A DNA stretch of 64,000 bases, taken from positions 135,057-199,056 of the forward strand of contig JAMDCP010000011.1 of the NCBI GenBank assembly GCA_023489335.1, written 5' to 3'. The position numbers were made by a program, and so were the translations under genes. Below the pieces are notes generated by a model. It saw only the letters and a list, made by a program, of their open reading frames with translations, was not told the DNA's origin and ran no database searches. Positions 1-64,000 of the stretch are shown piece by piece. The DNA comes from Deltaproteobacteria bacterium (GTDB taxonomy: Bacteria; SZUA-79; Acidulodesulfobacterales; Acidulodesulfobacteraceae). How positions within the stretch are numbered: the stretch's first letter is position 1; every line of letters begins with the position of its first letter.

Positions 1-213
1 ATAAGAATGGTGATGAATAAATTCGATAAAAAAAATGAAGCCGTTCTTCAAAGTTTAGTTACTTATGGATTAAAAATAAGGGCATGCCATAATACCATGC
101 TTAAAGCTCATTTGACAAAAAAAGCGCTGTTTTCTTTTGTTAAAGTAGTTCCTGCGGGAGTGGTCGAGATAGCCAGAAAGCAGATGCAGGGTTATACATT
201 TTTAAAACCTTAA
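1..213 (+). CDS. COG1416/DsrE-related protein, C-terminal part only (gene starts left of window)
   Basis: Frame is open from nt 1. The C-terminus (YGLKIRACHNTMLKAH...QMQGYTFLKP) aligns with the C-termini of the paralogs at 1130-1624 and 1680-2237, sharing the (A/S)CH motif and the GY.(Y/F).KP end. Confidence 0.6.
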   Translation: MRMVMNKFDKKNEAVLQSLVTYGLKIRACHNTMLKAHLTKKALFSFVKVVPAGVVEIARKQMQGYTFLKP

Positions 214-246
214 TATAAAACAACCGCTATTTATGAGGAGGACGAA

Positions 247-1059
247 ATGAAAAGATTTATTTTAGTTGCTTTGGGAGTTTTTCTGGTTATCTTTGCATCA
301 TACTTTTTTAACAGGGCTGTTTTTGCAAAGGGAAAATTAAGCAAGAAAATGATTGCTAAAGAAAAAATACAGGCTGCCTTAAAATTGGGAAAGGCAGAAT
401 TTTATAGCTCTAAACTTGGGACAAACGGCTTTTCATGCGCCAAGTGCCATGTTGACAGTATCGGCACCTATATTCCAAAGGTTGGAAAGGTGGTAAGAAG
501 TTTGGCAGGCGTTGCCGCTGTTTTTCCGAAATTCGATACAAAAAACCATCAAGTTATCACACTTGGGGAGAAGCTTAATATGTGTATCAGGGGCGCTTTG
601 AACGGGAAACCGCTCAGCGGTCAGAAACTTAATTATCTTACCCTTTATGTAACCTATTTAAGCAACGGCTACAGAATTAAAGGATATAATGCAACGCCAA
701 GCCCTGTTTTCACAAAGGCGTGCAGGCGCCCAAAAACTGTTCAACAGGCTTTAACGCTTGGAAAACATTATTACGATACTCCGCTCGGCGCTTCCGATTT
801 TAGCTGCGATTCCTGTCATCCCGGCGGGGGAGCAGGCGTTCTGGGCGGCAAGCCGACCAAGCCCGTAATAGGCCACGCGGTTTATTATCCCACATATAAA
901 AAATGGGGCGGAATTATTACTATGCAGGATCAGTTTAATCACTGTATATACACCGGAGAAGAAGGATTTAAAAAGAAGATAGGCTCTAAAGCATGGAAGT
1001 ATCTCGACTTATATGTTTATTCGCTTTCAAAGGGCTATAAAATAAGCGTAGGCAAATGA
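247..1059 (+). CDS. Secreted diheme c-type cytochrome, SoxA/TsdA-like
   Basis: N-terminal signal/anchor. Two CxxCH motifs (CAKCH aa 64-68, CDSCH aa 187-191). The two halves are homologous, and each has a Cys 42-45 residues after the heme His (NMCIRG, NHCIYTG), the spacing expected for His/Cys-ligated SoxA/TsdA hemes. Confidence 0.65.
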   Translation: MKRFILVALGVFLVIFASYFFNRAVFAKGKLSKKMIAKEKIQAALKLGKAEFYSSKLGTNGFSCAKCHVDSIGTYIPKVGKVVRSLAGVAAVFPKFDTKNHQVITLGEKLNMCIRGALNGKPLSGQKLNYLTLYVTYLSNGYRIKGYNATPSPVFTKACRRPKTVQQALTLGKHYYDTPLGASDFSCDSCHPGGGAGVLGGKPTKPVIGHAVYYPTYKKWGGIITMQDQFNHCIYTGEEGFKKKIGSKAWKYLDLYVYSLSKGYKISVGK

Positions 1060-1129
1060 TTAAAAATTATTAAAAATAAATAAATGGCTGTTATATGGTT
1101 ATTAAAAAATGGAGAAAAGGGGGACAATA

Positions 1130-1624
1130 ATGAATAAATATTTATTTAAAAAGGGTTGGCTAAATATTAAAGCCATATTCATCATTTTGACTCTGGTTTT
1201 AATATATTTTAGCGGCAACGCCTATGCCTATAAAAAGATACAGGCGCTTCCGTATTTTAAAAATAAGACTATGAAGGTTGTGATTCAAATAACCCAGGAT
1301 AATCCCGCAAGATGGAATCTTGCCCTTGGCAATGCCGCTAAAGTTGTCCAGATTATGAGCGCTCACGGCATCAACTATAAAGTCGATGTAGTTGCGTACG
1401 GCCCTGGACTTAAAGTATTTATGAAAAAATACGATAAAAGGTTTTATCCACTGCTTCAGAGTCTAAGCACTTACGGAGTTAATCTTGTCGCATGCCATAT
1501 GACTATGCTCGCCATGCATGTTCACGAGAAACAGCTTTTTCCGTTTGTTAATGTGGTATATCCAGGCGCGGTTGCTTACATTATTAAAAAAGAAATGCAG
1601 GGATATGCCTATATAAAACCATAA
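1130..1624 (+). CDS. Secreted COG1416/DsrE-related protein
   Basis: RBS AAGGGGGA lies before the ATG at 1130. Signal peptide ends ...GNAYA. DsrE-like fold signature: VVAYGPG, VACHMTML, end GYAYIKP. Confidence 0.65.
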   Translation: MNKYLFKKGWLNIKAIFIILTLVLIYFSGNAYAYKKIQALPYFKNKTMKVVIQITQDNPARWNLALGNAAKVVQIMSAHGINYKVDVVAYGPGLKVFMKKYDKRFYPLLQSLSTYGVNLVACHMTMLAMHVHEKQLFPFVNVVYPGAVAYIIKKEMQGYAYIKP

Positions 1625-1679
1625 AAATCATTACAATATGGAGCTGATCCCAAATCTTAATAAAAAATGGGAGGGAATA

Positions 1680-2237
1680 ATGAAAAGATTAGTGAAGTTG
1701 TTGATTTTATTAATTATCGTTACGACCGGAGGTTCCCTGCTTTTAACAGGCTGCGCTAAAAAACCTTCAGAAAAGGTTGCTACTCCAGCCGTTACTAAGC
1801 CTTCTACTGCGGCCGTAAAAAAGAAAATTGAAATAAAAAAACCTCTTTTAACTCCGGCATCGTATAACGGTTTTTTTAACAACAAGGTTATCAAGGTTGT
1901 TTTTCAGGTTTCATCTCCAAACCCGAAAAAATGGAAAGTCGCCCTTTTAAATATGAATGATATTATCTGGGAACTCCATTATAATCCTAAAAGGTATAAA
2001 GTGGTTTTTGTAGCCTATGGTCCCGCCGTCAAAATGTTTCTCAAGAAAGATAACAAGTTGACGCCTCTTATCGAAAAATTATATAAGCATAAGGTAAAGT
2101 TTGAATCCTGTCATGTGGCAATGATAAAATTAGGTATTAAGTCTGATGAAATACTGCCAGTCGTTCATATTACGCCTGACGGATTCTTTGCCATTCTTCA
2201 TTATGAAATGATGGGTTATTCTTATATAAAGCCATGA
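1680..2237 (+). CDS. Lipoprotein COG1416/DsrE-related protein
   Basis: RBS GGGAGGG lies before the ATG at 1680. Lipobox LLLTGC. Same core as the neighbour (VAYGPA, ESCHVAMI, end GYSYIKP). Confidence 0.65.
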   Translation: MKRLVKLLILLIIVTTGGSLLLTGCAKKPSEKVATPAVTKPSTAAVKKKIEIKKPLLTPASYNGFFNNKVIKVVFQVSSPNPKKWKVALLNMNDIIWELHYNPKRYKVVFVAYGPAVKMFLKKDNKLTPLIEKLYKHKVKFESCHVAMIKLGIKSDEILPVVHITPDGFFAILHYEMMGYSYIKP

Positions 2238-2280
2238 GTTAATATTGCAAAATATTACAAACATAACTGTTTCTATACCA

Positions 2281-2318
2281 TATACCCCCCTCTCATACCG
2301 GGAGGGGGGTATATTTAT
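2281..2318 (+). terminator. GC-rich hairpin after the DsrE-like genes
   Basis: Left arm atacccccctc pairs with right arm gaggggggtat, followed by an A/T-rich tail. Confidence 0.5.
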
Positions 2319-2350
2319 AAATCCCGCTTTCTTTACTACTATCATTTCCT

Positions 2351-2426
2351 AAAATTGCCGATAGAAAATTTTAATCCAGTGTTCCTAAAACATTGGGTAT
2401 ATTTTATAATCTCTATCGGCAATTTT
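2351..2426. repeat. 15-bp perfect inverted repeat AAAATTGCCGATAGA / TCTATCGGCAATTTT, 46-bp spacer
   Basis: Read directly from the sequence. The core TCTATCGGCAA recurs at 51302-51312 with a degenerate partner at 51253-51266. Confidence 0.8.
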
Positions 2427-2507
2427 GGGCATTTTTACATAATTTTAATTAATATATTTTTGTGATATAATTCGTAAAATTAATCTCCGCAGCATATAGC
2501 ATATTAA

Positions 2508-4421
2508 ATGAATAACTTAAAAAGCGAAAAAAGTTCCTATTTAAAATCAGCGGCTCGTCAGCCTGTCAACTGGTATCCATGGTGCACGGAGGCGTTTAAT
2601 ATAGCAAAAGAAAACGATTTGCCGGTACTTTTGGACATCGGAGCCGTCTGGTGCCACTGGTGCCATGTAATGGACAAAGAGTCTTACGAAGATGAAGAGA
2701 CGGCAAACATAATAAACGAGAATTTTATTGCGATTAAGGTTGATAAAGATGAAAGGCCGGATATCGATTCCCGTTACCAAAAAGCCGTGAGCGCCTTTTG
2801 CGGCAACGGCGGATGGCCTCTTACGGCATTTTTGACATACGAGGGGTATTTTTTTTATGGGGGGACATACTTTCCAAAGGAGGCGAAATACGGTATGCCT
2901 TCTTACAAATCGGTTTTAGCCGAAATCGGAAAATATTACAGGGAAAATAAAGAGGCCGTTTTTTCGCAGAGCAAAGATTTTTATAACCGGATATTTAAGG
3001 ATTTAAACAAATTTTCCATATTTAATATTCGGAGGGTAAGCGAAGCCGTTAAGGGAGATAAAAGTTTAAGCAAGGAATATGCCGGCAGGCTTTTAAATGA
3101 GGCGGCGCAAGAATTTAAACTTCATTTCGACAATGAAAACGGCGGCCTCGACGAATCCCCCAAGTTTTTTTATTTTTCAGGGCTTGAACTGCTTTTGCAG
3201 GATTATATGATAAACCGTGACATGGATTCTCTGTCAAAGGGGACTTTTACTCTTAAAAAGATGGTTTTTGGCGGCGTTTTTGACCATGTCGGGGGCGGCT
3301 TCCACAGATATTCCACCGATAAAAAGTGGATAGTTCCGCATTTTGAAAAGCTTGCAGGCGATAACGCTAATGCTTTAAGGGTTTACTTGAATTATTACAG
3401 GGTTACCGGCGACAAGGTTATGTTGAACGCTATAAACAGAACAATGGATTTTATCACAAACGACATGTATGACAGAATGAACGGCGGTTTTTATGCCAGT
3501 ATGGATGCCGATGCGGCAGACGGCGATGACGGCAGTTTTTTCACATGGACTTTAGACGAGCTAAAAGATGTTTTTGCAAAAAACGAAGAGTTGAAAGCGG
3601 TAATAAATTTGTTTAATATCGGTAAAGGCGGCAGAATACCGGGGCAGGGTGACAATGGCAGCGGGGCGGCAGGAGTTAAGATAAACTGGGTGGTTCCAAA
3701 TGTTTTATATGTGGGTTCGGGAGAGCAAGAAGAGGATATTATTCTAAGTAAATTTTATAATAATGCCATATCCAGACTTAAATCCTTTCGGGATAAAAGA
3801 AAACAGCCGTTTATCGATAAGATTAAGTATAGCTCCGTAAATGGAAATGTTATATATTCCATTACCGAATTAAGCAAGATTTTTAACCCTTGCAACGACA
3901 ATAACGGGAACAGGCGAAAACTTAACGAAATAGCCGAAAAATCCATTAAGCCCTTTTTAGATGCTTTTGATAAAAATGGCGATGTGGGCAGATTTATCGG
4001 CGAGCCGGGCGGATCCCTTCTTGAGGACAATGCCTATATAATCCTGGCTTTAATAGGCTTGTCCGAAACAACATCCAAACCGATGTATTTGATTTACGCA
4101 AAAAGAATTGCCGAGCATGTTATAAAAAACTATTATGACAGCAAAGAAGGCGGGTTTTTTGATATAAAGCATACCATAAAAAGCTCAAAAATAGGATTTC
4201 TAAGCCATAAGGAAAAATCGATTATCGATTACGGCGGTTATTCCCCAAACTCGATGATATTATTGGGAATGGCAAAGCTTTATGCGTTGACGAATGAGAT
4301 TCAATTCCAAAATGTAATATTAAAGTCATTCGAATATTTTATTAACGATGCAAATAACTTTAAGCACAATAGTTCAAGCTATATAATAAGTCTGGCAGAT
4401 TACGCGCAGGAGTATTGTTAA
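2508..4421 (+). CDS. Thioredoxin-domain protein of the DUF255/YyaL family (N-terminal Trx-like domain plus alpha/alpha-barrel domain)
   Basis: NWYPW...LLDIGAVWCHWCHVM motif at the N-terminus. 637 aa, the typical length. Confidence 0.75.
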   Translation: MNNLKSEKSSYLKSAARQPVNWYPWCTEAFNIAKENDLPVLLDIGAVWCHWCHVMDKESYEDEETANIINENFIAIKVDKDERPDIDSRYQKAVSAFCGNGGWPLTAFLTYEGYFFYGGTYFPKEAKYGMPSYKSVLAEIGKYYRENKEAVFSQSKDFYNRIFKDLNKFSIFNIRRVSEAVKGDKSLSKEYAGRLLNEAAQEFKLHFDNENGGLDESPKFFYFSGLELLLQDYMINRDMDSLSKGTFTLKKMVFGGVFDHVGGGFHRYSTDKKWIVPHFEKLAGDNANALRVYLNYYRVTGDKVMLNAINRTMDFITNDMYDRMNGGFYASMDADAADGDDGSFFTWTLDELKDVFAKNEELKAVINLFNIGKGGRIPGQGDNGSGAAGVKINWVVPNVLYVGSGEQEEDIILSKFYNNAISRLKSFRDKRKQPFIDKIKYSSVNGNVIYSITELSKIFNPCNDNNGNRRKLNEIAEKSIKPFLDAFDKNGDVGRFIGEPGGSLLEDNAYIILALIGLSETTSKPMYLIYAKRIAEHVIKNYYDSKEGGFFDIKHTIKSSKIGFLSHKEKSIIDYGGYSPNSMILLGMAKLYALTNEIQFQNVILKSFEYFINDANNFKHNSSSYIISLADYAQEYC

Positions 4422-4465
4422 TCAGGAAAAAATATTAAATATTAAAAATTTTCTGTCTGATTTCC

Positions 4466-4495
4466 TTGACATGTCTAATTATGTTGTAGTAATAT
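4466..4495 (+). promoter_or_regulatory. Sigma70-like promoter for the LysM/NlpC gene
   Basis: TTGACA at 4466-4471, 18-bp spacer, TAATAT at 4490-4495. About 165 nt of leader follows. Confidence 0.45.
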
Positions 4496-4659
4496 ACATA
4501 AAAAAAGCGGTTTGTCATTACGCTTCATGCTTGGAGTCCCCTTTGGGGCTTTTCCGCATTGGCGGAAATGGCGGTAAACGGATACAACATTAAAATAAAC
4601 GGGTTATTAAAATTATTAAAATGAGTTATTAAAATTACCAATGAGGTGGTAAAGATTAA

Positions 4660-5958
4660 ATGAATAAAATAAATTTTTCTTTACTTGCTAAATTATTCGC
4701 TAAATTTTTTTTGTTTATTTTATTTCTTTCATTGATTTTTATTGGTATTTTTCCTTTAAACGCTTACTCTTTTATTACGGTCGTAACCGTTCAACCCGGA
4801 GCAACGCTCGGTCAAATTGCGGACAGCCATAACACCACGGTATCTTCTATAATGTCTTTAAACGGCCTTCATAACTATACGATATATCCGGGGGAAAAGC
4901 TGAGGGTTGCTTCAGGCGGTTATAACCATCCCGCTTATCGCCCTGCCGTTACCTACGGCCATTACAAAGTGCAGTTCGGCGATACTCTGTCTTTGATAGC
5001 CCAAAAATACGGAACTTCCGTTGCCGAATTAAGAAAATTAAACGGTTTGTATTCCAATGTAATAAGACAGGGGGCTGTTCTGGTCGTGCCTGTTCGCGAA
5101 AATGTGAATCAAGCTCCGCCGCAGGCTGTGGCAGTCGTAACCGTTCAACCCGGAGCAACGCTCGGTCAAATTGCGGACAGCCATAACACCACGGTATCTT
5201 CTATAATGTCTTTAAACGGCCTTCATAACTATACGATATATCCGGGGGAAAAGCTGAGGGTTGCTTCAGGCGGTTATAACCATCCCGCTTATCGCCCTGC
5301 CGTTACCTACGGCCATTACAAAGTGCAGTTCGGCGATACTCTGTCTTTGATAGCCCAAAAATACGGAACTTCCGTTGCCGAATTAAGAAAATTAAACGGT
5401 TTGTATTCCAATGTAATAAGACAGGGGGCTGTTCTGGTCGTGCCTGAAAGCTATAGGGCAGCCCAAATTAATAATAACAATAATGATAATAAATACAATT
5501 ATTATAAGGTTGCGACTTTTCAAGTTTTAACCGGAAACAAAAATATTAACAGCCCTAAATATAATGCGGCCAAAAGAAATAAGAATTTGACTATCGGAAG
5601 AAAGATAGTCGATGCCGCATTTAAATATAAAGGCGTTCCATATGTTTGGGGCGGAACGACAAGAGCCGGCATGGATTGCTCAGGCTTTGTTCAGCGTGTA
5701 TTTGCAAAGGATAATATACATCTTCCCAGGACAGCCCTGGAGCAATCAAGATTAGGCAAATATATTCCTAAAAGCAGATTAAAGCCCGGCGACTTATTAT
5801 TTTTCAGAACTTATGCTCCTTATATTTCGCATGTGGGAATTTATATAGGACATGGAAAATTTATTCAGGCAAATTCCGGCGCAGGCATGATAACGGTAAA
5901 TAGCCTGTCAAACGAATATTTTGAAAGAACTTACGCATTTGCAAAATCTATTAAGTAG
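4660..5958 (+). CDS. Secreted cell-wall hydrolase: 4 LysM domains plus C-terminal NlpC/P60 peptidase
   Basis: Signal/anchor present. LysM consensus (YKVQFGDTLSLIAQKYGTSVAELRKLNGL). NlpC/P60 catalytic region (YVWGGTTRAGMDCSGFV ... SHVGIYIG). Confidence 0.85.
   Translation: MNKINFSLLAKLFAKFFLFILFLSLIFIGIFPLNAYSFITVVTVQPGATLGQIADSHNTTVSSIMSLNGLHNYTIYPGEKLRVASGGYNHPAYRPAVTYGHYKVQFGDTLSLIAQKYGTSVAELRKLNGLYSNVIRQGAVLVVPVRENVNQAPPQAVAVVTVQPGATLGQIADSHNTTVSSIMSLNGLHNYTIYPGEKLRVASGGYNHPAYRPAVTYGHYKVQFGDTLSLIAQKYGTSVAELRKLNGLYSNVIRQGAVLVVPESYRAAQINNNNNDNKYNYYKVATFQVLTGNKNINSPKYNAAKRNKNLTIGRKIVDAAFKYKGVPYVWGGTTRAGMDCSGFVQRVFAKDNIHLPRTALEQSRLGKYIPKSRLKPGDLLFFRTYAPYISHVGIYIGHGKFIQANSGAGMITVNSLSNEYFERTYAFAKSIK
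4780..5446 (+). repeat. Perfect 313-bp tandem duplication inside the LysM gene (4780-5092 and 5134-5446)
   Basis: The two copies are offset by exactly 354 bp (118 codons), identical at every base I compared, and separated by a 41-bp unique spacer. Confidence 0.9.
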
Positions 5959-6069
5959 CTGATGTTAGGCCGCACACTTCTTATTATAGCTTAAAGCATT
6001 TGCTTTAGGCAGCTGTTTTATGCTTTTAACGGCAATAAATTAATCAAATTAAATTAAAAGGAAATTATT

Positions 6070-6927
6070 ATGTTTAACTTTAACAATTGGTATGCACCCG
6101 ACCCGATAATATTTATAGGACCGCTTCCCGTTCATTGGTATGGAATTTTGATAGGGATTGGCTTTGTTGTCGGTATCGCTATAGCGTATTTTAGGGCAAA
6201 ATCCTGGGGCGAGGATCCCGAAAACATCATTAATATTATGGTATTTGCCATACCGATGTCGATTATTTTTGCGCGCCTTTATTATGTCGTATTTGCATGG
6301 GGGTATTATGCAAAAAACCTTATAAGCATTTTTTATATATGGCAGGGCGGACTTGCAATATACGGCGGAGAAATAGGCGGACTTTTAACCCTTTACCTAT
6401 ATACCCGCATAAAAAAATTAAATATCTGGCGTTATATAGATATGTTAGCTCCAAGCCTGCTTTTAGGCCAGGCAATCGGAAGGTGGGGGAATTTTATAGA
6501 CCAGCAGGCATTTGGTTATCCCGTTAAATGGGGTTTGCCTATCGCAAAGGCAATGCGCCCTGTAAACGCCTATACTCCAAAGCATTTGGTATTTGGATTA
6601 TGGGGATACCCTTTTCAAGCATCTTACCCAAAGAACCTGACCATGTATTCCCACTTTGAACCCTCCTTTTTTTACGAGTCTGTTCCAGATTTTCTTGGAT
6701 TCATATTTTTAATGTGGCTTTCGAGAAAAAAACCAAAGGTTGCAGGGAAGATACTTATAGGTTATTTAATTTGGTACGGAACGACCAGGTTTTTTACGGA
6801 AGGTACAAGGATAGACAGTTTATGGTTAGGAAACAGCATCAGGGTTTCACAGGTGCTGAGCATGTTTGCCGTTATAATTTCGATAGCGGTTGTAATTTAC
6901 AGGCATTATAAATATAAAGAATTATAA
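6070..6927 (+). CDS. lgt: Prolipoprotein diacylglyceryl transferase
   Basis: Polytopic membrane protein with the Lgt signature LGQAIGRWGNFIDQQAFG. Confidence 0.85.
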   Translation: MFNFNNWYAPDPIIFIGPLPVHWYGILIGIGFVVGIAIAYFRAKSWGEDPENIINIMVFAIPMSIIFARLYYVVFAWGYYAKNLISIFYIWQGGLAIYGGEIGGLLTLYLYTRIKKLNIWRYIDMLAPSLLLGQAIGRWGNFIDQQAFGYPVKWGLPIAKAMRPVNAYTPKHLVFGLWGYPFQASYPKNLTMYSHFEPSFFYESVPDFLGFIFLMWLSRKKPKVAGKILIGYLIWYGTTRFFTEGTRIDSLWLGNSIRVSQVLSMFAVIISIAVVIYRHYKYKEL

Positions 6928-6965
6928 TAAAATGGTATAATAAAGAACAAAAGGAAATTCGCGAA

Positions 6966-7346
6966 ATGGAAAGCTGTTTAAAAAATGATTCGGAGTCAAC
7001 CGTTGCCGAATTAAAAGATACGGTAAGGGAATTTTGCGAAAAGAGGGATTGGGATAGGTACCATAATGCGAAAGACCTTGCCATAGGCATAATAACCGAG
7101 GCGTCGGAACTTTTAGAGTTTTTTAGATTTAAAGATGACGCAGAAATTCGTGTTTTGATGAATGATGGCGAAAAACTTAATGAAATCAGCCACGAATTAG
7201 CCGACATACTTTATTTTATATTGAGGTTTTCTCAAAAATATGATATCGATATTACAAAAGCATTTGAAGCCAAGATGAAGGTAAATGAGATAAAATACCC
7301 CATAGATAAGTCTCGTGGTTCAAATAAGAAATATAACGAATTTTAA
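6966..7346 (+). CDS. MazG-like nucleotide pyrophosphohydrolase
   Basis: Pattern REFCEKRDWDRYH...EASELLE...ELADILYFILR is typical of small MazG/dCTPase-like proteins. Confidence 0.7.
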   Translation: MESCLKNDSESTVAELKDTVREFCEKRDWDRYHNAKDLAIGIITEASELLEFFRFKDDAEIRVLMNDGEKLNEISHELADILYFILRFSQKYDIDITKAFEAKMKVNEIKYPIDKSRGSNKKYNEF

Positions 7347-7382
7347 AGGAATAGCCGCAATATCAAGGTTTAGTCCCCAAAT

Positions 7383-8693
7383 ATGAGCTTTTTTAATGAG
7401 AGCGATTTTTTGCCGCCGCTTGCCGACAGGCTTAGACCTAAAACTTTAAACGAATTTATAGGCCAATCGCATCTTCTTGACAGAGATAAGCCGTTAAGAA
7501 GCATGCTTGATTCCAGGTTTATCCGCTCGATGATACTCTGGGGTCCGCCGGGAAGCGGTAAAACCACCCTTGCGGGTATCATTGCAAATACCTTTGATTA
7601 TGAGTTTTACAGTATTTCGGCGGTTTCGGCAGGCGTTAAGGAGTTAAGGGAATTTATAGACAAAGCAAATATTAGTTTTAAGCGCTATAAAAAGCCCGTA
7701 ATTCTTTTTATCGATGAAATCCACCGTTTTAACAAGTCCCAGCAGGATTTGCTTTTGCATTCCATCGAAGAAGGAAGCCTTATATTGATTGGCGCAACTA
7801 CGGAAAATCCGTCATTCGAAATAAATTCGCCGATTCTTTCGAGGGTGTTGGTATTTACCTTAAATCCGTTATCCGAGGATGATTTAAGCAAAATAATAGA
7901 TAGGGCATTAAGCACGGACGAAGTTTTAAGCAAAAAGAAGATTTTTTTGGACAAAGAGGATGTAAATACCCTGATTCAATATTCGGGAAGCGACGCCCGC
8001 ATAATGTTAAACGCCCTCGAAATTGCCGTCAATCTTGCGAAGCAAGGCGCTCAGGGCGGGATAATGCTGACCAAAAAGCTCATAGAAGAAGCATACCTTA
8101 GAAAGTCAAAATACGATAAAACAGGGGAAGAGCATTATAATACGATATCGGCTTTCATCAAAAGCATAAGGGGAAGCGACCCTGACGGAGCGGTATTCTG
8201 GCTTGCAAAGATGCTGGATTCGGGAGAGGATATTAAATTTATCGCAAGAAGAATGATAATTTTAGCTTCCGAAGACATCGGGAATGCCGAACCGGAAGGC
8301 TTAAATCTGGCCGTCAGCTGTTTTAATGCCGTTAATGTTATCGGTATGCCGGAGGCCAGTATTGTTTTATCACAGGCAGCCGCTTATCTTGCAAGCTGTC
8401 CAAAATCTAACGCAAGCTACCTTGCCATAGAGGAGGCTTTAAAAGACGCAAAAGACTTTCCCGCCGTTACCGTGCCGCTTCATTTAAGAAATGCCCCGAC
8501 AAGACTAATGAGGGATTTGGACTATCACAAAGGATATAAATATGCCCATGATTTTGAAAATCATTTTGTAAGGCAGTCATATCTTCCGCCCGAGCTGCCT
8601 TCCCGAATTTATTACCGCCCCTCGGACATAGGAAAAGAAAAAGAAATTAAGCTCCGCCTTAAATTATTATGGGGAAAGGATAAAAATTATTAA
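7383..8693 (+). CDS. rarA: Replication-associated recombination protein A (AAA+ ATPase)
   Basis: Walker A GPPGSGKTTLA, Walker B FIDEIHRFNKSQQD, and the MgsA C-terminal domain (FWLAKMLDSGEDIKFIARR). Confidence 0.9.
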   Translation: MSFFNESDFLPPLADRLRPKTLNEFIGQSHLLDRDKPLRSMLDSRFIRSMILWGPPGSGKTTLAGIIANTFDYEFYSISAVSAGVKELREFIDKANISFKRYKKPVILFIDEIHRFNKSQQDLLLHSIEEGSLILIGATTENPSFEINSPILSRVLVFTLNPLSEDDLSKIIDRALSTDEVLSKKKIFLDKEDVNTLIQYSGSDARIMLNALEIAVNLAKQGAQGGIMLTKKLIEEAYLRKSKYDKTGEEHYNTISAFIKSIRGSDPDGAVFWLAKMLDSGEDIKFIARRMIILASEDIGNAEPEGLNLAVSCFNAVNVIGMPEASIVLSQAAAYLASCPKSNASYLAIEEALKDAKDFPAVTVPLHLRNAPTRLMRDLDYHKGYKYAHDFENHFVRQSYLPPELPSRIYYRPSDIGKEKEIKLRLKLLWGKDKNY

Positions 8694-8746
8694 TTAAAAA
8701 AATCTATAACAAATAAACAAACAAAATAAATAAATAGGAGAATTTA

Positions 8747-9538
8747 ATGTCAGGATTTGAAAGCAGTTTTTTTGTGCCCAATGTTTCGCTCATCGTTGCC
8801 TTTTTGGCAGGTTTTTTTTCATTCGTGAGCCCTTGTGTTTTTCCTTTAATCCCTTCTTATTTGTCTTACATTTCAGGGTTTTCGGTGGCAGAGCTTACGG
8901 AAGAAAAGCAGGGGAAAGCGGGAAGAGAGGCGGCAAGAAAAGCAAGAATAGCCGTTATATTTCACTCGCTCCTTTTCATATTAGGTTTTACTATAATTTT
9001 TGTGCTTCTCGGGATGTTCAGTTCCACCCTGGCAAGTTTTATAAAGTCAGTATGGGTTATGAGAATCAGCGGTATCGTCGTTATCCTTATGGGTATATAT
9101 ATTACCGGAATTTTAAATAATATAAAAATGTTTTCGTTTTTAAACAGGGATATAGCCTTTAATTTAAAAAACAGGCCCGCCGGAATAATAGGTTCCGTAC
9201 TAATCGGAGCTATTTTTGCGGGCGCATGGACGCCGTGCATAGGGCCGATACTTGCCTCCATTCTTTTCATAAGCGCCACGCTTCATAATGCAACCCTGGG
9301 CGGCGAGCTTTTATTTGTATATTCTATGGGACTCGCCCTGCCGTTTTTTATAAGCGCCGTGTCGTTAAACCTCTTTCTAACCGCGTTTAAAAGGTTTAAA
9401 AAATACATAAGAATAGTGCAAATCGTTAGCGGGTTCTTGTTAATTGCGGTGGGTATTTTGATATTTTTTAACTATCTTTCGGTTATATCGCTTTATTTCG
9501 GCAATGCGTTTCATTATAATATACCATATAATGGGTAG
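8747..9538 (+). CDS. ccdA: Cytochrome c biogenesis thiol-disulfide transporter, CcdA/DsbD family
   Basis: Six-TM-like protein with paired Cys motifs SPCVFPLIPSYL and WTPCIGPIL. Confidence 0.8.
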   Translation: MSGFESSFFVPNVSLIVAFLAGFFSFVSPCVFPLIPSYLSYISGFSVAELTEEKQGKAGREAARKARIAVIFHSLLFILGFTIIFVLLGMFSSTLASFIKSVWVMRISGIVVILMGIYITGILNNIKMFSFLNRDIAFNLKNRPAGIIGSVLIGAIFAGAWTPCIGPILASILFISATLHNATLGGELLFVYSMGLALPFFISAVSLNLFLTAFKRFKKYIRIVQIVSGFLLIAVGILIFFNYLSVISLYFGNAFHYNIPYNG

Positions 9539-9560
9539 CGAATAGATAAAATAGGTAAAA

Positions 9561-9788
9561 ATGCAAAAAATTATATCGGTTATCGTTAAGCCCGGTTCAA
9601 AAAAAGAAGGGTATGAGACCTTAAATGATGGCACATTAAGGCTTGCGATAAAAGAAAGACCTGTGGAAAACATGGCTAACGAAGCGGTAATAGAGAAAGT
9701 TGCTAAAATATATGGTAAACCCAAAAGCAAAATTACAATAAAATACGGTTTAAAATCTAAAAACAAAGTAATCGTGATAGATGAGTGA
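9561..9788 (+). CDS. DUF167/YggU family protein
   Basis: 75 aa with the pattern VKPGSKK...L.I...P.EN.AN..V... Confidence 0.6.
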   Translation: MQKIISVIVKPGSKKEGYETLNDGTLRLAIKERPVENMANEAVIEKVAKIYGKPKSKITIKYGLKSKNKVIVIDE

Positions 9789-9844
9789 AAACTTTTGGCT
9801 TCAAAAAAATTGACTTTAAGATATATTATAAATATAATATAAAC

Positions 9845-10264
9845 ATGAATAAATATTTTTTGAATAAAAAATATAAGATTTTTCTGTTTTTTCCTCTTGC
9901 TCTTATTGCGATTTCTTATCTAATCGGGGCTGCCGAAATCAGTTATATGTTTAATGTTCCAATGATAATGACCCCGATGCAAGTTGGGATGCCTATGCAG
10001 ATGGGGGAGTCCTTGGGAAAGCAGGTAAAAGGAATTGAAAAAGCAAGCCCGCTATTTTTTTCGAAAACCAATCCGCAACATTCTAATAAATTAAATTTAG
10101 AGTCTTATATAACTTGTGCAGAATGTCAGAATTTACCCTCTGCTTATCAGCCGGCATTATTCCATTACGGTAGTTTTATTAAAACAATCTCGTTTACGGG
10201 AAAGATATACGCTACACATTTTTCTTCCGATATACCCCACCCCCCTAAAACTAATCTTATTTAG
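9845..10264 (+). CDS. Hypothetical membrane-anchored Met-rich protein
   Basis: ATG at 9845 (MNKYFLNKKYKIFLFF...). One TM segment followed by VPMIMTPMQVGMPMQMG. No recognisable family. Confidence 0.4.
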   Translation: MNKYFLNKKYKIFLFFPLALIAISYLIGAAEISYMFNVPMIMTPMQVGMPMQMGESLGKQVKGIEKASPLFFSKTNPQHSNKLNLESYITCAECQNLPSAYQPALFHYGSFIKTISFTGKIYATHFSSDIPHPPKTNLI

Positions 10265-10475
10265 CCAAACATCTAATCTTTGCTTTGCGTGTAGTAAATT
10301 ATAGTTCATTAACGAGGATGAGAAGCCCCGGTGTTATCATCCTTGCTATGGGTTTATGCTGCGCAATATGCGTTTGCCCTGCGCCTATATCTGAAATAGC
10401 GGTGTCATATAGTTATTGTCCGGCACGCAAATTAAAAATTAATTAACATAATTAAATTAAAAAAGGGGATTCCTT

Positions 10476-11033
10476 ATGAATTCAAAATATTCATTTAATA
10501 ATAAAAAATTGGTAATTGTTTCAATATTATTAATACTGTTAGTTATTACGGGGATTTATTTACTTGCGGTAAAATTTAGTTCCGCCAATGGTGCGGGTTT
10601 AATGGGCGGCAGCAATGGAATGATGGGCAATAATGGCATGATGGGAAATGGCATGATGGGAAATGGCATGATGGGAATGGGCAACGACATGAACATGACG
10701 GGAAAAGGGGTGAATAATATGGGCCACAGGATGTTTCCCCAGTACAAAGGCGTAAAAACCGGACCCGCTTTATTCCGTTACGAAGGCTGTTTTATGTGCC
10801 ATACAATAAACGGGTCTGGCGGCGATGGTATGGCGCCTAATCTATCGCATATAGGGCAGGTAAGAAGTTTTTCATGGATTGCAACCCAAATAGCCGATCC
10901 CTCCGCGCATTTTAAGAGAAACAGCATTGTAACTTTAAACGGGGTCAAATATAAGGCTGTTATGCCTTCTTTTAAAAATATGTCTTCAAAGGATATCGGC
11001 ATATTGGCAAAATATCTCGAATCCTTAAAATAA
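10476..11033 (+). CDS. Membrane-anchored monoheme cytochrome c with Met/Gly-rich repeat region
   Basis: RBS GGGGA, N-terminal TM segment, (N)GMMG repeats, a single CFMCH heme motif and a distal AVMPSF Met. Confidence 0.7.
   Translation: MNSKYSFNNKKLVIVSILLILLVITGIYLLAVKFSSANGAGLMGGSNGMMGNNGMMGNGMMGNGMMGMGNDMNMTGKGVNNMGHRMFPQYKGVKTGPALFRYEGCFMCHTINGSGGDGMAPNLSHIGQVRSFSWIATQIADPSAHFKRNSIVTLNGVKYKAVMPSFKNMSSKDIGILAKYLESLK
10614..10676 (+). repeat. 15-bp coding tandem repeat aatggcatgatggga: 3 perfect copies plus 1 imperfect
   Basis: Perfect units at 10632-10646, 10647-10661 and 10662-10676, encoding NGMMG. Confidence 0.85.
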
Positions 11034-11086
11034 GCACGGCGGCAAAGAAAAAAATACTCCAAATTTAAAAGAGAGGTTCATCACAG

Positions 11087-12388
11087 ATGAAAAAAACTTT
11101 TATATTTATGTTTGTTTCAATATTATTTGCCCTTTTAATCTTTATTAATCCGTTCAGTAAATCTTACGGGTATAAGCATAAAAAGATTGGTGAGAAAACG
11201 GCGGATATACTGTCTTTAAATATGCTTATAAAAAAATCTTTGAAAAATCCTAATATATCCTCATCCGTGATTAAGACAGAAGGGCAAAAGGAAAAGATTA
11301 TAATTGCACGGGCTCTTCCAGAGCCCGTTATAAGCTTTGGGTTAACGGATGCAAATGGATTTAACAACCCTGGAATAGGCGTGAACTCGATGAGCGATAT
11401 TGGTTTCGGCATAAGCCAAAAGATACCCTTTCCTTCAAAGCTTGAAACAAAAAGCCAGATCAATAAATATTCTTACAGATCGCTTAAAGAAAAAACGCGG
11501 GCATTAAAGGTCAACACGGTTTATTTAGTTAAAACGGAATACTATGAACTGGCTTTAATAGAGAAACAGATTCGTGTAGTAAAATATAATAGAATGCTTT
11601 TAAAAATCGTTCTTGGTTATATCTCGCAGAAATATGGCATCGGAAAAGCCTCAGCCCCTGCATACATAAGGACGATGATAGAAGATTCCTCTTTAAAGGC
11701 GTCGCTGTTTTCTTTAGATAAAGCCAAATCAAAATTGATTTACCTATTAAGCGAACTCACGGGTTTAAAAGAGTCTTTGATTAAATCTAAAATAGCAATT
11801 TTGCCGGAGATAAAAGGTATTAAGCCGTCAAAATCGGAATACAAAATAATTCTTAAAGAGGCTTTTAAATTTAATCCGGATTTAAAATCGTTAAAATACC
11901 TGCATAAAAAATCTAATAAAGAACTTGATTTTGCAAAAGAAAGTTATCTGCCCGATTTTTATTTAAAGGCGGGTTACGGCTATAGGTACTCTATGGTCCC
12001 TGTTCTATCGGCATCCGTCGGATTATCGCTTCCCGTATATTTTAACAGTTACCAGATGCCCTTAATCAATAAGGCGAAAAAGGATAAACTTTCATCTATT
12101 TATAACATTAGCTGGGCTAAGTTGAAAATAATAAAAAATATCAGGCTCGCCTTAAAAAATATGAAGGAAGATTATAATAATTACAGCTTGTATAAAAGCC
12201 TATATATTCCGGAAGCAAAACTTCTTTTTAAATCCGAGTTATCGTCTTTCAGGGTCCAAAAATCAACAGGTTTTTCACTTCTCGATAGTTTCAGGAAATT
12301 AGTCGATTCCGAATTTAAAAAAGATATTTACAAGTCAAAATATTTTATCGATAAATCGCGCTTAGAATTAATTGCTGGTAGGATTTGA
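11087..12388 (+). CDS. Outer-membrane efflux protein (TolC/CusC-like OMF)
   Basis: Signal peptide, 433 aa, two-repeat OEP-like architecture. It is the first gene of an OMF-adaptor-RND triplet. Confidence 0.65.
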   Translation: MKKTFIFMFVSILFALLIFINPFSKSYGYKHKKIGEKTADILSLNMLIKKSLKNPNISSSVIKTEGQKEKIIIARALPEPVISFGLTDANGFNNPGIGVNSMSDIGFGISQKIPFPSKLETKSQINKYSYRSLKEKTRALKVNTVYLVKTEYYELALIEKQIRVVKYNRMLLKIVLGYISQKYGIGKASAPAYIRTMIEDSSLKASLFSLDKAKSKLIYLLSELTGLKESLIKSKIAILPEIKGIKPSKSEYKIILKEAFKFNPDLKSLKYLHKKSNKELDFAKESYLPDFYLKAGYGYRYSMVPVLSASVGLSLPVYFNSYQMPLINKAKKDKLSSIYNISWAKLKIIKNIRLALKNMKEDYNNYSLYKSLYIPEAKLLFKSELSSFRVQKSTGFSLLDSFRKLVDSEFKKDIYKSKYFIDKSRLELIAGRI

Positions 12389-12430
12389 TAAAAAAAATAA
12401 ATTGAGTAAAATACGGAGAACTTAAAAGAT

Positions 12431-13654
12431 ATGAAAACTAAAAATATTTTAATCTTTTTGGCGGCTTTTATTTTCGGAAGCCTTATAACATTTTTAATTA
12501 TAAGGATTGCCGGAAATAAAAGCGCGGGAGTTGCCGCCGGAAACGGCCATACGCCTGCAATGAAAATGGCTAAGGGCGGAATAATGGTTAATACGGCGCA
12601 AAGGCAGCTTTACGGCATAACTGTGGGAAAAGTAAAACTAATCGATATAAAAAGAAAAATTAGAACCATAGGCGAGGTTACCTATAGCACCCCGTTATTA
12701 AAAAATATAACCTTAAAGTACGGCGGTTATGTTAAGCATCTTTTTGTAAATAAACCCGGAGCGCCGGTATATAAAGGAGAACCTCTTTTTACCGTTTACA
12801 GCCCGGAGTTAGTAAATAGCGAAAATAATTTTTTGCTTGCCTATAAAAATTATGAAAAACTGAAAAAATCTAATTTCGATTTTGGAAAAAAAGAGGCTAA
12901 GGGATTTCTTAATTCGGCAGCTTTCAGGCTTAAATTGTGGGGGATTACGGATACCCAAATAAACGAATTAAAAGCGGGCAAATTAGTTTTAACCGATACG
13001 ACCGTTTATTCGCCTATTAACGGGGTCTTAATAAAGAAAAACATTTTTTCGGGCAGTTACTTTAATGCGGAGAAATTACTTTTTGAGCTTGCTGATTTAA
13101 ATCGCGTGTGGATGAATATCTGGGTTTACGAAAAGGATGCAGCGTTTGTAAGAAAAGGCGATATAGTAAAGGTAAGGTTTAATACTTATCCAGGAAAGGT
13201 ATTTCTCAGCAGGGTTTCCTTTGTTTATCCATATTTGTCCAATAAAAAAAGGGTAGTTGAAGTCAGGCTTGTTTTTAATAACCCCGAAGGTGAATTAAAA
13301 CCGGGTATGTACGGGAATGCGGACATTTTTCTTAGAAGCAAAAAAACCCTTGCAGTGCCGATATCAAGCGTATTAATAACGGGGGGCAAGCCCATTGTTT
13401 TTATTTATAAAGGCAAAGGGTATTTTATCCCGAAGCATATAACTATCGGGCGCCGTGCGGACGGCTATTACCCGATATTATCCGGTTTGAAGAATGGCGA
13501 AAGAATAGTTACATCGGGAACATTTCTTATGTCGGCAGATTCGAATCTTTCGCAAACAACCGGTTCGATGGCAGGTATGCCCGGGATGTCTGCCGGTTCT
13601 AATCGCTCTCAAACTCAAGCAACGGGCTCAATGGCCGGCATGCCGGGGATGTAA
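12431..13654 (+). CDS. Efflux RND periplasmic adaptor (CusB-like) with Met-rich C-terminal tail
   Basis: HlyD/MFP-like barrel-sandwich core. The tail repeats TGSMAGMPGM twice. Confidence 0.75.
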   Translation: MKTKNILIFLAAFIFGSLITFLIIRIAGNKSAGVAAGNGHTPAMKMAKGGIMVNTAQRQLYGITVGKVKLIDIKRKIRTIGEVTYSTPLLKNITLKYGGYVKHLFVNKPGAPVYKGEPLFTVYSPELVNSENNFLLAYKNYEKLKKSNFDFGKKEAKGFLNSAAFRLKLWGITDTQINELKAGKLVLTDTTVYSPINGVLIKKNIFSGSYFNAEKLLFELADLNRVWMNIWVYEKDAAFVRKGDIVKVRFNTYPGKVFLSRVSFVYPYLSNKKRVVEVRLVFNNPEGELKPGMYGNADIFLRSKKTLAVPISSVLITGGKPIVFIYKGKGYFIPKHITIGRRADGYYPILSGLKNGERIVTSGTFLMSADSNLSQTTGSMAGMPGMSAGSNRSQTQATGSMAGMPGM

Positions 13655-13700
13655 ATAATTCCCCTTCAAATGTTAAGTATTATTAAATCGGAGAATATTT

Positions 13701-16700
13701 ATGATTAATAAAATAATAGATTATTGTATAAATAACCAGTTTTTGGTTTTTGTTTTTATGCTTTTTTTGGGATTGGGCGGGGTTTATGCCATGTATAACA
13801 TAAGACTTACCGCGCTTCCGGATATTGCGCCGCAGGAGGTTATTATTAAAACGAATTGGTCGGGCCAACCCCCTAATATAGTTCAGCTTCATGTAACCTA
13901 TCCGATAGAAACCGCTTTGATTTCCGCTCCAAAAGTCAGGGAGGTAAGAGGCAGTTCGATGTATGGAACATCCTTTGTAACCGTCGTGTTTAAAAGGGGG
14001 ACTTCTTTAGGCTGGGCAAGAGCTCAGGTATTAACCTATTTATCTCAGGCCAAAAAACTGCTTCCGCCCGCAGTTACGCCGGTTTTAAGCCCTTATGCAA
14101 ACGGCGTGGATTGGGTTTATCAGTATGCGATAATAGATAAATCCCATAATCAAAGCCTTGCGGATTTATACTCTTTTCAGCAGTATTTTTTAAGATACAA
14201 TTTGGAAACCGTGCCGGGTGTTGCTCAGGTTGCAACTTACGGAGGTTTTTATAAGGAATACCAAATTACATTAAATCCTAAAGCATTGCAATATTACAAT
14301 ATATCGTTATCAAGGATTATTAACGATATAAGAGCGTCTAATGCGGATATGGGAGCAAGGGTAATAGATTCTTCTTCCGGCGTAAGCCATTTAATTTATG
14401 TCAAGGGCTATCTCCGTAATCTGGAGCAGATAAGAAATATAGTGGTCGGAACATCGTCAAACCATGTCCCTGTTTTAGTCAAAAATGTTGGAACGGTAGA
14501 AGTTGTACCCGCCGCTACGCGCTCTATTTCCGATTTAAACGGCAATGGACAGGTAATAGGCGGCGTGGTAATAAAGCAGCAGGGTTCGAATACTTTAAAT
14601 GTTATCAACGCGGTGAAAAAAAGGCTTAAATCCCTCAAAAGCTCGCTTCCGAAAGGGGCGGAAATAATTACGACTTACAATCAAAACACCCTGATTCACC
14701 GCTCTATCTCTACCCTTAAATCCACAATACTGATGATAGTTTTAATAGTAATTTTTGTTATATTGCTGTTTTTATTTCATTTAAGGTCGTCTTTGGTTAT
14801 CGTAATTATGATTCCTTTTGCCATTATGGGGTCTTTTTTGTTGATGTATATGCTTCATATAAGCGCCAATATAATGTCTTTATCGGGTATAGCCCTGGCA
14901 ATAGGCGCTATGACGGATTCGGCAATAGTTATGATAGAGAATTCCCATTCCCATCTTGAAATTTTAGAAAATCATCCTGAAATTTGCCCCTACGGAAACA
15001 TGGAAGATAAAGACGAGGCAAGAAAATTATGTATTGTGGATTCGGCTAAAGAAATGGGCAAGCCCTTATTTTATTCCCTTATTATTATTGCCGTCGGATT
15101 TTTGCCGATTTTCTTTTTAAGCGGGGAGGTCGGGGCGCTATTCAAGCCGCTGGCTTACACAAAAACATTCTCGATGATTTTTGCCGCCGTTCTCTCTGTT
15201 ATATTTGTTCCGATTCTTATGATTTATTTGATTAAAGGCAAAATAACGCCGCTTGAAAAAAACCCGGTAAACAGATTTTTGGTTTTTATATATTCGCCTT
15301 TATTAAAATTCGTTATGAAATATAAAGCCATTTTTTTAATTTTGCTTTTCGGCATTCTGGGCAGCGGCTATTATGCCTACAGTCAGCTTGGCTCGCAGTT
15401 TATGCCGCAGTTAAACGAAGGAACGCTTTTATATATGCCTTCTTCTGTCCCAGGACTTTCTTATACCGATGCGGCGCAGCTTTTGCAGGTGGAAGACAGG
15501 ATAATTAAAAAATTTCCTGAAGTTAAGATAGTTACCGGAAAGGCGGGCAGGGCGGATACGGCGTTCGACCCTGCATCTTTAGCTATGACGGAAACCACAA
15601 TCGTTCTAAAAAGAAGGAAATACTGGCCGGCAGGAATGACGGTTTCAAAACTTATAGATAAAATGAACAAGGCATTAAAAATACCCGGGCTTGAAAATGT
15701 CTGGACGATGCCGATAAAAAACAGGATAGAGATGACTTCGGCAGGCTTAAGAACGCCTATCGGAATAAAAATATACGGTTCCGATATAAAGGAGGTTCAA
15801 AAATTGGCCGAAAAGACGGCGGCGGCGGTTTCAATGGTTAAAGGCACGCTTAGCGCCTATGCGGAAAGAGTGTATAACAGGCCTTATATCGTAATTAAGC
15901 CAAAACCGAGGGCTATGGGTTTTTACGGTCTCACGCTTAAAAGTATAAACGAAGCGGTAGCCACCTCCGTAGGCGGCAAAACGATAAGCACTATCTATGA
16001 CGGCTTGGCCCGTTATCCGCTTTCGGTCAGGTATCCTTACCTGTACAGGAATAATTTAAAATCTTTAAGAAATGTGTTAGTTAAAACAGGCAACGGATTT
16101 GTTCCTTTAAAAGAATTAGCAAGTATAAAATATGAGTTAGGGCCTGCTTTTGTGTCATCCCAAGGGGGAATGCTCGACGATACGGTTGATATAACTTTGA
16201 ACACCCCGAATATGGTTTTGTGGGCTAAAAACGCTAAAAATATGATTAAGAAATATGTTAAATTTCCCAATGGTTATACTTATGTTATAAGCGGGGAGTA
16301 TAAATCGCTTAAAAGGGCAAATAATAAACTCATGCTAATAGTTCCCCTTACCATATTCATTATTTTCCTTTTAATCTATTTTAATTTTAAATCCATTCCC
16401 CTTTCGACGCTGGCGCTTCTTTCTATTCCTTTTGCATTAGTCGGCGCATTCTGGTATCTTTATTTAATGCATATAACCCTGTCTATCGCGGTTTGGGTCG
16501 GCATCATTGCCGTAATGGGCGTATCGACGGAAATAGGCGTGGTTATGATTTCCATACTGGAACTGACTTTTCATAATTATTATAAAGAAAGGGACAGGGA
16601 AGCAGGCGATAGTAAAGAATTTAAGTTTACGGAAAGTTCGGAAATTGAGCAGGTTGTTATTAAGGGAGCGACAATAAGGCTTCGCCCTATCGTTATGACT

Positions 16701-16877
16701 GCTATGTCTATCATAATGGGTCTTCTGCCTGCTATGTTTGCTTACGGAACGGGAGCGAGAATGACAAAATTTATCACTTCTCCCATGATAGGCGGGATGA
16801 TAAGCGCTACATTGCTAAATCTGTTTTTACTGCCAGTTTTTTATTTTATCTGGAAAAAGCGCACATTTACATTTTAA
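13701..16877 (+). CDS. Heavy-metal efflux RND permease, CusA/CzcA family
   Basis: 1058 aa with 12-TM RND architecture and two large periplasmic loops. Operon context with the adaptor and OMF. Confidence 0.85.
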   Translation: MINKIIDYCINNQFLVFVFMLFLGLGGVYAMYNIRLTALPDIAPQEVIIKTNWSGQPPNIVQLHVTYPIETALISAPKVREVRGSSMYGTSFVTVVFKRGTSLGWARAQVLTYLSQAKKLLPPAVTPVLSPYANGVDWVYQYAIIDKSHNQSLADLYSFQQYFLRYNLETVPGVAQVATYGGFYKEYQITLNPKALQYYNISLSRIINDIRASNADMGARVIDSSSGVSHLIYVKGYLRNLEQIRNIVVGTSSNHVPVLVKNVGTVEVVPAATRSISDLNGNGQVIGGVVIKQQGSNTLNVINAVKKRLKSLKSSLPKGAEIITTYNQNTLIHRSISTLKSTILMIVLIVIFVILLFLFHLRSSLVIVIMIPFAIMGSFLLMYMLHISANIMSLSGIALAIGAMTDSAIVMIENSHSHLEILENHPEICPYGNMEDKDEARKLCIVDSAKEMGKPLFYSLIIIAVGFLPIFFLSGEVGALFKPLAYTKTFSMIFAAVLSVIFVPILMIYLIKGKITPLEKNPVNRFLVFIYSPLLKFVMKYKAIFLILLFGILGSGYYAYSQLGSQFMPQLNEGTLLYMPSSVPGLSYTDAAQLLQVEDRIIKKFPEVKIVTGKAGRADTAFDPASLAMTETTIVLKRRKYWPAGMTVSKLIDKMNKALKIPGLENVWTMPIKNRIEMTSAGLRTPIGIKIYGSDIKEVQKLAEKTAAAVSMVKGTLSAYAERVYNRPYIVIKPKPRAMGFYGLTLKSINEAVATSVGGKTISTIYDGLARYPLSVRYPYLYRNNLKSLRNVLVKTGNGFVPLKELASIKYELGPAFVSSQGGMLDDTVDITLNTPNMVLWAKNAKNMIKKYVKFPNGYTYVISGEYKSLKRANNKLMLIVPLTIFIIFLLIYFNFKSIPLSTLALLSIPFALVGAFWYLYLMHITLSIAVWVGIIAVMGVSTEIGVVMISILELTFHNYYKERDREAGDSKEFKFTESSEIEQVVIKGATIRLRPIVMTAMSIIMGLLPAMFAYGTGARMTKFITSPMIGGMISATLLNLFLLPVFYFIWKKRTFTF

Positions 16878-18735
16878 CCCTTACCATGACGCCGTGCACT
16901 TTTTCGGCAGGAAGTTTATAAAATCTTACAAAAGAGGGGGATAACTTCTTAATTAAAGCAAAAATTCTCCAGAACGGGTTCACGCTGACAATATCTTCGA
17001 AACCGTAAAAAATAACGGTTTCGTCGATATTGTACTGCTTTAATATTTCTTCCACATCGACCACTTCGGAATATCCCGCGCTCACGGTAAGCTGGTTAAG
17101 CCCTGGGGCTATATCGCTTTTAAATATGTCGGCTATTCCGTATGGTTTTTCGGTTCTTTCTATTGAAACAAATATGTTTTTTTCGTACATTATATTATTG
17201 TCGAACATTGTTTTGACGATATACGGGGAGACCTTATCCGTAAGGCTGGCAAAAAACAGGGATGTTCCTTTTAATTTAGTGAAATTATTATAACGGTATT
17301 CATATTCTTTTAAAAACACTTGTAAGTCTGTCATCTTATATATGCTATGCAGTTTTTTCTGCCCATTTGTATATAGGATTATTGTAAGGAACGGAATTGT
17401 CGCTATAATTAATGCAAAATAACCTCCTTCGGCAGTTTTATATAATAAATTTGAGGCCAAAAACATAATATCGGCAAATGTCGTTATAAGCGATATAAAT
17501 AACATAAAGTATCTTTTTCTGTGGTAAAAATGCATATTTATTAAAATGCCCGTAAAGGTCATGGTTCCGCTGACGGCAAGACCATAAGCCATAGCAAGGT
17601 TATTGGATGTTCTGAACATTATTATTGCCGTTAAAACGCTTATAAATAAAAACCAGTTTGCAAAACTTATATATATTTGGGATTGTATTTCGCTGGACTT
17701 ATAATCTATCTTTAACAGGGGTATGATCCTGTTGTTTATAAGCTGGTAAACTATGGAGAATATGCCGCTTATAACTGCCTGAGACGCTATAATAGTCGCT
17801 AAAATGCTTAAAACCAAAATAGGGAAGTAAAATAGATGGGTCTGCGAATAAAGCATTTCGAAAAATGTATTCTTATCAGCCCGATGGCTCAGTAAAAAAG
17901 CGCCCTGTCCGGTATAATTTAAAACAAGCATAATAAATACGAAATACCATGCTTTGGTAATAGGTTCCCTTCCGATATGACCCATATCGGCATATAGGGC
18001 TTCGCCGCCGGTTGCCGAGAGAATTACATCGGACAGCACGAACAAGGAAATAATGCCGTGGGAAATTAAATGGTTTACGGAGATATTTCCGTTAAACACA
18101 AAATTTAAAGCATAATAAGGATTTATAACCTTTAATAAAATTTCGGGCATATACATTAACGACAATAAGCCCGAGGCGCCGATTACGACAAACCATAAGA
18201 GCATTACAGGGCTGAATATCTTTGCGATTTTTTCGGTTCCCTTATGCTGATACCAAAATAGAAGGGTGGTAATTATTACGGATATAAAAATAACGGTATC
18301 CGTTGTTACATTTTTAAAAACAGGTATTAAGTTTATACCTTCGACCGCGCTTAAAATACTTATGGCAGGAGTGATGACCGAATCGCCTATTAAAAGCGAT
18401 AGCGCGATATACGATATTACAGATATAAATGCTATTTCTCTTGCCGATTTTGCATATTTTTCGATAATATTTTTGAGTATTATCGTTCCGCCCTCATTCC
18501 TTTCGCTTATACCCATGGCAAACCAGACATACTGGATTGTAACCAAAAGGATTAATGTCCATATTATGAGAGATATAACGCCGCATACATTTTCGTCTGT
18601 AACTTTAAGATAGGCAAAAATGACGGCAATCGTATATATAGGGCTTGTCCCTATATCCCCGAACACGATGCCGAGGGCTTTTAGAGATTTATTTTCGGTT
18701 AAAACCTTTTTGGCTTTATCTAGTTCAAAAATCAT
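16867..18735 (-). CDS. kup: KUP/HAK/KT potassium uptake permease
   Basis: N-terminal GDIGTSPIYT signature; 622 aa polytopic protein with a cytoplasmic tail. Confidence 0.85.
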   Translation of the reverse strand: MIFELDKAKKVLTENKSLKALGIVFGDIGTSPIYTIAVIFAYLKVTDENVCGVISLIIWTLILLVTIQYVWFAMGISERNEGGTIILKNIIEKYAKSAREIAFISVISYIALSLLIGDSVITPAISILSAVEGINLIPVFKNVTTDTVIFISVIITTLLFWYQHKGTEKIAKIFSPVMLLWFVVIGASGLLSLMYMPEILLKVINPYYALNFVFNGNISVNHLISHGIISLFVLSDVILSATGGEALYADMGHIGREPITKAWYFVFIMLVLNYTGQGAFLLSHRADKNTFFEMLYSQTHLFYFPILVLSILATIIASQAVISGIFSIVYQLINNRIIPLLKIDYKSSEIQSQIYISFANWFLFISVLTAIIMFRTSNNLAMAYGLAVSGTMTFTGILINMHFYHRKRYFMLFISLITTFADIMFLASNLLYKTAEGGYFALIIATIPFLTIILYTNGQKKLHSIYKMTDLQVFLKEYEYRYNNFTKLKGTSLFFASLTDKVSPYIVKTMFDNNIMYEKNIFVSIERTEKPYGIADIFKSDIAPGLNQLTVSAGYSEVVDVEEILKQYNIDETVIFYGFEDIVSVNPFWRIFALIKKLSPSFVRFYKLPAEKVHGVMVRVKM

Positions 18736-18757
18736 AGGGTATCATTATAACTAAATT

Positions 18758-18846
18758 TATTACAAAAATGTAATAAAAATGTAACATAAATTTAACATAA
18801 ATTTAACAGAACCGTCATAAAAAACCGGCAGTGTCTCTGTTATACT
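18758..18846 (+). promoter_or_regulatory. Six 11-bp-phased T(G/T)TAAYA/CGTCATA repeats plus extended -10 (TGtTATACT)
   Basis: The core T of each repeat is at 18760, 18771, 18782, 18793, 18804 and 18815. The last unit is CCGTCATAAAA. The -10 hexamer is at 18841-18846. Confidence 0.65.
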
Positions 18847-18914
18847 AATCTAAAATTATTATTTATAAGATGTTGTTTTAAAAATGATTTTAACCTTTTT
18901 ATAACGGAGGAGAC

Positions 18915-20096
18915 ATGAACAGGAGAGATTTTATAAGATTAACGGGATTAGGTTTTTTAGGAGGCGGATTAGCTTTAAGCGGCTTTAAACTTAAAGATGC
19001 AGAAGCGGATGCGGACGGCTTAGGCTCAAGTCAAAATAAATTTAAAAAGCCAGAGCATGTCGTCTTAATAATGCAGGAAAATAGAAGTTTCGACCACTAT
19101 TTCGGCATGATGGACGAAACAATAGACGGGCAGCCCAAAAGGGTACTGGAGCTTGGAATAACCGACGGCATGGGCGGAAGCATCAAGCCGTATGATTTAG
19201 GATTTAATTATGTAACCCCCGACCATGTGGACCCCAATCATTCATGGGAAGGCCTTCATACGATATACAATAACGGCAAAATGGACGGATATTTTTTAAA
19301 CGGGATAAACCAACCCGTTGACGATTATAAGGTTATAATGGGCTATTATAATACTAAAAAGGCCTTATACCCTTATTATTTATACGCTTCCAACTTTACC
19401 CTCTGCCAGAACTATTTTCATTCCATTATGGCTCCCACCCAGCCAAACAGGCTTTATCAGATTGCAGGGCAATCAAACGGCCATATAACCGATGCCCCTC
19501 CAAGAAAACCTTATGAGTTTCCCACAATATTCAACAGGCTTGAAAAGGCTAAAATATCGTGGAAAATATATGTGGAGGGCTGGCCGAATCCAAAAAAATA
19601 TGTTCACCACTGGGTGCCTGTCATATGGTTCGAGAGTTTTATGAAAGATAAAAGGTTATGGAATAAAATCAGGCCGGCCCATGAGTATTTCGAGGATATA
19701 AAAAACGGGACGCTTCCAAAGTTCAGCTGGCTTGTTCCGGATTTTAAAAATTCCGAGCATCCGCCCGCAGATGTCAAAACAGGCATGCGCTATACCGTAA
19801 AACGGGTCGAAGCCTTAAGGAAAAGCCCCCTGTTTTCGAAATCGGTAATATTTTTAAACTGGGACGAATGCGGCGGCTTCTATGACCATGTTGTACCCCC
19901 TGTAGTCGATTATTACGGGCTTGGAATGAGGGTGGGCTGTATAATCATTTCTCCATTCGTTAAAAAAGGATATATCTCGAATGTCAGGCATGAGCATGCC
20001 TCGATACTTAAATATGTCGAAAACCTCTGGGGGCTTGACCCGTTAACGGACAGGGACAGGTACGCAAACGGGTTCGAAGATGTTTTTCTTTCGTAA
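18915..20096 (+). CDS. Tat-exported phosphoesterase (phospholipase C / acid phosphatase AcpA family)
   Basis: Twin-arginine signal MNRRDFIRLTGLGFLGG. Phosphoesterase-family motifs VVLIMQENRSFDHYFG and WDECGGFYDHV. Confidence 0.8.
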   Translation: MNRRDFIRLTGLGFLGGGLALSGFKLKDAEADADGLGSSQNKFKKPEHVVLIMQENRSFDHYFGMMDETIDGQPKRVLELGITDGMGGSIKPYDLGFNYVTPDHVDPNHSWEGLHTIYNNGKMDGYFLNGINQPVDDYKVIMGYYNTKKALYPYYLYASNFTLCQNYFHSIMAPTQPNRLYQIAGQSNGHITDAPPRKPYEFPTIFNRLEKAKISWKIYVEGWPNPKKYVHHWVPVIWFESFMKDKRLWNKIRPAHEYFEDIKNGTLPKFSWLVPDFKNSEHPPADVKTGMRYTVKRVEALRKSPLFSKSVIFLNWDECGGFYDHVVPPVVDYYGLGMRVGCIIISPFVKKGYISNVRHEHASILKYVENLWGLDPLTDRDRYANGFEDVFLS

Positions 20097-20159
20097 ACTT
20101 AAATGTTTTTAAAGATGTAAAAAATGTAAAAAAATAAAAATAAAATAGAGGAAACTATC

Positions 20160-20636
20160 ATGGATTTATATGTAGAGGAAAGCGGTATTGAATTACTAAA
20201 AAAAACGGATCTTATCTTAAAAGCGATTTCGGATGAAAGGAAAATGGATGAAAGTTATAAAAAAAGGATTATGAAAAAAATTGCGATAGACTTAAGAATT
20301 GCCGTAAAGCATATAGAATTTTATATCGCTAAGTGTGAGCGCTCGGGCGAAGGTAGTGAAGAAATTGAAGTAAATATCGACCTTGCGGAAAGTATTATTA
20401 AACTGTTGGAGGCTTCTTTGGGCACGGATAATTCGGAAAGATTCGAGGAATATTATAATACCGCATCAAATTTATTGTCCGATTTAAAAGATTTGGAAGA
20501 GGAACAAGAAGAGGAGGAAAGGGAGGAAGAGGAAGCCCGGGATGAGACATGTTTTGAAGAGGGGGAAATAGAGAATGAAAAAGAGACCGATGAAACCGGC
20601 GAAGAAAGGAGCAGGGAAGAATTGGAAGAATTTTGA
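20160..20636 (+). CDS. Hypothetical highly acidic protein
   Basis: ORF with an RBS (AGAGGAAA). The C-terminal third is about 50% Glu/Asp. No recognisable family. Confidence 0.4.
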   Translation: MDLYVEESGIELLKKTDLILKAISDERKMDESYKKRIMKKIAIDLRIAVKHIEFYIAKCERSGEGSEEIEVNIDLAESIIKLLEASLGTDNSERFEEYYNTASNLLSDLKDLEEEQEEEEREEEEARDETCFEEGEIENEKETDETGEERSREELEEF

Positions 20637-21024
20637 AAAACTGCTATTAATAGTTAGTTTAATTTTCATAACAGGTATAGCCGTTTCCGGTTGTGCTGCC
20701 GTAACAAAGCCCACCCCGCCTCCGCTTACCATCCCCCAGATTGTATCTATGTGCAAAAATCATATTCCTCAAAATGAAATCATTAGCAGATTGAGGGCAA
20801 GCGGGGAGGTATTTTACCTCAGCGCCGAAGGAGTAATAAAACTGCACAAACAAGGCGTTTGCACAAAGGTATTAAACTATATGCTCAAAACAGGGATAAG
20901 GGCAAGGGAGGAGCGGGCGGCAATCAGGGGCGCAAGGCACAGATGGTGGTGGTATAACCAGCAGTGGTATTTTGGTCCGCCGTTTGGTCCATGGGTGGGC
21001 CCCGTTCCATATTGGTGGTATTAG
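20575..21024 (+). CDS. Hypothetical lipoprotein with Trp/Pro-rich C-terminus
   Basis: Lipobox AVSGC. The end reads RHRWWWYNQQWYFGPPFGPWVGPVPYWWY. It overlaps the previous ORF by 62 nt. Confidence 0.45.
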   Translation: MKKRPMKPAKKGAGKNWKNFEKLLLIVSLIFITGIAVSGCAAVTKPTPPPLTIPQIVSMCKNHIPQNEIISRLRASGEVFYLSAEGVIKLHKQGVCTKVLNYMLKTGIRAREERAAIRGARHRWWWYNQQWYFGPPFGPWVGPVPYWWY

Positions 21025-21039
21025 AAATAGGAAGAAAAT

Positions 21040-21132
21040 ATTACAACTGTAATATTTGTAACAATTTTGTAACAATTTTTAACGGTAATTTAACCGAGCT
21101 GTAATAATTTTGTAATATTCGTCTGCTATAAT
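21040..21132 (+). promoter_or_regulatory. Six phased TGTAAYA-type repeats ending 14 nt before an extended -10 TGcTATAAT
   Basis: Core T at 21059, 21070, 21080, 21091, 21102 and 21113. The -10 hexamer TATAAT is at 21127-21132. Confidence 0.7.
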
Positions 21133-21214
21133 TATCAACATGAATCACGCAGGTTCAATTTCAATACCTTACTTAACTTTAACTATAAAATTTAATTTAG
21201 GAGGAAGTTTTTTT

Positions 21215-23626
21215 ATGAAAAACCAGATAAAAGGAATATTAGTATGCATCATACTCTTGTTCCCCTTTTTATTTTTTAATGTTAGCGCTTTTGCTAAAAA
21301 GCCTGTTTATCTTGGGGAAGCGGCAATTAAAGCGCAAAAGATGAAAAAGAAGGAGGAGGAAAAGAAAAAATTATTTAAATCGGCATATTCCGTGTCTCAC
21401 ATTACTAAAAAAGAGATTAAGGCTACCGTAAATCCGATGACCGGCATCGTAAATATTTTGAGTCAAAAGCCGAGCATATATGCAACTTCATCCGGTCCAA
21501 ACGGAATGAGGGCTCACATCTACATGAGGGCATTTAATGGCGGGCAAATAACCGAGGAGTTTGACGGAATCCCGTTAAACAGCATATTTGACGGGAATGC
21601 CCAGAACTTTGCTTCCGTCAGGAATAATGTTCCTTTTACGCTGGGAGATGTATCTTCCATAAATATTTACAGGGGGATAAATAATCCCAGCGTTAACTCG
21701 TTTAACTCTTTGGGCGGTACAATAAATTTCAATCCTTTGATGCCCTCAAGGAAGTTTGGCGCAACGATTTTTGGAGGATGGGGTTCTTTTGCGACGACGG
21801 AGTATGGCGCTTCTATTAATTCAGGAAGACTTCCAGGCGGCGTCTATATGTATTTGAAGGCATCAAGAAACGATTCCAACGGCTGGATGCAGAACACCTC
21901 CGATTCTAATAATTCTTACTATTTATCCCTTGTTAAACCTTATAATGACGGGCGGTCGAATATCAATTTTATATTTATGCGAAACGACAACACTGGCTAC
22001 ACCCCTCATTCCATTCCTTTTCCATTAGAAGAGCAGTATGGAAATACATTTAATTGGCCGTCAGGTGTCAGCAACTCATATAATAAGGATATTTCGGCAT
22101 ATTATATCCTTGGAATAAAGAATTATGTGGATAAAAATTTATCCTTTTTAAATAAAGCCTTTTATCATACCAATAATTACGACAGGGTCAGTTACACAAA
22201 TCCGCAGTGTTTAACCAAGATATTTAATAATCCCTCTAATCCTGATTATATCGCTTCGGAGCAGGGCGTTTGTTCGCCTATTGCGACGACATTTAACGGC
22301 GCTTATGTCCAGCCTTATTACCTTCCTAATACACCCGAAAGCTGGGTATATCCAAGCTCCACAAACAGTTATAATCCGGAAAGCTTATTTCCTGACGGCG
22401 GAGGCGATTCATATTACGGAACTGATTATCACCTTTATCTGGAAGACATGAATGAAATAGGCGATATTCCGATGTTTACGGTAAAAGTTCCGCGTAATAA
22501 AATTGTATTCGGTGGCCAGTTTTTATACGGAACTATAAGGTCGGCGGAATACTGGTACGGCACTTCGGATGTTCCTCAAGGGACACTGTATAACGATGCG
22601 TGGAACGAACACGATACAAGGTCGAACGACACGGTATTTATTCAGGATAAGATAAGCATATTGCCAAAAAGGTTTTATATTGAGCCAGGGTTTAAATATA
22701 ACACCGTAAATACCACGGCGGCAGATAATCCGGGATACTATTATCCGATAGGCGGCACGGTGTCAAACATATATAATTATTTCGAACCGTCCTTAGGCAT
22801 TAGTTATAATTTACTTAAAAACTGGGTAGTTTACGGTTCATGGGGAAAAATTCAAAAGGTGCCGAATATCGGCGCTTATTATTCATTAATCGGAGCGGCA
22901 ACATTAAACGGTGCGCCTTACACACCTGGGCTTACAACGGTTAAGCCGGAATACATTACCGATTACGAACTCGGAACCAGATATAAATTAAGCGGATTAA
23001 GCGTCGGCGTAAACGGTTATAAAGAAGATTTTCAAAATACATTCAGCTATGCATATAACCAAGCCTTAGGCATTTCCGAGGAGTATAACACGGGAAATTC
23101 AATGTACGAAGGCGTGGAGTTAGAAGGGAAATACAGGTTTAACCGCCGTCTTGGCGTTTTTGCAAATTGGTCGTATAATACCGCAATTTACACGACAAAT
23201 TACTCCGGCAATTACGGCACTATCCTGTCAGGCGAACATATAGCAAATGTCCCGAGGCATTTAGCGAATATCGGCGTTGACGGTAACATACTTAAAACAG
23301 GCTTCAGGTTCTGGGGGACATACACGGGGCAGCAGTACCTGAACAATTCCTACGGAAACCCCACGGATATTTACCATCTCGGCGGTTACTGGGTCTTTAA
23401 CGGCTACATAAGCCATTATATTAATTTTAACAGGTTTGGCGCGTTAAAAGATTTACGGTTCAAGGGGGTTAAGGTTTCTCTGAATATCGATAATATATTA
23501 AACAGAAATTACAACCAGTGGGCGTATATAGGTTATAATACCGTTAACCGCGTTAATTATACTTATCCTATGGGTATGCCCGGCATGCCGAGGTTTGTTT
23601 TTGTCAATGCCCAGGTGAAGTTTTAG
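21215..23626 (+). CDS. TonB-dependent outer-membrane receptor
   Basis: RBS AGGAGGAAG before the ATG at 21215. Signal peptide, plug domain, beta-barrel, C-terminal ...AQVKF. Paralog of the gene at 32773-35226. Confidence 0.85.
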   Translation: MKNQIKGILVCIILLFPFLFFNVSAFAKKPVYLGEAAIKAQKMKKKEEEKKKLFKSAYSVSHITKKEIKATVNPMTGIVNILSQKPSIYATSSGPNGMRAHIYMRAFNGGQITEEFDGIPLNSIFDGNAQNFASVRNNVPFTLGDVSSINIYRGINNPSVNSFNSLGGTINFNPLMPSRKFGATIFGGWGSFATTEYGASINSGRLPGGVYMYLKASRNDSNGWMQNTSDSNNSYYLSLVKPYNDGRSNINFIFMRNDNTGYTPHSIPFPLEEQYGNTFNWPSGVSNSYNKDISAYYILGIKNYVDKNLSFLNKAFYHTNNYDRVSYTNPQCLTKIFNNPSNPDYIASEQGVCSPIATTFNGAYVQPYYLPNTPESWVYPSSTNSYNPESLFPDGGGDSYYGTDYHLYLEDMNEIGDIPMFTVKVPRNKIVFGGQFLYGTIRSAEYWYGTSDVPQGTLYNDAWNEHDTRSNDTVFIQDKISILPKRFYIEPGFKYNTVNTTAADNPGYYYPIGGTVSNIYNYFEPSLGISYNLLKNWVVYGSWGKIQKVPNIGAYYSLIGAATLNGAPYTPGLTTVKPEYITDYELGTRYKLSGLSVGVNGYKEDFQNTFSYAYNQALGISEEYNTGNSMYEGVELEGKYRFNRRLGVFANWSYNTAIYTTNYSGNYGTILSGEHIANVPRHLANIGVDGNILKTGFRFWGTYTGQQYLNNSYGNPTDIYHLGGYWVFNGYISHYINFNRFGALKDLRFKGVKVSLNIDNILNRNYNQWAYIGYNTVNRVNYTYPMGMPGMPRFVFVNAQVKF

Positions 23627-23664
23627 CATGACTTAGGCCTTATACCTCTCTCTTAAGGCATAAA

Positions 23665-23700
23665 TTATAGCGGAAAAGGGGAGTTCCTTTTCCGCTATAA
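23665..23700 (+). terminator. Hairpin after the TonB-dependent receptor gene
   Basis: ttatagcggaaaagg pairs with ccttttccgctataa (15-bp stem). Confidence 0.5.
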
Positions 23701-23761
23701 AATAAAAGTTTATATTTATAAATATGAAATTAACTTATTTTCGGAGGCTTAGAACACTTAT

Positions 23762-24553
23762 ATGAAACCAAAATATTTATATTTATTTGCGGCATCGATG
23801 TTTTCCCTCTTATTAATTATGTCTTACTCTGCTTCCTCTTATGCCCTTTCCAAATGGCAAACAAATTACAATAAATCTCTGGAATTATTGAAATCTAAAA
23901 AATACGGTTCAGCTTTAAAAGAGGCACAAATTGCCCTTAAAGAAAATAGAAATCCATACACGCTCGAACTGACAGGCAACATTCTGCAGTTTCTAAAGAA
24001 ATATAATTCGAGCAACCGTTATTTTAAAGAAGCTGTGGCTTTGTTTATAGCCGGCGCCGGTAAAAATAGCTCCAAAAAAGCCCCCGATAAAAAAACGGCA
24101 GACAGGTTTATAAAAATGGTCAAAAATAATATCGGATTAAATTATCTATTCATAGGCAATAATTTATTGAAGAAAAACAATGTTAAGGAAGCAATAAACA
24201 CCTATAAAAAGGGATTGACTTACGCCAGCGAAAGGCATCTAAGCAATATGTTGATGTTAAACTCGGCAATGGGGTACGAAAATATAGATAAATTTAGGCC
24301 TGCCGCCTTATTAGCCGACAAGGTTATTGCGAATAATCCTAAGAATCCTTTTGCATACTTCGTTAAAGGAAGGGCAGAATATAGTTTGAACGAATTAGAT
24401 TCCTCGATTGCGGATTTAAATACCGCGGCGAGTATTGACCCCTCGAATGACTTGTTTAAAAATGCGCTTGAAATGGCAAAAGAAAGAAAGCGGGAAACGG
24501 AACAAAAAAACCTTAATCACATCAAGCACAGCGCCGGAAGTTTATTTAAATAA
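23762..24553 (+). CDS. Secreted TPR-repeat protein
   Basis: Signal peptide plus TPR-like helical repeats (e.g. AINTYKKGL..., AEYSLNELDSSIADLNTAASIDPSN). Confidence 0.55.
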   Translation: MKPKYLYLFAASMFSLLLIMSYSASSYALSKWQTNYNKSLELLKSKKYGSALKEAQIALKENRNPYTLELTGNILQFLKKYNSSNRYFKEAVALFIAGAGKNSSKKAPDKKTADRFIKMVKNNIGLNYLFIGNNLLKKNNVKEAINTYKKGLTYASERHLSNMLMLNSAMGYENIDKFRPAALLADKVIANNPKNPFAYFVKGRAEYSLNELDSSIADLNTAASIDPSNDLFKNALEMAKERKRETEQKNLNHIKHSAGSLFK

Positions 24554-24576
24554 ATAATTTTAATCGTGGACTTATT

Positions 24577-27411
24577 ATGAGAAAAGGGTTGATTTTAATT
24601 GCATATATTTATTTTAATCTTATATTGTTTTTATTTTCAGGCAATTCTTATGCTTTTAACCGCGCCGGCAAGTCGAATACCCTTGATATATCGAAGCCCG
24701 TTATTATAACAAAACATAACCTTTTGTACTTCCGCCATACCCTTCCCACCGGCCGCATTATAACCCCCGTCGGGACTTTGAACGGAACGGCTAACTTTGC
24801 CACTAATGTTGCAGTTTATCATAATCTTGTTGCGGTACTGGCGAACGGGGCAACCTTTGTTCAAACTATTACTATATATAATAAAAAAACTCTCGTTAAA
24901 ATTGCCCGGTATAAAGCATATAAAGCCAAACGGCTTAAGCGATTTAAAGAACCGGGGGTTGTAGTATATAATCCTAAAAAAGCTAAAAATGCCTCTATTA
25001 ATAGGTCAATGGCTTCTTTTACTTATGCAAAAAATGATAATCAGGATTTATTTCAAGGGTTAGCCTTTGGCCCGAACGGTATTTTATATGCCTCCGGCGG
25101 CGGTGTTAACGATATAATCACTCTTAAACTTATAAATCATAGATTAACGGTTATAAAAAGATATCCTCTTAAATGGCAAAAATTTCCAAAAAATCAGTAT
25201 CCCTACCAGTATCAGGGGCATCAATTTAAAAAACCCTATCTTTTTTATCCGGACTTTATTACTATCTCTAAAAACGGAAAGTATTTATATGCGTCTGGTC
25301 TTTTATCCAACTCTGCGGCAAGGATTGATTTGATGACGGGGAAAACCGCTTATGTAAATGCAGGGCCTTACCCATTTGCCTTAAGCCTTTCGGATAACGA
25401 TAAAAGGCTTGTCGTAAGCGATTGGGGGGCAAACGGCGTTACGATAATAAATCCAATTACAATGAAAAAGTTAGGGTTTGTTTATACGGGTAAAATTTTG
25501 TCTAAAGACAGCTATGGCGCCGGCGTTCATCCTACCGCCGTAATTAACATTAAAGGTACGCCGGATGTTTTAGCCGCTGATTCTAATAACGACCGTATTT
25601 ATGAAATTAACTCAAAAACCCTGAAAGTCGTTAAGGTCATTAACGATGCCCCTTATAAAAATGCGCCTCCCGGAAGTTATCCTGATGGAATAGCCCTTAG
25701 AAACGGTCATATTTTTGTTGCCAATGCGGGGAATAACGATATCGCCGTCTATAATTTAAAAAGCGGAAAAAGAATAGGGCTTATCCCTACTGCATGGTAT
25801 CCTACCGCCGTTGCGTCATCCGGAAGTTCCATATATATTGTTAATGCCAAGGGTTTGGGCAGCGGTCCAAACTTTTATTATCAATGGGTCGGGGATTTTA
25901 TGGACGGTGCGGTGCAAAAGGTAAATCTTAATTATGCCTTTAAACATATTAAATATTTAACATACAGGTCTTTAAAGAATAACGGTTTTTTATTGTCCCA
26001 AAGGTTAAAACGAGAGGCTCAAAATAGTAAGATAACCAAATTCTTAAGGTCGCATATAAAACATGTCGTATTTATTTTAAGAGAAAACAAAACCTTCGAT
26101 GAGGACTTTGGCGATTATAAAAGGGCAGGCGCTTGGGCAGACCCCCGTCTTGACCTTTATAATAAAAAAGAACTTCCCAATGCTTATAGTTTAGCAAATA
26201 ATTATGCCCTTTTCGTAAACTTTTATGCCGACGGCGAGGTTACGGCGCAGGGGCATGAGTGGACGACGGGAGCATCGGATTCCGATTTTGTTCAAAGGAC
26301 ATGGCCTGAATACTATTCCGGCAGGGGACTTGTCGGAAATCCGGGCTGGACGCAGGATTTAAGGAAATTAAATATTAAAGACCATTATAAGTATATGCCT
26401 ATTTACGACAGCTTGACCGCGCTAAAGCACTGGTCCAATCCGTGGATAGCGTATCCTCAAAATCTATACATATTTAATGATATGCTTGAACATAATGTAT
26501 CTTTTGAGGATTTCGGGGAGTTTGTGTCCCGCAACAGAATCGGCGATATTTCAAGCGCAATGAAAAAGCGCATCGATTTAAAATCATACGGCTGGGATAG
26601 GTTTATTTTAGATACTACAAGAGCGAAAGTTTTTTTAAACTTTGCAAAAAAAAGGATTAAAGAGGGTAATTTTCCACAGTTTACCTATATCTGGCTGCCG
26701 GATGACCATACCGCCGGTCAAAAACCATGTTATTATACACCAGATTATTATGTCGCGAACAACGATTACGCAACCGGTGAGATTATAAGTTATTTAAGCC
26801 GTTCGCCTATATGGAAAAACACCCTCGTATTTATCACCGAAGACGACGCCCAATCCGGCGCAGACCATATAAATGCCCACAGAACATTTGCATTAATGAT
26901 AGGACCGTATGTTAAAAGAGGCGCCATAATTGCGCACCGGTATTCCCAAGTAAACATAGTAAAAACCATTGAGGCTATATTTAACCTGCCGTCTATGTCC
27001 CAATGGGATGCTAATACTTCCGTTATTAGAAACGGATTTACCGATAAGCCGGATATGACACCGTTTAATGCCATGCCGATGAGAGTAAAGCCTGCCTTAA
27101 ATCCGGGAATGTGCCGAAGCAAGATAGATAAATTGAGATTAAAACTAGGCAAAAAAGGCGGCTGGGAGGCTTCGGTGGAGTCCGCTTCATCACAAACATC
27201 GCAATCGACACGACAGCCTAAACTCTCCTTAAGCGAACAATATACACCTGTTTCACTCTTTAAAGTTCCAGGACCACAGCAGTTTAAACAGGAGTGGATT
27301 GCTTCGAAGGGCGTAAAATCATATGAGAATGTGATGGGGTATATCAAAAAATTATCGAAAAGCGAAAATAGACCCGTAGCAAGTATACTTGCAGGAAAAC
27401 TGCCGGATTAA
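24577..27411 (+). CDS. Secreted fusion protein: YncE/YVTN-type beta-propeller plus phosphoesterase (PLC/AcpA, alkaline-phosphatase superfamily) domain
   Basis: Signal peptide. The N-terminal half has repeated propeller-like blades. The C-terminal half has VVFILRENKTFDEDFG, YIWLPDDHTAG and TEDDAQSGADHINAHRT, matching the motifs of the 18915 gene family. Confidence 0.7.
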   Translation: MRKGLILIAYIYFNLILFLFSGNSYAFNRAGKSNTLDISKPVIITKHNLLYFRHTLPTGRIITPVGTLNGTANFATNVAVYHNLVAVLANGATFVQTITIYNKKTLVKIARYKAYKAKRLKRFKEPGVVVYNPKKAKNASINRSMASFTYAKNDNQDLFQGLAFGPNGILYASGGGVNDIITLKLINHRLTVIKRYPLKWQKFPKNQYPYQYQGHQFKKPYLFYPDFITISKNGKYLYASGLLSNSAARIDLMTGKTAYVNAGPYPFALSLSDNDKRLVVSDWGANGVTIINPITMKKLGFVYTGKILSKDSYGAGVHPTAVINIKGTPDVLAADSNNDRIYEINSKTLKVVKVINDAPYKNAPPGSYPDGIALRNGHIFVANAGNNDIAVYNLKSGKRIGLIPTAWYPTAVASSGSSIYIVNAKGLGSGPNFYYQWVGDFMDGAVQKVNLNYAFKHIKYLTYRSLKNNGFLLSQRLKREAQNSKITKFLRSHIKHVVFILRENKTFDEDFGDYKRAGAWADPRLDLYNKKELPNAYSLANNYALFVNFYADGEVTAQGHEWTTGASDSDFVQRTWPEYYSGRGLVGNPGWTQDLRKLNIKDHYKYMPIYDSLTALKHWSNPWIAYPQNLYIFNDMLEHNVSFEDFGEFVSRNRIGDISSAMKKRIDLKSYGWDRFILDTTRAKVFLNFAKKRIKEGNFPQFTYIWLPDDHTAGQKPCYYTPDYYVANNDYATGEIISYLSRSPIWKNTLVFITEDDAQSGADHINAHRTFALMIGPYVKRGAIIAHRYSQVNIVKTIEAIFNLPSMSQWDANTSVIRNGFTDKPDMTPFNAMPMRVKPALNPGMCRSKIDKLRLKLGKKGGWEASVESASSQTSQSTRQPKLSLSEQYTPVSLFKVPGPQQFKQEWIASKGVKSYENVMGYIKKLSKSENRPVASILAGKLPD

Positions 27412-27417
27412 TAGTTT

Positions 27418-27945
27418 ATGAATTATAACATTAGAGATATTAAATTAACGGATTTTGAAGATATTGCAAAAAATTATTATTTAAGATACGAAGAATTAGA
27501 ATTAAATACAAATCTTGGGGTAAGCGTTAAAAGGGAGCCGCCTTCGTTAGCCGAAGAACTAGATTTTTTTTTAGGTTTGTATAAAAAAATTATGGGGGAC
27601 GATGCCTGCGGAAAAGTTGCAATCGTCGATGAAAAAGTTGTAGGGATAACCACTATTCAAAGATTCGCAAAAGGATATGAAACCGACCATATAGGTATCT
27701 TAGGAATTGATATAAATATGGAATACAGAAATTTTGGAATCGGACAGAATTTATTGAGTCAAATTATTAAGGAAGCAAAAACAAAATTTGAAATGTTAAT
27801 TTTGGAAGTAGCGACATTCAACGAAATAGCCATGCATATATACAAAAAATTGGGTTTTTTGCAGTATGGCTTAAGGCCTAAAGCATTAAAAAGGGGAAAT
27901 GTATATTTTGATTATATTCTAATGTGTAAAGAACTTTTAAAATAG
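27418..27945 (+). CDS. GNAT family N-acetyltransferase
   Basis: Acetyl-CoA-binding motif YRNFGIGQNLL and the IAMHIYKKLGF helix. Confidence 0.7.
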   Translation: MNYNIRDIKLTDFEDIAKNYYLRYEELELNTNLGVSVKREPPSLAEELDFFLGLYKKIMGDDACGKVAIVDEKVVGITTIQRFAKGYETDHIGILGIDINMEYRNFGIGQNLLSQIIKEAKTKFEMLILEVATFNEIAMHIYKKLGFLQYGLRPKALKRGNVYFDYILMCKELLK

Positions 27946-27964
27946 AAATTTTTGCCGGTGTGCC

Positions 27965-28589
27965 TTAAATCTCGGTAAATATATCCTTCAGGTCTATCGT
28001 CAAGTCCAGCGTTTTAATATAAATTATGCCGTTACCCTCCGCTTTAACCGACAATATCTCACCCCATTTTTCTAAAGCGGCATTCGTTTTAAGTTTGTCG
28101 CCTGTCCTTCTAAATACCTCAATGCTTTTTGTCTCAGGATCTACTATTAGGTACTCCAAAACCCCGCTTTTTTCATACACCTCTTTTTTAATCTTTATGT
28201 CGTAGTATTCGTTAGAGGGGGAGAGTATCTCTATTATAAGGTCAGGGTGACCGTCTATCCCCCTTTTTTTTGATTATATCCTTATTTTTATTGGATATAA
28301 ATATTATATCCGGCTGGTAAGCATTTTTGTTATCGAGATAGACATCTATTGGGGCATAATAAACATAACCTAATTTATTTTTCTTTACATGGTTGGCTAT
28401 TAGTACCCCCAAGTTTCTTAATATAGCTTGATGTTCGGTTAATGGCGACGGTGTCATTATTAGTTCTCCTTCGATTAGTTGATAGGGGCTTCCTTCGGGA
28501 AGGTTGAAGTAATCCTTTGCCGTGTATTTTTTGGGCGAATCAACGGGGTATGTCTCTTCTAATTTTTCCAATAAAGATGAACGGGTCAT
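27965..28589 (-). pseudogene. Uma2 (DUF820) family endonuclease split by a frameshift in an A8G5 run
   Basis: The N-terminal ORF (28242-28589) carries YQLIEGELIMTPSP...HQ...QPDIIFI. The C-terminal continuation (...PDLIIEILSPSNEYYDIKIKKEVYEKSGVLEYLIVDP...) is in another frame. The frames switch at the forward-strand ccccc tttttttt run at about 28259-28271. Confidence 0.7.
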
Positions 28590-28645
28590 AATAGCTAAAC
28601 TCCGTATAAATTAAAGGTTGAGATAAGCAGCTCGATATTATAATT

Positions 28646-28999
28646 TTAACTCAGTAATATACTATTTTTAATCATTTTTTTAAAGTTATCGTTTGATTGA
28701 AGTTCTTGTTCGGTTGCCGCAATCAAATCAAGAGATGTTCCTATTTTTTCCGCAAACCACATATAATAAGGCCTGATTCGTTCAAGGGGATTTTTTTCGA
28801 TTGACTTTGTAATTATAAATAAATCGATATCGCTTAAGCCGGACTCTTCGCTTTTGGCAAAAGAGCCGATTAATCTGACCTCAATTATTTCAGGAAAGAT
28901 GTTTAAAGCCTCGCTGGATATCTCTTTTAATTTAGTTAAAACAATATCACGATTGAAATAAAATGCTCTCACAGAATTTGATGATATCGTCTGCCGCAT
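28646..28999 (-). CDS. Nucleotidyltransferase (MNT-type, antitoxin-like)
   Basis: Motif LIGSFAKSEESGLSDIDLFII (GS...SDID). The true start may be the internal GTG. Confidence 0.7.
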   Translation of the reverse strand: MRQTISSNSVRAFYFNRDIVLTKLKEISSEALNIFPEIIEVRLIGSFAKSEESGLSDIDLFIITKSIEKNPLERIRPYYMWFAEKIGTSLDLIAATEQELQSNDNFKKMIKNSILLS

Positions 29000-29354
29000 T
29001 TATAGCCTCCATGGCTTGCTTTTCCAAAAAATAATCCTCGGGTTTTCCCGTTGAAAACCCGTCGGGATATCTTGAAGGTATATAGAACATATCCAATATT
29101 TTAGCGCTGTTTTTAATATTTAAAGGAAAATCTATTTCTAAACCCGTTGATTTATCGGAGAGTATATTTATCATCTCTGTAAGTGAATGTCCCCAGAGGT
29201 TTATGCCGTTTTTAAGCCCAAGCGATTTAATAGTTTTTTCGGCCGCCTGCTGAGAAGTAAAGCAACACCACTCAAAGTATTGATGGTCGTAATCAAGCTT
29301 TGCTTTTTGAAAGTCTCTTTTGCCCTGATTATACCAATCTTTCCATCTGTTCAT
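28947..29354 (-). CDS. HEPN domain protein (toxin-like partner of MNT)
   Basis: The N-terminal half matches HEPN (GKRDFQKAKLD...FTSQQAAEKTIKSL...GHSL). It lies directly upstream of and overlaps the MNT gene. Confidence 0.65.
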   Translation of the reverse strand: MNRWKDWYNQGKRDFQKAKLDYDHQYFEWCCFTSQQAAEKTIKSLGLKNGINLWGHSLTEMINILSDKSTGLEIDFPLNIKNSAKILDMFYIPSRYPDGFSTGKPEDYFLEKQAMEAINAADDIIKFCESILFQS

Positions 29355-29640
29355 AAGGCGCCTATCGGGTATATATAATGTACAATATAAACGAATTTAA
29401 GATAAAGACTCCGTCGCCATGTTTGCATATATTTTATATTTTACCATAATAAAATAGGTTTATAAATCTAAATAATAAAATATTTTTATTCAAAAATTTT
29501 ATTTAAGTTATCTTGATTTATATTTTAAGCCAAGCCATTCAGGCTGATATTTTTATCGACAAATTAATCCATGATTTATATAAAAATCAAATAATATTAT
29601 GCCGATGGGGAGGGCGGGTAAAGCCTGCCCGCCTCCGCTT

Positions 29641-29746
29641 TTTCACAATTATTACAAAAATTTAATAATTCGTAATAAATTGTAACCAAATTATCACAAA
29701 ACTTTAACCGGATTGTCATAATTGTGTAACATTCATTTGCTAAAAT
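29641..29746 (+). promoter_or_regulatory. Nine phased T(G/T)T(A/C)AYA repeats ending 14 nt before an extended -10 TGcTAAAAT
   Basis: Core T at 29643, 29653, 29663, 29673, 29683, 29694, 29705, 29716 and 29727. The -10 hexamer is at 29741-29746. Confidence 0.7.
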
Positions 29747-29755
29747 ATAAAAATA

Positions 29756-29860
29756 TTTGCGGGCGGACATCCCCCTTTAACCTCCCCACCCGCAAATAAA
29801 CGGCGTGAATAAATTATACATTAGTTATTATATAAAAAGATAAATTCGCGGGTGGGGAGG
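29756..29860 (+). promoter_or_regulatory. Structured 5' leader with mutually exclusive GC-rich pairings
   Basis: Segment B, CCTCCCCACCCGCAAA (29781-29796), can pair with segment A, TTTGCGGGCGG (29756-29766; 10 of 11 bp), or perfectly with segment C, GCGGGTGGGGAGG (29848-29860; 13 bp). Confidence 0.45.
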
Positions 29861-29929
29861 AAATGAAACTGTCTATTATTTTTAAAGAAAATCGTTATTA
29901 AAAAAAACCAAAACCTTACAGGAGGATTC

Positions 29930-32386
29930 GTGAAAAAACGAGTATTTTACTTTTTTGCTGTCATATCCATTTTTATCCAGCTTATTTTACACCTTTTTGT
30001 CTTACATTCCGCATTTGCCCAGGCGGCGGAAAAAAGCGTCTCAAAAAAACCAATATATCTTGGCGAAATTCAATCTTCTTACTTAAAAAAAATTCTTACC
30101 GAAGAAGAAAAAGAATTAAAAAAGACGGATTTAAAATTCACCAAAGAGGAAATTTTTAAATCGACCCAAAGCAAATTAATTGTGAACAAAGACGAGCTTA
30201 GGGCAACGTCGCCCGTCGGCGGCGCAACGCAAGCCTTATCTGTAATACCTGGGGTTAGAAGCGAAACATACGGTCCGACAGGGGCAAGCAGAGGAAGTTT
30301 TAGTATCAACGGAATACAGCAGGGGTGGGGAGGTTTGATTGGAGAAACCGATGACGGAAGCATTGCCGTTACATTTGACGGCGTTCCGATGGGTAATCCA
30401 GGTTCAGGTTTATGGTCAACCGCTTTAATGCCGGAGATGTCGTTGATTTCAGGAATTAATGTTATTTATGGGCCAGGGAATCCTGTAAGCAGGTGGTATA
30501 ACGCCCTTGGCGGAACATTGGGTTTTATTCCGTTGCAGCCTTCCATTAAGCCAGGAGGCTCTTTAAGCCTTACTTACGGCAGTTTTAATACCAAAAATAT
30601 TAATTTTAATATAAAAACAGGCATGATTGACGGTTATTCCGCCGTTATTGCCGGAGGTATTACAAGTTCAAACAGTTATAGAACAGGTTTCGGGTTTTAT
30701 AACCCGGCTACCGACTATGCGTATTACGGGAAAATAGTTAAAGTATTTTCCAACGGAAACATTGGATTAGGCGCATATATTGCACATTCACAGGGTTATA
30801 GGCCGACCTTTATACCGACAAGCCCGATATATCCCGGCAACGGAAGTCCTGGAGTAACGGTTAACGGTTACTACCCAAACGGAAACAGCGTACCGGGTCC
30901 ATATTTTTCACAGCAAACGACAGGTTATTACAGCTCATTAGCCTTTGATATATGGAATAAGCTTGCCAGAAACCACATGTATTTAATCTATTCTCCGCTT
31001 AATCTTAAAGTTTCTAAATCCGTTTCGTTTCATAATTTGGTATGGTATAGAGAGGGCGAAAGGCTCCATTATCATCAAAATGATTTTTCGCAAGGCGCCG
31101 GAAATTTATACGAATATAATAACCCTGAAGACGAAGTTTACGGGGATAAGACATATTTTAATATAAACGATCCTCATAACTTGATTAAATTCGGCGGCTG
31201 GTTTCTAAAAAGCCATTATATATCGAGAAACGCGTTTTATAATCCTTTTGGGACATATTGTACTGCCCAGCCGAGCGGCATAAGCGAAGTCACGACTATC
31301 GCAAATCCTTGCGCCTACAGGTATAGCGACTTTTATCAAACCTTTGGGTCCGCATTTATCCAGGATACGCTCCATTTTTTTAAAAAATTAAGGATAACCC
31401 CCGGTTTGAACTTCGTTACCTTTAAGACGAACTTCTATAATAATGCTTCGCAGTATTATCCCGATGCGGTTTTATTAAATCCGGCAGGTAATGACGATAC
31501 TATTCCCGGCCATTCCGCAACACAGGCGCCAAACGCTTCTACATATTTTGAAAAATTAGAGCCTTCATTGGGCGTGAATTACAAATTGACCAAAAATGTT
31601 GCCGTTTACGGAAACTATTCCGATGCTTATCAAAATCCACATTTGGGCGGAGGCGGAGGCCCGTTTCAACAGATAGGCGCTAATGCCTTAGAACCCGAAA
31701 AAAATGAATATTACACGGCAGGCTTCAAGGTTTTGGTTCATCATGATAATTTATTAAATAATTTTGTTCTAAATGTTAATTATTATCATGAGCATTTCTC
31801 GAATATGCTGCTGTCTTATACTTTAGCCGACGGAACTTCGATTTACGCCTCGGGCAGTTCTAACTATGACGGCGTGAATCTGACGGCATCCGACAACCCC
31901 ATAGGTAATCTCCACCTTTTTACAAACATAAGCTATGAAAAGGCAGTGTATTCGACTTATCTTACAGGCGGAGTTAATTATAACGGCGATAATGTTCCAT
32001 ATGTGCCGGAAGAGACATTTAATTTAGGCGCTTATTATAAGCTTTTAATCGGCCATATCGCCTATTCTCCTAAGATATGGGATATCTACACAGGCAAACA
32101 GTATATCATGGACGATGTTACGGGGGCGCCGTCAGGCCAAACAATTCCAAGTTTTAATGTTTTAAATGCTTCAGTGAGCGCTAAAATCCCGTTTGGCGGC
32201 AGGCATGCCGGCTTACCGAAAGCGGCGATTATTAAACTCACGGTTTTAAACCTGTTAAACCATAAGTATAACGAATATGAGTATATCACCGCAGGCGGAT
32301 ATTTTGGAGGGAATAGCGCAGGGTCGGTTTTAGCATACCCGGGAATGCCGATAGCGGCTTATTTAACGATGACATTAAAGTTTTAA
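29930..32386 (+). CDS. TonB-dependent outer-membrane receptor (divergent from the other two)
   Basis: GTG start after GGAGG. Signal peptide, plug domain, barrel, terminal ...TLKF. Confidence 0.85.
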   Translation: MKKRVFYFFAVISIFIQLILHLFVLHSAFAQAAEKSVSKKPIYLGEIQSSYLKKILTEEEKELKKTDLKFTKEEIFKSTQSKLIVNKDELRATSPVGGATQALSVIPGVRSETYGPTGASRGSFSINGIQQGWGGLIGETDDGSIAVTFDGVPMGNPGSGLWSTALMPEMSLISGINVIYGPGNPVSRWYNALGGTLGFIPLQPSIKPGGSLSLTYGSFNTKNINFNIKTGMIDGYSAVIAGGITSSNSYRTGFGFYNPATDYAYYGKIVKVFSNGNIGLGAYIAHSQGYRPTFIPTSPIYPGNGSPGVTVNGYYPNGNSVPGPYFSQQTTGYYSSLAFDIWNKLARNHMYLIYSPLNLKVSKSVSFHNLVWYREGERLHYHQNDFSQGAGNLYEYNNPEDEVYGDKTYFNINDPHNLIKFGGWFLKSHYISRNAFYNPFGTYCTAQPSGISEVTTIANPCAYRYSDFYQTFGSAFIQDTLHFFKKLRITPGLNFVTFKTNFYNNASQYYPDAVLLNPAGNDDTIPGHSATQAPNASTYFEKLEPSLGVNYKLTKNVAVYGNYSDAYQNPHLGGGGGPFQQIGANALEPEKNEYYTAGFKVLVHHDNLLNNFVLNVNYYHEHFSNMLLSYTLADGTSIYASGSSNYDGVNLTASDNPIGNLHLFTNISYEKAVYSTYLTGGVNYNGDNVPYVPEETFNLGAYYKLLIGHIAYSPKIWDIYTGKQYIMDDVTGAPSGQTIPSFNVLNASVSAKIPFGGRHAGLPKAAIIKLTVLNLLNHKYNEYEYITAGGYFGGNSAGSVLAYPGMPIAAYLTMTLKF

Positions 32387-32392
32387 TTTTTC

Positions 32393-32425
32393 CGCCCTCC
32401 AAGTCCCTTTTGGATTTGGAGGGCG
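32393..32425 (+). terminator. Hairpin after the receptor gene
   Basis: cgccctccaa pairs with ttggagggcg (10-bp stem). Confidence 0.5.
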
Positions 32426-32444
32426 ATGTATAAGTTTTGTTAAA

Positions 32445-32532
32445 CTGTAACAAAATTGTAATAAAACCGTAATAAAATTTAACGAAGATGTAACTAAAAT
32501 GTAATAATTCTGTAACATTCATTTGTTAATAT
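32445..32532 (+). promoter_or_regulatory. Seven phased TGTAAYA-type repeats ending 14 nt before an extended -10 TGtTAATAT
   Basis: Core T at 32448, 32459, 32470, 32480, 32491, 32502 and 32513. The -10 hexamer is at 32527-32532. Confidence 0.7.
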
Positions 32533-32772
32533 ATATAATCAACGACGAGTAAAAATCCGGTTCGATTCCAAGTTTTTATTTTTAATCCTTTTTAAGTCTT
32601 AATTTAACCATTAATAACCTTAATTTAGATTATTCAACCACGGAACTTTATTATTTTAAGATAAGTTTATAAAAATGCAAATTCGGCTATCATTATCATT
32701 TTTTTATTAATACTAAAGAATAGTTAGTATCACATCTTAAAATAATAACAATAACAAAAAAGGAGAAGAGAA

Positions 32773-35226
32773 ATGAAATTGAAAGTTTCCGATGGTAAGT
32801 TAAGAAAGATTAGATTGGGGATTCAGTTAGACAGAGAACAATTGAAGCTGTTCCTGTTTATTGTCATTTCGGTATTTGCCGTATTTTATGCCCCGTCTAA
32901 GGCAAATGCCAAAGTAATTGTATTAAAAGCCGAGAAAAAGGCTAAGAAAGTGAAAAGAACCCCTTTTACAGTGTCAAAAATCAAAAAGAGGGCTATCGAT
33001 GCGACAAAATCGCCTATGAACTCTATCGAGACCATATTAAATCAAGCGCCTTCCATACACGCAAGCACCAGCGGACCTAATAATATTCGCGCGCGTGTGG
33101 AGTTAAGGGGCTTTGGCACCGGCGAAGTTGCCCAAACCTTTGACGGCGTTCCTATTAATAATATGTTTGACGGAGATTCAAGCAATTATATGGATGTCAG
33201 GAATAATGTTCCGTTTACGCTCGGCGATATTTCCGGGGTTGGGATTTATTACGGCGTAAATAATCCAAGCGTAGATTCCTTCGATTCCCTCGGCGGCACG
33301 ATAAATTACGAACCTTTAATGCCAACCGGCAAATTTAGCGCCAATATATTCGGCGGATACGGGTCTTTTGCCACAAGGACTTATGGAGTAGGTATTAATA
33401 CAGGAAAGCTCTGGGAAGGAATCAGGATGTATTTGAAGGTGTCAAGAGACGATGCAAACAACTGGTATAACGGTTCGGCTTACCCCAACAGGCTCCACTC
33501 ATATTATATGTCCCTTATTAAGCCTTATAATGAAAACAGATCGCATATTTCATTCATTTTTATGAGGAATGACGATTATGCAAACGACCCCCACCTTGTT
33601 CCGGTACCGCTGCTTGACCAGTTTGGCTATAGCTGGGGATGGCCGACATCTGTTGAAAATGCGCAGGCTTATAACCAGGAGTATTACGCCATACTTGGCT
33701 GGAAGGCCTATATAAACAGGGATCTCAACTTCGATAATAAGAGTTTTTACTTTAATGAAAATATGGCAAAAAATCTTTATATAAACCCCGCATGTCATAC
33801 AAGCGCCGCAAGCGCAGGAATCAGCACGGCATCATGCGACATACCTTCAAGCATATACATTAACGGCGTGCAGCCTTATGCTTTAGGTTTCGGCAGCGGA
33901 AACTGGTCGTTAACGCCTGTTCCTACCGCTACTTACAATCCGGACCCGCAGTTTCTCGACGGTCAAAACAGCGCTACGGCTATTGCAAACGGATTTACAC
34001 CCGGGTTTGCCTACGGAACCGACAATCATTATAAAGCCGTCGATGTAACACAGTTTGGCGATATTCCAGCTGTTACTATAAGGGTTCCGAGGAACACGCT
34101 TACGGTCGGTGGGCAATTCCTTTTCGGAACATATCATAAATTAGAATCGTATTATGGAGAAGCCTATGGACCGGCTGCACCTTTTTATAATATTGCAAAT
34201 AATCAACATGGCACGGAGAATATGGATTCGGTCTATGCTCAGGACAAATTAGATATTATCCCGGATAAATTATTTCTTGAGCCAGGCCTTAAATATCAGG
34301 TAGTGGACATGACCGTTGCGGCAAACGAAACATGGCCGAGCATTAATCCATACGGCGGAACTGTATCGGATACATTTACCGAAATAGAACCTACAATAGG
34401 TTTAAGTTATAATCTTCTTCCAAACTGGAATTTTTACGCAACTTACGGAAGAACGATGAAGGCTCCGAATTATACTGCTTATGAATCCGTGCTTACTTCT
34501 TATAACGGAACTAACTTTACTACATCGTTAAGCGGAGTAAAGCCGGAATATGTGACGGATTACGAGCTTGGAACAAGGTACAAATTAGACAATCTTGAAC
34601 TTTCGGCAAATGTATATAAAGAAGACTTTTCCAATACATTTGGCACATATTTAAACACCACAACGGAAATTACCTACGAGACAAACGGCGGCAGGTCCCA
34701 ATATGAGGGTTTACAGCTTGAAGGGCAATATGATTTCAATCGTCATCTGAATGTTTTTGCAAACTATTCGTTAAATACAGGGAAATTTATTTCTAACTAT
34801 TCAGGCCCGGCAGGAAATGTTATATCGGGCGAGAATGTTCCGTTTATACCAAGGCATCTTGCCAATATCGGATTGGATGAAAACTATTTCAATATAGATG
34901 CAAGGTTGTGGGGAACATACACAGGCGAGCAGTTTGTGGAAGATATTAACGGAAATCCTACAAGCGCGTTCCACCTCGGCGGTTACTGGTTGTTTAATTT
35001 AAATTTAAGCCGTTATTTTAACTTTAAGAGAATAGGCATCCTCAAAGAGGCAGACCTTAAAGGTATGAAGCTTAGCCTATCCATCGACAATATTTTAGAC
35101 AGAAAGTACCTTACAGGCGCAATTCCGGGATTTGTCGCCACATATCCGAATTCAAACGCAATTTATGCGGAATACTTGCCGGGTATGCCAAGGTTTGTTT
35201 TTCTTACCTCGTCATTTAAATTTTAG
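32773..35226 (+). CDS. TonB-dependent outer-membrane receptor (paralog of 21215-23626)
   Basis: RBS AAGGAGAAG. Shares long blocks with the 21215 gene (FDG(I/V)P(L/I)N..FDG...VRNNVPFTLGD...GMPRFVF...KF). Confidence 0.85.
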   Translation: MKLKVSDGKLRKIRLGIQLDREQLKLFLFIVISVFAVFYAPSKANAKVIVLKAEKKAKKVKRTPFTVSKIKKRAIDATKSPMNSIETILNQAPSIHASTSGPNNIRARVELRGFGTGEVAQTFDGVPINNMFDGDSSNYMDVRNNVPFTLGDISGVGIYYGVNNPSVDSFDSLGGTINYEPLMPTGKFSANIFGGYGSFATRTYGVGINTGKLWEGIRMYLKVSRDDANNWYNGSAYPNRLHSYYMSLIKPYNENRSHISFIFMRNDDYANDPHLVPVPLLDQFGYSWGWPTSVENAQAYNQEYYAILGWKAYINRDLNFDNKSFYFNENMAKNLYINPACHTSAASAGISTASCDIPSSIYINGVQPYALGFGSGNWSLTPVPTATYNPDPQFLDGQNSATAIANGFTPGFAYGTDNHYKAVDVTQFGDIPAVTIRVPRNTLTVGGQFLFGTYHKLESYYGEAYGPAAPFYNIANNQHGTENMDSVYAQDKLDIIPDKLFLEPGLKYQVVDMTVAANETWPSINPYGGTVSDTFTEIEPTIGLSYNLLPNWNFYATYGRTMKAPNYTAYESVLTSYNGTNFTTSLSGVKPEYVTDYELGTRYKLDNLELSANVYKEDFSNTFGTYLNTTTEITYETNGGRSQYEGLQLEGQYDFNRHLNVFANYSLNTGKFISNYSGPAGNVISGENVPFIPRHLANIGLDENYFNIDARLWGTYTGEQFVEDINGNPTSAFHLGGYWLFNLNLSRYFNFKRIGILKEADLKGMKLSLSIDNILDRKYLTGAIPGFVATYPNSNAIYAEYLPGMPRFVFLTSSFKF

Positions 35227-35290
35227 CCTTCAGGATCTAAGTTAATTTAGGTTATTCGATGCTTAGCTGGTTTAACAGGTTAATTTTTAT

Positions 35291-35338
35291 CCGCAAAAGC
35301 CATATTTGCATGTTTAATGGCTTTTGCGGAAATTTTTA
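35291..35338 (+). terminator. Rho-independent terminator
   Basis: ccgcaaaagccat pairs with atggcttttgcgg (13-bp stem), followed by aaattttt. Confidence 0.6.
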
Positions 35339-35368
35339 CATCGGACGGGCTGCTACGGCGCCCGCCTA

Positions 35369-35431
35369 TTTAAAATTGTAACTAAAACTTAACATAACTG
35401 TAATATTTTTGTAATATTCATTTGATACAAT
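35369..35431 (+). promoter_or_regulatory. Four or five phased TGTAAYA-type repeats ending 14 nt before an extended -10 TGaTACAAT
   Basis: Core T at 35379, 35390, 35401 and 35412, with an off-phase unit at 35371. The -10 hexamer is at 35426-35431. Confidence 0.65.
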
Positions 35432-35483
35432 AAATTAAAGTAAATTAAATTCAAACTGTAAATAATCGTATTTTAAAAAATTT

Positions 35484-36209
35484 ATGGAAAATATTATAAA
35501 AGAATTTCCCAATAAAAATGCAAGATTAAAATATTCGTTTATAATAGCCTTAATACTGGAAATAATGTTTTTGCTCCTTTTTGCCGAAATTTCCATTATC
35601 GCCGGGCATTTTATAAAGCCTGCAAAAAAGGTAAAGCCGTTACTCATATCCGTCGTCAGTCTTCCGCATAAAAAGAAAGTCCTGGTTCCGCCTAAAAAAA
35701 GGGTGGTTCCCGTCAAAAAGATAAAAAAAGTAGTATATAAGAAACCTATAATAAAAAAAGTTATTAAGAAAGTTTTGGTTAAAAAATCCATAAAACCTGC
35801 GCCTTTTAAAGTTCGCCATGTTTCCATTCCCATGCCTGCGCCGGCAGTGCCTGTTGTCCCGGTTGTTCAACATGCGGTTGCCTATCACCACGCGCACAAA
35901 AAAATACCCGCAAGCATATTGGATAAGTACTTCGGCGAGATAAAAGCAAAGGTCGTAAGGAATTTGGTTTATCCGTATTATGCAAGAAAAGAAGGGATGG
36001 AAGGATATGTAAATGTATTGTTTAAGATTTTAAGAAATGGAGACTTGGTATTCGAAAAGATTGAAAAAGGATCTCGATACGGGACTCTAAACGCCTCCGC
36101 CATTAAAACCATAAAGATATCTGCGCCGTTTATGCCGTTTCCGAAGGGCATATCAAGAAATTCGTTAACTTTTCTAATAAAAATACATTTTAAATTAAAA
36201 CGAAGATAA
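35484..36209 (+). CDS. tonB: TonB energy transducer
   Basis: N-terminal TM segment, Lys/Pro/Val-rich spacer, and C-terminal TonB domain (YPYYARKEGMEGYVNVLFKILRNGDL). Confidence 0.75.
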   Translation: MENIIKEFPNKNARLKYSFIIALILEIMFLLLFAEISIIAGHFIKPAKKVKPLLISVVSLPHKKKVLVPPKKRVVPVKKIKKVVYKKPIIKKVIKKVLVKKSIKPAPFKVRHVSIPMPAPAVPVVPVVQHAVAYHHAHKKIPASILDKYFGEIKAKVVRNLVYPYYARKEGMEGYVNVLFKILRNGDLVFEKIEKGSRYGTLNASAIKTIKISAPFMPFPKGISRNSLTFLIKIHFKLKRR

Positions 36210-36288
36210 AACAAGATTAAATTGTTAAATTGTTTAAAAGGTGAATGGATAATTTATATCAATGAAACCTTAAAAGGAGGATATAACA

Positions 36289-36966
36289 ATGGGTATATTG
36301 CACAGTTTAGGAGTATTATTTGACGGCGGTCCGCTTATGTATGTTATGCTTGCATTGCTTCTTGTCGCCATTACCGTTATTGTCGAAAGATTTTATTTTT
36401 TGCATAGCGTTATTAAAACAGGTTCGTCTTTTACCGAAGAGATTAAAAGTATTTTAAAAAGCGATAACGGACTTAAAAAGGCAAAAGAATATTGCAACGA
36501 ACATCCGGGAATATATTCTTCGCTCCTTTTAGTCGATTTTAACAATCTATGTTTAACTAAAGAAGAAAGGGATGAGGTCTTGACTGAAGAGGCCATGAAA
36601 CATACAAGAGAGATGGAAAGGTATATGTGGGTTTTAGATACATTAATCACAATGGCCCCCCTCTTAGGGCTTCTTGGAACGATAATCGGGATTATGGTTT
36701 CGTTTAATGTGATAAGCAAAACAGGGGTATCGCATCCGACGGCCATTACCGGCGGGGTTGCTTTAGCCCTTTTAAATACGGCGGCAGGCCTTATTATTGC
36801 GATACTCTGTTTAGGATTTTTTAATTACTTTCAAAATAAAATTATTTCGATTAAAAAGCAAATGGAATTTGTGGTATTGCAATTTGAAAATTTTATCAAA
36901 AGAAATGAATTGAAAGACAACAATAGTTTTAGCTCAAACGAAAAAAAGAAGGTGCAATTAGTTTAA
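36289..36966 (+). CDS. exbB: MotA/TolQ/ExbB proton channel protein
   Basis: Three TM segments with the conserved ...LDTLITMAPLLGLLGTIIGI... region. Sits between tonB and exbD. Confidence 0.8.
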   Translation: MGILHSLGVLFDGGPLMYVMLALLLVAITVIVERFYFLHSVIKTGSSFTEEIKSILKSDNGLKKAKEYCNEHPGIYSSLLLVDFNNLCLTKEERDEVLTEEAMKHTREMERYMWVLDTLITMAPLLGLLGTIIGIMVSFNVISKTGVSHPTAITGGVALALLNTAAGLIIAILCLGFFNYFQNKIISIKKQMEFVVLQFENFIKRNELKDNNSFSSNEKKKVQLV

Positions 36967-36993
36967 AAAAAAGGAGGGGGGACCCGATAAAAT

Positions 36994-37398
36994 ATGAAAC
37001 TTTTTAAAGAACAGGAAACCAAAAGAGCAAGAATTGAATTAATACCTATGATTGATACGATGTTTTTTCTTCTTGTATTTTTTATATTCGTAACTCTTTC
37101 GATGGTTCATCAAAAGGGGTTAAATGTTAAACTTCCGAAGTCGTCCCAAGGTTCTGCCGTAAAAATGCATAATTTTGTGGTTACGCTTAAGAAAGACGGA
37201 ACGGTTTTTCTTAACAAGGAAAAGACGACGATTCAAAATCTTCCTGCATTATTAAAGCAAAGGGTTACAAATAAAAAGGATCTCATTATTATTAACGGCG
37301 ATAAAAGAATTTATTTAAAAAGGGTCGTTAAAACAATAGATATTATAAAAAGGGACGGATTTTTAAGGGTTTCTATCGCCGTAAACCCTGTAAAGTAA
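36994..37398 (+). CDS. exbD: ExbD/TolR biopolymer transport protein
   Basis: Pattern ELIPMIDTMFFLLVFF plus a periplasmic domain; 134 aa. Confidence 0.8.
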   Translation: MKLFKEQETKRARIELIPMIDTMFFLLVFFIFVTLSMVHQKGLNVKLPKSSQGSAVKMHNFVVTLKKDGTVFLNKEKTTIQNLPALLKQRVTNKKDLIIINGDKRIYLKRVVKTIDIIKRDGFLRVSIAVNPVK

Positions 37399-37548
37399 TA
37401 TTTAACGCTTTACTCCCCGGAAATTAAAAATGTGATAAAAATCACATAAATTTTTATTAAATTATAATAGAATCGCTTCACTTGTTGTTTATCGAACCCA
37501 ATTCACAATTCGTTTATTCTTAATTATTTAGACTTATTATTTAAACTT

Positions 37549-38169
37549 ATGTCCGAAATAAAAGACAAAAACTGCGTGGAGATTTCCGATGACGACATTA
37601 TAGAGGCGTTTAAAGATATTAAAATCTATATAGATATTACACCCGAAGACTTCAAGGAGATTTACCGCCATGCCTTAAACCATGCTGTGGAGAGGCTTAA
37701 TAACGCCGCTATCGGGGATGTCATGACTAAAGATGTTATCGCGGTGTTGGAAGATGCGGATATTCGTTCGGCTACCGATTTTTTGACGGAAAGAAAGCTA
37801 TCGGGAGCCCCTGTTATCGATGCCAATAATATTGTTAAGGGTTTTGTGTCCGATGCGGACATTCTGACAACGGCAGGTATGGCAAAAGACCATACTTTCA
37901 GGGATATAATCAGGCATCTTACCGGCGAACCGATTCCGCGCCATCTTAAAATGAATGGCGCAAAAACAATTAAGGACATCATGACTTCACCCGCCATTGC
38001 GGCAACCCCCGAAATGGACGTAAAAAAAGCTGCGGAGATTCTCATGAAAAAGGGAATAAAAAAAATGCCGGTGGTGGATAAGGAAGGCAGGCTCGTTGGG
38101 ATTGTGTCTGTAAGCGATATAATCAAAAACATGGGAAAACGCGGGAAAACATGGGAATTAAATGCCTGA
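37549..38169 (+). CDS. CBS domain pair protein
   Basis: Two CBS motifs (VMTKDVIAV...GAPVID; IMTSPAIAA...KMPVVDKEGRLVGIVSVSDI). Confidence 0.7.
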   Translation: MSEIKDKNCVEISDDDIIEAFKDIKIYIDITPEDFKEIYRHALNHAVERLNNAAIGDVMTKDVIAVLEDADIRSATDFLTERKLSGAPVIDANNIVKGFVSDADILTTAGMAKDHTFRDIIRHLTGEPIPRHLKMNGAKTIKDIMTSPAIAATPEMDVKKAAEILMKKGIKKMPVVDKEGRLVGIVSVSDIIKNMGKRGKTWELNA

Positions 38170-38361
38170 TTGTTTAATCTGAGCGTAAAATAAAAAATAT
38201 AAGAAACGGAAAATAGCCGAAGATAAAGGAATATCTTGAGAAAATGTCGGGCGGTAGGCCAAGTCCGGTTGCGGTAAATTATACCGGAATCTTCTGGTCA
38301 CGGCGCTTCCGGCTTCCGGTGAACAACCTTTCCGCAAACAGAAAATATCCGGAATACCGTT

Positions 38362-38733
38362 TTAGGTCAGCTCCGTTACCTCCGTAACCTTAAAAACCAT
38401 CGCCGCCCTTACCCATTTAAAACGTGATTTCATCCGGTCGAAATTAGCCCCGCTGTCCTCGAATTTTGCATTTCCCTTAAGAAGAAACCCTGCGCCTTTG
38501 CCCTGAAGACCGGCAATGTCCTTAGAGGCGAGTATCATCTGGATTTCACTTCCGGATTCAATGTTTCTCTGGGTTTTGGTAAGGTGTCCGGCAGGAATCA
38601 AAAGTGTATTTCTATCGAGAACATCGATATAACTGTTCCACGTGGCCGCCATATGAACCCCGTCGGTTCCATAAGTGGCGAAGCTTGCAGGTCCTTCATG
38701 CTTTAAAATCTGATTGATTTTGTCGTTAATCAT
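38362..38733 (-). CDS. Pyridoxamine 5'-phosphate oxidase-like (split-barrel flavin-binding) family protein
   Basis: 123 aa; the size and pattern resemble small PNPOx-like proteins. Weak recognition only. Confidence 0.45.
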   Translation of the reverse strand: MINDKINQILKHEGPASFATYGTDGVHMAATWNSYIDVLDRNTLLIPAGHLTKTQRNIESGSEIQMILASKDIAGLQGKGAGFLLKGNAKFEDSGANFDRMKSRFKWVRAAMVFKVTEVTELT

Positions 38734-39063
38734 ACAGTAATGCCTCCAATTACGATGAATGTCTGTAAATTATAAAACACGGCTTGTCCGGAGTTTTTCA
38801 TTCCTTTTAAATTATACCATTTTATGTCTCAAATGCAAATTTATCAAAGAGATTATTTATTTTGCCTTGACAGATTATTTATTGTTATTGACATTTTTGT
38901 CTTTTACGGTATTACTTAAATATGATGGAGGGGAAAACAGCGGAGATGTTCATAGTTTAATAAACTCAATCAATATTTTACCTCTTTTTTTAAAAATTTC
39001 TTCATACTTTCTTCATACCCATCCTCTGCCTTAAAAGGTTAGCGGCCGGAACGAAAAATAAAT

Positions 39064-39468
39064 TTATCCTAATTCGTAAAAGTTGTTAAATCCCTTTTGT
39101 TTTAAATGATTTTTTAGTTTTTTATCGCTGGTTAAAAGCATGCCATTTAAAAATATAGATAATGCCACAAAAGGAGTATCTTTTTCGTCTATGTCTTTTG
39201 TTAAAAGATAGGCTTTATTGAATATTTCTTTCGGAATAAATTCTTCTTTAATAAAAGTAATTTTACTTAATACAGTTTCTAATTAAGATAGAATCTCATC
39301 CTCATTCAAGTTGGAAATATTTTGTATCTTATCTTTATGCTTAAATATTTCTATGAAAAGAAAATTGCAGGTATAAAACTCTATGTTTTTAGAAAATAAA
39401 ATAAATTTATATTTGTTTTCTTTGCTTAAAAGGACGGAAAATAATATATTCGTATCTATTATTACTTT
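39064..39468 (-). pseudogene. PIN-domain toxin gene with no start codon and an in-frame TAA
   Basis: My own translation of the minus strand gives KVIIDTNILFSVLLS...NEDEILS*LETVLSK...DTPFVALSIFLNGMLLTSDKKL. The in-frame stop is at 39283-39285. There is no ATG, GTG or TTG near the 5' end. Confidence 0.6.
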
Positions 39469-39683
39469 TAGGCTTCATTTATAAACCTGTTTTTGTTAGC
39501 CTTCCACCAGGTTTCCGTAATTTCTTCGGACAAAATATTTATATCTTCTTCCGTAGCCTTGCTTTTTTGCGACAGCTCGATATTCGTTAAAAAATCTATA
39601 GTATTTTTATCATAGCTGCCTATATTGAATTCCAAAATCACTTTATCGTCCTGTAATGTTGCTTTCATTTTATTCAACCTCAT
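39468..39683 (-). CDS. Small antitoxin-like protein upstream of the PIN remnant
   Basis: 71-aa ORF whose stop codon abuts the PIN reading frame. No family recognised. Confidence 0.4.
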   Translation of the reverse strand: MRLNKMKATLQDDKVILEFNIGSYDKNTIDFLTNIELSQKSKATEEDINILSEEITETWWKANKNRFINEA

Positions 39684-39849
39684 TTAATTTATAATTCAAT
39701 TTGTTTATATTTATTTTTGCTCTTTAATCTATATTATTACTTATTTTCGTAGAAGTCAATCTTGTCAGGCAAGCGGCCAAAAAATCTATTAAAATAAAAA
39801 CCTCATTAAGTCCGCTATTTATTTAATAATTTTTATTTCCTTAAAATCT

Positions 39850-40128
39850 TTCGATAGCCTAAAAGGGAGCTGGACGGCGGCGTCAAGAAAAAGCCGCATA
39901 TTTGACTTCCATTTTCACGATTTAAGGCATATGTTTGCAAGCTGGCTTGTAATGAAAGGTGCGGACTTAGCGACCGTAAAAGAATTGTTAGGGTACAAGG
40001 ATATTAAAATGACTTTAAGGTATGCGCATTTATCTAAATCGCATATTGACACGGCGGTAAAAATGCTTGATAAAAAAAATCATACTTTCTTCATACCTGA
40101 AAAAAATGTCAAAAATTCAAAACCCTGA
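39850..40128 (+). pseudogene. 3' fragment of a tyrosine integrase gene
   Basis: Translation SWTAASRKSRIFDFHFHDLRHMFASWLVMKGADLATVKELLGYKDIKMTLRYAHLS parallels the C-terminus of the intact integrase at 49993-51090. Only about 90 codons are present. Confidence 0.75.
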
Positions 40129-40143
40129 AAGCCTACTGTTTAC

Positions 40144-40188
40144 TGGTAGGCACGGGCGGTCTCGAACCGCCGACCCCTACCGTGTCAA
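40144..40188 (-). repeat. 45-bp att repeat: a duplicated 3' half of tRNA-Val(GAC)
   Basis: Identical to 51085-51129 (tggtaggcacgggcggtctcgaaccgccgacccctaccgtgtcaa). Confidence 0.9.
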
Positions 40189-40307
40189 ACTAAAAAGATA
40201 AAATTAACCAAATGGGCTTTTTACCTTCAGTTATAGATTTATTAACGGATTGACGGCATTATGTATTTTACGATATTTTCTATATATTCTTATGCTTTCG
40301 GATATTT

Positions 40308-40329
40308 TGTGTGACAGTTGTGTGACAGT
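40308..40329 (+). repeat. Tandem GTGTGACAGT(T) pair, candidate integrase arm-type site
   Basis: The 21-mer gtgtgacagttgtgtgacagt at 40309-40329 is identical to 51018-51038 at the other end of the element. Confidence 0.6.
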
Positions 40330-40423
40330 AATTTTTTTCAAAAATTTAAAATTATTCTTTATTTTATATTTTTTTAAAAAGTTTTTAAAAAATAGGCAAG
40401 ACACGGCAAGACAGCAAGACAAG

Positions 40424-40480
40424 CCTTATAAATACTGCATTTGTTTGTCTTGCTCTTGTCTTGCCGTCTTATCGCATAGA
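40424..40480 (+). repeat. 57-bp repeat, copy A (copy B is at 42744-42800; 4 mismatches)
   Basis: ccttataaatactgcatttg...cttgtcttgccgtcttatcgcataga. Copy A is preceded by an imperfect inverted copy of its GTCTTGCC-rich half (40395-40422). Confidence 0.8.
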
Positions 40481-40621
40481 AATATAAAGGTTTTTATATT
40501 TTTATAACATCAGCTTTTAAAAACTCATCATATATATTTTAAATTAATATTTAAATAATATTAAAATAATACCAATTTGAATATGCTGGAGTAATACCAT
40601 AATAATTAATTAAATCTTATT

Positions 40622-41008
40622 TTAACGCTGTTTTTTTACAACAACAGCATATATTGATTCAATGCATTTTTCAAGTCCGAAATTTAGACTCTCATCTTTT
40701 AGATTATAAATTTCTTTTACCTTGTAAACCAAATTCTCAAGTTCTATATCCTTTTTATTTTGCGCTTCTTTTTTACCGGTATTAAAATCCGATATGAAAT
40801 AATTCAAATCGACTTTAAAAATTTCTGCCAAGTTTAGAAGATAATCAAGCGGTATTTTGAATTTTCCAGTCTCGTAGCTATATATTTGAGTATATGCAAC
40901 ATTTAGCATCTCCGCCAATTTTTCTTGAGAAAACTTTAATTCCCGCCTTTTAATTCTTATCTTAAAACCGATATGTTTAAATAGCGCTGCATTTTTATGT
41001 TTAGGCAT
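40622..41008 (-). CDS. XRE/cI-like HTH transcriptional regulator
   Basis: HTH_3 pattern IKRRELKFSQEKLAEMLNVAYTQIYSYETGKFKIPLDYLLNLAEIF. Confidence 0.8.
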   Translation of the reverse strand: MPKHKNAALFKHIGFKIRIKRRELKFSQEKLAEMLNVAYTQIYSYETGKFKIPLDYLLNLAEIFKVDLNYFISDFNTGKKEAQNKKDIELENLVYKVKEIYNLKDESLNFGLEKCIESIYAVVVKKQR

Positions 41009-41023
41009 AAAATTAATTTCTCA

Positions 41024-41046
41024 ATATTTAAGTTTAACTTAAATAT
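41024..41046. promoter_or_regulatory. Perfect 23-bp palindrome ATATTTAAGTTtAACTTAAATAT (candidate operator)
   Basis: Lies 16 bp upstream of the XRE start codon. The half-site ATATTTAAGTT recurs at 41106-41116 inside the divergent promoter. Confidence 0.6.
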
Positions 41047-41100
41047 CTATTATTAAGACAATTTATAGGAAATACTATAATCTTAAACATAAAATAATTA

Positions 41101-41129
41101 TTGACATATTTAAGTTAAAGATGTAAAAT
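41101..41129 (+). promoter_or_regulatory. Near-consensus sigma70 promoter for the cargo OMP gene
   Basis: TTGACA at 41101-41106, 17-bp spacer, TAAAAT at 41124-41129. Confidence 0.6.
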
Positions 41130-41188
41130 CCTGTCAAGAATATTAAATTATTGAAATCTTTAATTTACATTAATTATCGGGAGGAAAA

Positions 41189-41926
41189 ATGAAGAAAATC
41201 TTTTTACTTATAATAGCTTTATTTTTAAGTATTTTTATAGTGAACCCTTCTTATGCACAACAAATGTCAAAATACGGCTATCCAACAGGTAATCAAAATT
41301 CAAGCAACACTTATGGTAATTGGTATTTGGGTGTTGGCGTTGGTTATGCCCACATAATCGGCTTAAAATCGGATATTAATCAATTAGGGAATAACTTGCA
41401 GACTATCGATCCTGATTTGTCAGGTTCGATAAGCTCAACCATAAGCACTGTTGGAACAAACTTGGATTTTGGATATAGCTTCAATAAATTTTTGAGTCTT
41501 CAGACAGGCTTTGACTGGTTAGGCAATTACAAATTTAAATTAAATCTCGATGATACTGTACACAATTTTTATATTAATGAAACTGTTAATGCTTATATAT
41601 ACACAATTCCAATAAAGGCGGTTGTATCGTACCCATTCAATGATGGCTTTGCAGTTTTTGGCGCAGTTGGCGGCGATTTTTGGTTTGTTAATGAATCTGG
41701 AAGCGTTTCATCTAATATACCTGGCGTCAATGGGACAGCATCGCAAAATAAAACAGGTATAGCCCCCGTTTATAGCATAGGAATCAGATTAAGACCTGTA
41801 AAATCTGCCTGGGGCTTAAAACTTGAGTATAACTATTTTCAAAATTTATTCAACAGCAACCAAACAATTTACAAAAGTCATTATAATGTGGAAGAGCTTG
41901 CACTTTTAGGAGAATATAGATTTTAG
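41189..41926 (+). CDS. Outer-membrane beta-barrel protein (small OMP, OmpA-TM/OmpW-like class)
   Basis: Signal peptide ...PSYAQQ, alternating amphipathic strands, and a C-terminal ...LLGEYRF with terminal Phe. Confidence 0.65.
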   Translation: MKKIFLLIIALFLSIFIVNPSYAQQMSKYGYPTGNQNSSNTYGNWYLGVGVGYAHIIGLKSDINQLGNNLQTIDPDLSGSISSTISTVGTNLDFGYSFNKFLSLQTGFDWLGNYKFKLNLDDTVHNFYINETVNAYIYTIPIKAVVSYPFNDGFAVFGAVGGDFWFVNESGSVSSNIPGVNGTASQNKTGIAPVYSIGIRLRPVKSAWGLKLEYNYFQNLFNSNQTIYKSHYNVEELALLGEYRF

Positions 41927-41959
41927 TCCATCTGCAAAGTAGGGGTTAAATGCAAAAAC

Positions 41960-41980
41960 GGGGGGGGTATCCCCCCCCCC
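41960..41980 (+). terminator. G8-TAT-C10 hairpin
   Basis: ggggggggtatcccccccccc lies immediately after the OMP gene. Confidence 0.45.
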
Positions 41981-42025
41981 TTGAAAGACTGGGTAAATAA
42001 AAAGGAATAAGAAAACTAAAAAAAA

Positions 42026-42682
42026 TTGTCAATGAATACAATATATAAAATATTTTATTCTAAAAAAGTGCATTTAATTATACTGCCCTTATTGCTTATT
42101 GGCAGTTTTATTTTAACTGGGTGCGCGACCGCTCCAGTATTTTCTGATGTTACAATTCCTCAGAAAAACATAAGTAAAGATAAATTTAAAATTGCCATAA
42201 AAAAACAAGATATAATCTTTACCTCAGGTTTTTTTACCGGAACCCCGCTTACAAAAAAATCAGTTGCCATATATAACTGCATCGGGTTAGAAATATATAA
42301 AAACTTCCATGACGCAGCCATATTGATAGTCAATAAAAAGCCTTTAAATTCAAATATTATCTATATTCATGATTTCAGAAAAGCAATTACCTGGGCGGTT
42401 GTTAATCCTGTCGGCATATTAATACCAATCTCCGCTTTGGTTATTAGCGAACCTATGAAGGCGACATTTAAAGCAAGCGTGCTTATCAACGGGAAAAATT
42501 ATACAGTTAAGGCTTACGGCTCAAGAACCCAAAGGCTTATGTCATTCAGCCCGGACAAAATTTTAAGAAAAACCTGCGGTAATTTTACTGAAAAATTAAC
42601 AACACTTCTCATTGTAAAAAAACTGCCGCGGGCGGTATCGCAACCACACACAAGCCCACAAGCGATACTTCGGAAGAATTAG
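42026..42682 (+). CDS. Hypothetical lipoprotein
   Basis: Lipobox FILTGC. No recognisable family. Confidence 0.5.
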   Translation: MSMNTIYKIFYSKKVHLIILPLLLIGSFILTGCATAPVFSDVTIPQKNISKDKFKIAIKKQDIIFTSGFFTGTPLTKKSVAIYNCIGLEIYKNFHDAAILIVNKKPLNSNIIYIHDFRKAITWAVVNPVGILIPISALVISEPMKATFKASVLINGKNYTVKAYGSRTQRLMSFSPDKILRKTCGNFTEKLTTLLIVKKLPRAVSQPHTSPQAILRKN

Positions 42683-42743
42683 GAATAATTAATTTATCTT
42701 TTTCAAAGTATTTTAAATAAAAACAGTAAATCGGCATCCCAAC

Positions 42744-42800
42744 CCTTATAAATACTGCATTTGCCTGCCTTGCCCTTGTCTTGCCGTCTTATCGCATAGA
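42744..42800 (+). repeat. 57-bp repeat, copy B
   Basis: See copy A at 40424-40480. Contains TTGCCG-17 bp-TATAAA, which is promoter-like. Confidence 0.8.
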
Positions 42801-43261
42801 TAGTATAAAACCGCACGCATTTGCGATTTAAAGCCTATAACCAGCAAACCCGCATAAATACTACATTATAGGCACATTAAGAAACAACAGTTTCCCAATG
42901 TGGTCTTGATTATTAAATAATGGCTAATTTAAAATATCCTATCCTAAACTTTTATATTTTGGATATTTTAAAAATGCTTTATTTAATTATTGTTCAGGTT
43001 AATCAGTTTAAAAAGTCTGCTCACTTTTTCCTCGCTCTTATTGGACTGTAATTTTGACTATTATTCCTAATAATTAAGCATATTAATTATTACAGCACAT
43101 AGCCGTTAATAGCCTTTTTATCGTTTTTATAATAATATTTTTAATAGTTTTAAAATTATATTACTTGACAATCATATTCACGCATATTAACATCGCACAC
43201 CGCTAATGCAGATATTTACAGACTTTAGCGGTAAAATTAACCTAAATTAAGGGGGCGTGTT

Positions 43262-43489
43262 ATGAAAATGATTAAAATCGATGTTAGCGGGATGATGTCT
43301 GAAAAATGCGTTGATAAAATTAATGAGGCTATTAAAACTATTCACGGTATAAAAATGGTTGACGCCGTTTTAAATGAAAATGCCGTTTATATTATCATCA
43401 AAAACAATATCGATATAGAAGGTATTAAAAATATTATCAGGAAGGCAGGTTATATTCCGGGACTCCATATTAGCTGGGTTGTATCCTAA
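43262..43489 (+). CDS. Small HMA-fold-like protein with a degenerate metal-binding motif
   Basis: Pattern IDVSGMMSEKCVDKINEAIKTIHGIKMVDAVLNEN...IRKAGY resembles CopZ/HMA, but the GMxCxxC motif is replaced by GMMSEKC (a single Cys). Confidence 0.5.
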   Translation: MKMIKIDVSGMMSEKCVDKINEAIKTIHGIKMVDAVLNENAVYIIIKNNIDIEGIKNIIRKAGYIPGLHISWVVS

Positions 43490-43620
43490 AACAGCCTTGA
43501 AAATCTTTCACAACGGTAAAACCAAGCGTTTATTCAGGACTGTTAATGGTTTTCTATTAACCGCAAATCAGAGGCTTATGAATAAAGGCTCTGACGACAG
43601 CATCGCATAAAATAGCCCAA

Positions 43621-43641
43621 AAACGCACACAAATGCGTTTT
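43621..43641. terminator. Hairpin between convergent genes
   Basis: aaacgca pairs with tgcgttt (7-bp stem), with A/T runs on both sides. Confidence 0.4.
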
Positions 43642-43667
43642 AAGGGTTTTTATAATTTTTATTGGCT

Positions 43668-45215
43668 TTAACTTTGGGGTTTCCGTTTTAATTTAAATAT
43701 TTTTACATATCTATTTGGTGGAAGGAAATATTCAATAATGTGTAAATAAATAATCAATTTATTATTTTCTTCAAAATTAAATGTTAGCGGAAATTCATTA
43801 ACCTCAGATGCAGGTATATATTTAAAAGGTTTCAATTTTTCTTGAATTTTTGGGACAGATACTGGAATTGCTGAAAAATCATCTTTTATTAGAAATCCTT
43901 TTTTATTTTCTTTATCATTAGGGTATAAAGACTGAATTTGTTCAGTTAAAAAATCACTAATGTTATTGGCTTCTTCTGCCGGAAATTCTCTCGTAATTCC
44001 TTGAATGCCATTTGTAAAAGGCAATTTAGACTCATAACTATTTTCCTTCTGTTTGTAATTGAATTTTTCTATTTCCATCATATAATGTTTCTCGTCTTCG
44101 CAAAATTCTTTTTTAAACCCCTCATATTCCCTTTTCAATTCTTTACTGTTTTTTAAATAACTTTTAAAAAAAGCGTAAAATTCCTTAGATGGCTTACTCC
44201 CTATATTGTCATCATTATATTCAATACCATCGTAATTAACATTGAAGTTTGCGAGAATTAATTTTCCACTATCACTAATTGCCGCTTTTTTTATGGAAAG
44301 TTCTAAACATTCTTTGGAATATTTCATGCTGTTAGCAACATAATCGGCAAAGGGGCTAACCATACATATAATAAAAATGTAATATTCCACATACTGTTTA
44401 TCATCTTCCAGTGTTTCCTTTAAATACAAATCCAGAAAGTTGATAAACTTTCTTAAATCCGCATTACGCTCTTTCCTCGAATTTAAAATTTTTTTAGGTT
44501 CGATTTTATCAAGAGAAAAATTTAGAGGCATGAGTTTAAAAGTATCTCCTGTCTTAATTTGCTTTAATTTGTTAATTGCGTCTTTATATAATTTATCAGG
44601 AGAATTAAAGTATATTTTTTGGATTTTATCATGCTCTATCGGTTTTATTACGGTAAATTTACCGCCTGTTTTATATATCTTTTTTAAATGATTAATTAAA
44701 AAATACGGCTGTTCTTCTATCATTCTGCAAGGGTCGTTTTCAGGATATTCTAAAATGAATCTATGCCCTATTTCGTATATTAGATTTACATATCCTGACA
44801 AATACGGTTTTTCTTTTATAATTTTATTAATTGATTCAATATAATCTTTCTTATTTTCAAGGGACAGGTTAAGTTTATTGTGAATAAGCCTGTTTTTAGG
44901 GCTGTTTTTTAATTCTTCAATTATATCCTCGATGTTTAAATTTTTTATATTTTCTAACAATTCTATAAGTTTATCTATCGATTTTATGTCTTCCTTATCT
45001 AAGGTTTTATTAAAAATACATCTGAAGTTATCAATAATATATTGTATAAAATACGGGTCAAAAGACGAGCCTTTAAGAACTTTTGGCATTATTGAAGTCA
45101 AAAACAAATTAGGCTGTAATCGAAATATAAATTTATTTATCGCTTTATCGTCCATAATTTTTGAAAATATATGCCTTAATGTTAGATAAAATAAGCATTT
45201 TAATAAAAATAACAA
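43668..45215 (-). CDS. Hypothetical 495-515 aa protein, no recognisable domain
   Basis: Long uninterrupted ORF in very AT-rich DNA. The likely start is Met21 (MDDKAINK, nt 45155). Lys/Asn/Glu-rich; no motif identified by eye. Confidence 0.55.
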   Translation of the reverse strand: MLFLLKCLFYLTLRHIFSKIMDDKAINKFIFRLQPNLFLTSIMPKVLKGSSFDPYFIQYIIDNFRCIFNKTLDKEDIKSIDKLIELLENIKNLNIEDIIEELKNSPKNRLIHNKLNLSLENKKDYIESINKIIKEKPYLSGYVNLIYEIGHRFILEYPENDPCRMIEEQPYFLINHLKKIYKTGGKFTVIKPIEHDKIQKIYFNSPDKLYKDAINKLKQIKTGDTFKLMPLNFSLDKIEPKKILNSRKERNADLRKFINFLDLYLKETLEDDKQYVEYYIFIICMVSPFADYVANSMKYSKECLELSIKKAAISDSGKLILANFNVNYDGIEYNDDNIGSKPSKEFYAFFKSYLKNSKELKREYEGFKKEFCEDEKHYMMEIEKFNYKQKENSYESKLPFTNGIQGITREFPAEEANNISDFLTEQIQSLYPNDKENKKGFLIKDDFSAIPVSVPKIQEKLKPFKYIPASEVNEFPLTFNFEENNKLIIYLHIIEYFLPPNRYVKIFKLKRKPQS

Positions 45216-45324
45216 GTTAACTATAGAACTTTTCAGGTCGTCTTATTGATTGGTGTATTCTAATTATAATACATTTGTATATTTATTTTTTATTATACAT
45301 CAACAAAGAAAATAAATAAAAATT

Positions 45325-45546
45325 ATGAAAAAATTAAGTTTCACTGTAAAAGAATTTTCAAAGATTCACGAGATGGATCAATTTTCGACTTACAGAGCCA
45401 TCTGGCAGGGCAGGCTAAAAGCTATAAAAATCAACAGCAAGTGGTTTATTTCTCTGAATGAATCGAACAATTTTAAAAAATACAAAAAGGGAGGTGGTGA
45501 GAATGCCGACAAAGCGGGAACTTTACGAAGAAAACGAAGCGCTTAG
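45325..45546 (+). CDS. Excisionase/AlpA-like HTH protein
   Basis: Pattern FTVKEFSKIHEMDQFSTYRAIWQGRLKAIKINSKWFI (HTH_17-like). Confidence 0.5.
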   Translation: MKKLSFTVKEFSKIHEMDQFSTYRAIWQGRLKAIKINSKWFISLNESNNFKKYKKGGGENADKAGTLRRKRSA

Positions 45547-45661
45547 AGAAATTATTGACGATGTCAAAACAAGACTAAGTGACCTCGAATCTGACGATGA
45601 AAACGACTCAGAAAATGAAGATGAATCTGAAGAGAGCGAAAATTCGGAAGATGAAGACTGA
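45503..45661 (+). CDS. Small coiled-coil/acidic protein
   Basis: RBS GGGAGGTGGTGA before the ATG at 45503. MPTKRELYEENEALREIIDD... followed by an acidic tail. Confidence 0.4.
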   Translation: MPTKRELYEENEALREIIDDVKTRLSDLESDDENDSENEDESEESENSEDED

Positions 45662-45670
45662 AAGCGTTGA

Positions 45671-45702
45671 GCCCCTGCTTTTTTAGCAGGGGCTTTCATT
45701 TT
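45671..45702 (+). terminator. Rho-independent terminator
   Basis: gcccctgct pairs with agcaggggc, followed by tttcatttt. Confidence 0.65.
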
Positions 45703-45815
45703 AACTTTAACGGCATTTGTCTCAATGGCTAATAGTTCTCTACCTGTTAGTCTGTTTTCAAGCCTTAAAACGCAAATTTGAAAGTTTTTTAAAAGACTTA
45801 ATATCAAGGGTCACT

Positions 45816-46490
45816 ATGGAAATAAAAATCGTTAAAATTGGGGCAATTAAAATCAATGAAAGAAACCGGCAATACAACGCTTCCAAAGCTAAAGAGTTAG
45901 CCGATAGCATACAGGAAATAGGACTTTTGCATCCGATAATTATCGATGCGGATAATGCCCTCATTGCCGGTTTGCACCGCCTTGAAGCCGCAAAGATATT
46001 GGACTGGGAAGAAATACCCTGCAATGTGTTTGATATCATTACCGATAACGCCGAAGAACTTGCCGAAATCGACGAAAATTTAATAAGGGCTGAACTTACG
46101 GAGCTTGAAAAAGCGGATTTACTATGCCGTGCAAAAGAGATACATGAGATTAGACACCCCGAGAGTCTTAAAGCAAATATTACAAAAAGAAATTTAAAAC
46201 AGTTTGTCGCCGAAAGTGAAATTATTTCACTTTCGGATAAAGATAGCAATAGCAATAATTTGCTCAAAATTAAGGATAAAAGTTTTACTAAGGCAACTGC
46301 TGACAAAATCGGCATATCGTCACGAAGTATCTTTCAATCTATTCAAATATCGAAAAACATATCGCCGGAAATTAAAGAAAAAATTAAAAGCACTTCGCTT
46401 GCCGACAATAAAACTGAATTATTAATGTTTGCAAGGATTGAACCAGATAAACAAAAAAAAGGTTATAGATATTATCGTCGAGAAGAATAA
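45816..46490 (+). CDS. ParB/Srx-like nuclease-domain protein
   Basis: Pattern IKINERNRQYN...IGLLHPIIIDADNALIAGLHRLEAAKILDWEEIPC. Confidence 0.75.
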   Translation: MEIKIVKIGAIKINERNRQYNASKAKELADSIQEIGLLHPIIIDADNALIAGLHRLEAAKILDWEEIPCNVFDIITDNAEELAEIDENLIRAELTELEKADLLCRAKEIHEIRHPESLKANITKRNLKQFVAESEIISLSDKDSNSNNLLKIKDKSFTKATADKIGISSRSIFQSIQISKNISPEIKEKIKSTSLADNKTELLMFARIEPDKQKKGYRYYRREE

Positions 46491-47292
46491 AAAGGTCAAG
46501 GAAGCGATTTATCAAGTGAGGCGGGAAAGGTTTCATGATTCAGTGAAAAAGGCATCACAGGCAACAGCTCGGGCTGATACAGACATATTGAGTGGCATAG
46601 AGGTATCAGTGGGCGATGTCTTTAAATTGGGCGAACATATACTAATATGTGCCGACAATACCGACCCTGCCGTTATCGAATATTTACGCTTGTTTAAGTT
46701 TTCTTTCTCTTTCGCCGACCCGCCCTATAATTTAGGGTTAGCCGACTACGATAGGGCTGAATTCACATGGATGCAGGATTATTTAACGGAAATATCAGAT
46801 ATAGTTGCAGTTGCGCCAGGAATTAATAATATAAAGTTTTTTTTAAAAAATACGGAAATGGCTTACAAGTGGCTTCTAATATGCCACGTGAAGAATTTGC
46901 ACTCTGGATGTGCAATCGGCTATACGCATTATTATCCAGTTTTTCTTTTTTCTAATTTGAAATCGATAAATTTTGGGATAAAAGATTTGTTTGATATTAC
47001 TCTGCCGCCTATGCCGGAGGAAGACCGAGAAATTGCAAATAAGAGGCAAAAACCGTCGGGATTACTAACTTATATACTGAACAGCTTTACGAAAGAAAGT
47101 GATTTTATTATAGATCCTTTTGCAGGAAGCGGTCAGACTTTAATGGTCTGTGAGGCATTGGGCAGGAAATGCATAACTGTTGAAATACTGCCGGATATGG
47201 TTCGGGCGATTATACATCGTTTTGAAAACAAGTTCGGCATAAAAGCCGTTAAAATTAACACTTTACAAGTGAAAAATACATATTGTGTATGA
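46429..47292 (+). CDS. DNA methyltransferase (N6-adenine or N4-cytosine, beta class)
   Basis: DPPY motif (FADPPYN) precedes the SAM-binding motif IIDPFAGSGQT. Confidence 0.75.
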   Translation: MQGLNQINKKKVIDIIVEKNKKVKEAIYQVRRERFHDSVKKASQATARADTDILSGIEVSVGDVFKLGEHILICADNTDPAVIEYLRLFKFSFSFADPPYNLGLADYDRAEFTWMQDYLTEISDIVAVAPGINNIKFFLKNTEMAYKWLLICHVKNLHSGCAIGYTHYYPVFLFSNLKSINFGIKDLFDITLPPMPEEDREIANKRQKPSGLLTYILNSFTKESDFIIDPFAGSGQTLMVCEALGRKCITVEILPDMVRAIIHRFENKFGIKAVKINTLQVKNTYCV

Positions 47293-47453
47293 TTTATAAT
47301 TTACTATTTTTTACTTATTATTCCGTTATTTCTTTTATTATAAATTAGACATAAAAATTCGCACTCTTTGTGAATATTTATCGCTGATAATTTTTTTTAA
47401 AAAGGGATATGTTAATACTATTATTAAAAAAATAAACAATTTGACAATTAATT

Positions 47454-48728
47454 ATGAAAATAAACAGTTATCAAATTAAATCACAAAAAAACGCTCTCTC
47501 TGAGCAAGCATTACTTGCGGGGATTATAATTGATAATAGAAACTTCGAAAAGGCTTCCTTTTTGGTTCCAGCGGATTTTTATGACAGCCGGAATAGGGCG
47601 ATTTTCGCAAGGGTAAAGGAACTTTATAATTCAGAGAAGGCTATCGATTTAACGAGCTTTGCGGGCACGGAGCACGAAGATTATATACTTGGATTAATGG
47701 GGTTGCCGGATGGACTGCTAAATATCGAGAAATATATCGAAGAAATCAAGGAAGAAGCTATTAAGAGGCAGAGGCTTTCTCTAATGGACGATTTCAAAGA
47801 AAATAAAATAAACTACGATGAACTAATAAACTTACTTCAAAAATTATACGTTGCAAAAAAAGAACCTATCAGCAGTTCTCAATTAATTGAACATATAAAA
47901 CCGATTCAGGAAAAAAATATCTTCGGAATAAAAATACAATATGGAGCAATCTTTTCGATTGCCGGTGCCACGTCTGCCGGCAAGACTGAATTTTCGCTCG
48001 AAATAGCGGATATTCACGCTAAACAAGATGGCTGCGTAAGCATATACTGCGTTTTCGAAGGCGGAATTAATGAATTTGCAATCAGGTTAAAAAAGAAAAA
48101 TATAAATAACGAAAATCTATTCATGCTTCATAATCCGGACATTAACGACATCAGAGCGGCGATAGATAGATTTAAGGATAGAAAAGTATTGGTTATCATA
48201 GACTATTTACAGATGTTTGCCCGAAGACTTCAGGCGAACGACAATAAACCTTGTGATTTTTTAAGGAAATATACGAGCTATATATACACTAAATTAGACG
48301 AAATAAGGGCTAAATATAATGTTTGTTTTTGTTTGTTATCGTCGCTCAACAATCAGGGAATAGGCGAATTAAGGCTATTACAGAATTTCGACGATATTGT
48401 CTTCCTTAAGTCGATAAAAGAAGACGGGAACGTTCAATACGACAACGATTATTTATATGCAATCATTTTTGCGGATGATGCAGAAAAAAACGAAAATAAA
48501 TGGTCGTTAGGACGAAAAAAAATAGATAAAATGAGAAAATATATCTTATTGCACCCCGCAAAACCTTCAAGGATCGGAGAGGAAGCGGCGGATATTCTCT
48601 ATATTTATGATGTTGAGAGCGGCAGATATCAAAAGATTGATAAGACAGCGCAAAATTTTCAAGATAATAATAAGGAGCAAAATAATGAAACGCAAAAAGA
48701 CGACTACTATGCCCAATACGGTATTTAA
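47454..48728 (+). CDS. DnaB-like replicative helicase
   Basis: DnaB N-terminal-domain pattern (SEQALLAGIIIDNRNFEKA...FYDSRNRAIFARVKELY) plus a RecA-like P-loop (AGATSAGKTEF). Confidence 0.7.
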   Translation: MKINSYQIKSQKNALSEQALLAGIIIDNRNFEKASFLVPADFYDSRNRAIFARVKELYNSEKAIDLTSFAGTEHEDYILGLMGLPDGLLNIEKYIEEIKEEAIKRQRLSLMDDFKENKINYDELINLLQKLYVAKKEPISSSQLIEHIKPIQEKNIFGIKIQYGAIFSIAGATSAGKTEFSLEIADIHAKQDGCVSIYCVFEGGINEFAIRLKKKNINNENLFMLHNPDINDIRAAIDRFKDRKVLVIIDYLQMFARRLQANDNKPCDFLRKYTSYIYTKLDEIRAKYNVCFCLLSSLNNQGIGELRLLQNFDDIVFLKSIKEDGNVQYDNDYLYAIIFADDAEKNENKWSLGRKKIDKMRKYILLHPAKPSRIGEEAADILYIYDVESGRYQKIDKTAQNFQDNNKEQNNETQKDDYYAQYGI

Positions 48729-49566
48729 GCAACAGGTCGGGAATACGACAGTGTCTTTTGTCAGGGGAGGAATATTCTCCCCTGTAGTAAAGTCCCCGAA
48801 ACGTCCGCAGGATGATATTATTTTTAAAAATCACTGGGCAAAGTTAACTATATTAAAAAAATACAATCGAATGACTCAGGTTCATATTAACATTCTTGAC
48901 TGCATCATTGCTTCCGCCATAAAAATAAATAAAGGGTTTGTTAAAATGAGTAATGGTGAGATTCGACTGTTTTTTGAACCATACACGGTTCTTAAAATGC
49001 TCGAACAAAAGGGGAAAAATTATAAATGGCTCAGGGGTAAGTTGGACGATCTTGTTGCAACATTAATCGAAATAGAAACGGATAAAAATACGGCGCATGA
49101 AGGGATACTTCATTTTCACAAATGGAGTAAAACCCTGAATCCTAATGCCGTTAAAAAAACATCAAGATTTAAAAGCGGCGCCGGATATTATTATGTGGCG
49201 GTAATTAACCCGGGATTTGCTAATTTTTTCAATATTGAGATTAATATGAATTATATCAAGATACTGCCCGACATTATCCGGTTGCATGACGGCATTCTTC
49301 AAGCGTTTGTCCGGTTTTGTATAAGCCATAATGAACTCAACATGCCACTTATAGATGTTTTATATAACATAAGAGCAGAAATAAGCGACGACCGGCAAAG
49401 ACAGAGAACTATTAAAAAAATAAACGACAATGCCGGATTGCTTTATGATAAATTCAAAATAAAATTAGAAAATGGAATAGTATATCATAGACACGCCGAC
49501 ATTGAAGGCATATACTTTATATCGCCGGAGACATCCGCTGATAAAGGTGTAGACGATAAAAGGTAA
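48685..49566 (+). CDS. Hypothetical protein, candidate iteron-binding replication initiator
   Basis: RBS AAGGAG before the ATG at 48685. Overlaps the end of the helicase gene and is followed directly by iterons. No family recognised by eye. Confidence 0.4.
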   Translation: MKRKKTTTMPNTVFKQQVGNTTVSFVRGGIFSPVVKSPKRPQDDIIFKNHWAKLTILKKYNRMTQVHINILDCIIASAIKINKGFVKMSNGEIRLFFEPYTVLKMLEQKGKNYKWLRGKLDDLVATLIEIETDKNTAHEGILHFHKWSKTLNPNAVKKTSRFKSGAGYYYVAVINPGFANFFNIEINMNYIKILPDIIRLHDGILQAFVRFCISHNELNMPLIDVLYNIRAEISDDRQRQRTIKKINDNAGLLYDKFKIKLENGIVYHRHADIEGIYFISPETSADKGVDDKR

Positions 49567-49592
49567 CTGGAAAGCATTGAAAAATAAGGCAA

Positions 49593-49663
49593 CGACAACA
49601 TTTAATACCAAGCCCGACAACATTTAATACCTAAAATGGTTAAAAACGACAACATTTAATACC
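49593..49663 (+). repeat. Three perfect 17-bp iterons CGACAACATTTAATACC
   Basis: Copies at 49593-49609, 49615-49631 and 49647-49663 (spacing 22 and 32 bp). Confidence 0.9.
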
Positions 49664-49666
49664 TGT

Positions 49667-49725
49667 TCAAGAGATATTCAAGAGAATATCAAGAGCGATT
49701 TTAACTCTTAAGGCGTTAAAATCGC
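49667..49725 (+). repeat. Three TCAAGAG units at 11-bp spacing, then an 11-bp-stem hairpin
   Basis: TCAAGAG at 49667, 49678 and 49689. GCGATTTTAAC (49695-49705) pairs with GTTAAAATCGC (49715-49725). Confidence 0.8.
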
Positions 49726-49763
49726 CTATTAAAAAAGAAGATTTTTTACTTTTAAGAATTAAT

Positions 49764-49985
49764 ATGCTAAAGCTAATCGACATAAAAGCGTTATCAGAAA
49801 TATTAAGCGTCAAAAGCTCCACTCTCTACCAATGGGTAGAGCTTGGTAAAATTCCGCATTACAAATTAAACGGCGCAGTAAGATTCAACCATAGCGAGAT
49901 ATTAGATTGGCTCTCCGCTTGCAAAATCGAACAGGTAGGGTATAATACCATTGAAGGTAGAAAGCCCCGAAAAGGAGGTGCATAG
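49764..49985 (+). CDS. AlpA/excisionase-family HTH protein
   Basis: Pattern IKALSEILSVKSSTLYQWVELGKIPHYKLNGAVRFNHSEILDWL. Lies directly upstream of the integrase. Confidence 0.7.
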   Translation: MLKLIDIKALSEILSVKSSTLYQWVELGKIPHYKLNGAVRFNHSEILDWLSACKIEQVGYNTIEGRKPRKGGA

Positions 49986-49992
49986 TAATATT

Positions 49993-51084
49993 ATGGGGCT
50001 AATCAGAAAACCAAACTCCCGTTTTTGGTGGATAAATATTAAAGTCGGCACTAAAAGAATATTTGAATCGACGAAAACGGAAAACAAGAAAAAAGCGCAA
50101 GAAATTTTAAGCATAAGGCATTCCGAGTTATTAACCGGACAAAATAGCCGGATATTAGAGCCGCAAGAGAAAGAAAAAACTAATATTTATACATTTAAAG
50201 ACTTATGCGCAAGTTATTTAGATTGGTGCAAAGGCAGGCAAGCATCCTATAAAATTAAAAAGTATGTGATACCGAAATTGCAAGAAAGGTTTAAAAATAT
50301 GACTTTAAACGAATTTAATTATAGGACGATAGAAAATTTGCAATCCGATTATATAAAAGCAAATTACAAGCCTGCTTATATCAATAAAATAACGGCAATT
50401 GTAAAACACATGTTTAATAAGGCTTTGGATTGGGAAATGGTCACAGAAGAAGATTTAAAGCGGGTCAGAAAAGTAAAACAGCTTAAGGGCGAAAGCAAGC
50501 GTTTGAGGTATTTATCCGATGAAGAGGCGGAAAGGTTAATATCTAATTGTGAGCCTTATTTAAAGCCGATTGTGATAACGGCATTAAATACGGGGATGAG
50601 AAAATCGGAAATATTTAACCTGACTTGGGACAGGGTGGATATAAATAACCGTATAATCCTGTTGGACAAAACAAAGAACGGCGAAAGACGGGAAATACCG
50701 GTTAACAATACCCTATACGAAACATTATCGGGTATGGTAAGGAATATCCATTGCCCTTATGTATTTTATAACCCTAAAACCTTAAAGCCTTACGATAATG
50801 TCAAGCGTAGCTTTGCAACGGCACTCCGCAAATCGCATATTCTTGATTTTCATTTCCACGATTTAAGGCATACATTCGCAAGCAGGTTAGTTATGGCAGG
50901 TATAGACTTAACAACGGTTAAAGAGCTTTTAGGACATAAGGACATTAAGATGACCTTAAGGTATTCTCATTTATCACAAGCGCATGTTAAGAATGCAGTA
51001 AGCGTTTTGGATAAAAAGTGTGACAGTTGTGTGACAGTTGGGTATGATGAAGAAATTGTTAAGCCCGAAAAACCTTATAACATA

Positions 51085-51090
<6 letters not shown>
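49993..51090 (+). CDS. Tyrosine site-specific integrase
   Basis: Catalytic region ...TGMRKSE...HFHDLRHTFAS...LLGHKDIKMTLRYSHL. The stop codon lies inside the 3' end of the tRNA. The ORF is also open from 49951. Confidence 0.85.
51018..51039 (+). repeat. Second copy of the tandem GTGTGACAGTT pair (within the integrase 3' end)
   Basis: Identical 21-mer to 40309-40329. Confidence 0.6.
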
Positions 51091-51160
<70 letters not shown>

Positions 51161-51252
51161 ATATAAACCTATATAAATAAGAAACCCCTTAAGCTTTTTG
51201 CAAAAAGCAATCCGAAAAATAAGAGATAATATATATTACAACCGAAATACCT

Positions 51253-51315
51253 AATTTGTCAATAGGCATTATTTATCAGGCTTTGAAGCATTTTAACATT
51301 TTCTATCGGCAAATT
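51253..51315. repeat. Degenerate inverted repeat AATTTGTCAATAGG / TCTATCGGCAAATT, related to 2351-2426
   Basis: The right arm shares TCTATCGGCAA with 2412-2422. The left arm matches the complement at 11 of 14 positions. Confidence 0.6.
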
Positions 51316-51322
51316 ATAGTTT

Positions 51323-51361
51323 TATGACAATTTGTCATAAATGATTTGACAATTTGTCATA
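51323..51361. promoter_or_regulatory. Two tandem palindromic operators TGACAAtTTGTCA, 22 bp centre to centre
   Basis: Palindromes at 51325-51337 and 51347-51359. The first extends to the 17-bp palindrome TATGACAATTTGTCATA. Confidence 0.65.
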
Positions 51362-51558
51362 AATCTAATTTTTATTATAAAAATTAAAAATCAAATCCTG
51401 GATTTTAAAGGAATTATTTAACTTAAAAATAATTATGATTTCGGTATATATCTTGCATTCCATATCATTATAAACTTAATAAACTTAGAAAACGGTATTT
51501 TTATCTTTTAAAATTTTTTTTTAAAAATAGAGATAAAATATAAAAAGGAGGGCTATTT

Positions 51559-51957
51559 ATGGCAGAGAATCAAAAATTGGCAATAATAATTGCCTCTGAG
51601 GAATATGAAAAATCTCATGTAGCATCAATGATTGCATCCGTTGCGGCGGTTTCCGGCGTCGATGTTTCTGTTTTTGTAACTATGAATGCAGTTTATAATT
51701 ATTTAAAGGAAAATGTAGAGAAAAAGAATTTTACAGGCGGTAAGATTTATAATCAGATTAAGGAAAAGAAAGCCGCCATGTTTTATGAACTGTTTGACCA
51801 GGCTAAAATGCTCGGAGGCCTTAAGATTTATGTGTGTTCCATGGTAATGGATATTTTAGGAATCGAAAAAGACGATTTAATCGATATTGTCGATGATAAT
51901 TTAGGTCTTGCCGCATTTCTGGGGATTATGGAAGGGGCGGAAACCATTACATTTTAA
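51559..51957 (+). CDS. Cytoplasmic DsrE/DsrE3-like sulfur-relay protein
   Basis: RBS AAGGAGGG. Rossmann-like start KLAIIIAS and a conserved Cys in KIYVCSMVMDILG; 132 aa. Sits next to tusA. Confidence 0.65.
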   Translation: MAENQKLAIIIASEEYEKSHVASMIASVAAVSGVDVSVFVTMNAVYNYLKENVEKKNFTGGKIYNQIKEKKAAMFYELFDQAKMLGGLKIYVCSMVMDILGIEKDDLIDIVDDNLGLAAFLGIMEGAETITF

Positions 51958-52174
51958 TTTATTTATATTTATGATGCGCATGCGTATGAATTAGAAATTA
52001 AATTGTTTTTTTAATTTAATCTTAAATACGAGTGGATAACATGTAATTAAAACCGTAAAATAGCGATAAGTTTAACGATGATACGGTTTTAAGATAGATA
52101 AATATGTATATCATATCTTTTATTATGTGATTTTGTTTTAACACTTAAATATTTTTATTTTGGGGGTATCGATT

Positions 52175-52435
52175 ATGGCAGATGTAAATTTAAAAGACAT
52201 TAAACCGACTATTACTGTGGATGCAAGAGGGACATATTGTCCCGGGCCGCTTATGGAGTTAATAAAGGAAATGAGGCAGCAGCCTGTCGGCTCGATAATA
52301 GAACTAATCTCAGGGGATGCCGGCAGCGCAAAGGATGTTCCCGAGTGGTTAAGCAAGGTTCATCAGGAATTTATGGGCGTTATCGAAGAAACGGGCTATT
52401 GGAGAATTTTTTCAAAGAAGGTTAAAGAGATGTGA
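52175..52435 (+). CDS. tusA: TusA-family sulfurtransferase
   Basis: The motif DARGTYCPGPLMEL contains the CPxP active-site signature. Confidence 0.8.
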   Translation: MADVNLKDIKPTITVDARGTYCPGPLMELIKEMRQQPVGSIIELISGDAGSAKDVPEWLSKVHQEFMGVIEETGYWRIFSKKVKEM

Positions 52436-52509
52436 GCTTTAGCTAAAACACCTTTAAATTAAAATTAATTTAACTTTTAATGTAATTAATGTAATTAGGG
52501 AGGCTGTTA

Positions 52510-53668
52510 TGTCCAAAAGGGCATTTATGCGGCAAACCTATAGCAAGAACAATCTTGCCGCCCTTAAAAGTCATTAGTTCATGGCGAAGCTTTAAACAGG
52601 CATCTACCTCATAAAACCAGTGTCCACCCTCTCTCAATCCTGGTATCCGATAAACCAGAGCATTTTTATCAACCAGGCCTTTTGTATATGCTTTTTGGTT
52701 TAAAGCACCATGATGAACTTGTCAGAGACGAAAGGAATTTACTAGACCCGATGGTTGAACTGCATCTTCACCCCGCAGTTAAAATCGATAAGGATAAAAA
52801 TGAGGTTCATCTTAAAAACGGCGTGGTTATAAAATATGACATTGTGGTTATTGCAACAGGGTCAAGGCCTGCTCCAGAAATGATACCAGGATTGAGAGAG
52901 GGTGGACACTGGTTTTATGAGGTAGATGCCTGTTTAAAGCTTCGCCATGAACTAATGACTTTTAAGGGCGGCAAGATTGTTCTTGCTATAGGTTTGCCGC
53001 ATAAATGCCCTGTTGCTCCGTTAGAGGTTACATATATGCTGGACGATTGGTTTAAGCAAAGAGGGATAAGGGATAAGGTTGAATATACTTATACTTATCC
53101 GATAGGGAGACTCCACGGACTTGAACCCGTCGCTCATTTTGCTGCCAAAACATTTCCAAAGCACGGGATTTTGACCGAGACCTTGTTTAATATGAAGGAG
53201 GTCGATGCTAATAAAAGAACCATCACAAGTTTAGAGGGCGTAACTTTAAAATATGATATATTGCTCACGATTCCGCCGCACAAAGGGGCACAGGTGATTG
53301 AAGATTCCGGCCTTGGACAGAATGGGTTTATACCGACCGACAAATTTACGCTTAAGATGGAAGGAACAACAAATGTTTATGTTGTCGGGGATACGACAAA
53401 CCTTCCGATAAGCAAGGCGGGTTCGACGGCTCACTTTGAATCGGATATTATCGTCGAAAATATTGCCTCCGAGTTAAGAGAGGGTCTAACGCCGTTCAGG
53501 TATGACGGAAAGGTTTTCTGTTTTATAGAAACAGGTTTAAGCAAAGCAACATATATTATGTTTGATTATAATACCCCGCCAAATCCCGTTGCTCCGTCAG
53601 CGCTTATTCACTGGTTTAAATTAACATATAATAAGGTTTACTGGTTAACCCCGATGGGTGTTCTTTAA
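52510..53668 (+). pseudogene. sqr: Sulfide:quinone oxidoreductase-like flavoprotein lacking its N-terminal FAD-binding segment
   Basis: RBS GGGAGG followed by ATG (MSK...) runs straight into the inverted duplicate and stops at 52575. The homologous frame resumes at ...DKPEHFYQPGLLYMLFG and continues through the pyridine-nucleotide disulfide oxidoreductase core (IVVIATGSRP, YVVGDTTN). No GxGxxG motif is present. Confidence 0.6.
52518..52647 (-). repeat. 130-bp perfect inverted copy of sqr-internal segment 52882-53011
   Basis: The reverse complement of 52518-52647 is identical base for base to 52882-53011. The two copies are 234 bp apart. Confidence 0.9.
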
Positions 53669-53693
53669 TTTAACGATTAAATAGGAGGCAATT

Positions 53694-54572
53694 ATGGCTG
53701 AAAATGCAAACGAGGCTCAGCATGGCTCAAAAATCGATATCGGCGCCGCCCTAACTAAGAAACTCACGGAAAAACCGCAAGCCTTGGAACATTTATTAAA
53801 TATTATCGATAGATTAGACACTCTCGATGAATTTAGCGCAATACTTCAAGCCCAGAAGGAAAGCGCAACGGATGCAATGGTTCAAAGGGTGGCTGATAAT
53901 ATCACAACTAGTCTTTCTATGCTGGATAGTTTTTCCGGCGAAGAACAACTTTCCATGATAAAAACGGCCGGCGAAAAGTCGGAAAGCCTGAAAAAGGGTA
54001 TTGAAAAGCTTGACGAGCTCGAGAGGTCGGGCACGATCCAAATACTTAAGGAAATGGGCGATTTTGCCGCTGGTTTTAGCAAGGGAACCACGGATGCGAT
54101 GATTGAGCGTATGGCAGGCACAGCCGAAAAACTGGCGGAATTAACCGACTTAACATTGCAATATAACATAAAGCCGCTCCTTGACGCAGGTCAGGGATTT
54201 GTTGACAGCAACACATTGAATGACCTTGTTGAACTGGCAAACGGCGTGGCTTCGGCAAGAAGAATGATGACGGACGGGCTTATCGACAGAGCCGTCGGAA
54301 CAGGTTTGGATATGGTGGAAGTCCTTTTGACTCATGTAGATGTAAAAGAACTCATAAAAGCTCTCGATTGCTCGACGCATGAGACCTTAACCGAAGCAAG
54401 CGATGAAAAATATCATAAAGGAGGTATTTTTTCATTGATTTCCTTGACAAAAGACCAGGATGTTATGTTTGGGCTTAAATTTATGATGCTTTTAGCTAAA
54501 AATTTGACAAAAAATTTAAGAGAAAACCAGCAAAGCATATTTATAAGTTCATCTTTTGGCAGGGAAGATTAA
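53694..54572 (+). CDS. DUF1641-like protein, apparently with two repeats
   Basis: Two similar helical segments (LEHLLNIIDRLDTL...TDAMVQRVADN and IEKLDELERSGTIQIL...TDAMIERMAGT). DUF1641 genes commonly follow sqr/NADH-oxidoreductase genes. Confidence 0.45.
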   Translation: MAENANEAQHGSKIDIGAALTKKLTEKPQALEHLLNIIDRLDTLDEFSAILQAQKESATDAMVQRVADNITTSLSMLDSFSGEEQLSMIKTAGEKSESLKKGIEKLDELERSGTIQILKEMGDFAAGFSKGTTDAMIERMAGTAEKLAELTDLTLQYNIKPLLDAGQGFVDSNTLNDLVELANGVASARRMMTDGLIDRAVGTGLDMVEVLLTHVDVKELIKALDCSTHETLTEASDEKYHKGGIFSLISLTKDQDVMFGLKFMMLLAKNLTKNLRENQQSIFISSSFGRED

Positions 54573-54631
54573 AAATAGGGAGGAGTGGAAAATAAAAATA
54601 AAAAGCTGATAAATTTGCGGCTCGAATTTTT

Positions 54632-54673
54632 ATCCCGGCATTATGCAATTAAGATAGCGCCGGGATTTTTTTA
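54632..54673 (+). terminator. Rho-independent terminator
   Basis: atcccggc pairs with gccgggat, followed by ttttttat. Confidence 0.5.
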
Positions 54674-54814
54674 TCTTTTTGCCGGTTTTACCTAAGTTTT
54701 CCGGTTTAGATTATTTAATAATGAAGGTTATTTAATAATTTGTTGACATTTTTGTTATACGCTATTAAACTAAATTTAAGATGAAAATTTGTTTATAATT
54801 CATATTACTTTTAA

Positions 54815-54889
54815 GGGCGCGTAACTCAGGGGTAGAGTGCTACCTTCACACGGTAGAAGCCGGCGGTTCGAGACCGTCCGCGCCTACCA
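54815..54889 (+). tRNA. tRNA-Val (anticodon CAC), CCA encoded
   Basis: GGGCGCGTAACTCAGGGGTAGAGTGCTACCTTCACACGGTAGAAGCCGGCGGTTCGAGACCGTCCGCGCCTACCA. The anticodon loop is TTCACAC. Confidence 0.9.
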
Positions 54890-55073
54890 GTAAAATCAAG
54901 TTTTTACAGGACTTCATTTTTAGCCTTTTCATTGCAATGTGCCAAATTTGCGTCGATCCCGCCCAAAACATTCATGCCTCCATAGTCAAAAAAGTTTTTA
55001 AACAAGGGTTCCAAACGCACATTGTTCTAAACACATTTGACTTTTGGGTAATAAATGATAAAAGATATAATAT

Positions 55074-56306
55074 ATGAAACCAATTTATATCGGAAGACAA
55101 CCCATAATAAACGCCAATAAAAGTATATTCGGTTACGAGATGCTTTTTAGAAGGAGTGATGAAAATTTTGCCGATATAGTCGATAATTTAAGCGCTACCG
55201 CAAGCGTGCTGGAGAACATGTATGATGCTGGTTTTAAAACATTGACAAGCGATAAAATAGCGTTTATTAATATAACTCCAAATATTCTGGGTCAGGGCAT
55301 AATAGATTTACTTCCCAAAGACAAAATAGTCCTTGAGATACTGGAAACAAGTAAAATAGACGATAGTGCCGTTTCTATAATAAAATATTTTAAAAACAAA
55401 GGTTTTAGGTTTGCGCTCGATGATTTTGTTTACGGCAGGGAATGGGAGCCTATTTTAAGATTATCCGATTATGTTAAGATAGATGTCAAGCAATACTCAA
55501 AGGACGAAATCAAAGAAATACTTCTATTTCTTAAAAATTACGGAATAAAGTTTTTAGCTGAAAAAGTGGAACTGGATGAAGATTTTTATTTTTATAAAAG
55601 CCTTGGCTTTCATTTATATCAGGGTTATTTTTTTCAAAAACCTTCCGTTTTATCCTCCGTGAGTTTAGATCCGAGTTATAAGATATTGATAAATATATTT
55701 AATGCTTTTCAGGCAAATGCGGATATAGAACAGATAGAATCATTATTTAAAACTTCGCCGGCTCTTGTTTTTAGGCTTTTAAGACTTATAAATTCAGTTT
55801 TTTATGGATTTGCCGCGACAATATCCTCGTTAAAACAAGCCATTGTGCTTTTGGGGTATGAAAATGTTTCCAGATGGGTTTTAACAATAATGCTTGCTTC
55901 GAGTAAAGGCGATTTAACGCCGGATCTCCTGTTGGAAAGCGCAATAGTAAAAGGCAGGACAATGGAAGCAATATGTAATAAGTTTATAAGTAAAAGTCTT
56001 GCCGACAAAGCTTTTTTGGTTGGGATGCTTTCTCTTGTGAGCGTTGCGCTTGGAATGCCGTTTAAGGAACTATTGAAAAAAATAAATGTAGATTCGGTAA
56101 TTGAAGGTGCATTAGTTGAACATAAAGGCAAACTTGGGGAACTGGTTGAATTTATGGATGCATTTTATAGCGGCTATTATTTTTTGGCTAACACGATACT
56201 TAAACAAATTAATCCTCTTGCTAAGGTTGAGGATGTGCTGGGTATGGATAGCGAAGCATTGATGTATCTGGAGGCAGTTAAAAAATCGGTTTATGGAGCT
56301 ATTTAG
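55074..56306 (+). CDS. EAL-like plus HDOD domain signalling protein
   Basis: N-terminus IGRQPIINANKSIFGYEMLFR and the ALDDF motif (EAL-type fold). C-terminal half has the HDOD pattern (LKQAIVLLGYENVSRWV). Confidence 0.7.
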   Translation: MKPIYIGRQPIINANKSIFGYEMLFRRSDENFADIVDNLSATASVLENMYDAGFKTLTSDKIAFINITPNILGQGIIDLLPKDKIVLEILETSKIDDSAVSIIKYFKNKGFRFALDDFVYGREWEPILRLSDYVKIDVKQYSKDEIKEILLFLKNYGIKFLAEKVELDEDFYFYKSLGFHLYQGYFFQKPSVLSSVSLDPSYKILINIFNAFQANADIEQIESLFKTSPALVFRLLRLINSVFYGFAATISSLKQAIVLLGYENVSRWVLTIMLASSKGDLTPDLLLESAIVKGRTMEAICNKFISKSLADKAFLVGMLSLVSVALGMPFKELLKKINVDSVIEGALVEHKGKLGELVEFMDAFYSGYYFLANTILKQINPLAKVEDVLGMDSEALMYLEAVKKSVYGAI

Positions 56307-56337
56307 AAAAAATTATTTTGCAATGTATAATGTATAA

Positions 56338-56943
56338 ATGGTAAATCCATCCAAAATTTTTATAACAGGCGGTATATCTTCGGGCAAATCAAAATATGCC
56401 GAGGAACAGGCTTTATCGATTTACAAAGCGTCCTTTGGCGGCGGTTTGAGCCCAAGTTCGGATTTAGGCCCTGCGAGGCCGGGTCATAATCCGCTCCATT
56501 TTATTGCAACCGCAAGAATTGAAAATTTGGATAGCGAAATGCTTCTTAAAATAAAAAGGCACAAAGAAAAAAGGTCGGGCATTTTTATCGTTCATGAAAA
56601 TTTTGAGGATTTGCCGGCCGCGATAGACGCAGTTTATAAATCTTTTGAAAATAAAAATGGAATAATTCTTATCGACTCTTTAACATTGTGGCTATCCTCT
56701 ATCTTTAAAAATCTATCCGATTTTGATTTTGCGCAAGAAGCCGTTTTAAGGCTTTCAAAATACCTCAAGGAAATTAAATGCTCCGTTATAACCGTAGCCG
56801 ATTCGCTCGGCTTCAATATGGTGCCGGCAGATGTTTATCTTAGAAAGTTTATCGAATTGAACGGATTAATGGAACAGGAGCTTTCCGCCTTATCGGACAA
56901 AGCCTGCTGTATTATTGCGGGGAATCCTGTATCACTGAAATAA
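56338..56943 (+). CDS. cobU: Adenosylcobinamide kinase / adenosylcobinamide-phosphate guanylyltransferase
   Basis: P-loop ITGGISSGKSKYAE, FIATA...D.EM..KIKRHK, and IDSLTLWLSS. Confidence 0.75.
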   Translation: MVNPSKIFITGGISSGKSKYAEEQALSIYKASFGGGLSPSSDLGPARPGHNPLHFIATARIENLDSEMLLKIKRHKEKRSGIFIVHENFEDLPAAIDAVYKSFENKNGIILIDSLTLWLSSIFKNLSDFDFAQEAVLRLSKYLKEIKCSVITVADSLGFNMVPADVYLRKFIELNGLMEQELSALSDKACCIIAGNPVSLK

Positions 56944-57070
56944 AAATCAGGCGGCTCTTTCAAAGGCAGTCCAATATTTTATATCTATCTTTTTATTATG
57001 AACTATAATAAAATTAATAGAATTAAAATCGATGCGATAATTTTTTAGAGTTTTCCGGATAAATAAAAGA

Positions 57071-58156
57071 ATGAATAAAAGGGATTATCTTTTTTCATTG
57101 GTTAATTCAATAAAACCGGTGGATAAAAAAAAGTTTTATAAAATTGCCGAATATAGGCTTAACAGGCTTATAAAGCCAAAGGGAAGCCTTGGCAGATTAG
57201 AAGAGTTTGCTAAAGATATTGTTGCCATTAGGGAAGAAGAAAGACCGTATCTAAAAAATAAGTTTGTTTGCGTGTTTGCCGGAGACCATGGCGTCGTGAA
57301 AGAAGGGGTTAGCTTATTTAAACAGGACGTTACGGCTCAAATGGTTAGAAATTTTTTAAGCGGGGGCGCAGCCATAAACTCGATAGCAAATTCCGCAGGC
57401 GCTAATGTTCTGGTCGTGGATGTCGGAATAAATGCAAATTTAGAAATGCTGGCGGGGGACAATTTTATAAACGGAAAAATTAAGGCGGGAACAAATAATA
57501 TATTTGAAGCTAAAGCCATGACTTATGACGATGCCTTAAAATCAATTCTTAAGGGTATAGAAATATCCGATATCGTCAAAGCAAAAGGGGCTGATTTTTG
57601 CGCAACAGGCGATATGGGCATAGGCAATACAACACCGTCTTCCGCAATTACTTGTTTTTATTCAAAAAAACCGCCGGGACTTGTTTGCGGCCGTGGAACA
57701 GGCGTAAGTTCAAGCATAATAAACAAAAAGACCGATATTATCGAAAAGGCAATTAAATCTAACATACAAAACGGCGGCGACCCGATAGATGTTTTAGCGG
57801 GGGTCGGGGGATTTGAAATTGGCGCGATAGCTGGTTTTATATTGGGATGCGCCGTTAACAGGATTCCGGTTGTCGTCGATGGTTTTATTTCTACCGCAGG
57901 CGCGCTGATAGCCGTAAATCTTAATTCCAATGTTTCGGATTATATGTTTCTGGGCCATTTATCAAAAGAAAGGGGACATAAAACCGCCGTTAACCTTATA
58001 AAAGGCAAAAAACCCGTCCTCGATTTATCTATGCGTCTGGGAGAGGGAACTGGTGCGGTTATAGCGATGAAGATAATCGAAACGGCTGTTAATATGTATA
58101 ATAATATGCTGACATTCGACGAGGCAAATGTTTTTGCGTCAAAACTCAATAAATAA
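57071..58156 (+). CDS. cobT: Nicotinate-nucleotide--dimethylbenzimidazole phosphoribosyltransferase
   Basis: Patterns KPKGSLGRLEE, FAGDHGV, GDMGIGNTT and LGEGTGA. Confidence 0.9.
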   Translation: MNKRDYLFSLVNSIKPVDKKKFYKIAEYRLNRLIKPKGSLGRLEEFAKDIVAIREEERPYLKNKFVCVFAGDHGVVKEGVSLFKQDVTAQMVRNFLSGGAAINSIANSAGANVLVVDVGINANLEMLAGDNFINGKIKAGTNNIFEAKAMTYDDALKSILKGIEISDIVKAKGADFCATGDMGIGNTTPSSAITCFYSKKPPGLVCGRGTGVSSSIINKKTDIIEKAIKSNIQNGGDPIDVLAGVGGFEIGAIAGFILGCAVNRIPVVVDGFISTAGALIAVNLNSNVSDYMFLGHLSKERGHKTAVNLIKGKKPVLDLSMRLGEGTGAVIAMKIIETAVNMYNNMLTFDEANVFASKLNK

Positions 58157-58382
58157 TTACGGAATTATGTAAGATTGCTTCGTCGCTGACCATCTTTACC
58201 GGCATAAAAGCCGTTGGCTTTTATTGGCCGCCGGTAAAGATATCTCGCAATGACATGCGGCAGTCATTGCGAGTGTAGCGGACGAAGTCCAGCATATCTT
58301 TGACTGCGTTTATAAAACCAACGGTTTTATGCAGACAAAGATGCTCACCAATCTCGGTTTGTCAAGTGCATAATTCCGTTAA
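58157..58382. mobile_element. Foldback (MITE-like) element of about 225 bp between cobT and cobS
   Basis: Terminal inverted repeat ACGGAATTATG (58159-58169) / CATAATTCCGT (58369-58379). Central 10-bp stem TCGCAATGAC/GTCATTGCGA. The two arms are largely complementary. No ORF. Confidence 0.55.
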
Positions 58383-58443
58383 TATTAATAATAAAAAAAA
58401 TAAAAGATAACGAAACCTAAACAATAAACGGACTACGGGAATA

Positions 58444-59280
58444 ATGGCCAACGGGCGGATAAAACAGGCATTTATCGTAAGTATAAGTAATTTATCGGAA
58501 GCCGTAAACTTTTTAACAATATTCAGGCTGAGAAAAAAAAATAAGGCTGATGGCAATAACAATAATGCCGATAAAGACAATGATTTGGCAGTAACTAAGT
58601 TAACGGCATCCATAAAATATTTTCCTCTGGCGGGGTTATTTATCGGGGCAATTTTAGCCTTTACGTTTTATATTTTCGATAAGTTTTTGCCCGACCCTGC
58701 TTCCGCCTTGATGCCGCTCCTGTTTCTTTTTATTTTGACGGGCGGGCTTCACTTTGACGGCTTGTCGGATACGGCGGACGGGCTTTTTGCTTACTTAAAA
58801 AGCGGCGATAAGAACAGATTTTATAATGCGATGAAAGATGTTAACACGGGAACTTCCGGAATTATTGCGGTTATTTTTTACATATTAATTATGTGGATCG
58901 CGATTAACGGAATAAATTTCCGGTTTATTTATTTGTCCTTGTTGACATTTCCCGTTATAGGCAGGTATTCCATAGTTCTAATGTCTTATTTTTCTAATAC
59001 GCCTGAGGATTTTAAGGGAATAGGAACTATCTTTACCGAAGGAACAAAGTTAAGGACATTTATTGCCGCCTCCATTTTTACGGTTATAATCGTTTATATT
59101 TTTTTTAAACTGGCGGGCATTTTTTCGGCGCTGATTTCAACCCTTTTTATCCTGGCCGTAGCGTTTTATTTTGCTAAAAAATTTGGCGGAGTTAACGGCG
59201 ACATGCTGGGTTTTAGTGTTAAAATATCGGAAGCCGTTTATATGGTCGCGTTGCACGGATTTTATAAAGTCCTATTTTAA
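58444..59280 (+). CDS. cobS: Adenosylcobinamide-GDP ribazoletransferase (cobalamin synthase)
   Basis: Polytopic membrane protein with GGLHFDGLSDTADG. Has an Asn/Asp/Lys-rich N-terminal insertion. Confidence 0.8.
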   Translation: MANGRIKQAFIVSISNLSEAVNFLTIFRLRKKNKADGNNNNADKDNDLAVTKLTASIKYFPLAGLFIGAILAFTFYIFDKFLPDPASALMPLLFLFILTGGLHFDGLSDTADGLFAYLKSGDKNRFYNAMKDVNTGTSGIIAVIFYILIMWIAINGINFRFIYLSLLTFPVIGRYSIVLMSYFSNTPEDFKGIGTIFTEGTKLRTFIAASIFTVIIVYIFFKLAGIFSALISTLFILAVAFYFAKKFGGVNGDMLGFSVKISEAVYMVALHGFYKVLF

Positions 59281-59349
59281 ATTATTTAAATTAAAAATAT
59301 TAAAAATAAAATCAATTAATTAATTAATTATCCTTATATTTATATATTT

Positions 59350-60864
59350 ATGTTTTCGGTTTTTTTTGCGTCGGACAGGTCTTCTTCAGGAAAATCGATG
59401 ATAACCATGGCTTTTTCAAATAAAGCGAAAGAGATGGGTTATGCGGTAGATGTTTTTAAAGTCGGCCCCGATTTCCTGGATCCAATCGTAATATCTAAGG
59501 CCGTGAAAACCGAGGTCAAAAACCTCGACCCCTTTTTGATACCGGTTAAGTTTTTAAATTCATGGGTTTTTAACCGTGATGCGGCCTGCATGGGTGATTT
59601 AAACAAAAACAGGGCTTTTATCGTGGAAAGCGCTATGGGTTTATACGATGGAAATTCTTACGCTATGGCAAAAAAATTTAAATTTCCGGTAGTTTTGGTA
59701 ATGGATTCTAAACGAATTTCATCTACCATGGCTTCCATTGTTTACGGCCTTAAGAAATATAAAAAGGGGGTTTATGTTTGCGGGGTTATTTTAAATAATA
59801 TTTCTTCGGCAAGACATTATGAAATTATATTTAACGAGATTAAAGAAAATATTAAAGAAATCGAGGTTTTTGGCTATATTTTAAATGACGAAAGGGTTTT
59901 TTCTATTAAAGAAAGGCATCTCGGTCTTGTACCCCGCGTTACACAAAATTTGGAAGCGGCAGGCGGGAAGTTCGAAAAAATTGTAAATAACATAAAAGAT
60001 GAGGTTTTCCGCAATATAGATATAGATTTAATGATAAGAACCCTTAAGAAAGAATCGGAAGGCTTTAATGATTTGTTTTTTAATTATGCAAAGCGGGTAA
60101 AAAATATACAATTTAAGGCTGAAAGCAATAACGGCTTATCCGTAAAAAGGAAAAATAATAAAAAGGTAAAAATTGCCGTTGCCTATGATAAGGCATTCTT
60201 TTTTTATTATAATTTTAATTTCGAAATTTTAAAGAATTTTGGAGCGGAAATTGTTTTTTTCAGTCCGCTATCGGATAAAACCATGCCAAAAGGCACCTGC
60301 GCAATTTATATAGGTGGCGGTTATCCCGAAATTTACGCGAAAAATCTTACAGAAAATAGGAGCATAATGAACGAAATTTATAAATTTTTTGTAAATAATG
60401 GTATAATATATGCGGAATGCGGGGGACTCATGTATTTATGCAAAAGCCTTACCTATAAAAGTAAAAATTGGGATTTATTGGGGATACTGCCGTTTGGCGT
60501 GACTATGGATAATACAAGGCTTTCCTTAGGTTATAGAAGTGTTTGCCTTAAAGAAAAATCGTTTCTGGGAGATGCGGGGTTAAGGGTAAACGGCCATGAG
60601 TTTCATTATTCTAAAATTATAGCTGATAATCAAAACGATAATAGGGATAATCAATATGGTTATGGCAATCACGGTCAGGCAGCTTCAGGAGAAAATTCGA
60701 CCGCTTTTAAAAAAATTTTCGAATGCGAGAGTTTGGCTTCCCCCGGTGTTTTAAAAAAAGAGGGTTATAATGTTTTAAATGCGATAGGCAGTTATGTCCA
60801 TTTGTCTTTTTTCTCGAACAAGTTAATCGCAAAAAATATAATAGATAATGCTAAAATGATATAA
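59350..60864 (+). CDS. cbiA: Cobyrinate a,c-diamide synthase
   Basis: N-terminal ATPase domain (DRSSSGKSMIT...GPDFLDP) and C-terminal glutamine amidotransferase domain (IYAECGGLMYL, GHEFHYS). Confidence 0.85.
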   Translation: MFSVFFASDRSSSGKSMITMAFSNKAKEMGYAVDVFKVGPDFLDPIVISKAVKTEVKNLDPFLIPVKFLNSWVFNRDAACMGDLNKNRAFIVESAMGLYDGNSYAMAKKFKFPVVLVMDSKRISSTMASIVYGLKKYKKGVYVCGVILNNISSARHYEIIFNEIKENIKEIEVFGYILNDERVFSIKERHLGLVPRVTQNLEAAGGKFEKIVNNIKDEVFRNIDIDLMIRTLKKESEGFNDLFFNYAKRVKNIQFKAESNNGLSVKRKNNKKVKIAVAYDKAFFFYYNFNFEILKNFGAEIVFFSPLSDKTMPKGTCAIYIGGGYPEIYAKNLTENRSIMNEIYKFFVNNGIIYAECGGLMYLCKSLTYKSKNWDLLGILPFGVTMDNTRLSLGYRSVCLKEKSFLGDAGLRVNGHEFHYSKIIADNQNDNRDNQYGYGNHGQAASGENSTAFKKIFECESLASPGVLKKEGYNVLNAIGSYVHLSFFSNKLIAKNIIDNAKMI

Positions 60865-60950
60865 AATTAGGATTAACGGGATAATGAAATAAATAATCTG
60901 GCTTTATTTTAATTCAAAATCAAAAATTAAAAAGGACAATTAATAACTTT

Positions 60951-62258
60951 ATGGAGAATATGACGGAGAAAGAATCGGCAATACAAGGTATTTGGACGGC
61001 AGCAATGGATTATGTCTTTAATAAGGACAATATTCCGAAAGAAAAATTAACGGAAAATATTTCAAACGGCAAGGCAGTTATTTTGCACAATAAAAATAAA
61101 GATAAATTTGTCGGGATAGGCAAGGGCTTAACCACAAAAATCAATGCAAGCATCGGAACTTCCACAAATCATATCGACATAAAAGAAGAAGTTAGAAAGG
61201 CTAGAATTGCCGAAGATAGCGGAGCCGATACGCTGATGGAGTTAAGCGTCGGGGGAGATTTAGATTTTATACGCAAAGAGATTTTGGATAACACCTCCTT
61301 GCCTGTCGGAACCGTTCCCCTTTATCAGGCATTTAGGGAGGCTATCGATATATATAAAAATCCGATAAAAATGCCCGAAAATTTAGTCTTCGATGTCATA
61401 GAGAAACAATGCGAAAGCGGTGTTTCTTTTATGGCTATTCACTCAGGTTTAAATTTAATATCCCTCGAGAGATTAAAAAAACAATCTTACAGATATGCGG
61501 GCCTTGTTTCAAAAGGAGGGGCATATTTAGTTGCATGGATGATAGAAAACAATAGGGAAAATCCTTTATATGAAAGATTTGAAGATGTTTTAAAGATATT
61601 AAAAAAATATGATACCGTTTTAAGTTTGGGAAACGGTTTGAGGGCAGGTTCGACGCATGATTCTTTCGACAGGGCGTACATGCAGGAACTTATTATTAAT
61701 TGCGAACTTTGCGATATAGCAAGGGATTACGGTGTTCAGGTTATAGTCGAAGGCCCCGGGCATATCCCAATCGACGAGATAGAAGCCAATGTTAAGATTC
61801 AAAAAAGGATGTCGAATGAAGCGCCGTTTTATGTCCTTGGGCCGCTTGTTACGGATGTTGCGGCCGGTTATGACCATATTTCTTCCGCAATAGGCGGGGC
61901 GCTATCCTCATCTTACGGGGCGGATTTTCTTTGCTATGTTACCCCCTCGGAACATTTAGGTTTGCCGTCCGGGGAAGATGTCGAAATAGGGGTTAAAGCG
62001 GCTAAGATCGCGGCCCATGTCGGAGACATGATAAAACTTAAAAAAAACGGGGATGATTTGAATATATCGAAGGCTCGCAGGGATATTGACTGGGAAAAGC
62101 AGTTTAAGTATTCCATAGACCCCGAATATTCCAGAAAATTATTTAAATTAAAAAATCAGGATGATGCCGCAGGATGCAGTATGTGCGGTGAGTTTTGCGC
62201 GCCGCTAAGGATAAGGAAATATTTTAAATATGAAATTAAACAAGGGAAAAAGTCTTAA
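60951..62258 (+). CDS. ThiC-family radical-SAM enzyme (ThiC, or the 5-hydroxybenzimidazole synthase BzaF/BzaAB type)
   Basis: ThiC core blocks (INASIGTS, LGNGLRAGS, VEGPGHIP, LGPLVTDVAAGYDHI, CYVTPSEHLGLP) and a C-terminal Fe-S motif CSMCGEFC. Sits in a cobalamin lower-ligand gene cluster. Confidence 0.7.
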   Translation: MENMTEKESAIQGIWTAAMDYVFNKDNIPKEKLTENISNGKAVILHNKNKDKFVGIGKGLTTKINASIGTSTNHIDIKEEVRKARIAEDSGADTLMELSVGGDLDFIRKEILDNTSLPVGTVPLYQAFREAIDIYKNPIKMPENLVFDVIEKQCESGVSFMAIHSGLNLISLERLKKQSYRYAGLVSKGGAYLVAWMIENNRENPLYERFEDVLKILKKYDTVLSLGNGLRAGSTHDSFDRAYMQELIINCELCDIARDYGVQVIVEGPGHIPIDEIEANVKIQKRMSNEAPFYVLGPLVTDVAAGYDHISSAIGGALSSSYGADFLCYVTPSEHLGLPSGEDVEIGVKAAKIAAHVGDMIKLKKNGDDLNISKARRDIDWEKQFKYSIDPEYSRKLFKLKNQDDAAGCSMCGEFCAPLRIRKYFKYEIKQGKKS

Positions 62259-62556
62259 CGCAATATTAATAGCCGGTTCTATTTTTGCGTTTTTATCGGC
62301 GTTATTCGTGATCTATAGCCTTCAGGGAATAGTAAAAGTGTATAGATTAAGGGCGGAAGAACAAAAGTTGAAGCAGGAAATTACTTTAATTAAAAAAAGT
62401 AATTATAAAATAGACGAACAAATATACGAATTAATCCATAACAAGCAATATGTCGCAAATTTGGCAAGGGAAAAGCTGAACATGATTAAGAAAGGAGAAA
62501 TAGTGTTTAAATTTATTCATAAAAAAAAGAAAGATGTTAATAAAAAAAATAAATAA
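62230..62556 (+). CDS. ftsB: FtsB/DivIC-like septum formation initiator
   Basis: One TM segment, a coiled coil, and ...YVANLAREKLNMIKKGEIVFKF. Confidence 0.6.
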   Translation: MKLNKGKSLNAILIAGSIFAFLSALFVIYSLQGIVKVYRLRAEEQKLKQEITLIKKSNYKIDEQIYELIHNKQYVANLAREKLNMIKKGEIVFKFIHKKKKDVNKKNK

Positions 62557-62570
62557 GAATATCTTGCAAT

Positions 62571-64000
62571 TTATGAAATTTCGAAGTATTCGGGATAAAA
62601 ACTATCCTGCATTTTAATCGTTATCTTTTTATTAATTACCGCTTCTAATTCTTTAAGTTCTTTTTCGTATTCATACAGTTTATTCATTATATGGGAATGT
62701 ACCGTTATCGTAATTTTTTTTGACCTTGTCTTTTTTGCGTATGCCGGAATACTTCTAAATATCTCAAAACAAATGGTTTGCGGCGATTTTATACTGCCCT
62801 GGCCTTCGCACATTGGGCAGTGCTCCAAAAACACGCTGGCAAGGCTATTTCCCGTTCTTTTTCTTGTCATCTCTACCAATCCGAGTTCCGTTATCTTATT
62901 AATGGTGGTTTTAACCCTGTCATTTTTAAGGGAGTTTTCTAAAGCGTGATATACTTTTTCCTTGTGATTCTCCCTTGCCATATCGATAAAATCGATTACG
63001 ATAATACCGCCTACATTTCTAAGCCTTAATTGATATGCTATTTCTTTTGCCGCTTCCAGATTTGTTTTTAATATCGTATCTTCAAAGTTTTTTTTGCCCA
63101 CATATTTACCCGTATTTACATCTATTGCCGTAAGGGCTTCCGCATAATCGATTACTATATAGCCGCCGGATTTAAGCCATACCTTTTTATTCAATGCTTT
63201 CGCTATTTCTTTTTCGATATTGAAATGTTCAAATATCGGCACTGGGCCTTCATAAAACTCGACTATGTTTGTATATTCGGGAGACTGAATCGTTAAAAAT
63301 TCTACTATTTTTTCGTATTCTTCCTTATCGTCCACAATAATTTTATTTATCGTTTTATTTAATAAATCTCTCAATGCCCTTAGGGATATGCTGATATCTT
63401 GAAATATAAGCTTGGGAGCTTTTGCTTTGAGCTGGTCACTATAAATATTATTCCATAGGGCGGTAAGAAATTTTATGTCTCTTTCTATGTCGATTTCGGA
63501 GGCGTCTTCGGCAGCAGTTCTTATTATAAATCCGGTGCCCTCGCTTCTGTATTTTAAAACAATATTTTTAAGCCTTTTTTTCTCTTCGTCGCTTTTAATT
63601 TTTCTTGAAATTCCAACCTGTGAAGACGTCGGCATATATACCAGAAATCTTCCGGGAAGGGATATGTGGCTTGTAACGCGGGCGCCCTTTGTTTTAACGG
63701 GTTCTTTGGCGATCTGAACAAGAATTTCCTGGTTCCTTTTTAAAAGTTGATCTATATTAGGCAAGCCTTTTCTCTTTTTCTTAATCTTTTTATGTTTTGG
63801 CGCAAGGGTGCTAATCCCATCATCATTGTTAAGTTCATTAAGCGGCGGTTCTTCCGCTCCCGGCTCAAAAAAATCATAATCAACCGCATCGATTTCATAA
63901 AAATCGCCCGCATATAAAAATGCGGATTTTTCCCAGCCTATATCTATAAAAGATGCCTGAATGCCCGGAAGTATCTGCATTACCTTTCCTTTATATATGT
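62571..64000 (-). CDS. rng: Ribonuclease E/G family protein (5' end beyond the window)
   Basis: The frame stays open to nt 64000 (..IYKGKVMQILPGIQASFIDIG, S1 domain). Catalytic core AIDVNTG...VIDFIDM and a CPMCEGQG zinc-link-like motif. Confidence 0.85.
   Translation of the reverse strand, partial: IYKGKVMQILPGIQASFIDIGWEKSAFLYAGDFYEIDAVDYDFFEPGAEEPPLNELNNDDGISTLAPKHKKIKKKRKGLPNIDQLLKRNQEILVQIAKEPVKTKGARVTSHISLPGRFLVYMPTSSQVGISRKIKSDEEKKRLKNIVLKYRSEGTGFIIRTAAEDASEIDIERDIKFLTALWNNIYSDQLKAKAPKLIFQDISISLRALRDLLNKTINKIIVDDKEEYEKIVEFLTIQSPEYTNIVEFYEGPVPIFEHFNIEKEIAKALNKKVWLKSGGYIVIDYAEALTAIDVNTGKYVGKKNFEDTILKTNLEAAKEIAYQLRLRNVGGIIVIDFIDMARENHKEKVYHALENSLKNDRVKTTINKITELGLVEMTRKRTGNSLASVFLEHCPMCEGQGSIKSPQTICFEIFRSIPAYAKKTRSKKITITVHSHIMNKLYEYEKELKELEAVINKKITIKMQDSFYPEYFEIS

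Follow-up and report, generated by a model that had tools for sequence, protein, structure and literature searches.

Pho-box-like direct-repeat arrays upstream of TonB-dependent receptor, tonB-exbB-exbD and phosphoesterase genes in Ca. Acidulodesulfobacterales: a candidate phosphate-starvation regulon

Genes behind the direct-repeat arrays

We analyzed a 64-kb stretch of DNA (the window) from an uncultured bacterium of acid mine drainage; it contains five arrays of direct repeats of the TGTAAYA-plus-4-bp type, each with four to nine units, located 5' of five transcription units that we call A to E (Table 1). Pfam searches bore out the gene calls of a preliminary description of the locus, which had listed two phosphoesterases, three TonB-dependent receptors, TonB, ExbB, and ExbD; both phosphoesterases belong to PF04185. 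Array A is located in the 179-bp divergent region between kup, on the minus strand, and the first phosphoesterase gene, whose product starts with a twin-arginine leader, MNRRDFIR (RRDFIR). The two small overlapping open reading frames (ORFs) that follow are probably cotranscribed with unit A. Neither the 158-residue nor the 149-residue product matched a Pfam family, and the 149-residue lipoprotein has a W/Y/P-rich tail and homologues behind arrays in loci L056, L060, and L021. The TPR, propeller-phosphoesterase, and GNAT genes between 23762 and 27945 are without an array of their own in the window, and the 135-bp gap contains only a hairpin. These genes are probably read through from unit B, but this assignment is uncertain, and orthologues of the TPR protein in L066 and L033 do carry their own arrays.

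Orthologues of the receptor and tonB genes are found behind arrays elsewhere. An orthologue of receptor B with 74% identity has its own array in L042, 90% identical orthologues of receptor C lie behind arrays in L009 and L060, and orthologues of receptor D with 62 to 93% identity do so in L009, L021, L056, L060, and L066. The tonB-exbB-exbD orthologues follow the same promoter in L040, L045, and L078, and in L066 and L057 exbB-exbD sits between an array and a phosphate:H+ symporter gene. Hairpins separate units C and D and units D and E, and thus each unit appears to be independently transcribed. A generic promoter and terminator scan gave counts no higher than those in shuffled sequence, the hairpin before array C being its sole informative result. 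An Rfam scan of the whole window at the gathering score returned two tRNA-Val genes only, with no riboswitch or known leader RNA in the long receptor 5' untranslated regions (UTRs). The 10 kb past the left end of the window contains Sox genes and an NtrC-type two-component system and no pho genes.

Table 1. Arrays, promoter elements, and genes of units A to E (window coordinates)
Feature	Position	Strand	Details
Array A	18758..18823	+	Six phased units: 18758 (weak), 18769, 18780, 18791, 18802, 18813; held-out score, 39.2 bits
Putative extended -10 of unit A	18838..18846	+	TG 18838-39, TATACT 18841-46; predicted from sequence
Phosphoesterase, 393 aa, PLC/AcpA family	18915..20096	+	PF04185, E=3.6e-79; PDB matches to phospholipase C and AcpA 2d1g
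Two small overlapping ORFs	20160..21024	+	Acidic 158-aa protein (20160-20636); 149-aa lipoprotein (20575-21024)
Array B	21057..21132	+	Six units: 21057, 21068, 21078, 21089, 21100, 21111; held-out score, 31.5 bits
22-mer of array B	21111-21132	+	Predicted -10 TATAAT, 21127-21132
TonB-dependent receptor B, 803 aa	21215..23626	+	Plug and beta-barrel domains
TPR protein	23762-24553	+	Pfam
Beta-propeller-phosphoesterase, 944 aa	24577-27411	+	Pfam, PF04185
GNAT acetyltransferase	27418-27945	+	Pfam
GC-rich hairpin and T-run	29612..29640	+	Immediately 5' of array C; terminator scan and sequence
Array C	29641..29746	+	Nine claimed units, 29641 to 29725, of which 7-8 credible; held-out score, 32.7 bits
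22-mer of array C	29725-29746	+	Predicted -10 TAAAAT, 29741-29746
TonB-dependent receptor C, 818 aa	29930..32386	+	GTG start; Pfam
Similar hairpin, between C and D	32392-32425	+	Read from sequence
Array D	32446..32532	+	Seven units, 32446 to 32511; held-out score, 37.2 bits
22-mer of array D	32511-32532	+	Predicted -10 TAATAT, 32527-32532
TonB-dependent receptor D, 817 aa	32773..35226	+	Pfam; weak FecA similarity in PDB
Similar hairpin, between D and E	35291-35329	+	Read from sequence
Array E	35377..35431	+	Four units: 35377, 35388, 35399, 35410; held-out score, 33.4 bits
22-mer of array E	35410-35431	+	Predicted -10 TACAAT, 35426-35431
tonB	35484-36209	+	Pfam
exbB	36289-36966	+	Pfam
exbD	36994-37398	+	Pfam

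Structure of the arrays and their promoters

All five arrays lie where the preliminary description had placed them; its coordinates refer to base 3 of the 7-mers, and subtracting 2 from them gives the unit starts in Table 1. Every array unit is on the coding strand, and opposite-strand scores are much lower. The 27 spacings between the 32 units are 11 bp (21 times) or 10 bp (6 times), in agreement with the 10- to 11-bp phasing described earlier. Each array was scored with a position matrix derived from the four others, and of the 32 claimed units, 29 came out above the 99th percentile for 11-mers across the window. The remaining three (18760, 29653, and 29705, as third-base coordinates) were weak, which reduces the realistic numbers to 5 to 6 units in A, 6 in B, 7 to 8 in C, 7 in D, and 4 in E. 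The TGTAAYA cores hold 0.8 to 1.4 bits per position, versus 0.1 to 0.4 bits for the A/T spacers. The commonest form of the second unit is TTTAACA/TTAACA, and TGTCATA and CGTCATA occur in arrays C and A. Array C units are kept at the promoters of the orthologous genes in L009 and L060, and the array E promoter recurs in L040, L045, and L078.

The arrays were compared with chance expectation by using a leave-one-array-out matrix, each held-out array being scored by its four best phased units. The preliminary description had considered that equally phased arrays might be common in AT-rich DNA; the held-out arrays scored 31.5 to 39.2 bits, against at most 19.9 bits for the rest of the 64 kb with both strands included, a background that covers a 30% GC island, and at most 23.0 bits for the best four-unit score in dinucleotide shuffles. 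These results show that phased arrays are not a property of AT-rich DNA here and that the five arrays are real, far above chance.

The promoter-proximal unit and the extended -10 together form a 22-mer, TGTAAYATTCRTYTGNTANNAT, of which there are four exact copies (21111, 29725, 32511, and 35410) versus 0.03 expected; no shuffle attained four copies. The proposed conservation of this 22-mer at four of the five promoters was therefore upheld, with array A as the exception. In array A, the last good unit (18813) is 27 to 28 bp from the predicted -10, one helical turn further than in B to E, and a degenerate unit lies between. The layout in B to E is TGTAAY, 10 nucleotides (nt), and TAnnAT as the predicted -10. 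It had also been noted that the promoter of the receptor gene at 32773 lacks a -35 hexamer. A simple scan can also read GTAACA-16-TATAAT (32512-32539) at this promoter (D), so the absence is not strict there. In an alignment of 36 distinct clade promoters on the 22-mer, the information was periodic and confined to four units (-33, -22, -11, and 0) plus TTCGTTTGnTAnAAT, and further upstream of this four-unit core it was at background.

The Pho-box motif in other systems and at pst loci

A pho box is defined as two 7-bp direct repeats, each with a 4-bp A/T-rich stretch, that lie near the -10 and replace the -35 (PMC4971064). The window arrays fit this definition: they consist of 7-bp cores with approximately 4 A/T bp at an 11-bp period, with at least two adjacent units in one orientation. 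On the E. coli pstS upstream sequence (43 nt before pstS, confirmed in 5423/5426 genomes), the best array found by the window-derived matrix was exactly the four pho-box repeats (22.6 bits). Both systems have 7-bp repeats with a 4-bp A/T spacer, an 11-bp period, four units facing the gene, and no -35. The E. coli core TGTCAT/TGTCAC resembles TGTAAYA, and the spacing is identical (TGTCAC, 10 nt, and TATTTT in E. coli pstS versus TGTAAC, 10 nt, and a predicted -10 of TAnAAT in the window clade). The window differs from E. coli in having a consensus A rather than C at position 4, an extended TGn-type -10 inside a strongly conserved 22-mer, and arrays that reach 6 to 9 units, and in a host from a distant uncultured phylum whose sites are putative assignments from sequence.

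Bacillus subtilis PhoP boxes are TT(A/T/C)ACA direct repeats with 11-bp periodicity and a four-repeat core binding region. The arrays are like them in the TTTAACA/TTAACA second unit, the periodicity, and the four-repeat core. However, the B. subtilis consensus is a hexamer without the leading TG of most window units, and the content of the Gram-positive regulon differs.

Streptomyces PHO boxes are built from 11-nt direct repeat units, and in class III complex operators a conserved core is accompanied by extension units of lower conservation, which fill cooperatively (PMC2275107). Arrays of up to six units in S. coelicolor and eight in S. natalensis have been reported, seven units have been proposed for E. 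coli ugp, and a 10-nt unit binds poorly (PMC2275107). The remark in the preliminary description that arrays this long are unusual was thus overstated, although partly right. The window arrays share with S. coelicolor the joining of a well-conserved core to degenerate extension units, and by analogy the class III operators would be, among published systems, the best model for arrays C and D, which are long and degenerate. The S. coelicolor units are of the GTTCACC type, high in GC, and unrelated in sequence; 6 of the 27 window spacings are 10 bp, and some Streptomyces operators repress. With regard to cargo, the PhoB regulon of Caulobacter crescentus takes in several TonB-dependent receptors as well as phosphatases and PstSCAB (PMC11208175). 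Unlike Caulobacter, the window has a dedicated tonB-exbB-exbD operon with the same operator, and receptors form the bulk of the local cargo.

The preliminary description had proposed a search for phased arrays at pst promoters. Five pst loci were recovered from relatives of the source organism within Ca. Acidulodesulfobacterales, 91.5 kb in total: L206, which is from Ca. Acididesulfobacter diazotrophicus, and L208 to L211. The gene order is pstS-pstC-pstA-pstB-phoU in L206, L208, L209, and L210, and L211 contains pstS only. A single strong array lies directly 5' of pstS in all five (48.0, 44.4, 38.4, 43.8, and 41.4 bits in L206, L208, L209, L210, and L211, respectively), and it shares with the window arrays the four-unit core and the spacing to a predicted extended -10. 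The only other array in those 91.5 kb precedes a clade-specific porin gene. The porin gave no Pfam, NCBIfam, or PDB sequence match, and its gene keeps the array in other genomes despite different neighbors. A 581-residue protein near pstS in L208, considered as a porin relative, is not related to the porin, and its gene lacks an array. Other clade genes driven by the array promoter are the orthologues of the window's receptor and TonB-ExbBD genes and a major facilitator superfamily (MFS) transporter gene, beside exbD in L057, whose best NCBIfam match is the phosphate:H+ symporter TIGR00887 (E=2e-93).

A scan of metagenomes with the three-unit pattern TTAACN5YGTMAYAN4TGTAAYATT matched 120 loci. 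PstS (PF12849) was the first downstream gene in 19 of these, from unrelated organisms; four representatives were checked by Pfam, and the others were assigned by BLAST clustering. PstC was the first downstream gene in L089, an OmpR-family (phoB-like) regulator in L137, a TonB-dependent receptor in L081, and a porin-like outer membrane protein, below the Pfam cutoff in both cases, in L198 and L097. In eight loci, pstB and/or phoU lay 2 to 5 kb downstream on the same strand. Approximately one-third of the matches were on very low-GC contigs with no ORF downstream, and Pho promoters are therefore not the only places where the pattern occurs; an alternative genetic code was tried for these matches, and code 4 revealed no downstream ORFs.

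A candidate phosphate-starvation regulon

The geometry of E. coli pstS, the 19 metagenome pstS loci, and the five clade pst loci all support the OmpR/PhoB-type reading put forward in the preliminary description. Judging from these sequence comparisons, we consider it very likely that the arrays are tandem Pho boxes, operators for a PhoB/PhoP-type regulator of the OmpR family, and that they mark a clade-wide phosphate-starvation regulon. Rows of such repeats suggest that phosphate starvation, and not iron, is most likely the signal that turns on the receptors, the TonB motor, and the two phosphoesterases. The 64-kb window and approximately 450 kb of clade loci yielded no gene for an OmpR-family regulator or PhoR, and tblastn searches with PhoB of E. 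coli and PhoP of B. subtilis as queries matched regulators only in nonclade loci. We therefore infer the regulator and its identity, as well as activation rather than repression, the signal, and the cooperative filling of upstream units, whereas the motif, its phasing, geometry, and conservation, and its association with pst genes are direct observations. In a published metatranscriptome (Tan et al. 2019), the RPKM of all genes rises and falls with bin abundance, so that table cannot show coregulation.

Under phosphate limitation, the phosphorylated regulator would bind head to tail along one face of the helix, with one monomer per 11-bp unit, and the four-unit conserved core could accommodate two dimers. 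Between the end of the promoter-proximal unit and the predicted extended -10 (TGnTAnAAT) there are 10 bp, a distance at which the regulator would occupy the place of the missing -35 and could recruit a sigma-70-type RNA polymerase there. Extra degenerate units upstream, of which arrays in the window have up to nine units in all, may be filled cooperatively from the core. The five units would form a phosphorus-scavenging island with a Tat-exported PLC/AcpA phosphoesterase, three receptors, a propeller-phosphoesterase, and its own TonB-ExbB-ExbD. This island would belong to a clade-wide regulon with pstSCAB-phoU, the phosphate:H+ symporter, and the clade-specific porin.

It is unlikely that the arrays bind an OmpR-family regulator other than PhoB, one that responds to envelope, acid, or metal stress, with a phosphate link that is partial or coincidental. 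OmpR-family sites are all direct repeats with approximately 11-bp phasing, the regulator gene was not found in the window or the clade loci searched, and in L047, a Lachnospiraceae metagenome-assembled genome, a match to the 22-mer lies between genes for an OmpR-type regulator and an ABC transporter (ATPase). However, in each of the five pst loci of the clade the strongest array is the one at pstS. In unrelated organisms the motif is found at pstS, pstC, and phoB, and its sequence and geometry agree with those of the E. coli pho boxes. The other cargo, the symporter and the phosphoesterases, is phosphate related.

Receptors and TonB-ExbBD could also be Fur-repressed iron uptake genes, with the repeats Fur related or irrelevant. 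TonB-dependent receptors of the clade have been annotated as FepA/CirA-type Fe(III)-siderophore receptors (PMC6776010), NCBIfam returns weak, subthreshold siderophore-receptor matches, and a weak TATCATTATCATT is present in the 5' UTR of D. Every one of those NCBIfam matches is far under the cutoff, however, and no 19-bp palindromic Fur box of the GATAATGATAATCATTATC type stands out from background in the five promoter regions: the best matches there have 6 to 8 mismatches, and the window as a whole has 59 sites with no more than 6. The repeats are direct, oriented, and phased at 11 bp rather than hexamer palindromes, and pstS and the phosphate symporter are under the same promoter, all of which makes control by Fur very improbable.

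An effect of the repeats without a dedicated regulator, through phased A-tracts and curved DNA, UP-element-like activity, or a degenerate tandem repeat that boosts promoter strength, also has very little probability. A/T-rich spacers at every helical turn would bend DNA, and array length varies among orthologous promoters. However, the information is in the cores and not in the spacers, the cores are kept across species with orthologous proteins down to 47 to 62% identity while the flanks diverge, and generic bending would not predict a link to a specific set of functions. We give almost no weight to a NarL/LuxR-type regulator, for although a PhnD-like binding protein, a HisKA_3 kinase, and a GerE-type regulator are encoded 5' of the porin promoter in L006, L061, and L207, these genes in L207 head a Fer4_11/NrfD/molybdopterin/TorD-like operon of the tetrathionate reductase type (TtrSR-TtrBCA) and so belong to the upstream unit, and no such system is near any window array.

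Returning to phosphate control by a PhoB/PhoP-type regulator, iron is abundant in acid mine drainage, where Fe(III) ties up the phosphate. Somewhat short of an even chance, in our view, is the broader proposal that TonB-dependent transport is the main phosphorus-scavenging route of the phylum in this habitat, with arrays that set a firing hierarchy and receptors that do not serve iron uptake. If so, the route would comprise the three receptors and the dedicated TonB-ExbBD, with organophosphates, polyphosphate, or ferric-phosphate complexes as candidate substrates. Array length and degeneracy would set the hierarchy, pstS with its near-perfect units coming first and the receptors with their long degenerate arrays later, and the receptors earlier called siderophore receptors would not be iron uptake genes at all.

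The extension of a known kind of regulon, with pho-box-type promoters, to an uncultured acidophilic phylum is well supported. It provides a sequence-defined phosphate regulon for Ca. Acidulodesulfobacterales/-ota and flags the clade-specific porin and several proteins annotated without function as candidate phosphate starvation genes. The sequence and promoter geometry of the pho box appear to be conserved at nearly every base between E. coli and this remote lineage, and the motif may therefore be used to read phosphate stress genes from metagenomes. The main value of the result is that the TonB-dependent receptors of this phylum and one TonB-ExbBD system, presumed to serve iron ("siderophore") uptake, would be reassigned to phosphorus acquisition.

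Phased arrays and their genes in the window

The five arrays reported in the preliminary description, upstream of the phosphoesterase gene (array A), three TonB-dependent receptor genes (B, C and D) and tonB-exbB-exbD (E), are all present where it placed them, its coordinates marking the third base of each unit. Each unit consists of TGTAAYA, with the variants TTTAACA, CGTAATA and TGTCATA, and then four bases that are mostly A/T. Of the 27 distances between adjacent units, 21 are 11 bp and six are 10 bp, matching the 10 to 11 bp originally claimed. Among the roughly 32 units proposed, 29 of 32 scored above the 99th percentile of window 11-mers, and those at 18760, 29653 and 29705 were weak. 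To avoid circularity, we scored each array with a position matrix built from the other four. In the held-out arrays, the top set of four phased units scored 31.5 to 39.2 bits, versus 19.9 bits for the best score elsewhere in the 64 kb (both strands, 30% GC island included), so equally phased arrays are not common in the AT-rich DNA of the window; dinucleotide shuffles reached 23.0 bits.

The 22-mer formed by the proximal unit and the extended -10, TGTAAYATTCRTYTGNTANNAT, occurs as four exact copies against 0.03 expected, in four of the five promoters as described. Array A lacks it; there the predicted extended -10 is one helical turn farther from the last good unit. This array occupies a 179-bp divergent intergenic region shared with kup. 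The kup start codon is 23 bp from the start of the first array unit, which means that a bound regulator could affect kup too; kup also adjoins array-bearing regions at two other clade loci (L006 and L205).

Pfam, NCBIfam and PDB sequence searches confirmed the gene identities behind the proposed phosphorus-scavenging cargo of phosphoesterases, receptors and energizer, and hairpins keep the transcription units apart. No riboswitch was found in the window. Homologues of a small lipoprotein gene of the window follow arrays in several clade genomes (L056, L060 and L021), preceded in L056 and L060 by an antitoxin-like ORF. Nucleotidyltransferase/HEPN and Uma2 genes break up the phosphorus-scavenging island, separating the phosphoesterase operon from receptor C. 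In the receptor C 5' untranslated region (UTR) there is a palindromic insertion, roughly 110 nt long (TTTGCGGGCGGACATCCCCC ... CCTCCCCACCCGCAAA ... TTCGCGGGTGGGGAGG), that looks like a small MITE/REP-type element and has no counterpart in the orthologous L009 and L060 promoters. Leader lengths in orthologous receptor D promoters range from 50 to 240 nt. The low-GC island, which includes a tyrosine integrase gene abutting tRNA-Val, is probably an integrated mobile element.

Features in the window and at loci from other genomes and metagenomes (L-numbers)
Feature	Location	Description
kup	18735 (start), minus strand	K+ transporter
Intergenic region with array A	18736-18914	divergent
Phosphoesterase	18915	Tat signal, PF04185; related to bacterial phospholipase C and AcpA
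Small lipoprotein	20575-21024	signal peptide, Cys, then W/Y/P-rich C-terminal tail; no family assignment
TonB-dependent receptors B, C, D	21215, 29930, 32773	no confident substrate class
TPR protein	window	
Propeller-phosphoesterase	window	944 aa
Uma2-family nuclease	28242-28589, minus strand	within 28242-29354
Nucleotidyltransferase/HEPN pair	28646-29354, minus strand	within 28242-29354
Palindromic insertion	29752-29862	receptor C 5' UTR
Fur-box-like stretch	32685-32703	receptor D long 5' UTR
TonB, ExbB, ExbD	unit from 35484	
Low-GC island (~30%)	about 40600-51200	ParB-like protein 45717, DNA methylase 46429, DnaB-like helicase 47454, unknown ORFs
Tyrosine integrase	49951-51090	in the island; abuts tRNA-Val
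tRNA-Val	51085-51160	
Lipoprotein homologue	L056 1529-1924	
Tetrathionate-reductase-like cluster	L207 30-9838; L006 1997-6151	
22-mer	L047 6022-6043	Lachnospiraceae MAG
22-mer	L024 5469-5490	Gallionellaceae MAG
22-mer	L076 3707-3728	gammaproteobacterial MAG
pstS arrays	L206; L208; L209; L210; L211	best four units 48.0; 44.4 (exact 22-mer); 38.4; 43.8; 41.4 bits
Porin-like loci (none in window)	L006, L017, L022, L027, L028, L038, L049, L051, L055, L058, L061, L067, L077, L203-L207	
Low-GC contigs, three-unit pattern	L086, L096, L142, L146, L165, L090, L106, L119, about 30 others	

Predicted operator architecture and regulon across the clade

Across 185,579 species genomes scanned, the 22-mer occurred at 74 loci, about 31 of them in acid-mine-drainage metagenome-assembled genomes (MAGs), some named Ca. 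Acididesulfobacter or Ca. Acidulodesulfobacterium. Two to seven phased units precede the 22-mer in these MAG loci, which is not the case in the remaining loci. The window receptors and TonB-ExbBD have orthologues in the same MAGs, 62 to 98% identical and in conserved order, and the published clade range of 30 to 37% GC (PMC6776010) is consistent with the window. Contigs of uncultured MAGs match the window identically, and the genes and promoters in common with these MAGs probably place it in Ca. Acidulodesulfobacterales, the clade referred to throughout. When we aligned 36 distinct clade promoters by the 22-mer, information content was periodic and confined to four units (-33, -22, -11 and 0) plus TTCGTTTGnTAnAAT, falling to background farther upstream. 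The core operator is therefore four units, or two dimer sites, and the 6 to 9 unit arrays of the window are locus-specific extensions of it. Orthologous promoters have retained the units and diverged in flanks and leaders.

Genes behind such promoters encode TonB-dependent receptors, TonB-ExbB-ExbD, a TPR protein, an NHL-propeller protein and homologues of the window lipoprotein. At L057, an MFS transporter adjoining exbD has as its best NCBIfam match by far the phosphate:H+ symporter TIGR00887 (E=2e-93, below the equivalog cutoff). More than 13 clade loci have a porin-like outer membrane protein of 490 to 565 aa ending in YFLQARIAF, whose family (39 clusters, all annotated hypothetical) is seen in this clade only and has no Pfam, NCBIfam or PDB sequence match. 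Its gene always follows a four-unit array, even in 47%-identity homologues with different neighbors, which makes the protein a candidate phosphate-starvation porin of a new family. Directly upstream of the array-bearing porin in some genomes is a tetrathionate-reductase-like cluster encoding a PhnD-like sensor domain protein, HisKA_3 kinase, GerE-type regulator, Fer4_11, NrfD and molybdopterin subunits and a TorD-like chaperone.

The porin search also led to a contig of Ca. Acididesulfobacter diazotrophicus (L206) with pstS-pstC-pstA-pstB-phoU. Six near-perfect phased units and a predicted extended -10 precede pstS in the strongest array seen anywhere, and the only other array in these 21.7 kb precedes the porin gene. 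Using this PstS as a query, we took four further loci from clade orthologues (73 to 100% identical, called PstS by NCBI); L208, L209 and L210 have pstSCAB-phoU, and only pstS was called in L211. A single strong array lies directly upstream of pstS at each of the five loci (91.5 kb). The check suggested in the preliminary description, whether pst promoters carry the same arrays, thus gave a positive result in relatives of the source organism.

Known Pho boxes and metagenomes beyond the clade

In the E. coli pstS upstream sequence (confirmed in 5,423 of 5,426 complete genomes, 43 nt before annotated pstS), the array scoring best with the window-derived matrix consists of exactly the four pho-box repeats; its 22.6 bits exceed every score in the window except those of the five arrays. 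The geometry is also alike, with TGTCAC, 10 nt and TATTTT in E. coli, the last of which we take to be the -10 of the pstS promoter, and TGTAAC, 10 nt and a predicted -10 of TAnAAT in the clade. The clade arrays agree with the published pho box, a pair of 7-bp direct repeats with a 4-bp A/T stretch after each, beside the -10 in place of the -35 (PMC4971064). Streptomyces is known to have long arrays in which degenerate extensions adjoin a conserved core (up to 6 to 8 units), and an array of seven has been proposed for E. coli ugp (PMC2275107). Because of these precedents, the nine units of array C, described earlier as unusual, stand at the top of the known range and not outside it.

A pattern of three units independent of the -10, TTAACN5YGTMAYAN4TGTAAYATT, was specific to clade loci among those collected before the metagenome scan. 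In the metagenome collection it matched at least 120 loci, from organisms of 24 to 61% GC. Among the matches listed, 78 had a callable downstream ORF, and the first gene was PstS (PF12849) in 19 of these (four representatives verified, the remainder by BLAST clustering). Other first genes encode PstC (L089), an OmpR-family regulator (L137), a TonB-dependent receptor (L081) and porin-like outer membrane proteins with no Pfam match above cutoff (L198 and L097). In eight of the 78 loci, pstB and/or phoU lies 2 to 5 kb downstream on the same strand. Two apparent chance matches to the 22-mer fall inside pst loci, between pstS and pstC (L024) and just upstream of phoU (L076); the proximal unit and extended -10 may be in use at pst promoters well beyond the clade. 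About one-third of the matches listed are on very low-GC contigs (24 to 29%; gut, rumen and other samples) with no ORF within 450 bp downstream in code 11 or code 4, and their array-bearing sequences are nearly identical, e.g., TAGTTTTTAAGATTGTAATCAAAATTTAACATTTNTGTAACATTTTTGTAACATTC.

Regulatory interpretation

The proposal of a Pho-box-like phosphate-starvation regulon is supported by the arrays at all five clade pstS loci, the E. coli match and the metagenomic association with pst. We consider it highly probable, from sequence, that the arrays are a pho-box operator system of such a regulon. An OmpR-family regulator other than PhoB could bind them instead, as sites of other members of that family resemble this motif; the L047 copy of the 22-mer is flanked by genes for an OmpR-family regulator and an ABC-transporter ATPase. 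Neither the window nor the clade loci yielded a regulator gene for the arrays, and the window contains no pst genes, neither phoB nor phoR, and no other gene for an OmpR-family regulator. A non-PhoB regulator is nevertheless unlikely because of the pstS arrays in the clade.

Control by Fur or iron is very unlikely, as none of the five promoter regions holds a Fur box that stands out from background, and the repeats are direct and oriented. The best Fur-box-like stretch in these regions, GGCTATCATTATCATTTTT, has 6 mismatches in 19 positions, which is not significant; there may be a second, iron-responsive promoter nearer the receptor D gene. A NarL-type regulator adjoining the porin, considered as another candidate to bind the arrays, belongs to the tetrathionate-reductase-like operon, and generic curved DNA is improbable since the information is in the cores and not in the A/T spacers.

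The likeness to pho boxes extends from the motif itself to its phasing, orientation and position and to the regulon content. In Caulobacter, TonB-dependent receptors are known to be under PhoB control (PMC11208175). An earlier publication described the clade receptors as receptors for Fe(III)-siderophores (PMC6776010). The novelty lies in the lineage and in the proposed reassignment of the receptors away from that role. By their promoters, the dedicated TonB-ExbBD and the clade-specific porin also join the putative regulon.

What the first reader, a model, noticed from the sequence alone, without database searches (positions are those of the whole stretch)
52518..53011. sqr is decapitated by a perfect 130-bp inverted duplication of its own interior
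The reverse complement of 52518-52647 equals 52882-53011 at every base. The inverted copy begins 8 nt after a good RBS and ATG (MSK...), and it replaces the region that should encode the N-terminal Rossmann beta-alpha-beta with GxGxxG. The authentic frame resumes at ...DKPEHFYQPGLLYMLFG. As assembled, the flavoprotein cannot bind FAD, while dsrE, tusA and the DUF1641 gene remain intact. The perfect identity indicates a very recent template-switch or foldback event, a recombination-active inverted repeat able to flip the 234-bp segment between the copies, or a chimeric assembly.
Basis: seen in the sequence. Interest (0 to 1): 0.65.

Follow-up and report, generated by a model that had tools for sequence, protein, structure and literature searches.

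The report
One-off inverted copy breaks sqr
In this one metagenome-assembled genome, the start of a sulfide:quinone reductase gene is overwritten by an upside-down copy of the gene's own interior, a known kind of DNA-copying error or sequencing/assembly chimera, while every other dataset of the same bacterium has the normal gene, so it is a private lesion and not new biology.

Summary
The reverse complement of 52518-52647 equals 52882-53011 at all 130 bases, and this is the only inverted repeat of 25 nt or more in the 64 kb window.

Nine independent assemblies and the Logan contigs of nine public metagenome runs carry the same locus, almost base-identical. All have an intact 379-aa type III SQR beginning MSKRVVIVGGGVGGTIIANLL.

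In the window, 110 native nt (codons 5-38, including the GxGxxG Rossmann motif) are replaced by the 130-nt inverted copy of codons 118-161. The net +20 nt causes a frameshift. The deposited annotation calls only a 326-aa remnant.

Both junctions lie in microhomology: AGGG on the left and TGGTATC on the right. The joint probability is about 4e-5 under blunt random joins. One switch-and-return template switch explains every difference (four-point order 1-4-3-2, mirror 3-2-1-4).

The junctions are absent from every indexed run and collection, so the allele is private to this NCBI MAG (contig 309,485 bp). I could not obtain that MAG's reads. My estimates are about 0.5 for a real recent in-cell mutation and about 0.42 for an in-vitro or assembler chimera.

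It is not a programmed switch and not a family trait. Interest is low.

The parts
52498..52511 (+). Native sqr ribosome-binding site (GGGAGG, 52498-52503) and start codon (ATG, 52509-52511)
   Evidence: Identical in all nine intact loci. There the 379-aa gene starts 74 nt after the tusA stop.
52509..52577 (+). Abortive reading frame MSKRAFMRQTYSKNNLAALKSH* (22 codons plus stop). It runs from the real start codon into the inverted copy.
   Evidence: Three-frame translation.
52518..52521 (.). Left switch point: 4-nt microhomology AGGG, shared by the native 5' end and the inverted donor
   Evidence: Extended imperfect match AGGGtAgTTATcGtCGG vs AGGGcAtTTAT-G-CGG.
52518..52647 (-). Arm 1: inverted copy of sqr codons 118-161. 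It sits where native codons 5-38 (the Rossmann GxGxxG region) should be. The strictly non-native part is 52522-52640.
   Evidence: Exact reverse complement of 52882-53011. Absent from nine assemblies and nine runs, which instead carry 110 native nt AGGGTAGTTATCGTCGGAGGAGGAGTCGGCGG...GTGGTATC.
52641..52647 (.). Right switch point: 7-nt microhomology TGGTATC
52648..52881 (+). Spacer between the arms: native sqr codons 40-118, in the native orientation
   Evidence: 100% identical to the intact alleles.
52882..53011 (+). Arm 2, the donor: native sqr codons 118-161 (MIPGLREGGHWFYEVDACLKLRHELMTFKGGKIVLAIGLPHKC). This includes the second dinucleotide-fold strand and the first catalytic Cys.
52688..53668 (+). 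Residual sqr ORF (326 aa, MLFGLKHH...), as called in the deposited record. It has no FAD-binding N-terminus and no RBS of its own.
   Evidence: P0126 is identical to this translation. It is listed from NCBI/nr on one contig of 309,485 bp, with names withheld as for window proteins.
51559..52435 (+). Upstream genes of the cluster: dsrE-like (51559-51957) and tusA (52175-52435). Both are unchanged.
   Evidence: Pfam DsrE/DrsE_2 and TusA. Identical products in L001-L009.
53694..54572 (+). Downstream DUF1641-like repeat protein, 292 aa here and 366 aa elsewhere. An in-frame 222-nt deletion lies between two 148-nt direct repeats; the single remaining copy is at 54001-54148.

Best explanation
A single switch-and-return template switch by a DNA polymerase created a private, very recent null allele of a type III sulfide:quinone reductase, in the population behind this MAG (a close relative of Candidatus Acidulodesulfobacterium ferriphilum).

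Described on the + strand:
1. Synthesis left the normal template after ...ATG TCC AAA AGGG (52521).
2. It re-primed through the 4-nt match at 53012-53015 on the opposite strand.
3. It copied 53011 back to 52882.
4. It returned to the original template through the 7-nt match TGGTATC (52641-52647).

The mirror description is equivalent. A nascent minus strand snaps back on itself at GATACC/GGTATC, copies itself, then returns at CCCT/AGGG.

The result overwrites codons 5-38 (beta1-GxGxxG-alpha1-beta2). It adds a net 20 nt, shifts the frame, and leaves a perfect 130-bp inverted repeat around a 234-bp spacer. No functional flavoprotein can be made from this allele.

Shown: the structure, the ancestral state, the microhomologies, and the privacy of the allele. 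Inferred: that a polymerase made it. Inferred with only about even odds: that this happened in the cell and not in the tube.
For: - Exact 130-nt inverted identity, unique in the window.
- The ancestral allele is known. Nine independent assemblies (L001-L009; MEGAHIT, NCBI MAGs, Logan) and contigs of runs X1, X2, X3, X5, X7, X11, X12, X21 and X22 have the intact 379-aa gene, with flanks 99.9-100% identical.
- One replacement of fragment 1->4 by the reverse complement of fragment 2->3 explains every difference. This is exactly the four-point model of PMC5453318.
- Microhomology lies at both junctions (4 and 7 nt). The joint probability is about 4e-5 for random blunt joins in this sequence. There is also extra imperfect complementarity at the left junction.
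- De Bruijn mis-joins need overlaps of about k-1 nt, not 4-7 nt (my knowledge of assemblers).
- The assembly is otherwise base-accurate. Only 1 of 114 homopolymers of 7 nt or more differs from the metagenomes.
- The window carries real-looking private SNPs, at 40746, 40778 and 40833. So it represents a population distinct from the indexed runs, in which a private allele is plausible.
- A rearranged path that replaces the native one in a 309-kb contig suggests it was the dominant allele in the source data (inference).
Against: - No read-level evidence. The junction words are in no indexed run, no GTDB representative contig and no JGI metagenome contig.
- Phi29 and other polymerases make inverted chimeras in vitro, with 2-21 nt of complementarity (PMC1855051).
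- At 130 nt copied across 234-490 nt, the event is larger than typical short-range template-switch mutations.
- Two other private length differences lie within 6 kb (A8 vs A7 at 46453; the 222-nt repeat deletion at 54.0 kb). The latter sits at a proven assembly trouble spot: L002 has a 100-N gap there, and a k=31 contig of X7 collapses it.
- There is no sequence decay or compensatory change that would prove time spent in a living lineage.
Confidence: 0.5

Rival explanations
1. Artefact: the organism has the normal sqr. The rearranged molecule arose in vitro, by template switching during whole-genome amplification or library PCR, or was introduced by bin re-assembly, gap closing or long-read bridging. 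The assembler then carried it into the consensus.
For: - The allele is seen in one assembly only. All 9 other assemblies and 9 runs are native, some at 500-1700x.
- Junction words are absent from every index searched.
- Each junction on its own looks like a classic MDA chimera. More than 85% of those are inverted, and 70% have 2-21 nt of complementarity.
- Two more private length anomalies lie nearby, one at a repeat that other assemblers also mishandle.
- MAG pipelines used for this clade include re-assembly of recruited reads with SPAdes --careful. It is not known whether this applies to this particular MAG.
Against: - Two junctions that return precisely to the original template are needed. 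A single MDA or fold-back chimera gives only one junction, and would continue as a hairpin.
- Overlaps of 4-7 nt are far too short for a graph mis-join.
- In ordinary shotgun data, a rare chimeric path beside a well-covered native path is normally pruned (my knowledge of assemblers).
- The rest of the window is base-perfect against deep metagenomes.
Confidence: 0.42
2. A programmed or recombination-active invertible element. The 130-bp repeats would flank a 234-bp invertible segment that switches sqr expression, possibly using the tyrosine recombinase encoded 1.4 kb upstream.
For: A perfect inverted repeat with a short spacer lies at the 5' end of a gene, and an integrase gene is at 49951-51090.
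Against: - The repeat is absent from all relatives and from all other samples of the same strain.
- One arm is simply coding sequence, and it replaces essential codons.
- Neither orientation of the spacer restores a Rossmann fold.
- The integrase belongs to a 10.9-kb element bounded by 45-nt att repeats in tRNA-Val (40144-40188 and 51085-51129).
Confidence: 0.03
3. The gene is functional as it stands: either this SQR family lacks the N-terminal dinucleotide-binding motif, or it uses the downstream start codon.
For: A 326-aa ORF remains and is annotated in the deposited record.
Against: - 120 of the 120 best homologues listed cover 95-100% of the 379-aa native protein, and all but four are exactly 379 aa. 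All 12 inspected start with the GxGxxG strand.
- PDB SQRs align from residue 4.
- The remnant has no RBS.
Confidence: 0.01

Closest known systems
Short-range template-switch mutations (Ripley's quasipalindrome model; the four-point model of Loytynoja & Goldman 2017, PMC5453318)
   Same: A fragment is replaced by the reverse complement of nearby sequence in one switch-and-return event, which creates a perfect inverted repeat. The switch-point order is 1-4-3-2, the mirror of the common 3-2-1-4 class. There is microhomology at the switch points and an imperfect pre-existing complementarity at one junction.
   Different: The event is much longer than usual: 130 nt copied, with jumps of 234 and 490 nt. 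There was no substantial pre-existing quasipalindrome. It is seen in a single MAG without read support.
Inverted chimeras of multiple displacement amplification (Lasken & Stockwell 2007, PMC1855051)
   Same: Inverted orientation, intramolecular jumps of a few hundred nt, and priming on 2-21 nt of complementarity.
   Different: Those chimeras have one junction per event. Here there are two junctions, and the molecule returns exactly to the original template. There is no evidence that the library was amplified.
Tandem inversion duplications and fork template switching (snap-back models in Salmonella, from my own knowledge; ODIRA in yeast, PMC10766183)
   Same: Snap-back or leading/lagging-strand switching at short inverted matches generates inverted copies.
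   Different: Those events duplicate kilobases and keep all the original sequence. Here 99 nt are lost and only 119 nt are gained.
Type III sulfide:quinone reductase (NCBIfam NF049943-like; related to human SQOR 6oi5/8dhk and Acidianus 3h8i)
   Same: The native allele has the N-terminal GxGxxG and both redox cysteines (HKC160P and VFC in FCFIETG), aligned to the human SQOR cysteine motifs VKCAGAP and TSCPL. It is 379 aa, like thousands of homologues. It sits in a dsrE-tusA-sqr-DUF1641-like cluster.
   Different: The window allele lacks residues 5-38 and is frameshifted, so it is a pseudogene as assembled.

Membership tests
Template-switch mutation (four-point model) | The novel segment is the exact reverse complement of nearby sequence on the same molecule | tested here: met
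   130/130 identity; the donor lies 234 nt downstream.
Template-switch mutation (four-point model) | The ancestral state, without the repeat, is documented in close relatives | tested here: met
   Nine assemblies and nine runs carry the native 110 nt between flanks that are 99.9-100% identical.
Template-switch mutation (four-point model) | A single switch-and-return event explains all differences | tested here: met
   Native[..52521] + rc(53011..52882) + native[52641..] reproduces the window exactly.
Template-switch mutation (four-point model) | Complementarity at the switch points | tested here: met
   4 nt and 7 nt; joint P about 4e-5 in 1e6 simulated random joins.
Template-switch mutation (four-point model) | The event is present in the organism's DNA (independent reads or PCR) | not testable with these tools
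   The source reads are not indexed. Junction words are found in no run or collection.
In-vitro amplification chimera (MDA type) | Inverted junction with short complementarity | tested here: met
   Both junctions qualify individually.
In-vitro amplification chimera (MDA type) | The library was made from amplified DNA, and chimeric reads are a minority at the locus | not testable with these tools
   The library type and the reads of the source MAG are unavailable.
Site-specific invertible switch | The inverted repeats and the invertible segment are conserved in relatives, and both orientations are seen | tested here: not met
   The repeat is absent from all other assemblies and runs. The nearby integrase belongs to the tRNA-Val island.
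Sulfide:quinone reductase (type III) | N-terminal FAD-binding beta-alpha-beta with GxGxxG | tested here: not met
   Present in the native allele and in all homologues. Overwritten in the window allele.
Sulfide:quinone reductase (type III) | Two redox-active cysteines | tested here: met
   HKCP and FCFIETG align to the human SQOR motifs VKCAGAP and TSCPL. Best NCBIfam hit is SQR_III_seleno, E = 5e-102, below its 525-bit cut-off.
Sulfide:quinone reductase (type III) | Sulfide-dependent quinone reduction | not testable with these tools
   This needs an enzyme assay of the native 379-aa protein.

The most novel reading that the evidence does not exclude
All private differences between this genome and the otherwise base-identical metagenome populations fall within or just right of a 10.9-kb integrative element in tRNA-Val. 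That element encodes its own DnaB-like helicase, a ParB-methyltransferase and an integrase. There are four such differences:
- a 3-SNP cluster at 40.7 kb;
- the A7->A8 frameshift at 46.45 kb;
- the sqr template switch at 52.5 kb;
- the 222-nt repeat deletion at 54.0 kb.

The most novel reading not excluded is that in-situ, error-prone replication of the element runs into flanking chromosomal DNA. This would make a local hotspot of slippage and template-switch mutations, of which the sqr lesion is one. The clustering is only suggestive (all four events within 13.5 of 64 kb, P about 0.03). The two differences inside the element are also explained by ordinary exchange of element variants.
Probability: 0.05. 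Interest if true: 0.55.

Novelty: already known. Interest (0 to 1): 0.18.

Why it matters
If real, this is a clean, unusually long natural example of a switch-and-return template-switch mutation. The ancestral allele is known to the base. It knocks out sulfide oxidation in one population of an uncultivated acid-mine-drainage bacterium.

If it is an artefact, it is a useful caution. This MAG is apparently the best-assembled genome of its species: its 309-kb contig is the longest seen here, and it may be the species representative. It under-reports sqr, so metabolic inferences from this genome alone would be wrong. The other genomes show the species has an intact dsrE-tusA-sqr cluster.

Either way, no new kind of system is involved.

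Tried and rejected
1. I looked for the source reads or another carrier of the rearranged allele.
   - Junction-spanning queries to the run index returned no run for the left junction. For the right junction they returned only runs holding the single non-diagnostic word.
   - Exact junction patterns had no hits in genome contigs or metagenome contigs.
   - A native flank pattern was also absent from genome contigs. The window's own record is probably masked there.
2. Exact-product look-ups of the 328-aa, 326-aa and 292-aa ORFs and of the XRE protein with the look-up of encoding contigs found nothing on record. The listing of cluster members later showed the 326-aa and 292-aa products do exist in NCBI/nr on one 309,485-bp contig.
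3. A8-specific words at 46453, used as a marker for the source sample, were held by no run.
4. Graph mis-join: rejected, because the overlaps are only 4 and 7 nt.
5. A pre-existing strong quasipalindrome: rejected. There is only weak similarity beyond the junctions, and the native gene has only three inverted 9-mer pairs (inverted matches of 9-10 nt) in that region.
6. A noisy long-read assembly: rejected. Only 1 of 114 long homopolymers differs.
7. The 354-nt perfect tandem repeat at 4780-5446 as a second assembly anomaly: rejected. The same 432-aa product is on 6 other contigs, and depth there is raised.
8. Tandem Repeats Finder on the downstream gene of L001 found nothing. The 148-nt direct repeats were found by BLAST and a script instead.

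Full report
**Observation.** The reverse complement of 52518-52647 equals 52882-53011 at all 130 positions. The repeat finder extends the arms to 134 nt at 99% identity, with a 234-nt spacer. No other inverted 25-mer match exists in the 64 kb window. As single-stranded DNA the region folds at -200 kcal/mol, z = -32 against shuffles.

The sqr start codon is at 52509-52511, behind GGGAGG at 52498-52503. The MSK frame terminates after 22 codons. It is out of frame with the downstream sqr frame, which reads ...LVSDKPEHFYQPGLLYMLFG.

**What the locus normally looks like.** The TusA product (86 aa) is encoded on at least 22 other contigs. In the nine loci fetched, tusA is followed 74 nt later by an intact 379-aa Pyr_redox_2 gene. 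These loci are MEGAHIT contigs from ENA, Logan contigs, and the NCBI MAGs GCA_021831505.1, GCA_028067835.1 and GCA_021806265.1.

BLAST shows their flanks are 99.9-100% identical to the window up to 52528 and from 52641 onward. Between the flanks, all nine carry the same 110 nt: AGGGTAGTTATCGTCGGAGGAGGAGTCGGCGG...GATGTGGTATC. This encodes MSKRVVIVGGGVGGTIIANLLAKKMRHELKKGELVIDVVSD.

Logan contigs of nine public metagenome runs show the same native sequence, at depths up to about 1700x. The runs come from mine-tailings, mine-drainage and sediment samples in three studies. In them, 92 other letters replace window 52529-52640, and the loose ends read CGTCGGAGGAGGAGTCGGCGG.

So the window allele replaces 110 native nt with 130 inverted nt. 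That is a net +20 nt. It destroys residues V5-V38 (beta1, G9GGVGG14, alpha1, beta2) and shifts the frame.

**The protein.** The native protein is a type III-like SQR.
- Best NCBIfam hit: SQR_III_seleno, E = 5e-102, below its special cut-off.
- Best PDB relatives: human SQOR (E about 1e-31) and the Acidianus enzyme 3h8i. The alignments start at residue 4 and cover both redox cysteines.
- More than 4,000 homologues were found. All of the best 120 cover 95-100% of the 379-aa native protein, and all but four are exactly 379 aa. Every one of the 12 inspected begins with the GxGxxG strand.

The idea that the family lacks this motif is therefore refuted.

The closest named relative is Candidatus Acidulodesulfobacterium, an acid-mine-drainage lineage in which sqr is reported as expressed.

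**Anatomy of the event.** The first four bases of the copy (AGGG) and the last seven (TGGTATC) are shared between the native sequence and the inverted donor. In one million simulated random joins in this sequence:
- microhomology of 4 nt or more occurs with P = 0.023;
- microhomology of 7 nt or more occurs with P = 0.0009;
- both together occur with P about 4e-5.

The left junction has further imperfect complementarity: AGGGtAgTTATcGtCGG against AGGGcAtTTAT-G-CGG. The global alignment score lies about 4 sd above shuffles.

Native[..52521] + rc(53011..52882) + native[52641..] reproduces the window exactly. This is the definition of a single switch-and-return template switch in the four-point model. 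The switch-point order is 1-4-3-2, the mirror of the common 3-2-1-4 class that creates inverted repeats (PMC5453318).

GC skew is positive throughout, and nearly all genes are on the + strand. The fork therefore probably moves left to right. Two routes fit, and which one applies is inference:
- a stalled leading strand switches to the exposed lagging-strand template; or
- a lagging nascent strand snaps back on itself.

Overlaps of 4-7 nt are far too short for a de Bruijn mis-join, which needs about k-1 shared bases (my knowledge of assemblers). Blunt ligation or an arbitrary insertion would not give microhomology at both ends.

**Is it in the organism?** I could not test this. The two junctions are absent from:
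- the run index;
- GTDB representative contigs;
- JGI metagenome contigs.

Exact look-up shows that the 326-aa remnant (window 52688-53668) and the 292-aa downstream protein exist in NCBI/nr on exactly one contig of 309,485 bp.

I compared the whole window with Logan contigs of four deep runs. It is otherwise base-identical to the dominant strain of runs X1, X3, X5 and X21. The exceptions are:
- three SNPs at 40746, 40778 and 40833;
- an A8 tract at 46453-46460 where the runs have A7;
- the sqr event;
- a 222-nt deletion between 148-nt direct repeats at 54.0 kb.

Only 1 of 114 homopolymers of 7 nt or more differs. The assembly is therefore not a noisy long-read product. The private SNPs show the source population is not simply one of the indexed runs.

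*For a real mutation:*
- The double junction returns exactly to the template.
- The assembly is base-accurate.
- The rearranged path displaced the native one in a 309-kb contig.

*For an artefact:*
- Only one assembly shows it.
- Polymerases make inverted chimeras in vitro with 2-21 nt of complementarity (PMC1855051).
- There are neighbouring private length anomalies. One is at a repeat where another MAG has a 100-N gap and a k=31 contig collapses.
- Bin re-assembly practices are used for this clade.

My estimates are about 0.5 for a real in-cell event, about 0.42 for an in-vitro or assembler artefact, and a few percent for everything else.

**Rejected readings.** A programmed invertible switch is excluded.
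- The repeat is absent from all relatives.
- One arm overwrites essential codons.
- Neither spacer orientation restores the gene.
- The nearby integrase belongs to an integrative element bounded by perfect 45-nt att repeats, formed by the 3' part of tRNA-Val(GAC) (40144-40188 and 51085-51129).

**Verdict.** The mechanism is a known one, and the allele is private to one MAG. The species itself has an intact dsrE-tusA-sqr cluster. This is either an unusually long natural template-switch mutation or a chimeric artefact. In both cases it is a known kind of thing, and interest is low.

Noticed in passing
window 40144-51129: A 10.9-kb integrative element sits in tRNA-Val(GAC). It is bounded by perfect 45-nt direct repeats (40144-40188 and 51085-51129, the 3' part of the tRNA). 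It encodes an XRE repressor, HTH_17 proteins, a ParB-N6/N4 methyltransferase, a DnaB-like helicase and a tyrosine integrase (49951-51090). The region left of the tRNA differs between assemblies: L002 has the same element, L004 a version 87% identical, and L001/L003/L005/L007 different cargo.
   Followed up: partly
window 46453-46460: A poly-A tract is A8 here but A7 in all four runs laid and in L002. The extra base splits a ParB_N + N6_N4_Mtase fusion gene (491 aa in L002) into 45717-46490 and 46429-47292. A8-specific words are in no indexed run. This could be a phase-variable tract or a consensus error.
   Followed up: partly
window 54001-54148 (gene 53694-54572): The DUF1641-like repeat protein is 292 aa here and 366 aa in at least 17 other records. 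An in-frame 222-nt deletion lies between two 148-nt direct repeats that differ at one base (54036 A/C). L002 has a 100-N scaffold gap at this spot. A k=31 contig of run X7 also lacks the unit but carries the other base, so the site is both recombination-prone and assembly-prone.
   Followed up: partly
window 40746, 40778, 40833 (gene 40622-41008, minus strand): Three substitutions private to the window lie within 88 nt of the element's XRE-family HTH gene. Two are non-synonymous (S59N, T88I). They are the only base substitutions against runs X1, X3, X5 and X21 in the whole window. No nearby direct or inverted donor sequence was found.
   Followed up: partly
window 4780-5446 (gene 4660-5958): A perfect 354-nt tandem repeat (1.9 copies) lies inside a LysM x4 + NlpC/P60 cell-wall hydrolase gene. 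The identical 432-aa product is on 6 other contigs and depth is raised in the metagenomes, so the repeat is genuine.
   Followed up: yes
window 51325-51364: Two exact copies of TGACAATTTGTCATAAAT lie 22 nt apart, each containing the palindrome TGACAA-T-TTGTCA. They sit about 200 nt upstream of dsrE and look like a tandem operator for a regulator of the dsrE-tusA-sqr cluster.
   Followed up: no
window 49591-49663: Three 19-nt direct repeats (AACGACAACATTTAATACC; start-to-start spacing 22 and 32 nt) lie between the element's 319-aa ORF and the integrase gene. They could be iterons or arm-type binding sites.
   Followed up: no
window about 58160-58440: An intergenic palindromic repeat element (for example GCAATGACATGCGGCAGTCATTGCGAG) has about three-fold depth in all runs, and contigs break at it. 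It is a multi-copy repeat family of this genome.
   Followed up: no
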